Of a stretch of DNA of 64,000 bases, positions 1 to 64,000 are shown one piece after another (position 1 is the first letter of the stretch; each line of letters opens with the position of its first letter). This DNA comes from Eledone cirrhosa. Taxonomy: Eukaryota. The stretch spans positions 129,022,001 to 129,086,000 of the forward strand of contig OZ024744.1 of assembly GCA_964016885.1 (NCBI GenBank). Reading direction: 5' to 3'. Under the pieces are notes generated by a model. That model saw only the letters and a program-made list of their open reading frames with translations. It did no database searches and was not told the origin of the DNA. A program made the position numbers and the translations under genes.

Positions 1-289
1 TTTAAGTTAAGTTGGGGATAAGTTAAGTTGGGGTTAAGTTAAGTTGGGTTTAAGTTAAGTTGGGGTTAAGTTAAGTTGGGGTTAAGTTAAGTTGGGGTTA
101 AATTAAGTTGGGGTTAAGTTAAGTTGGGGTTGAGTAAAGTTGGGGTTAAGTTAAGTTGGGGTTAAATTAAGTTGGGGTTAAGTTAAGTTGGGGTTGAGTG
201 AAGTTGGGGTTAAGTTAAGTTGGGGTTAAATTAAGTTGGGGTTAAGTTTAGTTGGGGTTGAGTTTAGTTGGGGTTAATTTAAGTTGGGG

Positions 290-1500
290 TTAAGTTAAGT
301 TGGTTAGTTAAGTTGAGTTTAAGTTAAGTTGGGGTTAATTTAAGTTGGGGTTAAGTTAAGTTGGGGTTAAGTTAATTTGGGGTTAAGTTAAGTTGGGGTT
401 CAGTTAAGTTGGGGTTCAGTTAAGTTGGGGTTAAGTTGGGGTAAAATTAAGTTGGGGTTAAGTTAAGTTGCGGTTAAGTTAAAATGAGGTTAAGTTAAGT
501 TGGGGTTAAGTTAAGTTGGGGTTAAGTTAAGTTGGGGCTAAGTTAAGTTGGGGCTAAGTTAAGTTGGGGCTAAGTTAAGTTGGGATTAAGTTAACTTTGG
601 GTTAAGTTAAGTTGGGTTTGAGTTAAGTTGGGGTTAATTAAGTTGGGGTTAAGTTAAGTTGGGGTTAAGTTAAGTTGGGGTTAAGTTAAGTTGGGGTTAA
701 GTTAAGTTGATGTTAAGTTAAGTTGGGGTTAATTTAAGTTGGGGTTAAGTTAAGTTGGGGCTAAGTTAAGTTGGGGTTAAGTTAATTAGGGTTAAGTTAA
801 GTTGGGGTTAAGTTAAGTTGGGGTTAAGTTAAGTTGGGGTTAAGTTAATTTGTGGTTAAGTTAAGTTGGGGTTAAGTTAAGTTGGGGTTAAGTTAAGTTG
901 GGGATAAGTTAAGTTGAGGATAAGTTAAGTTGGGGTTAATTAAGTTGGGTTTAAGTTAAGTTGGGGTTAAGTTAAGTTGGGGTTAAGTTAAGTTGGGGTT
1001 AAGTTAAGTTGGTTAGTTAAGTTGAGTTTAAGTTAAGTTGGGGTTAATTTAAGTTGGGGTTAAGTTAAGTTGGGGTTAAGTTAATTTGGGGTTAAGTTAA
1101 GTTGGGGTTCAGTTAAGTTGGGGTTAAGTTAAGTTGGGGTTAAGTTGGGGTAAAATTAAGTTGGGGTTAAGTTAAGTTGCGGTTAAGTTAAAATGAGGTT
1201 AAGTTAAGTTGGGGTTAAGTTAAGTTGGGGTTAAGTTAAGTTTGGGCTAAGTTAAGTTGGGGCTAAGTTAAGTTGGGGCTAAGTTAAGTTGGGGTTAAGT
1301 TAACTTTGGGTTAAGTTAAGTTGGGTTTGAGTTAAGTTGGGGTTAATTAAGTTGGGGTTAAGTTAAGTTGGGGTTAAGTTAAGTTGGGGTTAAGTTAAGT
1401 TGGGGTTAAGTTAAGTTGATGTTAAGTTAAGTTGGGGTTAATTTAAGTTGGGGTTAAGTTAAGTTGGGGCTAAGTTAAGTTGGAGCTAAGTTAAGTTGGG
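290..1500 (+). repeat. ~709-bp sub-HOR doublet (AAAATGAGG / GGGGCT x3 / TTGATG module), first example
   Basis: AAAATGAGG pairs: 481/1190, 30530/31239, 37483/38192, 45784/46493 (all 709 bp), 49899/50603 and 56856/57560 (704 bp), 60662/61355 (693 bp). Confidence 0.9.
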
Positions 1501-1599
1501 GCTAAGTTAAGTTGGGGTTAAGTTAAGTTGGGGTTAAGTTAAGGTGGGGTTAAGTTAAGTTGGTGGTAAGTTAAGTTGGGGGTAAGTTAAGATGGGGTT

Positions 1600-2960
1600 A
1601 AGTTAGGGTTAAGTTAAGTTAGGGTTAAGTTAATTTGGGGTTGAGTTAAGTTGGGGTTAAGTTAAGTGGTGGTTATGTTAAGTTGGGGTTAAGTTAAGTT
1701 GGGGTTAATTTAAATTGGGGTTAATTTAAATTTGTTGTTAAGTTAAGTTGGGGTTAATTTAAGTTGGGGTTAAGTTAAGTTGGGGTTGAGTTAAGTTGGG
1801 GTTGAGTGAAGTTGGGGTTAAGTTAAGTTGGGGTTAAGTTAAGTTGGGGTTGAGTTAAGTTGGGGTTAATTTAAGTTGGGGCTAAGTTCATTTGGGGTTC
1901 AGTTAAGTTGGGGTTAAATTAAGTTGGGGTTAAGTTAAGTTGGGGTTAAATTAAGTTGGGGTTAAGTTAAGTTGGGGTTAAGTTAAGTTGGGGTTAAGTT
2001 AATTTGGGGTTAAGTGAAGTTAGGGTTAAGTTAAGTTGGGGTTGAGTTAAGTTGGGGGTAAGTTAAGTTGGGGTTATGTTAAGTTGGGGTTACGTTAAGT
2101 TGGGTTTAAGTTAAGTTGGGGTTAAGTTAAGTTGGGGTTAAGTTAAGTTGGGGTTAATTTAAGTTGGGGTTAAGTTAAGTTGGGATTAATTTAAGTTGGG
2201 GTTAAGTTAAGTTGGGGTTAAGTTAAGTTGGGGTTAAATTAAGTTGGGGTTAAGTTAAGTTGGGGTAAAGTTAAGTTGGGGTTAAGTTAATTTGGGGTTA
2301 AGTTAAGTTAGGGTAAAGTTAAGTTGGGGTTGAGTTAAGTTGGGGTAAGTTAAGTTGGGGTTAAGTTAAGTTGGGGTTAAGTTAAGTTGGGGTTAAGTTA
2401 AGTTAGGCTTAACTTAAGTTGGGGTTAAGTTAAGTTGGGGGTGAGTTAAGTTGGGGGTAAGTTAAGTTGGGGTTAAGTTAAGTTGGGGTTAAGTTGGGGT
2501 TAAGTTAAGTTAGGGTTAAGTTAATTTGGGGTTGAGTTAAGTTGGGGTTAAGTTAAGTGGTGGTTATGTTAAGTTGGGGTTAAGTTAAGTTGGGGTTAAT
2601 TTAAATTGGGGTTAATTTAAATTTGTTGTTAAGTTAAGTTGGGGTTAATTTAAGTTGGGGTTAAGTTAAGTTGGGGTTGAGTTAAGTTGTGGTTGAGTGA
2701 AGTTGGGGTTAAGTTAAGTTGGGGTTAAATTAAGTTGGGGTTAAGTTAAGTTGGGGTTGAGTTAAGTTGGGGTTAATTTAAGTTGGGGCTAAGTTAATTT
2801 GGGGTTAAGTTAAGTTGGGGTTAAATTAAGTTGGGGTTAAGTTAAGTTGGGGTTAAGTTAAGTTGGGGTTAAGTTAATTTGGGGTTAAGTGAAGTTAGGG
2901 TTAAGTTAAGTTGGGGCTGAGTTAAGTTGGGGGTAAGTTAAGTTGGGGCTATGTTAAGTT
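1600..2960 (+). repeat. ~891-bp sub-HOR doublet (TTAATTTAAATTTGTTG / GAGTGAAG module), first example
   Basis: TTTGTTG occurs at 1731/2622 and 5603/6494 (891 bp apart). The first copy carries TTCATTTGGGG; the second usually carries TTGTGG-TTGAGTG and GGGGCTGAG. Confidence 0.88.
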
Positions 2961-3109
2961 GGGGTTAAGTTAAGTTGGGGTTAAGTTAAGTTGGGGTTCA
3001 GTTAAGTTGCGGTTAAGTTAAGTTGGGGTTAAGTTAAGTTGGGGTTAAGTTAAGTTGGGGTTAATTTAAGTTGGGGTTAAGTTAAGTTGGGGTTAAGTTA
3101 ATTTGTGGT

Positions 3110-6100
3110 TAAGTTAAGTTGGGGTTAAGTTAAGTTGGGGTTAAATTCAGTCGGGGTTAAGTTAAGTCGGGGTTAAGTTACGTTGGGGTTAAGTTAAGTT
3201 GGGGTTAAGTTAAGTTGGGGTTGAGTTAAGTTGGGGTTAAGTTAAGTTGGGGTTAAGTTAAGTTGGGGTTAAGTTAAGTTGGGGTTAAGTTAAGTTGGGG
3301 TTAATTTAAGTTGGGGTTAAGTTAAGTTGGGGTTAATTTAAGTTGGGGTTAATTTAAGTTGGGGTTAAGTTAAGTTGGGGTTAAGTTAAGTTGGGGTAAC
3401 GTTAAGTTGGGGGTAAGTTAAGTTGGGGTTAAGTTAAGTTGGGGTTAAGTTGGGGTTAAGTTAAGTTAGGGTTAACTTAAGTTGGGGTTGTGTTAAGTGG
3501 TGGTTATGTTAAGTGGTGGTTATGTTAAGTTGGGGTTAAGTTAAGTTGGGGTTAAGTTAAGTTGGGGTTAAGTTAAGTTGGGGTTAAGTTAATTAGGGTT
3601 AAGTTAAGTTGGGTTTAAGTTAAGTTGGGGTTAAGTTAATTTGTGGTTAAGTTAAGTTGGGGTTAAGTTAAGTTGGGGTTAAGTTAAGTTGGGGATAAGT
3701 TAAGTTGGGGATAAGTTAAGTTGGGGTTAATTAAGTTGGGTTTAAGTTAAGTTGGGGTTAAGTTAAGTCGGGGTTAAGTTAAGTTGGGGTTAAGTTAAGT
3801 TGGGGGTAAGATAAGTTGGGGTTAGTTAAGTTGGGGTTAAGTAAAGTTGGGGTTCAGTTAAGTTGGGGTTAAGTTAAGTTAGGCTTAACTTAAGTTGGGG
3901 TTAAGTTAAGTTGGGGGTGAGTTAAGTTGGGGGTAAGTTAAGTTGAGGTTAAGTTAAGTTGGGGTTAAGTTGGGGTTAAGTTAATTTAGGGTTAAGTTAA
4001 GTTGGGGTTGAGTTAAGTTGGGGTTAAGTTAAGTGGTGGTTATGTTAAGTTGGGGTTAAGTTAAGTTGGGGTTAATTTAAATTGGGGTTAATTTAACTTT
4101 GTGGTTAAGTTAATTTGGGGTTAATTTAAGTTGGGGTTAAGTTAAGTTGGGGTTAATTTAATTTGTGGTTAAGTTAAGTTGGGGTTAAGTTAAGTTGGCG
4201 TTGAGTTAAGCTGGGGTTAAGTTAAGTTGGGGTTAAAATAAGTTGGGGTTAAGTTAAGTTGGGGTTGGGTTAAGTTGGGGTTGAGTTAATTTGGGGTTAA
4301 GTTAAGTTGGGGTTAACTTAAGTTGGGTTTAATTTAAGTTGGGGTTAAGTTAAGTTGGGGTTATAATTAAGTTGGGGTTAAGTTAAGTTGGGGGTAAGAT
4401 AAGTTGGGGTTAGTTAAGTTGCGGTTAAGTTAAGTTGGGGTTAAGTTAAGTTGGGGTTAAGTTAAGTTGGGGTTAAGTTAAGTTGGGGTTAATTTAAGTT
4501 GGGGTTAATTTAAGTTGGGGTAAAGTTAAGTTGGGGGTAAGTTAAGTTGGGGTTAAGTTAAGTTGGGGTTAAGTTGGGGTTAAGTTAAGTTAGGGTTAAC
4601 TTAAGTTGGGGTTGTGTTAAGTGGTGGTTATGTTAAGTGGTGGTTATGTTAAGTTGGGGTTAAGTTAAGTTGGGGTTAAGTTAAATTGGGGTTAAGTTAA
4701 GTTGCGGTTAAGTTAAGTTGGGGTTAAGTTAAGTTGGGGTTAAGTTAATTAGGGTTAAGTTAAGTTGGGGTTAAGTTAAGTTGGGGTTAAGTTAAGTTGG
4801 GGTTAAGTTAATTTGTGGTTAAGTTAAGTTGGGGTTAAGTTAAGTTGGGGTTAAGTTAAGTTGGGGATAAGTTAAGTTGAGGATAAGTTAAGTTGGGGTT
4901 AATTAAGTTGGGTTTAAGTTAAGTTGGGGTTAAGTTAAGTTGGGGTTAAGTTAAGTTGGGGTTAAGTTAAGTTGGTTAGTTAAGTTGAGTTTAAGTTAAG
5001 TTGGGGTTAATTTAAGTTGGGGTTAAGTTAAGTTGGGGTTAAGTTAATTTGGGGTTAAGTTAAGTTGGGGTTCAGTTAAGTTGGGGTTAATTAAGTTGGG
5101 GTTAAGTTAAGTTGGGGTTAAGTTAAGTTGGGGTTAAGTTAAGTTGGGGTTAAGTTAAGTTGATGTTAAGTTAAGTTGGGGTTAATTTAAGTTGGGGTTA
5201 AGTTAAGTTGGGGCTAAGTTAAGTTGGAGCTAAGTTAAGTTGGGGCTAAGTTAAGTTGGGGTTAAGTTAAGTTGGGGTTAAGTTAAGGTGGGGTTAAGTT
5301 AAGTTGGGGTCAACTTAAGTTGGGGTTAAGTTAAGTTGGGGTTAACTTAAGTTGGGGTTAAGTTAAGTTGGGGTTAAGTTAAGTTGGGGTTAAGTTAAGT
5401 TGGGGTTACGTTAAGTTGGGGGTAAGTTAAGTTGGTGGTAAGTTAAGTTGGGGGTAAGTTAAGATGGGGTTAAGTTAGGGTTAAGTTAAGTTAGGGTTAA
5501 GTTAATTTGGGGTTGAGTTAAGTTGGGGTTAAGTTAAGTGGTGGTTATGTTAAGTTGGGGTTAAGTTAAGTTGGGGTTAATTTAAATTGGGGTTAATTTA
5601 AATTTGTTGTTAAGTTAAGTTGGGGTTAATTTAAGTTGGGGTTAAGTTAAGTTGGGGTTGAGTTAAGTTGGGGTTGAGTGAAGTTGGGGTTAAGTTAAGT
5701 TGGGGTTAAGTTAAGTTGGGGTTGAGTTAAGTTGGGGTTAATTTAAGTTGGGGCTAAGTTCATTTGGGGTTCAGTTAAGTTGGGGTTAAATTAAGTTGGG
5801 GTTAAGTTAAGTTGGGGTTAAATTAAGTTGGGGTTAAGTTAAGTTGGGGTTAAGTTAAGTTGGGGTTAAGTTAATTTGGGGTTAAGTGAAGTTAGGGTTA
5901 AGTTAAGTTGGGGTTGAGTTAAGTTGGGGGTAAGTTAAGTTGGGGTTATGTTAAGTTGGGGTTACGTTAAGTTGGGTTTAAGTTAAGTTGGGGTTAAGTT
6001 AAGTTGGGGTTAAGTTAAGTTGGGGTTAATTTAAGTTGGGGTTAAGTTAAGTTGGGATTAATTTAAGTTGGGGTTAAGTTAAGTTGGGGTTAAGTTAAGT

Positions 6101-9100
6101 TGGGGTTAAATTAAGTTGGGGTTAAGTTAAGTTGGGGTTAAGTTAAGTTGGGGTTAAGTTAATTTGGGGTTAATTTAAGTTAGGGTAAAGTTAAGTTGGG
6201 GTTGAGTTAAGTTGGGGTAAGTTAAGTTGGGGTTAAGTTAAGTTGGGGTTAATTTAAGTTGGGGTTAAGTTAAGTTAGGCTTAACTTAAGTTGGGGTTAA
6301 GTTAAGTTGGGGGTGAGTTAAGTTGGGGGTAAGTTAAGTTGGGGTTAAGTTAAGTTGGGGTTAAGTTGGGGTTAAGTTAAGTTAGGGTTAAGTTAATTTG
6401 GGGTTGAGTTAAGTTGGGGTTAAGTTAAGTGGTGGTTATGTTAAGTTGGGGTTAAGTTAAGTTGGGGTTAATTTAAATTGGGGTTAATTTAAATTTGTTG
6501 TTAAGTTAAGTTGGGGTTAATTTAAGTTGGGGTTAAGTTAAGTTGGGGTTGAGTTAAGTTGTGGTTGAGTGAAGTTGGGGTTAAGTTAAGTTGGGGTTAA
6601 ATTAAGTTGGGGTTAAGTTAAGTTGGGGTTGAGTTAAGTTGGGGTTAATTTAAGTTGGGGCTAAGTTAATTTGGGGTTAAGTTAAGTTGGGGTTAAATTA
6701 AGTTGGGGTTAAGTTAAGTTGGGGTTAAGTTAAGTTGGGGTTAAGTTAATTTGGGGTTAAGTGAAGTTAGGGTTAAGTTAAGTTGGGGCTGAGTTAAGTT
6801 GGGGGTAAGTTAAGTTGGGGTTATGTTAAGTTGGGGTTAAGTTAAGTTGGGGTTAAGTTAAGTTGGGGTTCAGTTAAGTTGCGGTTAAGTTAAGTTGGGG
6901 TTAATTTAAGTTGGGGTTAAGTTAAGTTGGGGTTAATTTAAGTTGGGGTTAAGTTAAGTTGGGGTTAAGTTAATTTGTGGTTAAGTTAAGTTGGGGTTAA
7001 GTTAAGTTGGGGTTAAATTCAGTCGGGGTTAAGTTAAGTCGGGGTTAAGTTACGTTGGGGTTAAGTTAAGTTGGGGTTAAGTTAAGTTGGGGTTGAGTTA
7101 AGTTGGGGTTAAGTTAAGTTGGGGTTAAGTTAAGTTGGGGTTAAGTTAAGTTGGGGTTAAGTTAAGTTGGGGTTAATTTAAGTTGGGGTTAAGTTAAGTT
7201 GGGGTTAATTTAAGTTGGGGTTAATTTAAGTTGGGGTTAAGTTAAGTTGGGGTTAAGTTAAGTTGGGGTAACGTTAAGTTGGGGGTAAGTTAAGTTGGGG
7301 TTAAGTTAAGTTGGGGTTAAGTTGGGGTTAAGTTAAGTTAGGGTTAACTTAAGTTGGGGTTGTGTTAAGTGGTGGTTATGTTAAGTGGTGGTTATGTTAA
7401 GTTGGGGTTAAGTTAAGTTGGGGTTAAGTTAAGTTGGGGTTAAGTTAAGTTGGGGTTAAGTTAATTAGGGTTAAGTTAAGTTGGGTTTAAGTTAAGTTGG
7501 GGTTAAGTTAATTTGTGGTTAAGTTAAGTTGGGGTTAAGTTAAGTTGGGGTTAAGTTAAGTTGGGGATAAGTTAAGTTGGGGATAAGTTAAGTTGGGGTT
7601 AATTAAGTTGGGGTTAAGTTAAGTTGGGGTTAAGTTAAGTTGGGGGTAAGATAAGTTGGGGTTAGTTAAGTTGCGGTTAAGTTAAGTTGGGGTTAAGTTA
7701 AGTTGGGGTTAAGTTAAGTTGGGGTTAAGTTAAGTTGGGGTTAATTTAAGTTGGGGTTAATTTAAGTTGGGGTAAAGTTAAGTTGGGGGTAAGTTAAGTT
7801 GGGGTTAAGTTAAGTTGGGGTTAAGTTGGGGTTAAGTTAAGTTAGGGTTAACTTAAGTTGGGGTTGTGTTAAGTGGTGGTTATGTTAAGTGGTGGTTATG
7901 TTAAGTTGGGGTTAAGTTAAGTTGGGGTTAAGTTAAATTGGGGTTAAGTTAAGTTGCGGTTAAGTTAAGTTGGGGTTAAGTTAAGTTGGGGTTAAGTTAA
8001 TTAGGGTTAAGTTAAGTTGGGGTTAAGTTAAGTTGGGGTTAAGTTAAGTTGGGGTTAAGTTAATTTGTGGTTAAGTTAAGTTGGGGTTAAGTTAAGTTGG
8101 GGTTAAGTTAAGTTGGGGATAAGTTAAGTTGAGGATAAGTTAAGTTGGGGTTAATTAAGTTGGGTTTAAGTTAAGTTGGGGTTAAGTTAAGTTGGGGTTA
8201 AGTTAAGTTGGGGTTAAGTTAAGTTGGTTAGTTAAGTTGAGTTTAAGTTAAGTTGGGGTTAATTTAAGTTGGGGTTAAGTTAAGTTGGGGTTAAGTTAAT
8301 TTGGGGTTAAGTTAAGTTGGGGTTCAGTTAAGTTGGGGTTCAGTTAAGTTGGGGTTAAGTTGGGGTAAAATTAAGTTGGGGTTAAGTTAAGTTGCGGTTA
8401 AGTTAAAATGAGGTTAAGTTAAGTTGGGGTTAAGTTAAGTTGGGGTTAAGTTAAGTTGGGGCTAAGTTAAGTTGGGGCTAAGTTAAGTTGGGGCTAAGTT
8501 AAGTTGGGATTAAGTTAACTTTGGGTTAAGTTAAGTTGGGTTTGAGTTAAGTTGGGGTTAATTAAGTTGGGGTTAAGTTAAGTTGGGGTTAAGTTAAGTT
8601 GGGGTTAAGTTAAGTTGGGGTTAAGTTAAGTTGATGTTAAGTTAAGTTGGGGTTAATTTAAGTTGGGGTTAATTTAAATTTGTTGTTAATTTAAGTTGGG
8701 GTTAATTTAAGTTGGGGTTAAGTTAAGTTGGGGTTGAGTTAAGTTGTGGTTGAGTGAAGTTGGGGTTAAGTTAAGTTGGGGTTAAATTAAGTTGGGGTTA
8801 AGTTAAGTTGGGGTTGAGTTAAGTTGGGGTTAATTTAAGTTGGGGCTAAGTTAATTTGGGGTTAAGTTAAGTTGGGGTTAAATTAAGTTGGGGTTAAGTT
8901 AAGTTGGGGTTAAGTTAAGTTGGGGTTAAGTTAATTTGGGGTTAAGTGAAGTTAGGGTTAAGTTAAGTTGGGGCTGAGTTAAGTTGGGGGTAAGTTAAGT
9001 TGGGGTTATGTTAAGTTGGGGTTAAGTTAAGTTGGGGTTAAGTTAAGTTGGGGTTCAGTTAAGTTGCGGTTAAGTTAAGTTGGGGTTAAGTTAAGTTGGG

Positions 9101-12100
9101 GTTAAGTTAAGTTGGGGTTAATTTAAGTTGGGGTTAAGTTAAGTTGGGGTTAAGTTAATTTGTGGTTAAGTTAAGTTGGGGTTAAGTTAAGTTGGGGTTA
9201 AATTCAGTCGGGGTTAAGTTAAGTCGGGGTTAAGTTACGTTGGGGTTAAGTTAAGTTGGGGTTAAGTTAAGTTGGGGTTGAGTTAAGTTGGGGTTAAGTT
9301 AAGTTGGGGTTAAGTTAAGTTGGGGTTAAGTTAAGTTGGGGTTAAGTTAAGTTGGGGTTAATTTAAGTTGGGGTTAAGTTAAGTTGGGGTTAATTTAAGT
9401 TGGGGTTAATTTAAGTTGGGGTTAAGTTAAGTTGGGGTTAAGTTAAGTTGGGGTAACGTTAAGTTGGGGGTAAGTTAAGTTGGGGTTAAGTTAAGTTGGG
9501 GTTAAGTTGGGGTTAAGTTAAGTTAGGGTTAACTTAAGTTGGGGTTGTGTTAAGTGGTGGTTATGTTAAGTGGTGGTTATGTTAAGTTGGGGTTAAGTTA
9601 AGTTGGGGTTAAGTTAAGTTGGGGTTAAGTTAAGTTGGGGTTAAGTTAATTAGGGTTAAGTTAAGTTGGGTTTAAGTTAAGTTGGGGTTAAGTTAATTTG
9701 TGGTTAAGTTAAGTTGGGGTTAAGTTAAGTTGGGGTTAAGTTAAGTTGGGGATAAGTTAAGTTGGGGATAAGTTAAGTTGGGGTTAATTAAGTTGGGTTT
9801 AAGTTAAGTTGGGGTTAAGTTAAGTCGGGGTTAAGTTAAGTTGGGGTTAAGTTAAGTTGGGGGTAAGATAAGTTGGGGTTAGTTAAGTTGGGGTTAAGTA
9901 AAGTTGGGGTTCAGTTAAGTTGGGGTTAAGTTAAGTTAGGCTTAACTTAAGTTGGGGTTAAGTTAAGTTGGGGGTGAGTTAAGTTGGGGGTAAGTTAAGT
10001 TGGGGTTAAGTTAAGTTGGGGTTAAGTTGGGGTTAAGTTAATTTAGGGTTAAGTTAAGTTGGGGTTGAGTTAAGTTGGGGTTAAGTTAAGTGGTGGTTAT
10101 GTTAAGTTGGGGTTAAGTTAAGTTGGGGTTAATTTAAATTGGGGTTAATTTAACTTTGTGGTTAAGTTAATTTGGGGTTAATTTAAGTTGGGGTTAAGTT
10201 AAGTTGGGGTTAATTTAATTTGTGGTTAAGTTAAGTTGGGGTTAAGTTAATTAGGGTTAAGTTAAGTTGGGGTTAAGTTAAGTTGGGGTTAAGTTAAGTT
10301 GGGGTTGAGTTAAGTTGGGGTTAAGTTAAGTTGGGGTTAAGTTAAGTTGGGGTTAAGTTAAGTTGGGGTTAAGTTAAGTTGGGGTTAATTTAAGTTGGGG
10401 TTAAGTTAAGTTGGGGTTAATTTAAGTTGGGGTTAATTTAAGTTGGGGTTAAGTTAAGTTGGGGTTAAGTTAAGTTGGGGTAACGTTAAGTTGGGGGTAA
10501 GTTAAGTTGGGGTTAAGTTAAGTTGGGGTTAAGTTGGGGTTAAGTTAAGTTAGGGTTAACTTAAGTTGGGGTTGTGTTAAGTGGTGGTTATGTTAAGTGG
10601 TGGTTATGTTAAGTTGGGGTTAAGTTAAGTTGGGGTTAAGTTAAGTTGGGGTTAAGTTAAGTTGGGGTTAAGTTAATTAGGGTTAAGTTAAGTTGGGTTT
10701 AAGTTAAGTTGGGGTTAAGTTAAGTTGGGGTTAAATTCAGTCGGGGTTAAGTTAAGTCGGGGTTAAGTTACGTTGGGGTTAAGTTAAGTTGGGGTTAAGT
10801 TAAGTTGGGGTTGAGTTAAGTTGGGGTTAAGTTAAGTTGGGGTAAAGTTAAGTTGGGGTTAAGTTAAGTTGGGGTTAAGTTAAGTTGGGGTTAATTTAAG
10901 TTGGGGTTAAGTTAAGTTGGGGTTAATTTAAGTTGGGGTTAATTTAAGTTGGGGTTAAGTTAAGTTGGGGTTAAGTTAAGTTGGGGTAACGTTAAGTTGG
11001 GGGTAAGTTAAGTTGGGGTTAAGTTAAGTTGGGGTTAAGTTGGGGTTAAGTTAAGTTGGGGTTAAGTTGGGGTTAAGTTAAGTTAGGGTTAACTTAAGTT
11101 GGGGTTGTGTTAAGTGGTGGTTATGTTAAGTGGTGGTTATGTTAAGTTGGGGTTAAGTTAAGTTGGGGTTAAGTTAAGTTGGGGTTAAGTTAAGTTGGGG
11201 TTAAGTTAATTAGGGTTAAGTTAAGTTGGGTTTAAGTTAAGTTGGGGTTAAGTTAATTTGTGGTTAAGTTAAGTTGGGGTTAAGTTAAGTTGGGGTTAAG
11301 TTAAGTTGGGGATAAGTTAAGTTGGGGATAAGTTAAGTTGGGGTTAATTAAGTTGGGTTTAAGTTAAGTTGGGGTTAAGTTAAGTCGGGGTTAAGTTAAG
11401 TTGGGGTTAAGTTAAGTTGGGGGTAAGATAAGTTGGGGTTAGTTAAGTTGGGGTTAAGTAAAGTTGGGGTTCAGTTAAGTTGGGGTTAAGTTAAGTTAGG
11501 CTTAACTTAAGTTGGGGTTAAGTTAAGTTGGGGGTGAGTTAAGTTGGGGGTAAGTTAAGTTGAGGTTAAGTTAAGTTGGGGTTAAGTTGGGGTTAAGTTA
11601 ATTTAGGGTTAAGTTAAGTTGGGGTTGAGTTAAGTTGGGGTTAAGTTAAGTGGTGGTTATGTTAAGTTGGGGTTAAGTTAAGTTGGGGTTAATTTAAATT
11701 GGGGTTAATTTAACTTTGTGGTTAAGTTAATTTGGGGTTAATTTAAGTTGGGGTTAAGTTAAGTTGGGGTTAATTTAATTTGTGGTTAAGTTAAGTTGGG
11801 GTTAAGTTAAGTTGGCGTTGAGTTAAGCTGGGGTTAAGTTAAGTTGGGGTTAAAATAAGTTGGGGTTAAGTTAAGTTGGGGTTGGGTTAAGTTGGGGTTG
11901 AGTTAATTTGGGGTTAAGTTAAGTTGGGGTTAACTTAAGTTGGGTTTAATTTAAGTTGGGGTTAAGTTAAGTTGGGGTTATAATTAAGTTGGGGTTAAGT
12001 TAAGTTGGGGGTAAGATAAGTTGGGGTTAGTTAAGTTGCGGTTAAGTTAAGTTGGGGTTAAGTTAAGTTGGGGTTAAGTTAAGTTGGGGTTAAGTTAAGT

Positions 12101-15100
12101 TGGGGTTAATTTAAGTTGGGGTTAATTTAAGTTGGGGTAAAGTTAAGTTGGGGGTAAGTTAAGTTGGGGTTAAGTTAAGTTGGGGTTAAGTTGGGGTTAA
12201 GTTAAGTTAGGGTTAACTTAAGTTGGGGTTGTGTTAAGTGGTGGTTATGTTAAGTGGTGGTTATGTTAAGTTGGGGTTAAGTTAAGTTGGGGTTAAGTTA
12301 AATTGGGGTTAAGTTAAGTTGCGGTTAAGTTAAGTTGGGGTTAAGTTAAGTTGGGGTTAAGTTAATTAGGGTTAAGTTAAGTTGGGGTTAAGTTAAGTTG
12401 GGGTTAAGTTAAGTTGGGGTTAAGTTAATTTGTGGTTAAGTTAAGTTGGGGTTAAGTTAAGTTGGGGTTAAGTTAAGTTGGGGATAAGTTAAGTTGAGGA
12501 TAAGTTAAGTTGGGGTTAATTAAGTTGGGTTTAAGTTAAGTTGGGGTTAAGTTAAGTTGGGGTTAAGTTAAGTTGGGGTTAAGTTAAGTTGGTTAGTTAA
12601 GTTGAGTTTAAGTTAAGTTGGGGTTAATTTAAGTTGGGGTTAAGTTAAGTTGGGGTTAAGTTAATTTGGGGTTAAGTTAAGTTGGGGTTCAGTTAAGTTG
12701 GGGTTAATTAAGTTGGGGTTAAGTTAAGTTGGGGTTAAGTTAAGTTGGGGTTAAGTTAAGTTGGGGTTAAGTTAAGTTGATGTTAAGTTAAGTTGGGGTT
12801 AATTTAAGTTGGGGTTAAGTTAAGTTGGGGCTAAGTTAAGTTGGAGCTAAGTTAAGTTGGGGCTAAGTTAAGTTGGGGTTAAGTTAAGTTGGGGTTAAGT
12901 TAAGGTGGGGTTAAGTTAAGTTGGGGTCAACTTAAGTTGGGGTTAAGTTAAGTTGGGGTTAACTTAAGTTGGGGTTAAGTTAAGTTGGGGTTAAGTTAAG
13001 TTGGGGTTAAGTTAAGTTGGGGTTACGTTAAGTTGGGGGTAAGTTAAGTTGGTGGTAAGTTAAGTTGGGGGTAAGTTAAGATGGGGTTAAGTTAGGGTTA
13101 AGTTAAGTTAGGGTTAAGTTAATTTGGGGTTGAGTTAAGTTGGGGTTAAGTTAAGTGGTGGTTATGTTAAGTTGGGGTTAAGTTAAGTTGGGGTTAATTT
13201 AAATTGGGGTTAATTTAAATTTGTTGTTAAGTTAAGTTGGGGTTAATTTAAGTTGGGGTTAAGTTAAGTTGGGGTTGAGTTAAGTTGGGGTTGAGTGAAG
13301 TTGGGGTTAAGTTAAGTTGGGGTTAAGTTAAGTTGGGGTTGAGTTAAGTTGGGGTTAATTTAAGTTGGGGCTAAGTTCATTTGGGGTTCAGTTAAGTTGG
13401 GGTTAAATTAAGTTGGGGTTAAGTTAAGTTGGGGTTAAATTAAGTTGGGGTTAAGTTAAGTTGGGGTTAAGTTAAGTTGGGGTTAAGTTAATTTGGGGTT
13501 AAGTGAAGTTAGGGTTAAGTTAAGTTGGGGTTGAGTTAAGTTGGGGGTAAGTTAAGTTGGGGTTATGTTAAGTTGGGGTTACGTTAAGTTGGGTTTAAGT
13601 TAAGTTGGGGTTAAGTTAAGTTGGGGTTAAGTTAAGTTGGGGTTAATTTAAGTTGGGGTTAAGTTAAGTTGGGATTAATTTAAGTTGGGGTTAAGTTAAG
13701 TTGGGGTTAAGTTAAGTTGGGGTTAAATTAAGTTGGGGTTAAGTTAAGTTGGGGTTAAGTTAAGTTGGGGTTAAGTTAATTTGGGGTTAATTTAAGTTAG
13801 GGTAAAGTTAAGTTGGGGTTGAGTTAAGTTGGGGTAAGTTAAGTTGGGGTTAAGTTAAGTTGGGGTTAATTTAAGTTGGGGTTAAGTTAAGTTAGGCTTA
13901 ACTTAAGTTGGGGTTAAGTTAAGTTGGGGGTGAGTTAAGTTGGGGGTAAGTTAAGTTGGGGTTAAGTTAAGTTGGGGTTAAGTTGGGGTTAAGTTAAGTT
14001 AGGGTTAAGTTAATTTGGGGTTGAGTTAAGTTGGGGTTAAGTTAAGTGGTGGTTATGTTAAGTTGGGGTTAAGTTAAGTTGGGGTTAATTTAAATTGGGG
14101 TTAATTTAAATTTGTTGTTAAGTTAAGTTGGGGTTAATTTAAGTTGGGGTTAAGTTAAGTTGGGGTTGAGTTAAGTTGTGGTTGAGTGAAGTTGGGGTTA
14201 AGTTAAGTTGGGGTTAAATTAAGTTGGGGTTAAGTTAAGTTGGGGTTGAGTTAAGTTGGGGTTAATTTAAGTTGGGGCTAAGTTAATTTGGGGTTAAGTT
14301 AAGTTGGGGTTAAATTAAGTTGGGGTTAAGTTAATTTGGGGTTAAGTGAAGTTAGGGTTAAGTTAAGTTGGGGCTGAGTTAAGTTGGGGGTAAGTTAAGT
14401 TGGGGTTATGTTAAGTTGGGGTTAAGTTAAGTTGGGGTTAAGTTAAGTTGGGGTTCAGTTAAGTTGCGGTTAAGTTAAGTTGGGGTTAATTTAAGTTGGG
14501 GTTAAGTTAAGTTGGGGTTAATTTAAGTTGGGGTTAAGTTAAGTTGGGGTTAAGTTAATTTGTGGTTAAGTTAAGTTGGGGTTAAGTTAAGTTGGGGTTA
14601 AATTCAGTCGGGGTTAAGTTAAGTCGGGGTTAAGTTACGTTGGGGTTAAGTTAAGTTGGGGTTAAGTTAAGTTGGGGTTGAGTTAAGTTGGGGTTAAGTT
14701 AAGTTGGGGTTAAGTTAAGTTGGGGTTAAGTTAAGTTGGGGTTAAGTTAAGTTGGGGTTAATTTAAGTTGGGGTTAAGTTAAGTTGGGGTTAATTTAAGT
14801 TGGGGTTAAGTTAAGTTGGGGTTAAGTTAAGTTGGGGTAACGTTAAGTTGGGGGTAAGTTAAGTTGGGGTTAAGTTAAGTTGGGGTTAAGTTGGGGTTAA
14901 GTTAAGTTAGGGTTAACTTAAGTTGGGGTTGTGTTAAGTGGTGGTTATGTTAAGTGGTGGTTATGTTAAGTTGGGGTTAAGTTAAGTTGGGGTTAAGTTA
15001 AGTTGGGGTTAAGTTAAGTTGGGGTTAAGTTAATTAGGGTTAAGTTAAGTTGGGTTTAAGTTAAGTTGGGGTTAAGTTAATTTGTGGTTAAGTTAAGTTG

Positions 15101-17780
15101 GGGTTAAGTTAAGTTGGGGTTAAGTTAAGTTGGGGATAAGTTAAGTTGGGGATAAGTTAAGTTGGGGTTAATTAAGTTGGGTTTAAGTTAAGTTGGGGTT
15201 AAGTTAAGTCGGGGTTAAGTTAAGTTGGGGTTAAGTTAAGTTGGGGGTAAGATAAGTTGGGGTTAGTTAAGTTGCGGTTAAGTTAAGTTGGGGTTAAGTT
15301 AAGTTGGGGTTAAGTTAAGTTGGGGTTAAGTTAAGTTGGGGTTAATTTAAGTTGGGGTTAATTTAAGTTGGGGTAAAGTTAAGTTGGGGGTAAGTTAAGT
15401 TGGGGTTAAGTTAAGTTGGGGTTAAGTTGGGGTTAAGTTAAGTTAGGGTTAACTTAAGTTGGGGTTGTGTTAAGTGGTGGTTATGTTAAGTGGTGGTTAT
15501 GTTAAGTTGGGGTTAAGTTAAGTTGGGGTTAAGTTAAATTGGGGTTAAGTTAAGTTGCGGTTAAGTTAAGTTGGGGTTAAGTTAAGTTGGGGTTAAGTTA
15601 ATTAGGGTTAAGTTAATTTGGGGTTAAGTTAAGTTGGGGTTAAGTTAAGTTGGGGTTAAGTTAATTTGTGGTTAAGTTAAGTTGGGGTTAAGTTAAGTTG
15701 GGGTTAAGTTAAGTTGGGGATAAGTTAAGTTGAGGATAAGTTAAGTTGGGGTTAATTAAGTTGGGTTTAAGTTAAGTTGGGGTTAAGTTAAGTTGGGGTT
15801 AAGTTAAGTTGGGGTTAAGTTAAGTTGGTTAGTTAAGTTGAGTTTAAGTTAAGTTGGGGTTAATTTAAGTTGGGGTTAAGTTAAGTTGGGGTTAAGTTAA
15901 TTTGGGGTTAAGTTAAGTTGGGGTTCAGTTAAGTTGGGGTTCAGTTAAGTTGGGGTTAAGTTGGGGTAAAATTAAGTTGGGGTTAAGTTAAGTTGCGGTT
16001 AAGTTAAAATGAGGTTAAGTTAAGTTGGGGTTAAGTTAAGTTGGGGTTAAGTTAAGTTGGGGCTAAGTTAAGTTGGGGCTAAGTTAAGTTGGGGCTAAGT
16101 TAAGTTGGGATTAAGTTAACTTTGGGTTAAGTTAAGTTGGGTTTGAGTTAAGTTGGGGTTAATTAAGTTGGGGTTAAGTTAAGTTGGGGTTAAGTTAAGT
16201 TGGGGTTAAGTTAAGTTGGGGTTAAGTTAAGTTGATGTTAAGTTAAGTTGGGGTTAATTTAAGTTGGGGTTAATTTAAATTTGCTGTTAAGTTAAGTTGG
16301 GGTTAATTTAAGTTGGGGTTAAGTTAAGTTGGGGTTGAGTTAAGTTGTGGTTGAGTGAAGTTGGGGTTAAGTTAAGTTGGGGTTAAATTAAGTTGGGGTT
16401 AAGTTAAGTTGGGGTTGAGTTAAGTTGGGGTTAATTTAAGTTGGGGCTAAGTTAATTTGGGGTTAAGTTAAGTTGGGGTTAAATTAAGTTGGGGTTAAGT
16501 TAAGTTGGGGTTAAGTTAAGTTGGGGTTAAGTTAATTTGGGGTTAAGTGAAGTTAGGGTTAAGTTAAGTTGGGGCTGAGTTAAGTTGGGGGTAAGTTAAG
16601 TTGGGGTTATGTTAAGTTGGGGTTAAGTTAAGTTGGGGTTAAGTTAAGTTGGGGTTCAGTTAAGTTGCGGTTAAGTTAAGTTGGGGTTAAGTTAAGTTGG
16701 GGTTAAGTTAAGTTGGGGTTAATTTAAGTTGGGGTTAAGTTAAGTTGGGGTTAAGTTAATTTGTGGTTAAGTTAAGTTGGGGTTAAGTTAAGTTGGGGTT
16801 AAATTCAATCGGGGTTAAGTTAAGTCGGGGTTAAGTTACGTTGGGGTTAAGTTAAGTTGGGGTTAAGTTAAGTTGGGGTTGAGTTAAGTTGGGGTTAAGT
16901 TAAGTTGGGGTTAAGTTAAGTTGGGGTTAAGTTAAGTTGGGGTTAAGTTAAGTTGGGGTTAATTTAAGTTGGGGTTAAGTTAAGTTGGGGTTAATTTAAG
17001 TTGGGGTTAATTTAAGTTGGGGTTAAGTTAAGTTGGGGTTAAGTTAAGTTGGGGTAACGTTAAGTTGGGGGTAAGTTAAGTTGGGGTTAAGTTAAGTTGG
17101 GGTTAAGTTGGGGTTAAGTTAAGTTAGGGTTAACTTAAGTTGGGGTTGTGTTAAGTGGTGGTTATGTTAAGTGGTGGTTATGTTAAGTTGGGGTTAAGTT
17201 AAGTTGGGGTTAAGTTAAGTTGGGGTTAAGTTAAGTTGGGGTTAAGTTAATTAGGGTTAAGTTAAGTTGGGTTTAAGTTAAGTTGGGGTTAAGTTAATTT
17301 GTGGTTAAGTTAAGTTGGGGTTAAGTTAAGTTGGGGTTAAGTTAAGTTGGGGATAAGTTAAGTTGGGGATAAGTTAAGTTGGGGTTAATTAAGTTGGGTT
17401 TAAGTTAAGTTGGGGTTAAGTTAAGTCGGGGTTAAGTTAAGTTGGGGTTAAGTTAAGTTGGGGGTAAGATAAGTTGGGGTTAGTTAAGTTGGGGTTAAGT
17501 AAAGTTGGGGTTCAGTTAAGTTGGGGTTAAGTTAAGTTAGGCTTAACTTAAGTTGGGGTTAAGTTAAGTTGGGGGTGAGTTAAGTTGGGGGTAAGTTAAG
17601 TTGGGGTTAAGTTAAGTTGGGGTTAAGTTGGGGTTAAGTTAATTTAGGGTTAAGTTAAGTTGGGGTTGAGTTAAGTTGGGGTTAAGTTAAGTGGTGGTTA
17701 TGTTAAGTTGGGGTTAAGTTAAGTTGGGGTTAATTTAAATTGGGGTTAATTTAACTTTGTGGTTAAGTTAATTTGGGGTT
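3110..17780 (+). repeat. ~7.6-kb segmental duplication (~3.1-10.2 kb copied at ~10.7-17.8 kb)
   Basis: Offset 7617 for TTGAGG 3943/11560 and GTTGGCG 4194/11811. Offset 7601 for AAAATGAGG 8405/16006 and AAATTC 9200/16801. Offset changes are whole-monomer indels. Confidence 0.85.
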
Positions 17781-20700
17781 AAGTTAATTAGGGTTAAGTT
17801 AAGTTGGGGTTAAGTTAAGTTGGGGTTAAGTTAAGTTGGGGTTAAGTTAATTTGTGGTTAAGTTAAGTTGGGGTTAAGTTAAGTTGGGGTTAAGTTAAGT
17901 TGGGGATAAGTTAAGTTGAGGATAAGTTAAGTTGGGGTTAATTAAGTTGGGTTTAAGTTAAGTTGGGGTTAAGTTAAGTTGGGGTTAAGTTAAGTTGGGG
18001 TTAAGTTAAGTTGGTTAGTTAAGTTGAGTTTAAGTTAAGTTGGGGTTAATTTAAGTTGGGGTTAAGTTAAGTTGGGGTTAAGTTAATTTGGGGTTAAGTT
18101 AAGTTGGGGTTCAGTTAAGTTGGGGTTAATTAAGTTGGGGTTAAGTTAAGTTGGGGTTAAGTTAAGTTGGGGTTAAGTTAAGTTGGGGTTAAGTTAAGTT
18201 GATGTTAAGTTAAGTTGGGGTTAATTTAAGTTGGGGTTAAGTTAAGTTGGGGCTAAGTTAAGTTGGAGCTAAGTTAAGTTGGGGCTAAGTTAAGTTGGGG
18301 TTAAGTTAAGTTGGGGTTAAGTTAAGGTGGGGTTAAGTTAAGTTGGGGTCAACTTAAGTTGGGGTTAAGTTAAGTTGGGGTTAACTTAAGTTGGGGTTAA
18401 GTTAAGTTGGGGTTAAGTTAAGTTGGGGTTAAGTTAAGTTGGGGTTACGTTAAGTTGGGGGTAAGTTAACTTGGTGGTAAGTTAAGTTGGGGGTAAGTTA
18501 AGATGGGGTTAAGTTAGGGTTAAGTTAAGTTAGGGTTAAGTTAATTTGGGGTTGAGTTAAGTTGGGGTTAAGTTAAGTGGTGGTTATGTTAAGTTGGGGT
18601 TAAGTTAAGTTGGGGTTAATTTAAATTGGGGTTAATTTAAATTTGTTGTTAAGTTAAGTTGGGGTTAATTTAAGTTGGGGTTAAGTTAAGTTGGGGTTGA
18701 GTTAAGTTGGGGTTGAATGAAGTTGGGGTTAAGTTAAGTTGGGGTTAAGTTAAGTTGGGGTTGAGTTAAGTTGGGGTTAATTTAAGTTGGGGCTAAGTTC
18801 ATTTGGGGTTCAGTTAAGTTGGGGTTAAGTTAAGTTGGGGTTAATTTAAGTTGGGGTTAAGTTAAGTTGGGATTAATTTAAGTTGGGGTTAAGTTAAGTT
18901 GGGGTTAAGTTAAGTTGGGGTTAAATTAAGTTGGGGTTAAGTTAAGTTGGGGTAAAGTTAAGATGGGGTTAAGTTAATTTGGGGTTAAGTTAAGTTAGGG
19001 TAAAGTTAAGTTGGGCTTGAGTTAAGTTGGGGTAAGTTAAGTTGGGGTTAAGTTAAGTTGGGGTTAAGTTAAGTTGGGGTTAAGTTAAGTTAGGCTTAAC
19101 TTAAGTTGGGGTTAAGTTAAGTTGGGGGTGAGTTAAGTTGGGGGTAAGTTAAGTTGGGGTTAAGTTAAGTTGGGGTTAAGTTGGGGTTAAGTTAAGTTAG
19201 GGTTAAGTTAATTTGGGGTTGAGTTAAGTTGGGGTTAAGTTAAGTGGTGGTTATGTTAAGTTGGGGTTAAGTTAAGTTGGGGTTAATTTAAATTGGGGTT
19301 AATTTAAATTTGTTGTTAAGTTAAGTTGGGGTTAATTTAAGTTGGGGTTAAGTTAAGTTGGGGTTGAGTTAAGTTGTGGTTGAGTGAAGTTGGGGTTAAG
19401 TTAAGTTGGGGTTAAATTAAGTTGGGGTTAAGTTAAGTTGGGGTTGAGTTAAGTTGGGGTTAATTTAAGTTGGGGCTAAGTTAATTTGGGGTTAAGTTAA
19501 GTTGGGGTTAAATTAAGTTGGGGTTAAGTTAAGTTGGGGTTAAGTTAAGTTGGGGTTAAGTTAATTTGGGGTTAAGTGAAGTTAGGGTTAAGTTAAGTTG
19601 GGGCTGAGTTAAGTTGGGGGTAAGTTAAGTTGGGGTTATGTTAAGTTGGGGTTAAGTTAAGTTGGGGTTAAGTTAAGTTGGGGTTCAGTTAAGTTGCGGT
19701 TAAGTTAAGTTGGGGTTAAGTTAAGTTGGGGTTAAGTTAAGTTGGGGTTAATTTAAGTTGGGGTTAAGTTAAGTTGGGGTTAAGTTAATTTGTGGTTAAG
19801 TTAAGTTGGGGTTAAGTTAAGTTGGGGTTAAATTCAGTCGGGGTTAAGTTAAGTCGGGGTTAAGTTACGTTGGGGTTAAGTTAAGTTGGGGTTAAGTTAA
19901 GTTGGGGTTGAGTTAAGTTGGGGTTAAGTTAAGTTGGGGTTAAGTTAAGTTGGGGTTAAGTTAAGTTGGGGTTAAGTTAAGTTGGGGTTAATTTAAGTTG
20001 GGGTTAAGTTAAGTTGGGGTTAATTTAAGTTGGGGTTAATTTAAGTTGGGGTTAAGTTAAGTTGGGGTTAAGTTAAGTTGGGGTAACGTTAAGTTGGGGG
20101 TAAGTTAAGTTGGGGTTAAGTTAAGTTGGGGTTAAGTTGGGGTTAAGTTAAGTTAGGGTTAACTTAAGTTGGGGTTGTGTTAAGTGGTGGTTATGTTAAG
20201 TGGTGGTTATGTTAAGTTGGGGTTAAGTTAAGTTGGGGTTAAGTTAAGTTGGGGTTAAGTTAAGTTGGGGTTAAGTTAATTAGGGTTAAGTTAAGTTGGG
20301 TTTAAGTTAAGTTGGGGTTAAGTTAATTTGTGGTTAAGTTAAGTTGGGGTTAAGTTAAGTTGGGGTTAAGTTAAGTTGGGGATAAGTTAAGTTGGGGATA
20401 AGTTAAGTTGGGGTTAATTAAGTTGGGTTTAAGTTAAGTTGGGGTTAAGTTAAGTCGGGGTTAAGTTAAGTTGGGGTTAAGTTAAGTTGGGGGTAAGATA
20501 AGTTGGGGTTAGTTAAGTTGGGGTTAAGTAAAGTTGGGGTTCAGTTAAGTTGGGGTTAAGTTAAGTTAGGCTTAACTTAAGTTGGGGTTAAGTTAAGTTG
20601 GGGGTGAGTTAAGTTGGGGGTAAGTTAAGTTGGGGTTAAGTTAAGTTGGGGTTAAGTTGGGGTTAAGTTAATTTAGGGTTAAGTTAAGTTGGGGTTGAGT

Positions 20701-23700
20701 TAAGTTGGGGTTAAGTTAAGTGGTGGTTATGTTAAGTTGGGGTTAAGTTAAGTTGGGGTTAATTTAAATTGGGGTTAATTTAACTTTGTGGTTAAGTTAA
20801 TTTGGGGTTAATTTAAGTTGGGGTTAAGTTAAGTTGGGGTTAATTTAATTTGTGGTTAAGTTAAGTTGGGGTTAAGTTAAGTTGGCGTTGAGTTAAGCTG
20901 GGGTTAAGTTAAGTTGGGGTTAAAATAAGTTGGGGTTAAGTTAAGTTGGGGTTGGGTTAAGTTGGGGTTGAGTTAATTTGGGGTTAAGTTAAGTTGGGGT
21001 TAACTTAAGTTGGGTTTAATTTAAGTTGGGGTTAAGTTAAGTTGGGGTTATAATTAAGTTGGGGTTAAGTTAAGTTGGGGGTAAGATAAGTTGGGGTTAG
21101 TTAAGTTGCGGTTAAGTTAAGTTGGGGTTAAGTTAAGTTGGGGTTAAGTTAAGTTGGGGTTAAGTTAAGTTGGGGTTAATTTAAGTTGGGGTTAATTTAA
21201 GTTGGGGTAAAGTTAAGTTGGGGGTAAGTTAAGTTGGGGTTAAGTTAAGTTGGGGTTAAGTTGGGGTTAAGTTAAGTTAGGGTTAACTTAAGTTGGGGTT
21301 GTGTTAAGTGGTGGTTATGTTAAGTGGTGGTTATGTTAAGTTGGGGTTAAGTTAAGTTGGGGTTAAGTTAAATTGGGGTTAAGTTAAGTTGCGGTTAAGT
21401 TAAGTTGGGGTTAAGTTAAGTTGGGGTTAAGTTAATTAGGGTTAAGTTAAGTTGGGGTTAAGTTAAGTTGGGGTTAAGTTAAGTTGGGGTTAAGTTAATT
21501 TGTGGTTAAGTTAAGTTGGGGTTAAGTTAAGTTGGGGTTAAGTTAAGTTGGGGATAAGTTAAGTTGAGGATAAGTTAAGTTGGGGTTAATTAAGTTGGGT
21601 TTAAGTTAAGTTGGGGTTAAGTTAAGTTGGGGTTAAGTTAAGTTGGGGTTAAGTTAAGTTGGTTAGTTAAGTTGAGTTTAAGTTAAGTTGGGGTTAATTT
21701 AAGTTGGGGTTAAGTTAAGTTGGGGTTAAGTTAATTTGGGGTTAAGTTAAGTTGGGGTTCAGTTAAGTTGGGGTTAATTAAGTTGGGGTTAAGTTAAGTT
21801 GGGGTTAAGTTAAGTTGGGGTTAAGTTAAGTTGGGGTTAAGTTAAGTTGATGTTAAGTTAAGTTGGGGTTAATTTAAGTTGGGGTTAAGTTAAGTTGGGG
21901 CTAAGTTAAGTTGGAGCTAAGTTAAGTTGGGGCTAAGTTAAGTTGGGGTTAAGTTAAGTTGGGGTTAAGTTAAGGTGGGGTTAAGTTAAGTTGGGGTCAA
22001 CTTAAGTTGGGGTTAAGTTAAGTTGGGGTTAACTTAAGTTGGGGTTAAGTTAAGTTGGGGTTAAGTTAAGTTGGGGTTAAGTTAAGTTGGGGTTACGTTA
22101 AGTTGGGGGTAAGTTAAGTTGGTGGTAAGTTAAGTTGGGGGTAAGTTAAGATGGGGTTAAGTTAGGGTTAAGTTAAGTTAGGGTTATGTTAATTTGGGGT
22201 TGAGTTAAGTTGGGGTTAAGTTAAGTGGTGGTTATGTTAAGTTGGGGTTAAGTTAAGTTGGGGTTAATTTAAATTGGGGTTAATTTAAATTTGTTGTTAA
22301 GTTAAGTTGGGGTTAATTTAAGTTGGGGTTAAGTTAAGTTGGGGTTGAGTTAAGTTGGGGTTGAGTGAAGTTGGGGTTAAGTTAAGTTGGGGTTAAGTTA
22401 AGTTGGGGTTGAGTTAAGTTGGGGTTAATTTAAGTTGGGGCTAAGTTCATTTGGGGTTCAGTTAAGTTGGGGTTAAATTAAGTTGGGGTTAAGTTAAGTT
22501 GGGGTTAAATTAAGTTGGGGTTAAGTTAAGTTGGGGTTAAGTTAAGTTGGGGTTAAGTTAATTTGGGGTTAAGTGAAGTTAGGGTTAAGTTAAGTTGGGG
22601 TTGAGTTAAGTTGGGGGTAAGTTAAGTTGGGGTTATGTTAAGTTGGGGTTACGTTAAGTTGGGTTTAAGTTAAGTTGGGGTTAAGTTAAGTTGGGGTTAA
22701 GTTAAGTTGGGGTTAATTTAAGTTGGGGTTAAGTTAAGTTGGGATTAATTTAAGTTGGGGTTAAGTTAAGTTGGGGTTAAGTTAAGTTGGGGTTAAATTA
22801 AGTTGGGGTTAAGTTAAGTTGGGGTTAAGTTAAGTTGGGGTTAAGTTAATTTGGGGTTAATTTAAGTTAGGGTAAAGTTAAGTTGGGGTTGAGTTAAGTT
22901 GGGGTAAGTTAAGTTGGGGTTAAGTTAAGTTGGGGTTAATTTAAGTTGGGGTTAAGTTAAGTTAGGCTTAACTTAAGTTGGGGTTAAGTTAAGTTGGGGG
23001 TGAGTTAAGTTGGGGGTAAGTTAAGTTGGGGTTAAGTTAAGTTGGGGTTAAGTTGGGGTTAAGTTAAGTTAGGGTTAAGTTAATTTGGGGTTGAGTTAAG
23101 TTGGGGTTAAGTTAAGTGGTGGTTATGTTAAGTTGGGGTTAAGTTAAGTTGGGGTTAATTTAAATTGGGGTTAATTTAAATTTGTTGTTAAGTTAAGTTG
23201 GGGTTAATTTAAGTTGGGGTTAAGTTAAGTTGGGGTTGAGTTAAGTTGTGGTTGAGTGAAGTTGGGGTTAAGTTAAGTTGGGGTTAAATTAAGTTGGGGT
23301 TAAGTTAAGTTGGGGTTGAGTTAAGTTGGGGTTAATTTAAGTTGGGGCTAAGTTAATTTGGGGTTAAGTTAAGTTGGGGTTAAATTAAGTTGGGGTTAAG
23401 TTAAGTTGGGGTTAAGTTAAGTTGGGGCTAAGTTAATTTGGGGTTAAGTGAAGTTAGGGTTAAGTTAAGTTGGGGCTGAGTTAAGTTGGGGGTAAGTTAA
23501 GTTGGGGTTATGTTAAGTTGGGGTTAAGTTAAGTTGGGGTTAAGTTAAGTTGGGGTTCAGTTAAGTTGCGGTTAAGTTAAGTTGGGGTTAATTTAAGTTG
23601 GGGTTAAGTTAAGTTGGGGTTAATTTAAGTTGGGGTTAAGTTAAGTTGGGGTTAAGTTAATTTGTGGTTAAGTTAAGTTGGGGTTAAGTTAAGTTGGGGT

Positions 23701-26700
23701 TAAATTCAGTCGGGGTTAAGTTAAGTCGGGGTTAAGTTACGTTGGGGTTAAGTTAAGTTGGGGTTAAGTTAAGTTGGGGTTGAGTTAAGTTGGGGTTAAG
23801 TTAAGTTGGGGTTAAGTTAAGTTGGGGTTAAGTTAAGTTGGGGTTAAGTTAAGTTGGGGTTAATTTAAGTTGGGGTTAAGTTAAGTTGGGGTTAATTTAA
23901 GTTGGGGTTAATTTAAGTTGGGGTTAAGTTAAGTTGGGGTTAAGTTAAGTTGGGGTAACGTTAAGTTGGGGGTAAGTTAAGTTGGGGTTAAGTTAAGTTG
24001 GGGTTAAGTTGGGGTTAAGTTAAGTTAGGGTTAACTTAAGTTGGGGTTGTGTTAAGTGGTGGTTATGTTAAGTGGTGGTTATGTTAAGTTGGGGTTAAGT
24101 TAAGTTGGGGTTAAGTTAAGTTGGGGTTAAGTTAAGTTGGGGTTAAGTTAATTAGGGTTAAGTTAAGTTGGGTTTAAGTTAAGTTGGGGTTAAGTTAATT
24201 TGTGGTTAAGTTAAGTTGGGGTTAAGTTAAGTTGGGGTTAAGTTAAGTTGGGGATAAGTTAAGTTGGGGATAAGTTAAGTTGGGGTTAATTAAGTTGGGT
24301 TTAAGTTAAGTTGGGGTTAAGTTAAGTCGGGGTTAAGTTAAGTTGGGGTTAAGTTAAGTTGGGGGTAAGATAAGTTGGGGTTAGTTAAGTTGCGGTTAAG
24401 TTAAGTTGGGGTTAAGTTAAGTTGGGGTTAAGTTAAGTTGGGGTTAAGTTAAGTTGGGGTTAATTTAAGTTGGGGTTAATTTAAGTTGGGGTAAAGTTAA
24501 GTTGGGGGTAAGTTAAGTTGGGGTTAAGTTAAGTTGGGGTTAAGTTGGGGTTAAGTTAAGTTAGGGTTAACTTAAGTTGGGGTTGTGTTAACTGGTGGTT
24601 ATGTTAAGTGGTGGTTATGTTAAGTTGGGGTTAAGTTAAGTTGGGGTTAAGTTAAATTGGGGTTAAGTTAAGTTGCGGTTAAGTTAAGTTGGGGTTAAGT
24701 TAAGTTGGGGTTAAGTTAATTAGGGTTAAGTTAAGTTGGGGTTAAGTTAAGTTGGGGTTAAGTTAAGTTGGGGTTAAGTTAATTTGTGGTTAAGTTAAGT
24801 TGGGGTTAAGTTAAGTTGGGGTTAAGTTAAGTTGGGGATAAGTTAAGTTGAGGATAAGTTAAGTTGGGGTTAATTAAGTTGGGTTTAAGTTAAGTTGGGG
24901 TTAAGTTAAGTTGGGGTTAAGTTAAGTTGGGGTTAAGTTAAGTTGGTTAGTTAAGTTGAGTTTAAGTTAAGTTGGGGTTAATTTAAGTTGGGGTTAAGTT
25001 AAGTTGGGGTTAAGTTAATTTGGGGTTAAGTTAAGTTGGGGTTCAGTTAAGTTGGGGTTCAGTTAAGTTGGGGTTAAGTTGGGGTAAAATTAAGTTGGGG
25101 TTAAGTTAAGTTGCGGTTAAGTTAAAATGAGGTTAAGTTAAGTTGGGGTTAAGTTAAGTTGGGGTTAAGTTAAGTTGGGGCTAAGTTAAGTTGGGGCTAA
25201 GTTAAGTTGGGGCTAAGTTAAGTTGGGATTAAGTTAACTTTGGGTTAAGTTAAGTTGGGTTTGAGTTAAGTTGGGGTTAATTAAGTTGGGGTTAAGTTAA
25301 GTTGGGGTTAAGTTAAGTTGGGGTTAAGTTAAGTTGGGGTTAAGTTAAGTTGATGTTAAGTTAAGTTGGGGTTAATTTAAGTTGGGGTTAATTTAAATTT
25401 GTTGTTAAGTTAAGTTGGGGTTAATTTAAGTTGGGGTTAAGTTAAGTTGGGGTTGAGTTAAGTTGTGGTTGAGTGAAGTTGGGGTTAAGTTAAGTTGGGG
25501 TTAAATTAAGTTGGGGTTAAGTTAAGTTGGGGTTAAATTAAGTTGGGGTTAAGTTAAGTTGGGGTTAAGTTAAGTTGGGGTTAAGTTAATTTGGGGTTAA
25601 GTGAAGTTAGGGTTAAGTTAAGTTGGGGCTGAGTTAAGTTGGGGGTAAGTTAAGTTGGGGTTATGTTAAGTTGGGGTTAAGTTAAGTTGGGGTTAAGTTA
25701 AGTTGGGGTTCAGTTAAGTTGCGGTTAAGTTAAGTTGGGGTTAAGTTAAGTTGGGGTTAAGTTAAGTTGGGGTTAATTTAAGTTGGGGTTAAGTTAAGTT
25801 GGGGTTAAGTTAATTTGTGGTTAAGTTAAGTTGGGGTTAAGTTAAGTTGGGGTTAAATTCAGTCGGGGTTAAGTTAAGTCGGGGTTAAGTTACGTTGGGG
25901 TTAAGTTAAGTTGGGGTTAAGTTAAGTTGGGGTTGAGTTAAGTTGGGGTTAAGTTAAGTTGGGGTTAAGTTAAGTTGGGGTTAAGTTAAGTTGGGGTTAA
26001 GTTAAGTTGGGGTTAATTTAAGTTGGGGTTAAGTTAAGTTGGGGTTAATTTAAGTTGGGGTTAATTTAAGTTGGGGTTAAGTTAAGTTGGGGTTAAGTTA
26101 AGTTGGGGTAACGTTAAGTTGGGGGTAAGTTAAGTTGGGGTTAAGTTAAGTTGGGGTTAAGTTGGGGTTAAGTTAAGTTAGGGTTAACTTAAGTTGGGGT
26201 TGTGTTAAGTGGTGGTTATGTTAAGTGGTGGTTATGTTAAGTTGGGGTTAAGTTAAGTTGGGGTTAAGTTAAGTTGGGGTTAAGTTAAGTTGGGGTTAAG
26301 TTAATTAGGGTTAAGTTAAGTTGGGTTTAAGTTAAGTTGGGGTTAAGTTAATTTGTGGTTAAGTTAAGTTGGGGTTAAGTTAAGTTGGGGTTAAGTTAAG
26401 TTGGGGATAAGTTAAGTTGGGGATAAGTTAAGTTGGGGTTAATTAAGTTGGGTTTAAGTTAAGTTGGGGTTAAGTTAAGTCGGGGTTAAGTTAAGTTGGG
26501 GTTAAGTTAAGTTGGGGGTAAGATAAGTTGGGGTTAGTTAAGTTGGGGTTAAGTAAAGTTGGGGTTCAGTTAAGTTGGGGTTAAGTTAAGTTAGGCTTAA
26601 CTTAAGTTGGGGTTAAGTTAAGTTGGGGGTGAGTTAAGTTGGGGGTAAGTTAAGTTGGGGTTAAGTTAAGTTGGGGTTAAGTTGGGGTTAAGTTAATTTA

Positions 26701-27930
26701 GGGTTAATTTAAGTTGGGGTTGAGTTAAGTTGGGGTTAAGTTAAGTGGTGGTTATGTTAAGTTGGGGTTAAGTTAAGTTGGGGTTAATTTAAATTGGGGT
26801 TAATTTAACTTTGTGGTTAAGTTAATTTGGGGTTAATTTAAGTTGGGGTTAAGTTAAGTTGGGATTAATTTAATTTGTGGTTAAGTTAAGTTGGGGTTAA
26901 GTTAATTAGGGTTAAGTTAAGTTGGGGTTAAGTTAAGTTGGGGTTAAGTTAAGTTGGGGTTAAGTTAATTTGTGGTTAAGTTAAGTTGGGGTTAAGTTAA
27001 GTTGGGGTTAAGTTAAGTTGGGGATAAGTTAAGTTGAGGATAAGTTAAGTTGGGGTTAATTAAGTTGGGTTTAAGTTAAGTTGGGGTTAAGTTAAGTTGG
27101 GGTTAAGTTAAGTTGGGGTTAATTTAAGTTGGTTAGTTAAGTTGAGTTTAAGTTAAGTTGGGGTTAATTTAAGTTGGGGTTAAGTTAAGTTGGGGTTAAG
27201 TTAATTTGGGGTTAAGTTAAGTTGGGGTTCAGTTAAGTTGGGGTTAATTAAGTTGGGGTTAAGTTAAGTTGGGGTTAAGTTAAGTTGGGGTTAAGTTAAG
27301 TTGGGGTTAAGTTAAGTTGATGTTAAGTTAAGTTGGGGTTAATTTAAGTTGGGGTTAAGTTAAGTTGGGGCTAAGTTAAGTTGGAGCTAAGTTAAGTTGG
27401 GGCTAAGTTAAGTTGGGGTTAAGTTAAGTTGGGGTTAAGTTAAGGTGGGGTTAAGTTAAGTTGGGGTCAACTTAAGTTGGGGTTAAGTTAAGTTGGGGTT
27501 AACTTAAGTTGGGGTTAAGTTAAGTTGGGGTTAAGTTAAGTTGGGGTTAAGTTAAGTTGGGGTTACGTTAAGTTGGGGGTAAGTTAACTTGGTGGTAAGT
27601 TAAGTTGGGGGTAAGTTAAGATGGGGTTAAGTTAGGGTTAAGTTAAGTTAGGGTTAAGTTAATTTGGGGTTGAGTTAAGTTGGGGTTAAGTTAAGTGGTG
27701 GTTATGTTAAGTTGGGGTTAAGTTAAGTTGGGGTTAATTTAAATTGGGGTTAATTTAAATTTGTTGTTAAGTTAAGTTGGGGTTAATTTAAGTTGGGGTT
27801 AAGTTAAGTTGGGGTTGAGTTAAGTTGGGGTTGAATGAAGTTGGGGTTAAGTTAAGTTGGGGTTAAGTTAAGTTGGGGTTGAGTTAAGTTGGGGTTAATT
27901 TAAGTTGGGGCTAAGTTCATTTGGGGTTCA
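11060..27930 (+). repeat. ~9.1-kb-offset segmental duplication (~11.1-18.8 kb similar to ~20.1-27.9 kb)
   Basis: Offset 9070 for GTTGGCG..AAGCTG 11811/20881 and TAATTTAAGTTAGGGTAAAG 13788/22858. Offset 9118 for AAAATGAGG 16006/25124 and rare GAATGAAG 18715/27833. Confidence 0.75.
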
Positions 27931-30900
27931 GTTAAGTTGGGGTTAAATTAAGTTGGGGTTAAGTTAAGTTGGGGTTAAATTAAGTTGGGGTTAAGTTAAG
28001 TTGGGGTTAAGTTAAGTTGGGGTTAAGTTAATTTGGGGTTAAGTGAAGTTAGGGTTAAGTTAAGTTGGGGTTGAGTTAAGTTGGGGGTAAGTTAAGTTGG
28101 GGTTATGTTAAGTTGGGGTTACGTTAAGTTGGGTTTAAGTTAAGTTGGGGTTAAGTTAAGTTGGGGTTAAGTTAAGTTGGGGTTAATTTAAGTTGGGGTT
28201 AAGTTAAGTTGGGATTAATTTAAGTTGGGGTTAAGTTAAGTTGGGGTTAAGTTAAGTTGGGGTTAAATTAAGTTGGGGTTAAGTTAAGTTGGGGTTAAGT
28301 TAAGTTGGGGTTACGTTAATTTGGGGTTAAGTTAAGTTAGGGTAAAGTTAAGTTGGGGTTGAGTTAAGTTGGGGTAAGTTAAGTTGGGGTTAAGTTAAGT
28401 TGGGGTTAAGTTAAGTTGGGGTTAAGTTAAGTTAGGCTTAACTTAAGTTGGGGTTAAGTTAAGTTGGGGGTGAGTTAAGTTGGGGGTAAGTTAAGTTGGG
28501 GTTAAGTTAAGTTGGGGTTAAGTTGGGGTTAAGTTAAGTTAGGGTTAAGTTAATTTGGGGTTGAGTTAAGTTGGGGTTAAGTTAAGTGGTGGTTATGTTA
28601 AGTTGGGGTTAAGTTAAGTTGGGGTTAATTTAAATTGGGGTTAATTTAAATTTGTTGTTAAGTTAAGTTGGGGTTAATTTAAGTTGGGGTTAAGTTAAGT
28701 TGGGGTTGAGTTAAGTTGGGGTTGAGTGAAGTTGGGGTTAAGTTAAGTTGGGGTTAAATTAAGTTGGGGTTAAGTTAAGTTGGGGTTGAGTTAAGTTGGG
28801 GTTAATTTAAGTTGGGGCTAAGTTAATTTGGGGTTAAGTTAAGTTGGGGTTAAATTAAGTTGGGGTTAAGTTAAGTTGGGGTTAAGTTAAGTTGGGGTTA
28901 AGTTAATTTGGGGTTAAGTGAAGTTAGGGTTAAGTTAAGTTGGGGCTGAGTTAAGTTGGGGGTAAGTTAAGTTGGGGTTATGTTAAGTTGGGGTTAAGTT
29001 AAGTTGGGGTTAAGTTAAGTTGGGGTTCAGTTAAGTTGCGGTTAAGTTAAGTTGGGGTTAATTTAAGTTGGGGTTAAGTTAAGTTGGGGTTAATTTAAGT
29101 TGGGGTTAAGTTAAGTTGGGGTTAAGTTAATTTGTGGTTAAGTTAAGTTGGGGTTAAGTTAAGTTGGGGTTAAATTCAGTCGGGGTTAAGTTAAGTCGGG
29201 GTTAAGTTACGTTGGGGTTAAGTTAAGTTGGGGTTAAGTTAAGTTGGCGTTGAGTTAAGTTGGGGTTAAGTTAAGTTGGGGTTAAGTTAAGTTGGGGTTA
29301 AGTTAAGTTGGGGTTAAGTTAAGTTGGGGTTAATTTAAGTTGGGGTTAAGTTAAGTTGGGGTTAATTTAAGTTGGGGTTAATTTAAGTTGGGGTTAAGTT
29401 AAGTTGGGGTTAAGTTAAGTTGGGGTAACGTTAAGTTGGGGGTAAGTTAAGTTGGGGTTAAGTTAAGTTGGGGTTAAGTTGGGGTTAAGTTAAGTTAGGG
29501 TTAACTTAAGTTGGGGTTGTGTTAAGTGGTGGTTATGTTAAGTGGTGGTTATGTTAAGTTGGGGTTAAGTTAAGTTGGGGTTAAGTTAAGTTGGGGTTAA
29601 GTTAAGTTGGGGTTAAGTTAATTAGGGTTAAGTTAAGTTGGGTTTAAGTTAAGTTGGGGATAAGTTAAGTTGGGGATAAGTTAAGTTGGGGTTAATTAAG
29701 TTGGGTTTAAGTTAAGTTGGGGTTAAGTTAAGTCGGGGTTAAGTTAAGTTGGGGTTAAGTTAAGTTGGGGGTAAGATAAGTTGGGGTTAGTTAAGTTGCG
29801 GTTAAGTTAAGTTGGGGTTAAGTTAAGTTGGGGTTAAGTTAAGTTGGGGTTAAGTTAAGTTGGGGTTAATTTAAGTTGGGGTTAATTTAAGTTGGGGTAA
29901 AGTTAAGTTGGGGGTAAGTTAAGTTGGGGTTAAGTTAAGTTGGGGTTAAGTTGGGGTTAAGTTAAGTTAGGGTTAACTTAAGTTGGGGTTGTGTTAAGTG
30001 GTGGTTATGTTAAGTGGTGGTTATGTTAAGTTGGGGTTAAGTTAAGTTGGGGTTAAGTTAAATTGGGGTTAAGTTAAGTTGCGGTTAAGTTAAGTTGGGG
30101 TTAAGTTAAGTTGGGGTTAAGTTAATTAGGGTTAAGTTAAGTTGGGGTTAAGTTAAGTTGGGGTTAAGTTAAGTTGGGGTTAAGTTAATTTGTGGTTAAG
30201 TTAAGTTGGGGTTAAGTTAAGTTGGGGTTAAGTTAAGTTGGGGATAAGTTAAGTTGAGGATAAGTTAAGTTGGGGTTAATTAAGTTGGGTTTAAGTTAAG
30301 TTGGGGTTAAGTTAAGTTGGGGTTAAGTTAAGTTGGGGTTAAGTTAAGTTGGTTAGTTAAGTTGAGTTTAAGTTAAGTTGGGGTTAATTTAAGTTGGGGT
30401 TAAGTTAAGTTGGGGTTAAGTTAATTTGGGGTTAAGTTAAGTTGGGGTTCAGTTAAGTTGGGGTTCAGTTAAGTTGGGGTTAAGTTGGGGTAAAATTAAG
30501 TTGGGGTTAAGTTAAGTTGCGGTTAAGTTAAAATGAGGTTAAGTTAAGTTGGGGTTAAGTTAAGTTGGGGTTAAGTTAAGTTGGGGCTAAGTTAAGTTGG
30601 GGCTAAGTTAAGTTGGGGCTAAGTTAAGTTGGGATTAAGTTAACTTTGGGTTAAGTTAAGTTGGGTTTGAGTTAAGTTGGGGTTAATTAAGTTGGGGTTA
30701 AGTTAAGTTGGGGTTAAGTTAAGTTGGGGTTAAGTTAAGTTGGGGTTAAGTTAAGTTGATGTTAACTTAAGTTGGGGTTAATTTAAGTTGGGGTTAAGTT
30801 AAGTTGGGGCTAAGTTAAGTTGGGGTTAAGTTAATTAGGGTTAAGTTAAGTTGGGGTTAAGTTAAGTTGGGGTTAAGTTAAGTTGGGGTTAAGTTAATTT

Positions 30901-33900
30901 GTGGTTAAGTTAAGTTGGGGTTAAGTTAAGTTGGGGTTAAGTTAAGTTGGGGATAAGTTAAGTTGAGGATAAGTTAAGTTGGGGTTAATTAAGTTGGGTT
31001 TAAGTTAAGTTGGGGTTAAGTTAAGTTGGGGTTAAGTTAAGTTGGGGTTAAGTTAAGTTGGTTAGTTAAGTTGAGTTTAAGTTAAGTTGGGGTTAATTTA
31101 AGTTGGGGTTAAGTTAAGTTGGGGTTAAGTTAATTTGGGGTTAAGTTAAGTTGGGGTTCAGTTAAGTTGGGGTTAAGTTAAGTTGGGGTTAAGTTGGGGT
31201 AAAATTAAGTTGGGGTTAAGTTAAGTTGCGGTTAAGTTAAAATGAGGTTAAGTTAAGTTGGGGTTAAGTTAAGTTGGGGTTAAGTTAAGTTGGGGCTAAG
31301 TTAAGTTGGGGCTAAGTTAAGTTGGGGCTAAGTTAAGTTGGGGTTAAGTTAACTTTGGGTTAAGTTAAGTTGGGTTTGAGTTAAGTTGGGGTTAATTAAG
31401 TTGGGGTTAAGTTAAGTTGGGGTTAAGTTAAGTTGGGGTTAAGTTAAGTTGGGGTTAAGTTAAGTTGATGTTAAGTTAAGTTGGGGTTAATTTAAGTTGG
31501 GGTTAAGTTAAGTTGGGGCTAAGTTAAGTTGGAGCTAAGTTAAGTTGGGGCTAAGTTAAGTTGGGGTTAAGTTAAGTTGGGGTTAAGTTAAGGTGGGGTT
31601 AAGTTAAGTTGGGGTCAACTTAAGTTGGGGTTAAGTTAAGTTGGGGTTAACTTAAGTTGGGGTTAAGTTAAGTTGGGGTTAAGTTAAGTTGGGGTTAAGT
31701 TAAGTTGGGGTTACGTTAAGTTGGGGGTAAGTTAAGTTGGTGGTAAGTTAAGTTGGGGATAAGTTAAGTTGAGGATAAGTTAAGTTGGGGTTAATTAAGT
31801 TGGGTTTAAGTTAAGTTGGGGTTAAGTTAAGTTGGGGTTAAGTTAAGTTGGGGTTAAGTTAAGTTGGTTAGTTAAGTTGAGTTTAAGTTAAGTTGGGGTT
31901 AATTTAAGTTGGGGTTAAGTTAAGTTGGGGTTAAGTTAATTTGGGGTTAAGTTAAGTTGGGGTTCAGTTAAGTTGGGGTTCAGTTAAGTTGGGGTTAAGT
32001 TGGGGTAAAATTAAGTTGGGGTTAAGTTAAGTTGCGGTTAAGTTAAAATGAGGTTAAGTTAAGTTGGGGTTAAGTTAAGTTGGGGTTAAGTTAAGTTGGG
32101 GCTAAGTTAAGTTGGGGCTAAGTTAAGTTGGGGCTAAGTTAAGTTGGGATTAAGTTAACTTTGGGTTAAGTTAAGTTGGGTTTGAGTTAAGTTGGGGTTA
32201 ATTAAGTTGGGGTTAAGTTAAGTTGGGGTTAAGTTAAGTTGGGGTTAAGTTAAGTTGGGGTTAAGTTAAGTTGATGTTAAGTTAAGTTGGGGTTAATTTA
32301 AGTTGGGGTTAATTTAAATTTGTTGTTAAGTTAAGTTGGGGTTAATTTAAGTTGGGGTTAAGTTAAGTTGGGGTTGAGTTAAGTTGTGGTTGAGTGAAGT
32401 TGGGGTTAAGTTAAGTTGGGGTTAAATTAAGTTGGGGTTAAGTTAAGTTGGGGTTAAATTAAGTTGGGGTTAAGTTAAGTTGGGGTTAAGTTAAGTTGGG
32501 GTTAAGTTAATTTGGGGTTAAGTGAAGTTAGGGTTAAGTTAAGTTGGGGCTGAGTTAAGTTGGGGGTAAGTTAAGTTGGGGTTATGTTAAGTTGGGGTTA
32601 AGTTAAGTTGGGGTTAAGTTAAGTTGGGGTTCAGTTAAGTTGCGGTTAAGTTAAGTTGGGGTTAAGTTAAGTTGGGGTTAAGTTAAGTTGGGGTTAATTT
32701 AAGTTGGGGTTAAGTTAAGTTGGGGTTAAGTTAATTTGTGGTTAAGTTAAGTTGGGGTTAAGTTAAGTTGGGGTTAAATTCAGTCGGGGTTAAGTTAAGT
32801 CGGGGTTAAGTTACGTTGGGGTTAAGTTAAGTTGGGGTTAAGTTAAGTTGGGGTTGAGTTAAGTTGGGGTTAAGTTAAGTTGGGGTTAAGTTAAGTTGGG
32901 GTTAAGTTAAGTTGGGGTTAAGTTAAGTTGGGGTTAATTTAAGTTGGGGTTAAGTTAAGTTGGGGTTAATTTAAGTTGGGGTTAATTTAAGTTGGGGTTA
33001 AGTTAAGTTGGGGTTAAGTTAAGTTGGGGTAACGTTAAGTTGGGGGTAAGTTAAGTTGGGGTTAAGTTAAGTTGGGGTTAAGTTGGGGTTAAGTTAAGTT
33101 AGGGTTAACTTAAGTTGGGGTTGTGTTAAGTGGTGGTTATGTTAAGTGGTGGTTATGTTAAGTTGGGGTTAAGTTAAGTTGGGGTTAAGTTAAGTTGGGG
33201 TTAAGTTAAGTTGGGGTTAAGTTAATTAGGGTTAAGTTAAGTTGGGTTTAAGTTAAGTTGGGGTTAAGTTAATTTGTGGTTAAGTTAAGTTGGGGTTAAG
33301 TTAAGTTGGGGTTAAGTTAAGTTGGGGATAAGTTAAGTTGGGGATAAGTTAAGTTGGGGTTAATTAAGTTGGGTTTAAGTTAAGTTGGGGTTAAGTTAAG
33401 TCGGGGTTAAGTTAAGTTGGGGTTAAGTTAAGTTGGGGGTAAGATAAGTTGGGGTTAGTTAAGTTGGGGTTAAGTAAAGTTGGGGTTCAGTTAAGTTGGG
33501 GTTAAGTTAAGTTAGGCTTAACTTAAGTTGGGGTTAAGTTAAGTTGGGGGTGAGTTAAGTTGGGGGTAAGTTAAGTTGGGGTTAAGTTAAGTTGGGGTTA
33601 AGTTGGGGTTAAGTTAATTTAGGGTTAATTTAAGTTGGGGTTGAGTTAAGTTGGGGTTAAGTTAAGTGGTGGTTATGTTAAGTTGGGGTTAAGTTAAGTT
33701 GGGGTTAATTTAAATTGGGGTTAATTTAACTTTGTGGTTAAGTTAATTTGGGGTTAATTTAAGTTGGGGTTAAGTTAAGTTGGGATTAATTTAATTTGTG
33801 GTTAAGTTAAGTTGGGGTTAAGTTAATTAGGGTTAAGTTAAGTTGGGGTTAAGTTAAGTTGGGGTTAAGTTAAGTTGGGGTTAAGTTAATTTGTGGTTAA

Positions 33901-36900
33901 GTTAAGTTGGGGTTAAGTTAAGTTGGGGTTAAGTTAAGTTGGGGATAAGTTAAGTTGAGGATAAGTTAAGTTGGGGTTAATTAAGTTGGGTTTAAGTTAA
34001 GTTGGGGTTAAGTTAAGTTGGGGTTAAGTTAAGTTGGGGTTAAGTTAAGTTGGTTAGTTAAGTTGAGTTTAAGTTAAGTTGGGGTTAATTTAAGTTGGGG
34101 TTAAGTTAAGTTGGGGTTAAGTTAATTTGGGGTTAAGTTAAGTTGGGGTTCAGTTAAGTTGGGGTTAATTAAGTTGGGGTTAAGTTAAGTTGGGGTTAAG
34201 TTAAGTTGGGGTTAAGTTAAGTTGGGGTTAAGTTAAGTTGATGTTAAGTTAAGTTGGGGTTAATTTAAGTTGGGGTTAAGTTAAGTTGGGGCTAAGTTAA
34301 GTTGGAGCTAAGTTAAGTTGGGGCTAAGTTAAGTTGGGGTTAAGTTAAGTTGGGGTTAAGTTAAGGTGGGGTTAAGTTAAGTTGGGGTCAACTTAAGTTG
34401 GGGTTAAGTTAAGTTGGGGTTAACTTAAGTTGGGGTTAAGTTAAGTTGGGGTTAAGTTACTTTGGGGTTAAGTTAAGTTGGGGTTACGTTAAGTTGGGGG
34501 TAAGTTAACTTGGTGGTAAGTTAAGTTGGGGGTAAGTTAAGATGGGGTTAAGTTAGGGTTAAGTTAAGTTAGGGTTAAGTTAATTTGGGGTTGAGTTAAG
34601 TTGGGGTTAAGTTAAGTGGTGGTTATGTTAAGTTGGGGTTAAGTTAAGTTGGGGTTAATTTAAATTGGGGTTAATTTAAATTTGTTGTTAAGTTAAGTTG
34701 GGGTTAATTTAAGTTGGGGTTAAGTTAAGTTGGGGTTGAGTTAAGTTGGGGTTGAATGAAGTTGGGGTTAAGTTAAGTTGGGGTTAAGTTAAGTTGGGGT
34801 TGAGTTAAGTTGGGGTTAATTTAAGTTGGGGCTAAGTTCATTTGGGGTTCAGTTAAGTTGGGGTTAAATTAAGTTGGGGTTAAGTTAAGTTGGGGTTAAA
34901 TTAAGTTGGGGTTAAGTTAAGTTGGGGTTAAGTTAAGTTGGGGTTAAGTTAATTTGGGGTTAAGTGAAGTTAGGGTTAAGTTAAGTTGGGGTTGAGTTAA
35001 GTTGGGGGTAAGTTAAGTTGGGGTTATGTTAAGTTGGGGTTACGTTAAGTTGGGTTTAAGTTAAGTTGGGGTTAAGTTAAGTTGGGGTTAAGTTAAGTTG
35101 GGGTTAATTTAAGTTGGGGTTAAGTTAAGTTGGGATTAATTTAAGTTGGGGTTAAGTTAAGTTGGGGTTAAGTTAAGTTGGGGTTAAATTAAGTTGGGGT
35201 TAAGTTAAGTTGGGGTTAAGTTAAGTTGGGGTTACGTTAATTTGGGGTTAAGTTAAGTTAGGGTAAAGTTAAGTTGGGGTTGAGTTAAGTTGGGGTAAGT
35301 TAAGTTGGGGTTAAGTTAAGTTGGGGTTAAGTTAAGTTGGGGTTAAGTTAAGTTAGGCTTAACTTAAGTTGGGGTTAAGTTAAGTTGGGGGTGAGTTAAG
35401 TTGGGGGTAAGTTAAGTTGGGGTTAAGTTAAGTTGGGGTTAAGTTGGGGTTAAGTTAAGTTAGGGTTAAGTTAAGTTAGGCTTAACTTAAGTTGGGGTTA
35501 AGTTAAGTTGGGGTTGAGTTAAGTTGGGGTTAAGTTAAGTGGTGGTTATGTTAAGTTGGGGTTAAGTTAAGTTGGGGTTAATTTAAATTGGGGTTAATTT
35601 AAATTTGTTGTTAAGTTAAGTTGGGGTTAATTTAAGTTGGGGTTAAGTTAAGTTGGGGTTGAGTTAAGTTGTGGTTGAGTGAAGTTGGGGTTAAGTTAAG
35701 TTGGGGTTAAATTAAGTTGGGGTTAAGTTAAGTTGGGGTTGAGTTAAGTTGGGGTTAATTTAAGTTGGGGCTAAGTTAATTTGGGGTTAAGTTAAGTTGG
35801 GGTTAAATTAAGTTGGGGTTAAGTTAAGTTGGGGTTAAGTTAAGTTGGGGTTAAGTTAATTTGGGGTTAAGTGAAGTTAGGGTTAAGTTAAGTTGGGGCT
35901 GAGTTAAGTTGGGGGTAAGTTAAGTTGGGGTTATGTTAAGTTGGGGTTAAGTTAAGTTGGGGTTAAGTTAAGTTGGGGTTCAGTTAAGTTGCGGTTAAGT
36001 TAAGTTGGGGTTAATTTAAGTTGGGGTTAAGTTAAGTTGGGGTTAATTTAAGTTGGGGTTAAGTTAAGTTGGGGTTAAGTTAATTTGTGGTTAAGTTAAG
36101 TTGGGGTTAAGTTAAGTTGGGGTTAAATTCAGTCGGGGTTAAGTTAAGTCGGGGTTAAGTTACGTTGGGGTTAAGTTAAGTTGGGGTTAAGTTAAGTTGG
36201 CGTTGAGTTAAGTTGGGGTTAAGTTAAGTTGGGGTTAAGTTAAGTTGGGGTTAAGTTAAGTTGGGGTTAAGTTAAGTTGGGGTTAATTTAAGTTGGGGTT
36301 AAGTTAAGTTGGGGTTAATTTAAGTTGGGGTTAATTTAAGTTGGGGTTAAGTTAAGTTGGGGTTAAGTTAAGTTGGGGTAACGTTAAGTTGGGGGTAAGT
36401 TAAGTTGGGGTTAAGTTAAGTTGGGGTTAAGTTGGGGTTAAGTTAAGTTAGGGTTAACTTAAGTTGGGGTTGTGTTAAGTGGTGGTTATGTTAAGTGGTG
36501 GTTATGTTAAGTTGGGGTTAAGTTAAGTTGGGGTTAAGTTAAGTTGGGGTTAAGTTAAGTTGGGGTTAAGTTAATTAGGGTTAAGTTAAGTTGGGTTTAA
36601 GTTAAGTTGGGGATAAGTTAAGTTGGGGATAAGTTAAGTTGGGGTTAATTAAGTTGGGTTTAAGTTAAGTTGGGGTTAAGTTAAGTCGGGGTTAAGTTAA
36701 GTTGGGGTTAAGTTAAGTTGGGGGTAAGATAAGTTGGGGTTAGTTAAGTTGCGGTTAAGTTAAGTTGGGGTTAAGTTAAGTTGGGGTTAAGTTAAGTTGG
36801 GGTTAAGTTAAGTTGGGGTTAATTTAAGTTGGGGTTAATTTAAGTTGGGGTAAAGTTAAGTTGGGGGTAAGTTAAGTTGGGGTTAAGTTAAGTTGGGGTT

Positions 36901-38710
36901 AAGTTGGGGTTAAGTTAAGTTAGGGTTAACTTAAGTTGGGGTTGTGTTAAGTGGTGGTTATGTTAAGTGGTGGTTATGTTAAGTTGGGGTTAAGTTAAGT
37001 TGGGGTTAAGTTAAATTGGGGTTAAGTTAAGTTGCGGTTAAGTTAAGTTGGGGTTAAGTTAAGTTGGGGTTAAGTTAATTAGGGTTAAGTTAAGTTGGGG
37101 TTAAGTTAAGTTGGGGTTAAGTTAAGTTGGGGTTAAGTTAATTTGTGGTTAAGTTAAGTTGGGGTTAAGTTAAGTTGGGGTTAAGTTAAGTTGGGGATAA
37201 GTTAAGTTGAGGATAAGTTAAGTTGGGGTTAATTAAGTTGGGTTTAAGTTAAGTTGGGGTTAAGTTAAGTTGGGGTTAAGTTAAGTTGGGGTTAAGTTAA
37301 GTTGGTTAGTTAAGTTGAGTTTAAGTTAAGTTGGGGTTAATTTAAGTTGGGGTTAAGTTAAGTTGGGGTTAAGTTAATTTGGGGTTAAGTTAAGTTGGGG
37401 TTCAGTTAAGTTGGGGTTCAGTTAAGTTGGGGTTAAGTTGGGGTAAAATTAAGTTGGGGTTAAGTTAAGTTGCGGTTAAGTTAAAATGAGGTTAAGTTAA
37501 GTTGGGGTTAAGTTAAGTTGGGGTTAAGTTAAGTTGGGGCTAAGTTAAGTTGGGGCTAAGTTAAGTTGGGGCTAAGTTAAGTTGGGATTAAGTTAACTTT
37601 GGGTTAAGTTAAGTTGGGTTTGAGTTAAGTTGGGGTTAATTAAGTTGGGGTTAAGTTAAGTTGGGGTTAAGTTAAGTTGGGGTTAAGTTAAGTTGGGGTT
37701 AAGTTAAGTTGATGTTAACTTAAGTTGGGGTTAATTTAAGTTGGGGTTAAGTTAAGTTGGGGCTAAGTTAAGTTGGGGTTAAGTTAATTAGGGTTAAGTT
37801 AAGTTGGGGTTAAGTTAAGTTGGGGTTAAGTTAAGTTGGGGTTAAGTTAATTTGTGGTTAAGTTAAGTTGGGGTTAAGTTAAGTTGGGGTTAAGTTAAGT
37901 TGGGGATAAGTTAAGTTGAGGATAAGTTAAGTTGGGGTTAATTAAGTTGGGTTTAAGTTAAGTTGGGGTTAAGTTAAGTTGGGGTTAAGTTAAGTTGGGG
38001 TTAAGTTAAGTTGGTTAGTTAAGTTGAGTTTAAGTTAAGTTGGGGTTAATTTAAGTTGGGGTTAAGTTAAGTTGGGGTTAAGTTAATTTGGGGTTAAGTT
38101 AAGTTGGGGTTCAGTTAAGTTGGGGTTAAGTTAAGTTGGGGTTAAGTTGGGGTAAAATTAAGTTGGGGTTAAGTTAAGTTGCGGTTAAGTTAAAATGAGG
38201 TTAAGTTAAGTTGGGGTTAAGTTAAGTTGGGGTTAAGTTAAGTTGGGGCTAAGTTAAGTTGGGGCTAAGTTAAGTTGGGGCTAAGTTAAGTTGGGGTTAA
38301 GTTAACTTTGGGTTAAGTTAAGTTGGGTTTGAGTTAAGTTGGGGTTAATTAAGTTGGGGTTAAGTTAAGTTGGGGTTAAGTTAAGTTGGGGTTAAGTTAA
38401 GTTGGGGTTAAGTTAAGTTGATGTTAAGTTAAGTTGGGGTTAATTTAAGTTGGGGTTAAGTTAAGTTGGGGCTAAGTTAAGTTGGAGCTAAGTTAAGTTG
38501 GGGCTAAGTTAAGTTGGGGTTAAGTTAAGTTGGGGTTAAGTTAAGGTGGGGTTAAGTTAAGTTGGGGTCAACTTAAGTTGGGGTTAAGTTAAGTTGGGGT
38601 TAACTTAAGTTGGGGTTAAGTTAAGTTGGGGTTAAGTTAAGTTGGGGTTAAGTTAAGTTGGGGTTACGTTAAGTTGGGGGTAAGTTAAGTTGGTGGTAAG
38701 TTAAGTTGGG
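24825..38710 (+). repeat. 6,921-bp tandem duplication, junction at ~31745-31760
   Basis: Offset 6921 for GAGGATA 24850/31771, AAAATGAGG 25124/32045 and GAATGAAG 27833/34754. Offset becomes 6953 after a net 32-bp gain at ~35471 (30530/37483, 31239/38192). Confidence 0.9.
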
Positions 38711-41700
38711 GGTAAGTTAAGATGGGGTTAAGTTAGGGTTAAGTTAAGTTAGGGTTAAGTTAATTTGGGGTTGAGTTAAGTTGGGGTTAAGTTAAGTGGT
38801 GGTTATGTTAAGTTGGGGTTAAGTTAAGTTGGGGTTAATTTAAATTGGGGTTAATTTAAATTTGTTGTTAAGTTAAGTTGGGGTTAATTTAAGTTGGGGT
38901 TAAGTTAAGTTGGGGTTGAGTTAAGTTGGGGTTGAGTGAAGTTGGGGTTAAGTTAAGTTGGGGTTAAGTTAAGTTGGGGTTGAGTTAAGTTGGGGTTAAT
39001 TTAAGTTGGGGCTAAGTTCATTTGGGGTTCAGTTAAGTTGGGGTTAAATTAAGTTGGGGTTAATTTAAGTTGGGGTTAAATTAAGTTGGGGTTAAGTTAA
39101 GTTGGGGTTAAGTTAAGTTGGGGTTAAGTTAATTTGGGGTTAAGTGAAGTTAGGGTTAAGTTAAGTTGGGGTTGAGTTAAGTTGGGGGTAAGTTAAGTTG
39201 GGGTTATGTTAAGTTGGGGTTACGTTAAGTTGGGTTTAAGTTAAGTTGGGGTTAAGTTAAGTTGGGGTTACGTTAAGTTGGGGTTAATTTAAGTTGGGGT
39301 TAAGTTAAGTTGGGATTAATTTAAGTTGGGGTTAAGTTAAGTTGGGGTTAAGTTAAGTTGGGGTTAAGTTAATTTGGGGTTAAGTTAAGTTAGGGTAAAG
39401 TTAAGTTGGGGTTGAGTTAAGTTGGGGTAAGTTAAGTTGGGGTTAAGTTAAGTTGGGGTTAAGTTAAATTGGGGTTAAGTTAAGTTAGGCTTAACTTAAG
39501 TTGGGGTTAAGTTAAGTTGGGGGTGAGTTAAGTTGGGGGTAAGTTAAGTTGGGGTTAAGTTAAGTTGGGGTTAAGTTGGGGTTAAGTTAAGTTAGGGTTA
39601 AGTTAATTTGGGGTTGAGTTAAGTTGGGGTTAAGTTAAGTGGTGGTTATGTTAAGTTGGGGTTAAGTTAAGTTGGGGTTAATTTAAATTGGGGTTAATTT
39701 AAATTTGTTGTTAAGTTAAGTTGGGGTTAATTTAAGTTGGGGTTAAGTTAAGTTGGGGTTGAGTTAAGTTGTGGTTGAGTGAAGTTGGGGTTAAGTTAAG
39801 TTGGGGTTAAATTAAGTTGGGGTTAAGTTAAGTTGGGGTTGAGTTAAGTTGGGGTTAATTTAAGTTGGGGCTAAGTTAATTTGGGGTTAAGTTAAGTTGG
39901 GGTTAAATTAAGTTGGGGTTAAGTTAAGTTGGGGTTAAGTTAAGTTGGGGTTAAGTTAATTTGGGGTTAAGTGAAGTTAGGGTTAAGTTAAGTTGGGGCT
40001 GAGTTAAGTTGGGGTTATGTTAAGTTGGGGTTAAGTTAAGTTGGGGTTAAGTTAAGTTGGGGTTCAGTTAAGTTGCGGTTAAGTTAAGTTGGGGTTAAGT
40101 TAAGTTGGGGTTAAGTTAAGTTGGGGTTAATTTAAGTTGGGGTTAAGTTAAGTTGGGGTTAAGTTAATTTGTGGTTAAGTTAAGTTGGGGTTAAGTTAAG
40201 TTGGGGTTAAATTCAGTCGGGGTTAAGTTAAGTCGGGGTTAAGTTACGTTGGGGTTAAGTTAAGTTGGGGTTAAGTTAAGTTGGGGTTGAGTTAAGTTGG
40301 GGTTAAGTTAAGTTGGGGTTAAGTTAAGTTGGGGTTAATTTAAGTTGGGGTTAAGTTAAGTTGGGGTTAATTTAAGTTGGGGTTAAGTTAAGTTGGGGTT
40401 AATTTAAGTTGGGGTTAATTTAAGTTGGGGTTAAGTTAAGTTGGGGTTAAGTTAAGTTGGGGTAACGTTAAGTTGGGGGTAAGTTAAGTTGGGGTTAAGT
40501 TAAGTTGGGGTTAAGTTGGGGTTAAGTTAAGTTAGGGTTAACTTAAGTTGGGGTTGTGTTAAGTGGTGGTTATGTTAAGTGGTGGTTATGTTAAGTTGGG
40601 GTTAAGTTAAGTTGGGGTTAAGTTAAGTTGGGGTTAAGTTAAGTTGGGGTTAAGTTAATTAGGGTTAAGTTAAGTTGGGTTTAAGTTAAGTTGGGGTTAA
40701 GTTAATTTGTGGTTAAGTTAAGTTGGGGTTAAGTTAAGTTGGGGTTAAGTTAAGTTGGGGATAAGTTAAGTTGGGGATAAGTTAAGTTGGGGTTAATTAA
40801 GTTGGGTTTAAGTTAAGTTGGGGTTAAGTTAAGTCGGGGTTAAGTTAAGTTGGGGTTAAGTTAAGTTGGGGGTAAGATAAGTTGGGGTTAGTTAAGTTGC
40901 GGTTAAGTTAAGTTGGGGTTAAGTTAAGTTGGGGTTAAGTTAAGTTGGGGTTAAGTTAAGTTGGGGTTAATTTAAGTTGGGGTTAATTTAAGTTGGGGTA
41001 AAGTTAAGTTGGGGGTAAGTTAAGTTGGGGTTAAGTTAAGTTGGGGTTAAGTTGGGGTTAAGTTAAGTTAGGGTTAACTTAAGTTGGGGTTGTGTTAAGT
41101 GGTGGTTATGTTAAGTGGTGGTTATGTTAAGTTGGGGTTAAGTTAAGTTGGGGTTAAGTTAAATTGGGGTTAAGTTAAGTTGCGGTTAAGTTAAGTTGGG
41201 GTTAAGTTAAGTTGGGGTTAAGTTAATTAGGGTTAAGTTAAGTTGGGGTTAAGTTAAGTTGGGGTTAAGTTAAGTTGGGGTTAAGTTAAGTTGGGGTTAA
41301 GTTAAGTTGATGTTAAGTTAAGTTGGGGTTAATTTAAGTTGGGGTTAAGTTAAGTTGGGGCTAAGTTAAGTTGGGGTTAAGTTAATTAGGGTTAAGTTAA
41401 GTTGGGGTTAAGTTAAGTTGGGGTTAAGTTAAGTTGGGGTTAAGTTAATTTGTGGTTAAGTTAAGTTGGGGTTAAGTTAAGTTGGGGTTAAGTTAAGTTG
41501 GGGATAAGTTAAGTTGAGGATAAGTTAAGTTGGGGTTAATTAAGTTGGGTTTAAGTTAAGTTGGGGTTAAGTTAAGTTGGGGTTAAGTTAAGTTGGGGTT
41601 AAGTTAAGTTGGTTAGTTAAGTTGAGTTTAAGTTAAGTTGGGGTTAATTTAAGTTGGGGTTAAGTTAAGTTGGGGTTAAGTTAATTTGGGGTTAAGTTAA

Positions 41701-44700
41701 GTTGGGGTTCAGTTAAGTTGGGGTTAAGTTAAGTTGGGGTTAAGTTGGGGTAAAATTAAGTTGGGGTTAAGTTAAGTTGCGGTTAAGTTAAAATGAGGTT
41801 AAGTTAAGTTGGGGTTAAGTTAAGTTGGGGTTAAGTTAAGTTGGGGCTAAGTTAAGTTGGGGCTAAGTTAAGTTGGGGCTAAGTTAAGTTGGGGTTAAGT
41901 TAACTTTGGGTTAAGTTAAGTTGGGTTTGAGTTAAGTTGGGGTTAATTAAGTTGGGGTTAAGTTAAGTTGGGGTTAAGTTAAGTTGGGGTTAAGTTAAGT
42001 TGGGGTTAAGTTAAGTTGATGTTAAGTTAAGTTGGGGTTAATTTAAGTTGGGGTTAAGTTAAGTTGGGGCTAAGTTAAGTTGGAGCTAAGTTAAGTTGGG
42101 GCTAAGTTAAGTTGGGGTTAAGTTAAGTTGGGGTTAAGTTAAGGTGGGGTTAAGTTAAGTTGGGGTTAACTTAAGTTGGGGTTAAGTTAAGTTGGGGTTA
42201 AGTTAAGTTGGGGTTACGTTAAGTTGGGGGTAAGTTAAGTTGGTGGTAAGTTAAGTTGGGGGTAAGTTAAGATGGGGTTAAGTTAGGGTTAAGTTAAGTT
42301 AGGGTTAAGTTAATTTGGGGTTGAGTTAAGTTGGGGTTAAGTTAAGTGGTGTTTATGTTAAGTTGGGGTTAAGTTAAGTTGGGGTTAATTTAAATTGGGG
42401 TTAATTTAAATTTGTTGTTAAGTTAAGTTGGGGTTAATTTACGTTGGGGTTAAGTTAAGTTGGGGTTGAGTTAAGTTGGGGTTGAGTGAAGTTGGGGTTA
42501 AGTTAAGTTGGGGTTAAGTTAAGTTGGGGTTGAGTTAAGTTGGGGTTAATTTAAGTTGGGGCTAAGTTCATTTGGGGTTCAGTTAAGTTGGGGTTAAATT
42601 AAGTTGGGGTTAAGTTAAGTTGGGGTTAAATTAAGTTGGGGTTAAGTTAAGTTGGGGTTAAGTTAAGTTGGGGTTAAGTTAATTTGGGGTTAAGTGAAGT
42701 TAGGGTTAAGTTAAGTTGGGGTTGAGTTAAGTTGGGGGTAAGTTAAGTTGGCGTTATGTTAAGTTGGGGTTACGTTAAGTTGGGTTTAAGTTAAGTTGGG
42801 GTTAAGTTAAGTTGGGGTTAAGTTAAGTTGGGGTTAATTTAAGTTGGGGTTAAGTTAAGTTGGGATTAATTTAAGTTGGGGTTAAGTTAAGTTGGGGTTA
42901 AGTTAAGTTGGGTTTAAATTAAGTTGGGGTTAAGTTAAGTTGGGGTTAAGTTAAGTTGGGGTTAAGTTAATTTGGGGTTAAGTTAAGTTAGGGTAAAGTT
43001 AAGTTGGGGTTGAGTTAAGTTGGGGTAAGTTAAGTTGGGGTTAAGTTAAGTTGGGGTTAAGTTAAGTTGGGGTTAAGTTAAGTTAGGCTTAACTTAAGTT
43101 GGGGTTAAGTTAAGTTGGGGGTGAGTTAAGTTGGGGGTAAGTTAAGTTGGGGTTAAGTTAAGTTGGGGTTAAGTTGGGGTTAAGTTAAGTTAGGGTTAAG
43201 TTAATTTGGGGTTGAGTTAAGTTGGGGTTAAGTTAAGTGGTGGTTATGTTAAGTTGGGGTTAAGTTAAGTTGGGGTTAATTTAAATTGGGGTTAATTTAA
43301 ATTTGTTGTTAAGTTAAGTTGGGGTTAATTTAAGTTGGGGTTAAGTTAAGTTGGGGTTGAGTTAAGTTGTGGTTGAGTGAAGTTGGGGTTAAGTTAAGTT
43401 GGGGTTAAATTAAGTTGGGGTTAAGTTAAGTTGGGGTTGAGTTAAGTTGGGGTTAATTTAATTGGGGCTAAGTTAATTTGGGGTTAAGTTAAGTTGGGGT
43501 TAAATTAAGTTGGGGTTAAGTTAAGTTGGGGTTAAGTTAAGTTGGGGTTAAGTTAATTTGGGGTTAAGTGAAGTTAGGGTTAAGTTAAGTTGGGGCTGAG
43601 TTAAGTTGGGGGTAAGTTAAGTTGGGGTTATGTTAAGTTGGGGTTAAGTTAAGTTGGGGTTAAGTTAAGTTGGGGTTCAGTTAAGTTGCGGTTAAGTTAA
43701 GTTGGGGTTAAGTTAAGTTGGGGTTAAGTTAAGTTGGGGTTAATTTAAGTTGGGGTTAAGTTAAGTTGGGGTTAAGTTAATTTGTGGTTAAGTTAAGTTG
43801 GGGTTAAGTTAAGTTGGGGTTAAATTCAGTCGGGGTTAAGTTAAGTCGGGGTTAAGTTACGTTGGGGTTAAGTTAAGTTGGGGTTAAGTTAAGTTGGGGT
43901 TGAGTTAAGTTGGGGTTAAGTTAAGTTGGGGTTAAGTTAAGTTGGGGTTAAGTTAAGTTGGGGTTAAGTTAAGTTGGGGTTAATTTAAGTTGGGGTTAAG
44001 TTAAGTTGGGGTTAATTTAAGTTGGGGTTAATTTAAGTTGGGGTTAAGTTAAGTTGGGGTTAAGTTAAGTTGGGGTAACGTTAAGTTGGGGGTAAGTTAA
44101 GTTGGGGTTAAGTTAAGTTGGGGTTAAGTTGGGGTTAAGTTAAGTTAGGGTTAACTTAAGTTGGGGTTGTGTTAAGTGGTGGTTATGTTAAGTGGTGGTT
44201 ATGTTAAGTTGGGGTTAAGTTAAGTTGGGGTTAAGTTAAGTTGGGGTTAAGTTAATTAGGGTTAAGTTAAGTTGGGTTTAAGTTAAGTTGGGGTTAAGTT
44301 AATTTGTGGTTAAGTTAAGTTGGGGTTAAGTTAAGTTGGGGTTAAGTTAAGTTGGGGATAAGTTAAGTTGGGGATAAGTTAAGTTGGGGTTAATTAAGTT
44401 GGGTTTAAGTTAAGTTGGGGTTAAGTTAAGTCGGGGTTAAGTTAAGTTGGGGTTAAGTTAAGTTGGGGGTAAGATAAGTTGGGGTTAGTTAAGTTGGGGT
44501 TAAGTAAAGTTGGGGTTCAGTTAAGTTGGGGTTAAGTTAAGTTAGGCTTAACTTAAGTTGGGGTTAAGTTAAGTTGGGGGTGAGTTAAGTTGGGGGTAAG
44601 TTAAGTTGGGGTTAAGTTAAGTTGGGGTTAAGTTGGGGTTAAGTTAATTTAGGGTTAAGTTAAGTTGGGGTTGAGTTAAGTTGGGGTTAAGTTAAGTTGG

Positions 44701-47700
44701 GGTTAATTTAAATTGGGGTTAATTTAACTTTGTGGTTAAGTTAATTTGGGGTTAATTTAAGTTGGGGTTAAGTTAAGTTGGGGTTAATTTAATTTGTGGT
44801 TAAGTTAAGTTGGGGTTAAGTTAAGTTGGCGTTGAGTTAAGCTGGGGTTAAGTTAAGTTGGGGTTAAAATAAGTTGGGGTTAAGTTAAGTTGGGGTTGGG
44901 TTAAGTTGGGGTTGAGTTAATTTGGGGTTAAGTTAAGTTGGGGTTAACTTAAGTTGGGTTTAATTTAAGTTGGGGTTAAGTTAAGTTGGGGTTATAATTA
45001 AGTTGGGGTTAAGTTAAGTTGGGGGTAAGATAAGTTGGGGTTAGTTAAGTTGCGGTTAAGTTAAGTTGGGGTTAAGTTAAGTTGGGGTTAAGTTAAGTTG
45101 GGGTTAAGTTAAGTTGGGGTTAATTTAAGTTGGGGTTAATTTAAGTTGGGGTAAAGTTAAGTTGGGGGTAAGTTAAGTTGGGGTTAAGTTAAGTTGGGGT
45201 TAAGTTGGGGTTAAGTTAAGTTAGGGTTAACTTAAGTTGGGGTTGTGTTAAGTGGTGGTTATGTTAAGTGGTGGTTATGTTAAGTTGGGGTTAAGTTAAG
45301 TTGGGGTTAAGTTAAATTGGGGTTAAGTTAAGTTGCGGTTAAGTTAAGTTGGGGTTAAGTTAAGTTGGGGTTAAGTTAATTAGGGTTAAGTTAAGTTGGG
45401 GTTAAGTTAAGTTGGGGTTAAGTTAAGTTGGGGTTAAGTTAATTTGTGGTTAAGTTAAGTTGGGGTTAAGTTAAGTTGGGGTTAAGTTAAGTTGGGGATA
45501 AGTTAAGTTGAGGATAAGTTAAGTTGGGGTTAATTAAGTTGGGTTTAAGTTAAGTTGGGGTTAAGTTAAGTTGGGGTTAAGTTAAGTTGGGGTTAAGTTA
45601 AGTTGGTTAGTTAAGTTGAGTTTAAGTTAAGTTGGGGTTAATTTAAGTTGGGGTTAAGTTAAGTTGGGGTTAAGTTAATTTGGGGTTAAGTTAAGTTGGG
45701 GTTCAGTTAAGTTGGGGTTCAGTTAAGTTGGGGTTAAGTTGGGGTAAAATTAAGTTGGGGTTAAGTTAAGTTGCGGTTAAGTTAAAATGAGGTTAAGTTA
45801 AGTTGGGGTTAAGTTAAGTTGGGGTTAAGTTAAGTTGGGGCTAAGTTAAGTTGGGGCTAAGTTAAGTTGGGGCTAAGTTAAGTTGGGATTAAGTTAACTT
45901 TGGGTTAAGTTAAGTTGGGTTTGAGTTAAGTTGGGGTTAATTAAGTTGGGGTTAAGTTAAGTTGGGGTTAAGTTAAGTTGGGGTTAAGTTAAGTTGGGGT
46001 TAAGTTAAGTTGATGTTAACTTAAGTTGGGGTTAATTTAAGTTGGGGTTAAGTTAAGTTGGGGCTAAGTTAAGTTGGGGTTAAGTTAATTAGGGTTAAGT
46101 TAAGTTGGGGTTAAGTTAAGTTGGGGTTAAGTTAAGTTGGGGTTAAGTTAATTTGTGGTTAAGTTAAGTTGGGGTTAAGTTAAGTTGGGGTTAAGTTAAG
46201 TTGGGGATAAGTTAAGTTGAGGATAAGTTAAGTTGGGGTTAATTAAGTTGGGTTTAAGTTAAGTTGGGGTTAAGTTAAGTTGGGGTTAAGTTAAGTTGGG
46301 GTTAAGTTAAGTTGGTTAGTTAAGTTGAGTTTAAGTTAAGTTGGGGTTAATTTAAGTTGGGGTTAAGTTAAGTTGGGGTTAAGTTAATTTGGGGTTAAGT
46401 TAAGTTGGGGTTCAGTTAAGTTGGGGTTAAGTTAAGTTGGGGTTAAGTTGGGGTAAAATTAAGTTGGGGTTAAGTTAAGTTGCGGTTAAGTTAAAATGAG
46501 GTTAAGTTAAGTTGGGGTTAAGTTAAGTTGGGGTTAAGTTAAGTTGGGGCTAAGTTAAGTTGGGGCTAAGTTAAGTTGGGGCTAAGTTAAGTTGGGGTTA
46601 AGTTAACTTTGGGTTAAGTTAAGTTGGGTTTGAGTTAAGTTGGGGTTAATTAAGTTGGGGTTAAGTTAAGTTGGGGTTAAGTTAAGTTGGGGTTAAGTTA
46701 AGTTGGGGTTAAGTTAAGTTGATGTTAAGTTAAGTTGGGGTTAATTTAAGTTGGGGTTAAGTTAAGTTGGGGCTAAGTTAAGTTGGAGCTAAGTTAAGTT
46801 GGGGCTAAGTTAAGTTGGGGTTAAGTTAAGTTGGGGTTAAGTTAAGGTGGGGTTAAGTTAAGTTGGGGTCAACTTAAGTTGGGGTTAAGTTAAGTTGGGG
46901 TTAACTTAAGTTGGGGTTAAGTTAAGTTGGGGTTAAGTTAAGTTGGGGTTAAGTTAAGTTGGGGTTACGTTAAGTTGGGGGTAAGTTAAGTTGGTGGTAA
47001 GTTAAGTTGGGGGTAAGTTAAGATGGGGTTAAGTTAGGGTTAAGTTAAGTTAGGGTTAAGTTAATTTGGGGTTGAGTTAAGTTGGGGTTAAGTTAAGTGG
47101 TGGTTATGTTAAGTTGGGGTTAAGTTAAGTTGGGGTTAATTTAAATTGGGGTTAATTTAAATTTGTTGTTAAGTTAAGTTGGGGTTAATTTAAGTTGGGG
47201 TTAAGTTAAGTTGGGGTTGAGTTAAGTTGGGGTTGAGTGAAGTTGGGGTTAAGTTAAGTTGGGGTTAAGTTAAGTTGGGGTTGAGTTAAGTTGGGGTTAA
47301 TTTAAGTTGGGGCTAAGTTCATTTGGGGTTCAGTTAAGTTGGGGTTAAATTAAGTTGGGGTTAATTTAAGTTGGGGTTAAATTAAGTTGGGGTTAAGTTA
47401 AGTTGGGGTTAAGTTAAGTTGGGGTTAAGTTAATTTGGGGTTAAGTGAAGTTAGGGTTAAGTTAAGTTGGGGTTGAGTTAAGTTGGGGGTAAGTTAAGTT
47501 GGGGTTATGTTAAGTTGGGGTTACGTTAAGTTGGGTTTAAGTTAAGTTGGGGTTAAGTTAAGTTGGGGTTACGTTAAGTTGGGGTTAATTTAAGTTGGGG
47601 TTAAGTTAAGTTGGGATTAATTTAAGTTGGGGTTAAGTTAAGTTGGGGTTAAGTTAAGTTGGGGTTAAGTTAATTTGGGGTTAAGTTAAGTTAGGGTAAA

Positions 47701-49540
47701 GTTAAGTTGGGGTTGAGTTAAGTTGGGGTAAGTTAAGTTGGGGTTAAGTTAAGTTGGGGTTAAGTTAAGTTGGGGTTAAGTTAAGTTAGGCTTAACTTAA
47801 GTTGGGGTTAAGTTAAGTTGGGGGTGAGTTAAGTTGGGGGTAAGTTAAGTTGGGGTTAAGTTAAGTTGGGGTTAAGTTGGGGTTAAGTTAAGTTAGGGTT
47901 AAGTTAATTTGGGGTTGAGTTAAGTTGGGGTTAAGTTAAGTGGTGGTTATGTTAAGTTGGGGTTAAGTTAAGTTGGGGTTAATTTAAATTGGGGTTAATT
48001 TAAATTTGTTGTTAAGTTAAGTTGGGGTTAATTTAAGTTGGGGTTAAGTTAAGTTGGGGTTGAGTTAAGTTGTGGTTGAGTGAAGTTGGGGTTAAGTTAA
48101 GTTGGGGTTAAATTAAGTTGGGGTTAAGTTAAGTTGGGGTTGAGTTAAGTTGGGGTTAATTTAAGTTGGGGCTAAGTTAATTTGGGGTTAAGTTAAGTTG
48201 GGGTTAAATTAAGTTGGGGTTAAGTTAAGTTGGGGTTAAGTTAAGTTGGGGTTAAGTTAATTTGGGGTTAAGTGAAGTTAGGGTTAAGTTAAGTTGGGGC
48301 TGAGTTAAGTTGGGGTTATGTTAAGTTGGGGTTAAGTTAAGTTGGGGTTAAGTTAAGTTGGGGTTCAGTTAAGTTGCGGTTAAGTTAAGTTGGGGTTAAG
48401 TTAAGTTGGGGTTAAGTTAAGTTGGGGTTAATTTAAGTTGGGGTTAAGTTAAGTTGGGGTTAAGTTAATTTGTGGTTAAGTTAAGTTGGGGTTAAGTTAA
48501 GTTGGGGTTAAATTCAGTCGGGGTTAAGTTAAGTCGGGGTTAAGTTACGTTGGGGTTAAGTTAAGTTGGGGTTAAGTTAAGTTGGGGTTGAGTTAAGTTG
48601 GGGTTAAGTTAAGTTGGGGTTAAGTTAAATGGGGTTAATTTAAGTTGGGGTTAAGTTAAGTTGGGGTTAATTTAAGTTGGGGTTAAGTTAAGTTGGGGTT
48701 AATTTAAGTTGGGGTTAATTTAAGTTGGGGTTAAGTTAAGTTGGGGTTAAGTTAAGTTGGGGTAACGTTAAGTTGGGGGTAAGTTAAGTTGGGGTTAAGT
48801 TAAGTTGGGGTTAAGTTGGGGTTAAGTTAAGTTAGGGTTAACTTAAGTTGGGGTTGTGTTAAGTGGTGGTTATGTTAAGTGGTGGTTATGTTAAGTTGGG
48901 GTTAAGTTAAGTTGGGGTTAAGTTAAGTTGGGGTTAAGTTAAGTTGGGGTTAAGTTAATTAGGGTTAAGTTAAGTTGGGTTTAAGTTAAGTTGGGGTTAA
49001 GTTAATTTGTGGTTAAGTTAAGTTGGGGATAAGTTAAGTTGGGGGTAAGTTAAGTTGGGGTTAATTAAGTTGGGTTTAAGTTAAGTTGGGGTTAAGTTAA
49101 GTCGGGGTTAAGTTAAGTTGGGGTTAAGTTAAGTTGGGGGTAAGATAAGTTGGGGTTAGTTAAGTTGCGGTTAAGTTAAGTTGGGGTTAAGTTAAGTTGG
49201 GGTTAAGTTAAGTTGGGGTTAAGTTAAGTTGGGGTTAATTTAAGTTGGGGTTAATTTAAGTTGGGGTAAAGTTAAGTTGGGGGTAAGTTAAGTTGGGGTT
49301 AAGTTAAGTTGGGGTTAAGTTGGGGTTAAGTTAAGTTAGGGTTAACTTAAGTTGGGGTTGTGTTAAGTGGTGGTTATGTTAAGTGGTGGTTATGTTAAGT
49401 TGGGGTTAAGTTAAGTTGGGGTTAAGTTAAATTGGGGTTAAGTTAAGTTGCGGTTAAGTTAAGTTGGGGTTAAGTTAAGTTGGGGTTAAGTTAATTAGGG
49501 TTAAGTTAAGTTGGGGTTAAGTTAAGTTGGGGTTAAGTTA
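36720..49540 (+). repeat. ~4.5-kb segment duplicated at 8,301-bp offset (~36.7-41.3 kb and ~45.0-49.5 kb)
   Basis: Offset 8301 for GATGTTAAC 37711/46012, AAAATGAGG 37483/45784, the extra TTACG variant 39271/47572 and AAATTC 40209/48510. Confidence 0.82.
40460..41240 (+). repeat. ~536-bp sub-HOR doublet (TTGTGTTAAGTGGTGGTTATGTTAAGTGGTGGTTATG module), representative example
   Basis: TTGTGTT occurs at 40554/41090. Similar pairs lie near 7360/7864, 14929/15465, 24046/24583, 52628/53164 and 59585/60121. Confidence 0.85.
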
Positions 49541-52500
49541 AGTTGGGGTTAAGTTAATTTGTGGTTAAGTTAAGTTGGGGTTAAGTTAAGTTGGGGTTAA
49601 GTTAAGTTGGGGATAAGTTAAGTTGAGGATAAGTTAAGTTGGGGTTAATTAAGTTGGGTTTAAGTTAAGTTGGGGTTAAGTTAAGTTGGGGTTAAGTTAA
49701 GTTGGGGTTAAGTTAAGTTGGTTAGTTAAGTTGAGTTTAAGTTAAGTTGGGGTTAATTTAAGTTGGGGTTAAGTTAAGTTGGGGTTAAGTTAATTTGGGG
49801 TTAAGTTAAGTTGGGGTTCAGTTAAGTTGGGGTTCAGTTAAGTTGGGGTTAAGTTGGGGTAAAATTAAGTTGGGGTTAAGTTAAGTTGCGGTTAAGTTAA
49901 AATGAGGTTAAGTTAAGTTGGGGTTAAGTTAAGTTGGGGTTAAGTTAAGTTGGGGCTAAGTTAAGTTGGGGCTAAGTTAAGTTGGGGCTAAGTTAAGTTG
50001 GGATTAAGTTAACTTTGGGTTAAGTTAAGTTGGGTTTGAGTTAAGTTGGGGTTAATTAAGTTGGGGTTAAGTTAAGTTGGGGTTAAGTTGGGGTTAAGTT
50101 AAGTTGGGGTTAAGTTAAGTTGATGTTAAGTTAAGTTGGGGTTAATTTAAGTTGGGGTTAAGTTAAGTTGGGGCTAAGTTAAGTTGGGGTTAAGTTAATT
50201 AGGGTTAAGTTAAGTTGGGGTTAAGTTAAGTTGGGGTTAAGTTAAGTTGGGGTTAAGTTAATTTGTGGTTAAGTTAAGTTGGGGTTAAGTTAAGTTGGGG
50301 TTAAGTTAAGTTGGGGATAAGTTAAGTTGAGGATAAGTTAAGTTGGGGTTAATTAAGTTGGGTTTAAGTTAAGTTGGGGTTAAGTTAAGTTGGGGTTAAG
50401 TTAAGTTGGGGTTAAGTTAAGTTGGTTAGTTAAGTTGAGTTTAAGTTAAGTTGGGGTTAATTTAAGTTGGGGTTAAGTTAAGTTGGGGTTAAGTTAATTT
50501 GGGGTTAAGTTAAGTTGGGGTTCAGTTAAGTTGGGGTTAAGTTAAGTTGGGGTTAAGTTGGGGTAAAATTAAGTTGGGGTTAAGTTAAGTTGCGGTTAAG
50601 TTAAAATGAGGTTAAGTTAAGTTGGGGTTAAGTTAAGTTGGGGTTAAGTTAAGTTGGGGCTAAGTTAAGTTGGGGCTAAGTTAAGTTGGGGCTAAGTTAA
50701 GTTGGGGTTAAGTTAACTTTGGGTTAAGTTAAGTTGGGTTTGAGTTAAGTTGGGGTTAATTAAGTTGGGGTTAAGTTAAGTTGGGGTTAAGTTAAGTTGG
50801 GGTTAAGTTAAGTTGGGGTTAAGTTAAGTTGATGTTAAGTTAAGTTGGGGTTAATTTAAGTTGGGGTTAAGTTAAGTTGGGGCTAAGTTAAGTTGGAGCT
50901 AAGTTAAATTGGGGCTAAGTTAAGTTGGGGTTAAGTTAAGTTGGGGTTAAGTTAAGGTGGGGTTAAGTTAAGTTGGGGTCAACTTAAGTTGGGGTTAAGT
51001 TAAGTTGGGGTTAACTTAAGTTGGGGTTAAGTTAAGTTGGGGTTAAGTTAAGTTGGGGTTAAGTTAAGTTGGGGTTACGTTAAGTTGGGGGTAAGTTAAG
51101 TTGGTGGTAAGTTAAGTTGGGGGTAAGTTAAGATGGGGTTAAGTTAGGGTTAAGTTAAGTTAGGGTTAAGTTAATTTAGTGTTGAGTTAAGTTGGGGTTA
51201 AGTTAAGTGGTGGTTATGTTAAGTTGGGGTTAAGTTAAATTGGGGTTAATTTAAATTGGGGTTAATTTAAATTTGTTGTTAAGTTAAGTTGGGGTTAATT
51301 TAAGTTGGGGTTAAGTTAAGTTGGGGTTGAGTTAAGTTGGGGTTGAGTGAAGTTGGGGTTAAGTTAAGTTGGGGTTGAGTTAAGTTGGGGTTAATTTAAG
51401 TTGGGGCTAAGTTCATTTGGGGTTCAGTTAAGTTGGGGTTAAATTAAGTTGGGGTTAAGTTAAGTTGGGGTTAAATTAAGTTGGGGTTAAGTTAAGTTGG
51501 GGTTAAGTTAAGTTGGGGTTAAGTTAATTTGGGGTTAAGTGAAGTTAGGGTTAAGTTAAGTTGGGGTTGAGTTAAGTTGGGGGTAAGTTAAGTTGGGGTT
51601 ATGTTAAGTTGGGGTTACGTTAAGTTGGGTTTAAGTTAAGTTGGGGTTAAGTTAAGTTGGGGTTAAGTTAAGTTGGGGTTAATTTAAGTTGGGGTTAAGT
51701 TAAGTTGGGATTAATTTAAGTTGGGGTTAAGTTAAGTTGGGGTTAAGTTAAGTTGGGGTTAAATTAAGTTGGGGTTAAGTTAAGTTGGGGTTAAGTTAAG
51801 TTGGGGTTAAGTTAATTTGGGGTTAAGTTAAGTTAGGGTAAAGTTAAGTTGGGGTTGAGTTAAGTTGGGGTAAGTTAAGTTGGGGTTAAGTTAAGTTGGG
51901 GTTAAGTTAAGTTGGGGTTAAGTTAAGTTAGGCTTAACTTAAGTTGGGGTTAAGTTAAGTTGGGGGTGAGTTAAGTTGGGGGTAAGTTAAGTTGGGGTTA
52001 AGTTAAGTTGGGGTTAAGTTGGGGTTAAGTTAAATTAGGGTTAAGTTAATTTGGGGTTGAGTTAAGTTGGGGTTAAGTTAAGTGGTGGTTATGTTAAGTT
52101 GGGGTTAAGTTAAGTTGGGGTTAAGTTAAGTTGGGGTTCAGTTAAGTTGCGGTTAAGTTAAGTTGGGGTTAAGTTAAGTTGGGGTTAAGTTAAGTTGGGG
52201 TTAATTTAAGTTGGGGTTAAGTTAAGTTGGGGTTAAGTTAATTTGTGGTTAAGTTAAGTTGGGGTTAAGTTAAGTTGGGGTTAAATTCAGTCGGGGTTAA
52301 GTTAAGTCGGGGTTAAGTTACGTTGGGGTTAAGTTAAGTTGGGGTTGAGTTAAGTTGGGGTTGAGTTAAGTTGGGGTTAATTTAAGTTGGGGTTAAGTTA
52401 AGTTGGGGTTAAGTTAAGTTGGGGTTAAGTTAAGTTGGGGTTAATTTAAGTTGGGGTTAAGTTAAGTTGGGGTTAATTTAAGTTGGTGTTAATTTAAGTT

Positions 52501-55500
52501 GGGGTTAAGTTAAGTTGGGGTTAAGTTAAGTTGGGGTAACGTTAAGTTGGGGGTAAGTTAAGTTGGGGTTAAGTTAAGTTGGGGTTAAGTTGGGGTTAAG
52601 TTAAGTTAGGGTTAACTTAAGTTGGGGTTGTGTTAAGTGGTGGTTATGTTAAGTGGTGGTTATGTTAAGTTGGGGTTAAGTTAAGTTGGGGTTAAGTTAA
52701 GTTGGGGTTAAGTTAAGTTGGGGTTAAGTTAATTAGGGTTAAGTTAAGTTGGGTTTAAGTTAAGTTGGGGTTAAGTTAATTTGTGGTTAAGTTAAGTTGG
52801 GGTTAAGTTAAGTTGGGGTTAAGTTAAGTTGGGGATAAGTTAAGTTGGGGATAAGTTAAGTTGGGGTTAATTAAGTTGGGTTTAAGTTAAGTTGGGGTTA
52901 AGTTAAGTCGGGGTTAAGTTAAGTTGGGGTTAAGTTAAGTTGGGGGTAAGATAAGTTGGGGTTAGTTAAGTTGCGGTTAAGTTAAGTTGGGGTTAAGTTA
53001 AGTTGGGGTTAAGTTAAGTTGGGGTTAAGTTAAGTTGGGGTTAATTTAAGTTGGGGTTAATTTAAGTTGGGGTAAAGTTAAGTTGGGGGTAAGTTAAGTT
53101 GGGGTTAAGTTAAGTTGGGGTTAAGTTGGGGTTAAGTTAAGTTAGGGTTAACTTAAGTTGGGGTTGTGTTAAGTGGTGGTTATGTTAAGTGGTGGTTATG
53201 TTAAGTTGGGGTTAAGTTAAGTTGGGGTTAAGTTAAATTGGGGTTAAGTTAAGTTGCGGTTAAGTTAAGTTGGGGTTAAGTTAAGTTGGGGTTAAGTTAA
53301 TTAGGGTTAAGTTAAGTTGGGGTTAAGTTAAGTTGGGGTTAAGTTAAGTTGGGGTTAAGTTAATTTGTGGTTAAGTTAAGTTGGGGTTAAGTTAAGTTGG
53401 GGTTAAGTTAAGTTGGGGATAAGTTAAGTTGAGGATAAGTTAAGTTGGGGTTAATTAAGTTGGGTTTAAGTTAAGTTGGGGTTAAGTTAAGTTGGGGTTA
53501 AGTTAAGTTGGGGTTAAGTTAAGTTGGTTAGTTAAGTTGAGTTTAAGTTAAGTTGGGGTTAATTTAAGTTGGGGTTAAGTTAAGTTGGGGTTAAGTTAAT
53601 TTGGGGTTAAGTTAAGTTGGGGTTCAGTTAAGTTGGGGTTCAGTTAAGTTGGGGTTAAGTTGGGGTAAAATTAAGTTGGGGTTAAGTTAAGTTGCGGTTA
53701 AGTTAAAATGAGGTTAAGTTAAGTTGGGGCTAAGTTAAGTTGGAGCTAAGTTAAGTTGGGGCTAAGTTAAGTTGGGGTTAAGTTAAGTTGGGGTTAAGTT
53801 AAGGTGGGGTTAAGTTAAGTTGGGGTCAACTTAAGTTGGGGTTAAGTTAAGTTGGGGTTAACTTAAGTTGGGGTTAAGTTAAGTTGGGGTTAAGTTAAGT
53901 TGGGGTTAAGTTAAGTTGGGGTTACGTTAAGTTGGGGGTAAGTTAAGTTGGTGGTAAGTTAAGTTGGGGGTAAGTTAAGATGGGGTTAAGTTAGGGTTAA
54001 GTTAAGTTAGGGTTAAGTTAATTTGGGGTTGAGTTAAGTTGGGGTTAAGTTAAGTGGTGGTTATGTTAAGTTGGGGTTAAGTTAAGTTGGGGTTAATTTA
54101 AATTGGGGTTAATTTAAATTTGTTGTTAAGTTAAGTTGGGGTTAATTTAAGTTGGGGTTAAGTTAAGTTGGGGTTGAGTTAAGTTGGGGTTGAGTGAAGT
54201 TGGGGTTAAGTTAAGTTGGGGTTAAGTTAAGTTGGGGTTGAGTTAAGTTGGGGTTAATTTAAGTTGGGGCTAAGTTCATTTGGGGTTCAGTTAAGTTGGG
54301 GTTAAATTAAGTTGGGGTTAATTTAAGTTGGGGTTAAATTAAGTTGGGGTTAAGTTAAGTTGGGGTTAAGTTAAGTTGGGGTTAAGTTAATTTGGGGTTA
54401 AGTGAAGTTAGGGTTAAGTTAAGTTGGGGTTGAGTTAAGTTGGGGGTAAGTTAAGTTGGGGTTATGTTAAGTTGGGGTTACGTTAAGTTGGGTTTAAGTT
54501 AAGTTGGGGTTAAGTTAAGTTGGGGTTACGTTAAGTTGGGGTTAATTTAAGTTGGGGTTAAGTTAAGTTGGGATTAATTTAAGTTGGGGTTAAGTTAAGT
54601 TGGGGTTAAGTTAAGTTGGGGTTAAGTTAATTTGGGGTTAAGTTAAGTTAGGGTAAAGTTAAGTTGGGGTTGAGTTAAGTTGGGGTAAGTTAAGTTGGGG
54701 TTAAGTTAAGTTGGGGTTAAGTTAAGTTGGGGTTAAGTTAAGTTAGGCTTAACTTAAGTTGGGGTTAAGTTAAGTTGGGGGTGAGTTAAGTTGGGGGTAA
54801 GTTAAGTTGGGGTTAAGTTAAGTTGGGGTTAAGTTGGGGTTAAGTTAAGTTAGGGTTAAGTTAATTTGGGGTTGAGTTAAGTTGGGGTTAAGTTAAGTGG
54901 TGGTTATGTTAAGTTGGGGTTAAGTTAAGTTGGGGTTAATTTAAATTGGGGTTAATTTAAATTTGTTGTTAAGTTAAGTTGGGGTTAATTTAAGTTGGGG
55001 TTAAGTTAAGTTGGGGTTGAGTTAAGTTGTGGTTGAGTGAAGTTGGGGTTAAGTTAAGTTGGGGTTAAATTAAGTTGGGGTTAAGTTAAGTTGGGGTTGA
55101 GTTAAGTTGGGGTTAATTTAAGTTGGGGCTAAGTTAATTTGGGGTTAAGTTAAGTTGGGGTTAAATTAAGTTGGGGTTAAGTTAAGTTGGGGTTAAGTTA
55201 AGTTGGGGTTAAGTTAATTTGGGGTTAAGTGAAGTTAGGGTTAAGTTAAGTTGGGGCTGAGTTAAGTTGGGGTTATGTTAAGTTGGGGTTAAGTTAAGTT
55301 GGGGTTAAGTTAAGTTGGGGTTCAGTTAAGTTGCGGTTAAGTTAAGTTGGGGTTAAGTTAAGTTGGGGTTAAGTTAAGTTGGGGTTAATTTAAGTTGGGG
55401 TTAAGTTAAGTTGGGGTTAAGTTAATTTGTGGTTAAGTTAAGTTGGGGTTAAGTTAAGTTGGGGTTAAATTCAGTCGGGGTTAAGTTAAGTCGGGGTTAA

Positions 55501-58500
55501 GTTACGTTGGGGTTAAGTTAAGTTGGGGTTAAGTTAAGTTGGGGTTGAGTTAAGTTGGGGTTAAGTTAAGTTGGGGTTAAGTTAAATGGGGTTAATTTAA
55601 GTTGGGGTTAAGTTAAGTTGGGGTTAATTTAAGTTGGGGTTAAGTTAAGTTGGGGTTAATTTAAGTTGGGGTTAATTTAAGTTGGGGTTAAGTTAAGTTG
55701 GGGTTAAGTTAAGTTGGGGTAACGTTAAGTTGGGGGTAAGTTAAGTTGGGGTTAAGTTAAGTTGGGGTTAAGTTGGGGTTAAGTTAAGTTAGGGTTAACT
55801 TAAGTTGGGGTTGTGTTAAGTGGTGGTTATGTTAAGTGGTGGTTATGTTAAGTTGGGGTTAAGTTAAGTTGGGGTTAAGTTAAGTTGGGGTTAAGTTAAG
55901 TTGGGGTTAAGTTAATTAGGGTTAAGTTAAGTTGGGTTTAAGTTAAGTTGGGGTTAAGTTAATTTGTGGTTAAGTTAAGTTGGGGATAAGTTAAGTTGGG
56001 GGTAAGTTAAGTTGGGGTTAATTAAGTTGGGTTTAAGTTAAGTTGGGGTTAAGTTAAGTCGGGGTTAAGTTAAGTTGGGGTTAAGTTAAGTTGGGGGTAA
56101 GATAAGTTGGGGTTAGTTAAGTTGCGGTTAAGTTAAGTTGGGGTTAAGTTAAGTTGGGGTTAAGTTAAGTTGGGGTTAAGTTAAGTTGGGGTTAATTTAA
56201 GTTGGGGTTAATTTAAGTTGGGGTAAAGTTAAGTTGGGGGTAAGTTAAGTTGGGGTTAAGTTAAGTTGGGGTTAAGTTGGGGTTAAGTTAAGTTAGGGTT
56301 AACTTAAGTTGGGGTTGTGTTAAGTGGTGGTTATGTTAAGTGGTGGTTATGTTAAGTTGGGGTTAAGTTAAGTTGGGGTTAAGTTAAATTGGGGTTAAGT
56401 TAAGTTGCGGTTAAGTTAAGTTGGGGTTAAGTTAAGTTGGGGTTAAGTTAATTAGGGTTAAGTTAAGTTGGGGTTAAGTTAAGTTGGGGTTAAGTTAAGT
56501 TGGGGTTAAGTTAATTTGTGGTTAAGTTAAGTTGGGGTTAAGTTAAGTTGGGGTTAAGTTAAGTTGGGGATAAGTTAAGTTGAGGATAAGTTAAGTTGGG
56601 GTTAATTAAGTTGGGTTTAAGTTAAGTTGGGGTTAAGTTAAGTTGGGGTTAAGTTAAGTTGGGGTTAAGTTAAGTTGGTTAGTTAAGTTGAGTTTAAGTT
56701 AAGTTGGGGTTAATTTAAGTTGGGGTTAAGTTAAGTTGGGGTTAAGTTAATTTGGGGTTAAGTTAAGTTGGGGTTCAGTTAAGTTGGGGTTCAGTTAAGT
56801 TGGGGTTAAGTTGGGGTAAAATTAAGTTGGGGTTAAGTTAAGTTGCGGTTAAGTTAAAATGAGGTTAAGTTAAGTTGGGGTTAAGTTAAGTTGGGGTTAA
56901 GTTAAGTTGGGGCTAAGTTAAGTTGGGGCTAAGTTAAGTTGGGGCTAAGTTAAGTTGGGATTAAGTTAACTTTGGGTTAAGTTAAGTTGGGTTTGAGTTA
57001 AGTTGGGGTTAATTAAGTTGGGGTTAAGTTAAGTTGGGGTTAAGTTGGGGTTAAGTTAAGTTGGGGTTAAGTTAAGTTGATGTTAAGTTAAGTTGGGGTT
57101 AATTTAAGTTGGGGTTAAGTTAAGTTGGGGCTAAGTTAAGTTGGGGTTAAGTTAATTAGGGTTAAGTTAAGTTGGGGTTAAGTTAAGTTGGGGTTAAGTT
57201 AAGTTGGGGTTAAGTTAATTTGTGGTTAAGTTAAGTTGGGGTTAAGTTAAGTTGGGGTTAAGTTAAGTTGGGGATAAGTTAAGTTGAGGATAAGTTAAGT
57301 TGGGGTTAATTAAGTTGGGTTTAAGTTAAGTTGGGGTTAAGTTAAGTTGGGGTTAAGTTAAGTTGGGGTTAAGTTAAGTTGGTTAGTTAAGTTGAGTTTA
57401 AGTTAAGTTGGGGTTAATTTAAGTTGGGGTTAAGTTAAGTTGGGGTTAAGTTAATTTGGGGTTAAGTTAAGTTGGGGTTCAGTTAAGTTGGGGTTAAGTT
57501 AAGTTGGGGTTAAGTTGGGGTAAAATTAAGTTGGGGTTAAGTTAAGTTGCGGTTAAGTTAAAATGAGGTTAAGTTAAGTTGGGGTTAAGTTAAGTTGGGG
57601 TTAAGTTAAGTTGGGGCTAAGTTAAGTTGGGGCTAAGTTAAGTTGGGGCTAAGTTAAGTTGGGGTTAAGTTAACTTTGGGTTAAGTTAAGTTGGGTTTGA
57701 GTTAAGTTGGGGTTAATTAAGTTGGGGTTAAGTTAAGTTGGGGTTAAGTTAAGTTGGGGTTAAGTTAAGTTGGGGTTAAGTTAAGTTGATGTTAAGTTAA
57801 GTTGGGGTTAATTTAAGTTGGGGTTAAGTTAAGTTGGGGCTAAGTTAAGTTGGAGCTAAGTTAAATTGGGGCTAAGTTAAGTTGGGGTTAAGTTAAGTTG
57901 GGGTTAAGTTAAGGTGGGGTTAAGTTAAGTTGGGGTCAACTTAAGTTGGGGTTAAGTTAAGTTGGGGTTAACTTAAGTTGGGGTTAAGTTAAGTTGGGGT
58001 TAAGTTAAGTTGGGGTTAAGTTAAGTTGGGGTTACGTTAAGTTGGGGGTAAGTTAAGTTGGTGGTAAGTTAAGTTGGGGGTAAGTTAAGATGGGGTTAAG
58101 TTAGGGTTAAGTTAAGTTAGGGTTAAGTTAATTTAGTGTTGAGTTAAGTTGGGGTTAAGTTAAGTGGTGGTTATGTTAAGTTGGGGTTAAGTTAAATTGG
58201 GGTTAATTTAAATTGGGGTTAATTTAAATTTGTTGTTAAGTTAAGTTGGGGTTAATTTAAGTTGGGGTTAAGTTAAGTTGGGGTTGAGTTAAGTTGGGGT
58301 TGAGTGAAGTTGGGGTTAAGTTAAGTTGGGGTTGAGTTAAGTTGGGGTTAATTTAAGTTGGGGCTAAGTTCATTTGGGGTTCAGTTAAGTTGGGGTTAAA
58401 TTAAGTTGGGGTTAAGTTAAGTTGGGGTTAAATTAAGTTGGGGTTAAGTTAAGTTGGGGTTAAGTTAAGTTGGGGTTAAGTTAATTTGGGGTTAAGTGAA

Positions 58501-60686
58501 GTTAGGGTTAAGTTAAGTTGGGGTTGAGTTAAGTTGGGGGTAAGTTAAGTTGGGGTTATGTTAAGTTGGGGTTACGTTAAGTTGGGTTTAAGTTAAGTTG
58601 GGGTTAAGTTAAGTTGGGGTTAAGTTAAGTTGGGGTTAATTTAAGTTGGGGTTAAGTTAAGTTGGGATTAATTTAAGTTGGGGTTAAGTTAAGTTGGGGT
58701 TAAGTTAAGTTGGGGTTAAATTAAGTTGGGGTTAAGTTAAGTTGGGGTTAAGTTAAGTTGGGGTTAAGTTAATTTGGGGTTAAGTTAAGTTAGGGTAAAG
58801 TTAAGTTGGGGTTGAGTTAAGTTGGGGTAAGTTAAGTTGGGGTTAAGTTAAGTTGGGGTTAAGTTAAGTTGGGGTTAAGTTAAGTTAGGCTTAACTTAAG
58901 TTGGGGTTAAGTTAAGTTGGGGGTGAGTTAAGTTGGGGGTAAGTTAAGTTGGGGTTAAGTTAAGTTGGGGTTAAGTTGGGGTTAAGTTAAATTAGGGTTA
59001 AGTTAATTTGGGGTTGAGTTAAGTTGGGGTTAAGTTAAGTGGTGGTTATGTTAAGTTGGGGTTAAGTTAAGTTGGGGTTAAGTTAAGTTGGGGTTCAGTT
59101 AAGTTGCGGTTAAGTTAAGTTGGGGTTAAGTTAAGTTGGGGTTAAGTTAAGTTGGGGTTAATTTAAGTTGGGGTTAAGTTAAGTTGGGGTTAAGTTAATT
59201 TGTGGTTAAGTTAAGTTGGGGTTAAGTTAAGTTGGGGTTAAATTCAGTCGGGGTTAAGTTAAGTCGGGGTTAAGTTACGTTGGGGTTAAGTTAAGTTGGG
59301 GTTGAGTTAAGTTGGGGTTGAGTTAAGTTGGGGTTAATTTAAGTTGGGGTTAAGTTAAGTTGGGGTTAAGTTAAGTTGGGGTTAAGTTAAGTTGGGGTTA
59401 ATTTAAGTTGGGGTTAAGTTAAGTTGGGGTTAATTTAAGTTGGTGTTAATTTAAGTTGGGGTTAAGTTAAGTTGGGGTTAAGTTAAGTTGGGGTAACGTT
59501 AAGTTGGGGGTAAGTTAAGTTGGGGTTAAGTTAAGTTGGGGTTAAGTTGGGGTTAAGTTAAGTTAGGGTTAACTTAAGTTGGGGTTGTGTTAAGTGGTGG
59601 TTATGTTAAGTGGTGGTTATGTTAAGTTGGGGTTAAGTTAAGTTGGGGTTAAGTTAAGTTGGGGTTAAGTTAAGTTGGGGTTAAGTTAATTAGGGTTAAG
59701 TTAAGTTGGGTTTAAGTTAAGTTGGGGTTAAGTTAATTTGTGGTTAAGTTAAGTTGGGGTTAAGTTAAGTTGGGGTTAAGTTAAGTTGGGGATAAGTTAA
59801 GTTGGGGATAAGTTAAGTTGGGGTTAATTAAGTTGGGTTTAAGTTAAGTTGGGGTTAAGTTAAGTCGGGGTTAAGTTAAGTTGGGGTTAAGTTAAGTTGG
59901 GGGTAAGATAAGTTGGGGTTAGTTAAGTTGCGGTTAAGTTAAGTTGGGGTTAAGTTAAGTTGGGGTTAAGTTAAGTTGGGGTTAAGTTAAGTTGGGGTTA
60001 ATTTAAGTTGGGGTTAATTTAAGTTGGGGTAAAGTTAAGTTGGGGGTAAGTTAAGTTGGGGTTAAGTTAAGTTGGGGTTAAGTTGGGGTTAAGTTAAGTT
60101 AGGGTTAACTTAAGTTGGGGTTGTGTTAAGTGGTGGTTATGTTAAGTGGTGGTTATGTTAAGTTGGGGTTAAGTTAAGTTGGGGTTAAGTTAAATTGGGG
60201 TTAAGTTAAGTTGCGGTTAAGTTAAGTTGGGGTTAAGTTAAGTTGGGGTTAAGTTAATTAGGGTTAAGTTAAGTTGGGGTTAAGTTAAGTTGGGGTTAAG
60301 TTAAGTTGGGGTTAAGTTAATTTGTGGTTAAGTTAAGTTGGGGTTAAGTTAAGTTGGGGTTAAGTTAAGTTGGGGATAAGTTAAGTTGAGGATAAGTTAA
60401 GTTGGGGTTAATTAAGTTGGGTTTAAGTTAAGTTGGGGTTAAGTTAAGTTGGGGTTAAGTTAAGTTGGGGTTAAGTTAAGTTGGTTAGTTAAGTTGAGTT
60501 TAAGTTAAGTTGGGGTTAATTTAAGTTGGGGTTAAGTTAAGTTGGGGTTAAGTTAATTTGGGGTTAAGTTAAGTTGGGGTTCAGTTAAGTTGGGGTTCAG
60601 TTAAGTTGGGGTTAAGTTGGGGTAAAATTAAGTTGGGGTTAAGTTAAGTTGCGGTTAAGTTAAAATGAGGTTAAGTTAAGTTGGGG
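46757..60686 (+). repeat. 6,957-bp near-identical tandem duplication, junction at ~53714-53729
   Basis: Constant offset 6957 for GGAGCT 46785/53742, AAATGGGG 48627/55584, ATTTAGTG 51174/58131, TGGTGTT 52484/59441 and AAAATGAGG 49899/56856, 50603/57560, 53705/60662. Confidence 0.93.
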
Positions 60687-63600
60687 TTAAGTTAAGTTGG
60701 GGCTAAGTTAAGTTGGGGCTAAGTTAAGTTGGGGCTAAGTTAAGTTGGAATTAAGTTAACTTTGGGTTAAGTTAAGTTGGGTTTGAGTTAAGTTGGGGTT
60801 AATTAAGTTGGGGTTAAGTTAAGTTGGGGTTAAGTTAAGTTGGGGTTAAGTTAAGTTGGGGTTAAGTTAAGTTGATGTTAAATTAAGTTGGGGTTAATTT
60901 AAGTTGGGGTTAAGTTAAGTTGGGGCTAAGTTAAGTTGGGGTTAAGTTAATTAGGGTTAAGTTAAGTTGGGGTTAAGTTAAGTTGGGGTTAAGTTAAGTT
61001 GGGGTTAAGTTAATTTGTGGTTAAGTTAAGTTGGGGTTAAGTTAAGTTGGGGTTAAGTTAAGTTGGGGATAAGTTAAGTTGAGGATAAGTTAAGTTGGGG
61101 TTAATTAAGTTGGGTTTAAGTTAAGTTGGGGTTAAGTTAAGTTGGGGTTAAGTTAAGTTGGGGTTAAGTTAAGTTGGTTAGTTAAGTTGAGTTTAAGTTA
61201 AGTTGGGGTTAATTTAAGTTGGGGTTAAGTTAAGTTGGGGTTAAGTTAATTTGGGGTTAAGTTAAGTTGGGGTTCAGTTAAGTTGGGGTTAAGTTAAGTT
61301 GGGGTTAAGTTGGGGTAAAATTAAGTTGGGGTTAAGTTAAGTTGCGGTTAAGTTAAAATGAGGTTAAGTTAAGTTGGGGTTAAGTTAAGTTGGGGTTAAG
61401 TTAAGTTGGGGCTAAGTTAAGTTGGGGCTAAGTTAAGTTGGGGCTAAGTTAAGTTGGGGTTAAGTTAACTTTCGGTTAAGTTAAGTTGGGTTTGAGTTAA
61501 GTTGGGGTTAATTAAGTTGGGGTTAAGTTAAGTTGGGGTTAAGTTAAGTTGGGGTTAAGTTAAGTTGGGGTTAAGTTAAGTTGATGTTAAGTTAAGTTGG
61601 GGTTAATTTAAGTTGGGGTTAAGTTAAGTTGGGGCTAAGTTAAGTTGGAGCTAAGTTAAATTGGGGCTAAGTTAAGTTGGGGTTAAGTTAAGTTGGGGTT
61701 AAGTTAAGGTGGGGTTAAGTTAAGTTGGGGTCAACTTAAGTTGGGGTTAAGTTAAGTTGGGGTTAACTTAAGTTGGGGTTAAGTTAAGTTGGGGTTAAGT
61801 TAAGTTGGGGTTAAGTTAAGTTGGGGTTACGTTAAGTTGGGGGTAAGTTAAGTTGGTGGTAAGTTAAGTTGGGGGTAAGTTAAGATGGGGTTAAGTTAGG
61901 GTTAAGTTAAGTTAGGGTTAAGTTAATTTGGGGTTGAGTTAAGTTGGGGTTAAGTTAAGTGGTGGTTATGTTAAGTTGGGGTTAAGTTAAGTTGGGGTTA
62001 ATTTAAATTGGGGTTAATTTAAATTTGTTGTTAAGTTAAGTTGGGGTTAATTTAAGTTGGGGTTAAGTTAAGTTGGGGTTGAGTTAAGTTGGGGTTGAGT
62101 GAAGTTGGGGTTAAGTTAAGTTGGGGTTGGGTTGAGTTAAGTTGGGGTTAATTTAAGTTGGGGCTAAGTTCATTTGGGGTTCAGTTAAGTTGGGGTTAAA
62201 TTAAGTTGGGGTTAAGTTAAGTTGGGGTTAAATTAAGTTGGGGTTAAGTTAAGTTGGGGTTAAGTTAAGTTGGGGTTAAGTTAATTTGGGGTTAAGTGAA
62301 GTTAGGGTTAAGTTAAGTTGGGGTTGAGTTAAGTTGGGGGTAAGTTAAGTTGGGGTTATGTTAAGTTGGGGTTACGTTAAGTTGGGTTTAAGTTAAGTTG
62401 GGGTTAAGTTAAGTTGGGGTTAAGTTAAGTTGGTGTTAATTTAAGTTGGGGTTAAGTTAAGTTGGGATTAATTTAAGTTGGGGTTAAGTTAAGTTGGGGT
62501 TAAGTTAAGTTGGGGTTAAATTAAGTTGGGGTTAAGTTAAGTTGGGGTTAAGTTAAGTTGGGGTTAAGTTAATTTGGGGTTAAGTTAAGTTAGGGTAAAG
62601 TTAAGTTGGGGTTGAGTTAAGTTGGGGTAAGTTAAGTTGGGGTTAAGTTAAGTTGGGGTTAAGTTAAGTTGGGGTTAAGTTAAGTTAGGCTTAACTTAAG
62701 TTGGGGTTAAGTTAAGTTGGGGGTGAGTTAAGTTGGGGGTAAGTTAAGTTGGGGTTAAGTTAAGTTGGGGTTAAGTTGGGGTTAAGTTAAGTTAGGGTTA
62801 AGTTAATTTGGGGTTGAGTTAAGTTGGGGTTAAGTTAAGTGGTGGTTATGTTAAGTTGGGGTTAAGTTAAGTTGGGGTTAATTTAAATTGGGGTTAATTT
62901 AAATTTGTTGTTAAGTTAAGTTGGGGTTAATTTAAGTTGGGGTTAAGTTAAGTTGGGGTTGAGTTAAGTTGTGGTTGAGTGAAGTTGGGGTTAAGTTAAG
63001 TTGGGGTTAAATTAAGTTGGGGTTAAGTTAAGTTGGGGTTGAGTTAAGTTGGGGTTAATTTAAGTTGGGGCTAAGTTAATTTGGGGTTAAGTTAAGTTGG
63101 GGTTAAATTAAGTTGGGGTTAAGTTAAGTTGGGGTTAAGTTAAGTTGGGGTTAAGTTAATTTGGGGTTAAGTGAAGTTAGGGTTAAGTTAAGTTGGGGCT
63201 GAGTTAAGTTGGGGGTAAGTTAAGTTGGGGTTATGTTAAGTTGGGGTTAAGTTAAGTTGGGGTTAAGTTAAGTTGGGGTTCAGTTAAGTTGCGGTTAAGT
63301 TAAGTTGGGGTTAAGTTAAGTTGGGGTTAAGTTAAGTTGGGGTTAATTTAAGTTGGGGTTAAGTTAAGTTGGGGTTAAGTTAATTTGTGGTTAAGTTAAG
63401 TTGGGGTTAAGTTAAGTTGGGGTTAAATTCAGTCGGGGTTAAGTTAAGTCGGGGTTAAGTTACGTTGGGGTTAAGTTAAGTTGGGGTTAAGTTAAGTTGG
63501 GGTTGAGTTAAGTTGGGGTTAAGTTAAGTTGGGGTTAAGTTAAGTTGGGGTTAAGTTAAGTTGGGGTTAAGTTAAGTTGGGGTTAATTTAAGTTGGGGTT

Positions 63601-64000
63601 AAGTTAAGTTGGGGTTAATTTAAGTTGGGGTTAATTTAAGTTGGGGTTAAGTTAAGTTGGGGTTAAGTTAAGTTGGGGTTAAGTTAAGTTGGGGTTAAGT
63701 TGGGGTTAAGTTAAGTTAGGGTTAACTTAAGTTGGGGTTGTGTTAAGTGGTGGTTATGTTAAGTGGTGGTTATGTTAAGTTGGGGTTAAGTTAAGTTGGG
63801 GTTAAGTTAAGTTGGGGTTAAGTTAAGTTGGGGTTAAGTTAATTAGGGTTAAGTTAAGTTGGGTTTAAGTTAAGTTGGGGTTAAGTTAATTTGTGGTTAA
63901 GTTAAGTTGGGGTTAAGTTAAGTTGGGGTTAAGTTAAGTTGGGGATACGTTAAGTTGGGGATAAGTTAAGTTGGGGTTAATTAAGTTGGGTTTAAGTTAA

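What the first reader, a model, noticed from the sequence alone, without database searches (positions are those of the whole stretch)
1..64000. Telomere-like 16-mer array with centromere-style higher-order structure: telomere-derived satellite or recombination-maintained telomere
Seen: strict G-strand asymmetry, TTnnG-type subunits, one orientation for at least 64 kb, and variants copied in register over kilobases. Established: telomerase re-copies a short RNA template, so it cannot propagate ordered multi-kb variant patterns; unequal exchange, break-induced replication and rolling-circle copying can. Inference: this is either a telomere-derived motif amplified as a (peri)centromeric or interstitial satellite, or a chromosome-end array kept by a recombination (ALT-like) route. 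I do not recognise this monomer as a described repeat, but could not search.
Basis: partly seen in the sequence, partly recalled or inferred. Interest (0 to 1): 0.75.

Follow-up and report, generated by a model that had tools for sequence, protein, structure and literature searches.

The report
Octopus internal satellite, not a telomere
This is a slice of an 8.4-million-base internal block of a 16-letter repeat in a likely octopus genome whose assembled chromosome tips carry the ordinary animal telomere repeat; it likely arose by a two-letter shortening of an older repeat found at one region on several chromosomes, so it is likely centromere-region DNA grown by local copying, not a new kind of telomere.

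Summary
Observation confirmed: about 4,040 copies of TTAAGTTAAGTTGGGG, all on one strand, with ~4-kb higher-order repeats; 92% of the window lies in exact repeats of 500 bp or more. A telomeric role is refuted. The array is internal (C28:126.97-135.35 Mb, 1.15 Mb from the scaffold end) and has inversions outside the window. 0 of 46 chromosome-scale scaffold ends carry it, 10 of 46 carry the canonical hexamer, and a TERT exon is present. The genome is likely an octopod's. The 16-mer is not pan-centromeric: arrays on C28, mid-C2 and mid-C3 account for about all genome-wide hits. A more diverged 32-bp repeat bounds the C28 domain on both sides, differs from the 16-mer by two deletions, and marks one region on C2, C8, C13, C14 and C18. 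Best reading: a young layer of a centromere-region satellite complex, grown by local duplication. CENP-A occupancy is untested and telomere ancestry only weakly supported. The scan already noted this array in neighbouring windows. New member of a known kind.

The parts
1..64000 (+). Continuous tandem array of the 16-bp unit TTAAGTTAAGTTGGGG (5+5+6 subunits), about 5% mean divergence, with no other sequence inserted; a slice of the 8.38-Mb array at G000:C28:126,967,458 to about 135,348,075
   Evidence: array limits
1582..5453 (+). One copy (3,872 bp) of the local higher-order repeat; about 14-15 mosaic copies in the window, with variable length and optional modules
   Evidence: marker positions and spacings; monomer code
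474..1182 (+). 709-bp sub-module duplicated inside the higher-order unit (nested duplication); its marker variant is confined to C28:128.737-129.173 Mb (98 of 98 genome hits)
3442..6717 (+). 3,276-bp segment copied exactly at 11059-14334 (7,617 bp away)
46774..53729 (+). First copy of a perfect 6,956-bp tandem duplication
53731..60686 (+). Second, identical copy of the 6,956-bp duplication

Best explanation
The window is part of an 8.4-Mb internal satellite array near one end of chromosome-scale scaffold C28 of a likely octopod; it is likely the young, expanded layer of that chromosome's centromere-region repeat complex, likely passive heterochromatin, likely derived from an older 32-bp repeat by loss of two bases and likely grown by local kilobase-scale duplication and gene conversion. 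Shown: position, limits, neighbours, sequence relation and local higher-order domains. Inferred steps: (1) a 16-bp unit arose from part of the 32-bp unit and was amplified; (2) unit-preserving tandem duplications of about 0.4-7 kb between nearby repeats, plus conversion, built ~4-kb mosaic higher-order repeats that are homogeneous over only ~0.4 Mb; (3) fold-back or template switching at the palindromic TTAA of the unit produced the inversions; (4) ectopic exchange between centromere regions placed the repeat on C2 and C3.
For: Position: 40 of 41 samples between 127.02 and 135.33 Mb are mostly 16-mer; borders. Relation: the 16-mer fits the 32-mer ring with 2 edits, matched by 2 of 400 shuffles; cost per base is 0.17-0.18 for the 32-mer array against 0.06-0.07 for the 16-mer. 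The two repeats join in the same polarity at both outer limits of the C28 domain, 124.60 and 135.348 Mb. The 32-mer occurs with an AT-rich 37-bp family at one region of C8 (51% of length), C13 (56%), C14 (51%), C18 (30%) and C2 (50%), with degenerate internal hexamer tracts beside it on C8, C13 and C14. The other 16-mer arrays lie at 49% of C3 and 50% of C2. AT-rich islands lie inside the C28 array. Growth: 49 exact copies of 400 bp or more, at offsets of 1-44 kb, make up 48.5 kb of the window, and the marker variant is confined to 437 kb. This matches the kb-scale unit-preserving duplications and conversions measured in Arabidopsis centromeres (10.1101/2025.06.02.657473, passages). The commonest G-to-C strand junctions read GGGGTTAACCCC.
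Against: No chromatin, Hi-C or cytological data were available, so the centromere position is inferred from repeat co-location. The 16-mer was found on only 3 of 27 chromosome-scale scaffolds. The two 43/30-nt searches (one listing cut at 100 of 203 hits) and one sampled locus placed the 32-mer on 7 of 27, including a 3-kb patch at 99% of C10 with no AT-rich family seen beside it. C1 has two candidate sites 62 Mb apart, hexamer tracts at 49% and a 196/227-bp array at 63%. The 16/32 comparison is post hoc between low-complexity units and its direction is inferred from divergence alone. The two flanking 32-mer blocks share 3,925 40-mers, so the two junctions are not independent. No exact 16-mer unit was seen in 10 of 10 32-mer samples.
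Confidence: 0.5

Rival explanations
1. The 16-mer array is itself the active, CENP-A-bound centromere of a subtelocentric C28 (and perhaps of C3), in a polytypic genome where different chromosomes use different young satellites between shared older layers.
For: By the count budget it is by far the largest block of this repeat, and it is homogeneous and bracketed by an older layer. On C18 the AT-rich family and on C14 a 98%-identical 321-bp repeat occupy the same middle position between 32-mer blocks. Sub-100-bp candidate centromeric satellites (32 of 263 families) and chromosome-segregated families are known (10.64898/2026.09.17.752431, section 6).
Against: G-rich telomere-like mosaics beside Arabidopsis centromeres exclude CENH3 (10.64898/2026.05.10.723265, section 7). 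No single most-homogeneous core stands out along the array. A 196/227-bp family with 15,048 exact core hits, also present at C28:124.8-126.4 Mb, is a more conventional candidate.
Confidence: 0.25
2. It is a chromosome-specific heterochromatin block, possibly on the Z chromosome, unrelated to the centromere; the co-located repeats mark old fusion or rearrangement sites.
For: Internal hexamer tracts lie beside the cluster on C3, C8, C13 and C14; octopod karyotypes were shaped by fusions (PMC12682272, passages). About 90% of the pure-trimer hits are explained by C28 alone. C28 is listed after the size-sorted scaffolds, where sex chromosomes are usually placed (recalled convention).
Against: The recurrent, layered cluster at one region on several small chromosomes fits centromere regions better. 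Z identity was not shown: the one Z-marker homologue tested lies on unplaced C1420.
Confidence: 0.18
3. It is a chromosome-end array maintained by recombination (ALT-like) or by a telomerase with a 16-nt template.
For: Strict G-strand asymmetry, with the G strand mostly running toward the near end. Neither end of C28 is capped in the assembly.
Against: 1.15 Mb of other sequence lies distal, with no gap seen at the border. 0 of 46 ends carry the 16-mer and 10 of 46 carry nearly pure canonical hexamer. There are Mb-internal inversions. A TERT C-terminal exon scores over the Pfam cut-off and its only PDB matches are TERT. There are 0 short-loop G-quadruplex motifs in the window against 208 in 5 kb of true telomere.
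Confidence: 0.02
4. The higher-order pattern or array size is an assembly artefact (collapsed or duplicated reads).
For: One 6,956-bp duplication is perfect. The C3 array ends at a gap. Assembly errors in such arrays are documented (passages).
Against: Copies are mosaic and carry private variants (25 singleton types). No N was seen in 41 of 41 C28 array samples. Different domains have different higher-order units.
Confidence: 0.03

Closest known systems
Arabidopsis CenTel / interstitial telomeric repeat domains (10.64898/2026.05.10.723265; abstract and sections 6-7 read)
   Same: Megabase G-rich telomere-like satellite near centromeres with HOR blocks. The 520-bp composite on C2 (196/227-family spacer plus a 16-mer island) and the spacer islands in the C3 hexamer tract mirror the 530/600-bp CenTel mosaic.
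   Different: The window has no spacer and its unit is not the organism's telomere motif; chromatin state is untested here.
Satellite centromeres with heterogeneous HORs, ditypic or polytypic genomes (10.64898/2026.09.17.752431, section 6 read; 10.1101/2025.06.02.657473, passages)
   Same: Mb array, irregular kb-scale HORs, local homogenised blocks, skewed variant frequencies (log-log slope -1.58, r2 0.83), families segregated by chromosome.
   Different: 16-bp monomer, far below the usual 100-200 bp; found on 3 of 27 scaffolds; CENP-A untested.
Telomere-similar centromeric repeats of Solanum (seen only as cited in review PMC5615363, passages)
   Same: Telomere-like repeats amplified in centromere regions.
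   Different: There the motif is recognisably telomeric and functional centromeres were mapped; here the link to the hexamer is indirect and weak.
Canonical cephalopod telomere (Amphioctopus areolatus, as cited in PMC13218726, passages)
   Same: The hexamer at this genome's capped ends is the same motif.
   Different: The 16-mer is not that motif and is not terminal.

Membership tests
Telomere repeat (telomerase or ALT) | Located at chromosome ends | tested here: not met
   0 of 46 chromosome-scale ends examined (of 54); array ends 1.15 Mb from the scaffold end
Telomere repeat (telomerase or ALT) | G strand runs toward the end throughout | tested here: not met
   reverse blocks in 15 of 41 samples
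ALT telomere | C-circles, loss of telomerase dependence | not testable with these tools
   TERT exon present; intactness and activity of TERT not tested
Interstitial telomeric sequence | Array of the organism's telomere motif or near variants | tested here: not met
   173 canonical hexamers in 64 kb; 5 edits per unit, p 0.11 against same-composition shuffles, 0.008 against random 36% GC
Centromeric satellite | Megabase tandem array with higher-order repeats | tested here: met
Centromeric satellite | One locus on most chromosomes | tested here: not met
   16-mer on C28, C2 and C3; these explain about all 26,931 + 2,975 trimer hits within sampling error, so small arrays elsewhere are not excluded
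Centromeric satellite | Co-location with repeats that mark one region per chromosome | tested here: inconclusive
   32-mer on 7 of 27 scaffolds in partial listings, with the AT-rich family on 6 of those 7
Centromeric satellite | CENP-A occupancy or primary constriction | not testable with these tools
   no chromatin or cytology data
CenTel-type mosaic | Unit joins a centromere-type satellite and a telomeric island | tested here: not met
   absent in the window; an analogous composite with the 16-mer exists on C2

The most novel reading that the evidence does not exclude
The first cephalopod centromere architecture: chromosome-specific young satellites sit between shared older layers, and on C28 (perhaps the Z) the kinetochore has been taken over by a G4-prone 16-mer descended stepwise from telomeric DNA (hexamer tract, then 32-mer, then 16-mer), with the intermediates preserved at the array edges.
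Probability: 0.15. Interest if true: 0.72.

Novelty: new member of a known kind. Interest (0 to 1): 0.38.

Why it matters
It removes a false candidate for a new telomere system. My literature searches found no description of cephalopod centromeric DNA or of this monomer. The 325-genome centromere atlas has no 'octopus', 'cephalopod' or 'mollusc' in its main text; its supplements were closed and could list such a family. The cluster gives concrete FISH and CENP-A targets, and a possible frozen record of satellite turnover (32-mer to 16-mer) with parent and daughter side by side.

Tried and rejected
TERT search with PF12009 found nothing (uninformative, since exons are split and no control rang). 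Z test: PF16471 gave no hit; PF09744 hit C1 (RILP-like by my recall) and unplaced C1420 (JIP3/4-like by my recall), so C28 = Z is neither shown nor excluded. Coding role rejected: the longest stop-free frame is 31 codons. Reversion of variants toward the canonical hexamer: not seen (the relevant change is in 7 of 86 16-nt types; A 31 against T 30 at the matching 32-mer column). Strand asymmetry as a telomere hallmark rejected: several other short satellites sampled have GC skew of 0.7-1.0 in magnitude. A single rolling-circle burst is disfavoured because copies are mosaic and of unequal length. The motif search of papers gave no hit for the four 16-letter terms among the 20 of 33 papers listed; those listed matched only 11-letter terms and were unrelated. 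Scan look-ups by nearness and by sequence returned nothing. A genome-wide list of the starts of long telomere tracts was not obtained, so internal hexamer tracts are known only where sampled.

Full report
OBSERVATION. The window is one uninterrupted array of TTAAGTTAAGTTGGGG. It parses into 4,041 pieces of 109 types, 39% exact consensus, all on one strand. Coding monomers as letters shows a recurring order of modules. Once-per-unit markers recur at a median of 4.1 kb with wide spread, and a 709-bp module is duplicated inside the unit. 92% of bases lie in exact repeats of 500 bp or more, and there is a perfect 6,956-bp tandem duplication; monomer shuffles show none of this.

HOST. The genome has 2.996 Gb in 1,796 pieces, 27 of chromosome scale. 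It has a 2.87-kb 18S rRNA gene and molluscan haemocyanin genes in clusters of seven units. One unit scores 656 and 650 bits on PDB 6r83 and 1js8, against 507 for the best unit of 3j32. That 6r83 and 1js8 are from squid and octopus, and that seven units mean octopod and eight mean decapod, is recalled. I call it a likely octopod and go no further.

NOT A TELOMERE. The window is C28:129.02-129.09 Mb of 136.50 Mb. The main array runs from 126,967,458 to about 135,348,075, followed by 1.15 Mb of other repeats and a 30-bp repeat at the uncapped scaffold end. 40 of 41 samples inside are mostly 16-mer and 15 of 41 hold inverted blocks. Of 46 chromosome-scale ends read (of 54), 10 carry canonical hexamer in the expected orientation and none carries the 16-mer. 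That hexamer is the one reported for an octopus (PMC13218726, passages; the primary paper was not seen). A TERT C-terminal exon is present in three identical copies on C27.

WHERE ELSE. The 16-mer forms a pure array of about 0.61 Mb at 49% of C3. It starts back to back with a degenerate internal hexamer tract and ends at an assembly gap. At 50% of C2 it forms ~250-bp islands in a 520-bp composite with a spacer from a 196/227-bp satellite family. Sampled densities predict 24,700 +/- 2,200 forward trimer hits from C28 and, by my arithmetic, about 1,800 from C3, against 26,931 observed. Reverse hits (2,975) fit C28 inversions plus C2. So it is not the general centromeric repeat, though small arrays elsewhere could hide in the error. 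The window's own higher-order unit is local: a marker variant has 98 of 98 hits within 437 kb, and other parts of the array have other periods.

ORIGIN. At the distal border the array passes, in the same polarity, into a more diverged 32-bp repeat made of five hexamer-length subunits plus two bases (an exact unit lies at L141:9780-9811). The same repeat opens the domain at 124.554 Mb and runs into a further 16-mer block at 124.60 Mb. Removing two bases from 18 bases of it gives the 16-mer (2 edits; 2 of 400 shuffles), and it is about 2.5-3 times as diverged. The two flanking blocks are related by duplication, so this is not two independent events, though the junction letters differ. The 32-mer recurs with an AT-rich 37-bp family at one region of C2, C8, C13, C14 and C18, with internal hexamer tracts on C8, C13 and C14, and as a small patch near the end of C10. 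The AT-rich family also interrupts the C28 array. I read these clusters as centromere regions, which is inference. Telomere ancestry is possible but weak: p 0.11 for the 16-mer, 0.02 for the 32-mer, and no bias of variants toward the hexamer.

MECHANISM. Telomerase cannot copy ordered kb patterns (established knowledge). Mosaic copies at offsets of 1-44 kb fit repeated unit-preserving tandem duplication and non-allelic conversion, as measured in Arabidopsis centromeres (10.1101/2025.06.02.657473, passages). The commonest inversion junction is centred on the unit's palindromic TTAA, which suggests fold-back or template switching. G4Hunter mean is 1.01 against 1.50 for true telomere, with only long-loop motifs, so G-quadruplex-driven instability is possible but modest.

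COMPARISON. Closest are Arabidopsis CenTel domains, which are CENH3-free (10.64898/2026.05.10.723265, abstract and sections 6-7), and heterogeneous-HOR, polytypic satellite centromeres (10.64898/2026.09.17.752431, section 6 and passages; supplements closed). Solanum precedents were seen only in review PMC5615363 (passages). Also consulted: PMC10925132 (parts 1-2 of 5), PMC13122204 and PMC12682272 (passages), 10.1101/2024.12.09.627507 (term search, nothing relevant). C28 may be the Z from its place in the scaffold order, but my marker test was inconclusive.

EARLIER SCAN NOTES. Several unchecked notes already describe this array as internal and centromere-like. I reproduced its position, size, end survey and AT-rich islands. 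The two-deletion link to the 32-mer is not in the snippets I saw, though their 'telomere-like partner' may be that repeat.

VERDICT. A real satellite, apparently undescribed in the papers searched, of a known kind; not a telomere; likely centromere-region DNA, with function untested. Interest 0.38.

Noticed in passing
G000:C28:124.55-124.60 and 135.348-135.372 Mb (L171, L172, L189-L192, L140, L141, L203); also C2, C8, C10, C13, C14, C18: Diverged 32-bp hexamer-phased repeat with occasional canonical telomere hexamers; candidate parent of the 16-mer and marker of centromere regions.
   Followed up: yes
L019, L118-L120, L148 (C2:209.196-209.88 Mb): 520-bp composite satellite: two 196/227-family half units plus a 16-mer island, flanked by AT-rich repeats; CenTel-like.
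   Followed up: partly
L009, L035, L174, L178-L180 (C28:124.8-126.2 Mb): ~317-bp satellite containing pieces 82-97% identical to the genome's own 18S rDNA.
   Followed up: partly
L164 (C14:23.5 Mb) and L123 (C2:208.9 Mb): ~320-bp satellite, 98% homogeneous on C14, lying between two 32-mer/hexamer blocks; another centromere candidate.
   Followed up: no
L040 (C1:217.9 Mb), L107, L108, L188 (C3:184.65-184.77 Mb): Long degenerate internal telomere-hexamer tracts at the middle of giant scaffolds; on C3 interrupted by 227-bp satellite islands.
   Followed up: partly
L208 (C19 end) and L072 (C7 end): Assembled ends finish in other short telomere-like repeats (mixed 5-9-bp units on C19; a 33-bp hexamer-phased unit on C7) rather than the canonical hexamer.
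   Followed up: no
L209-L211 (C27:13.14, 14.25, 14.73 Mb): TERT C-terminal exon in three identical copies; segmental duplication or assembly duplication.
   Followed up: partly
C1:173.7-173.9 Mb, C26:21.9-22.0 Mb, C27:0.06 Mb: Five seven-unit haemocyanin gene clusters on two chromosomes, plus two divergent units on C27.
   Followed up: no
L130, L131, L133, L134 (C28:126.92-126.97 Mb): 84-bp tandem repeats resembling C2H2 zinc-finger coding units (recalled pattern) run up to the proximal border of the array, which joins them without a gap.
   Followed up: no
L001:7650-9850 (window position about -2350 to -150): 2.2-kb AT-rich palindromic (37-bp family) island just upstream of the window.
   Followed up: partly
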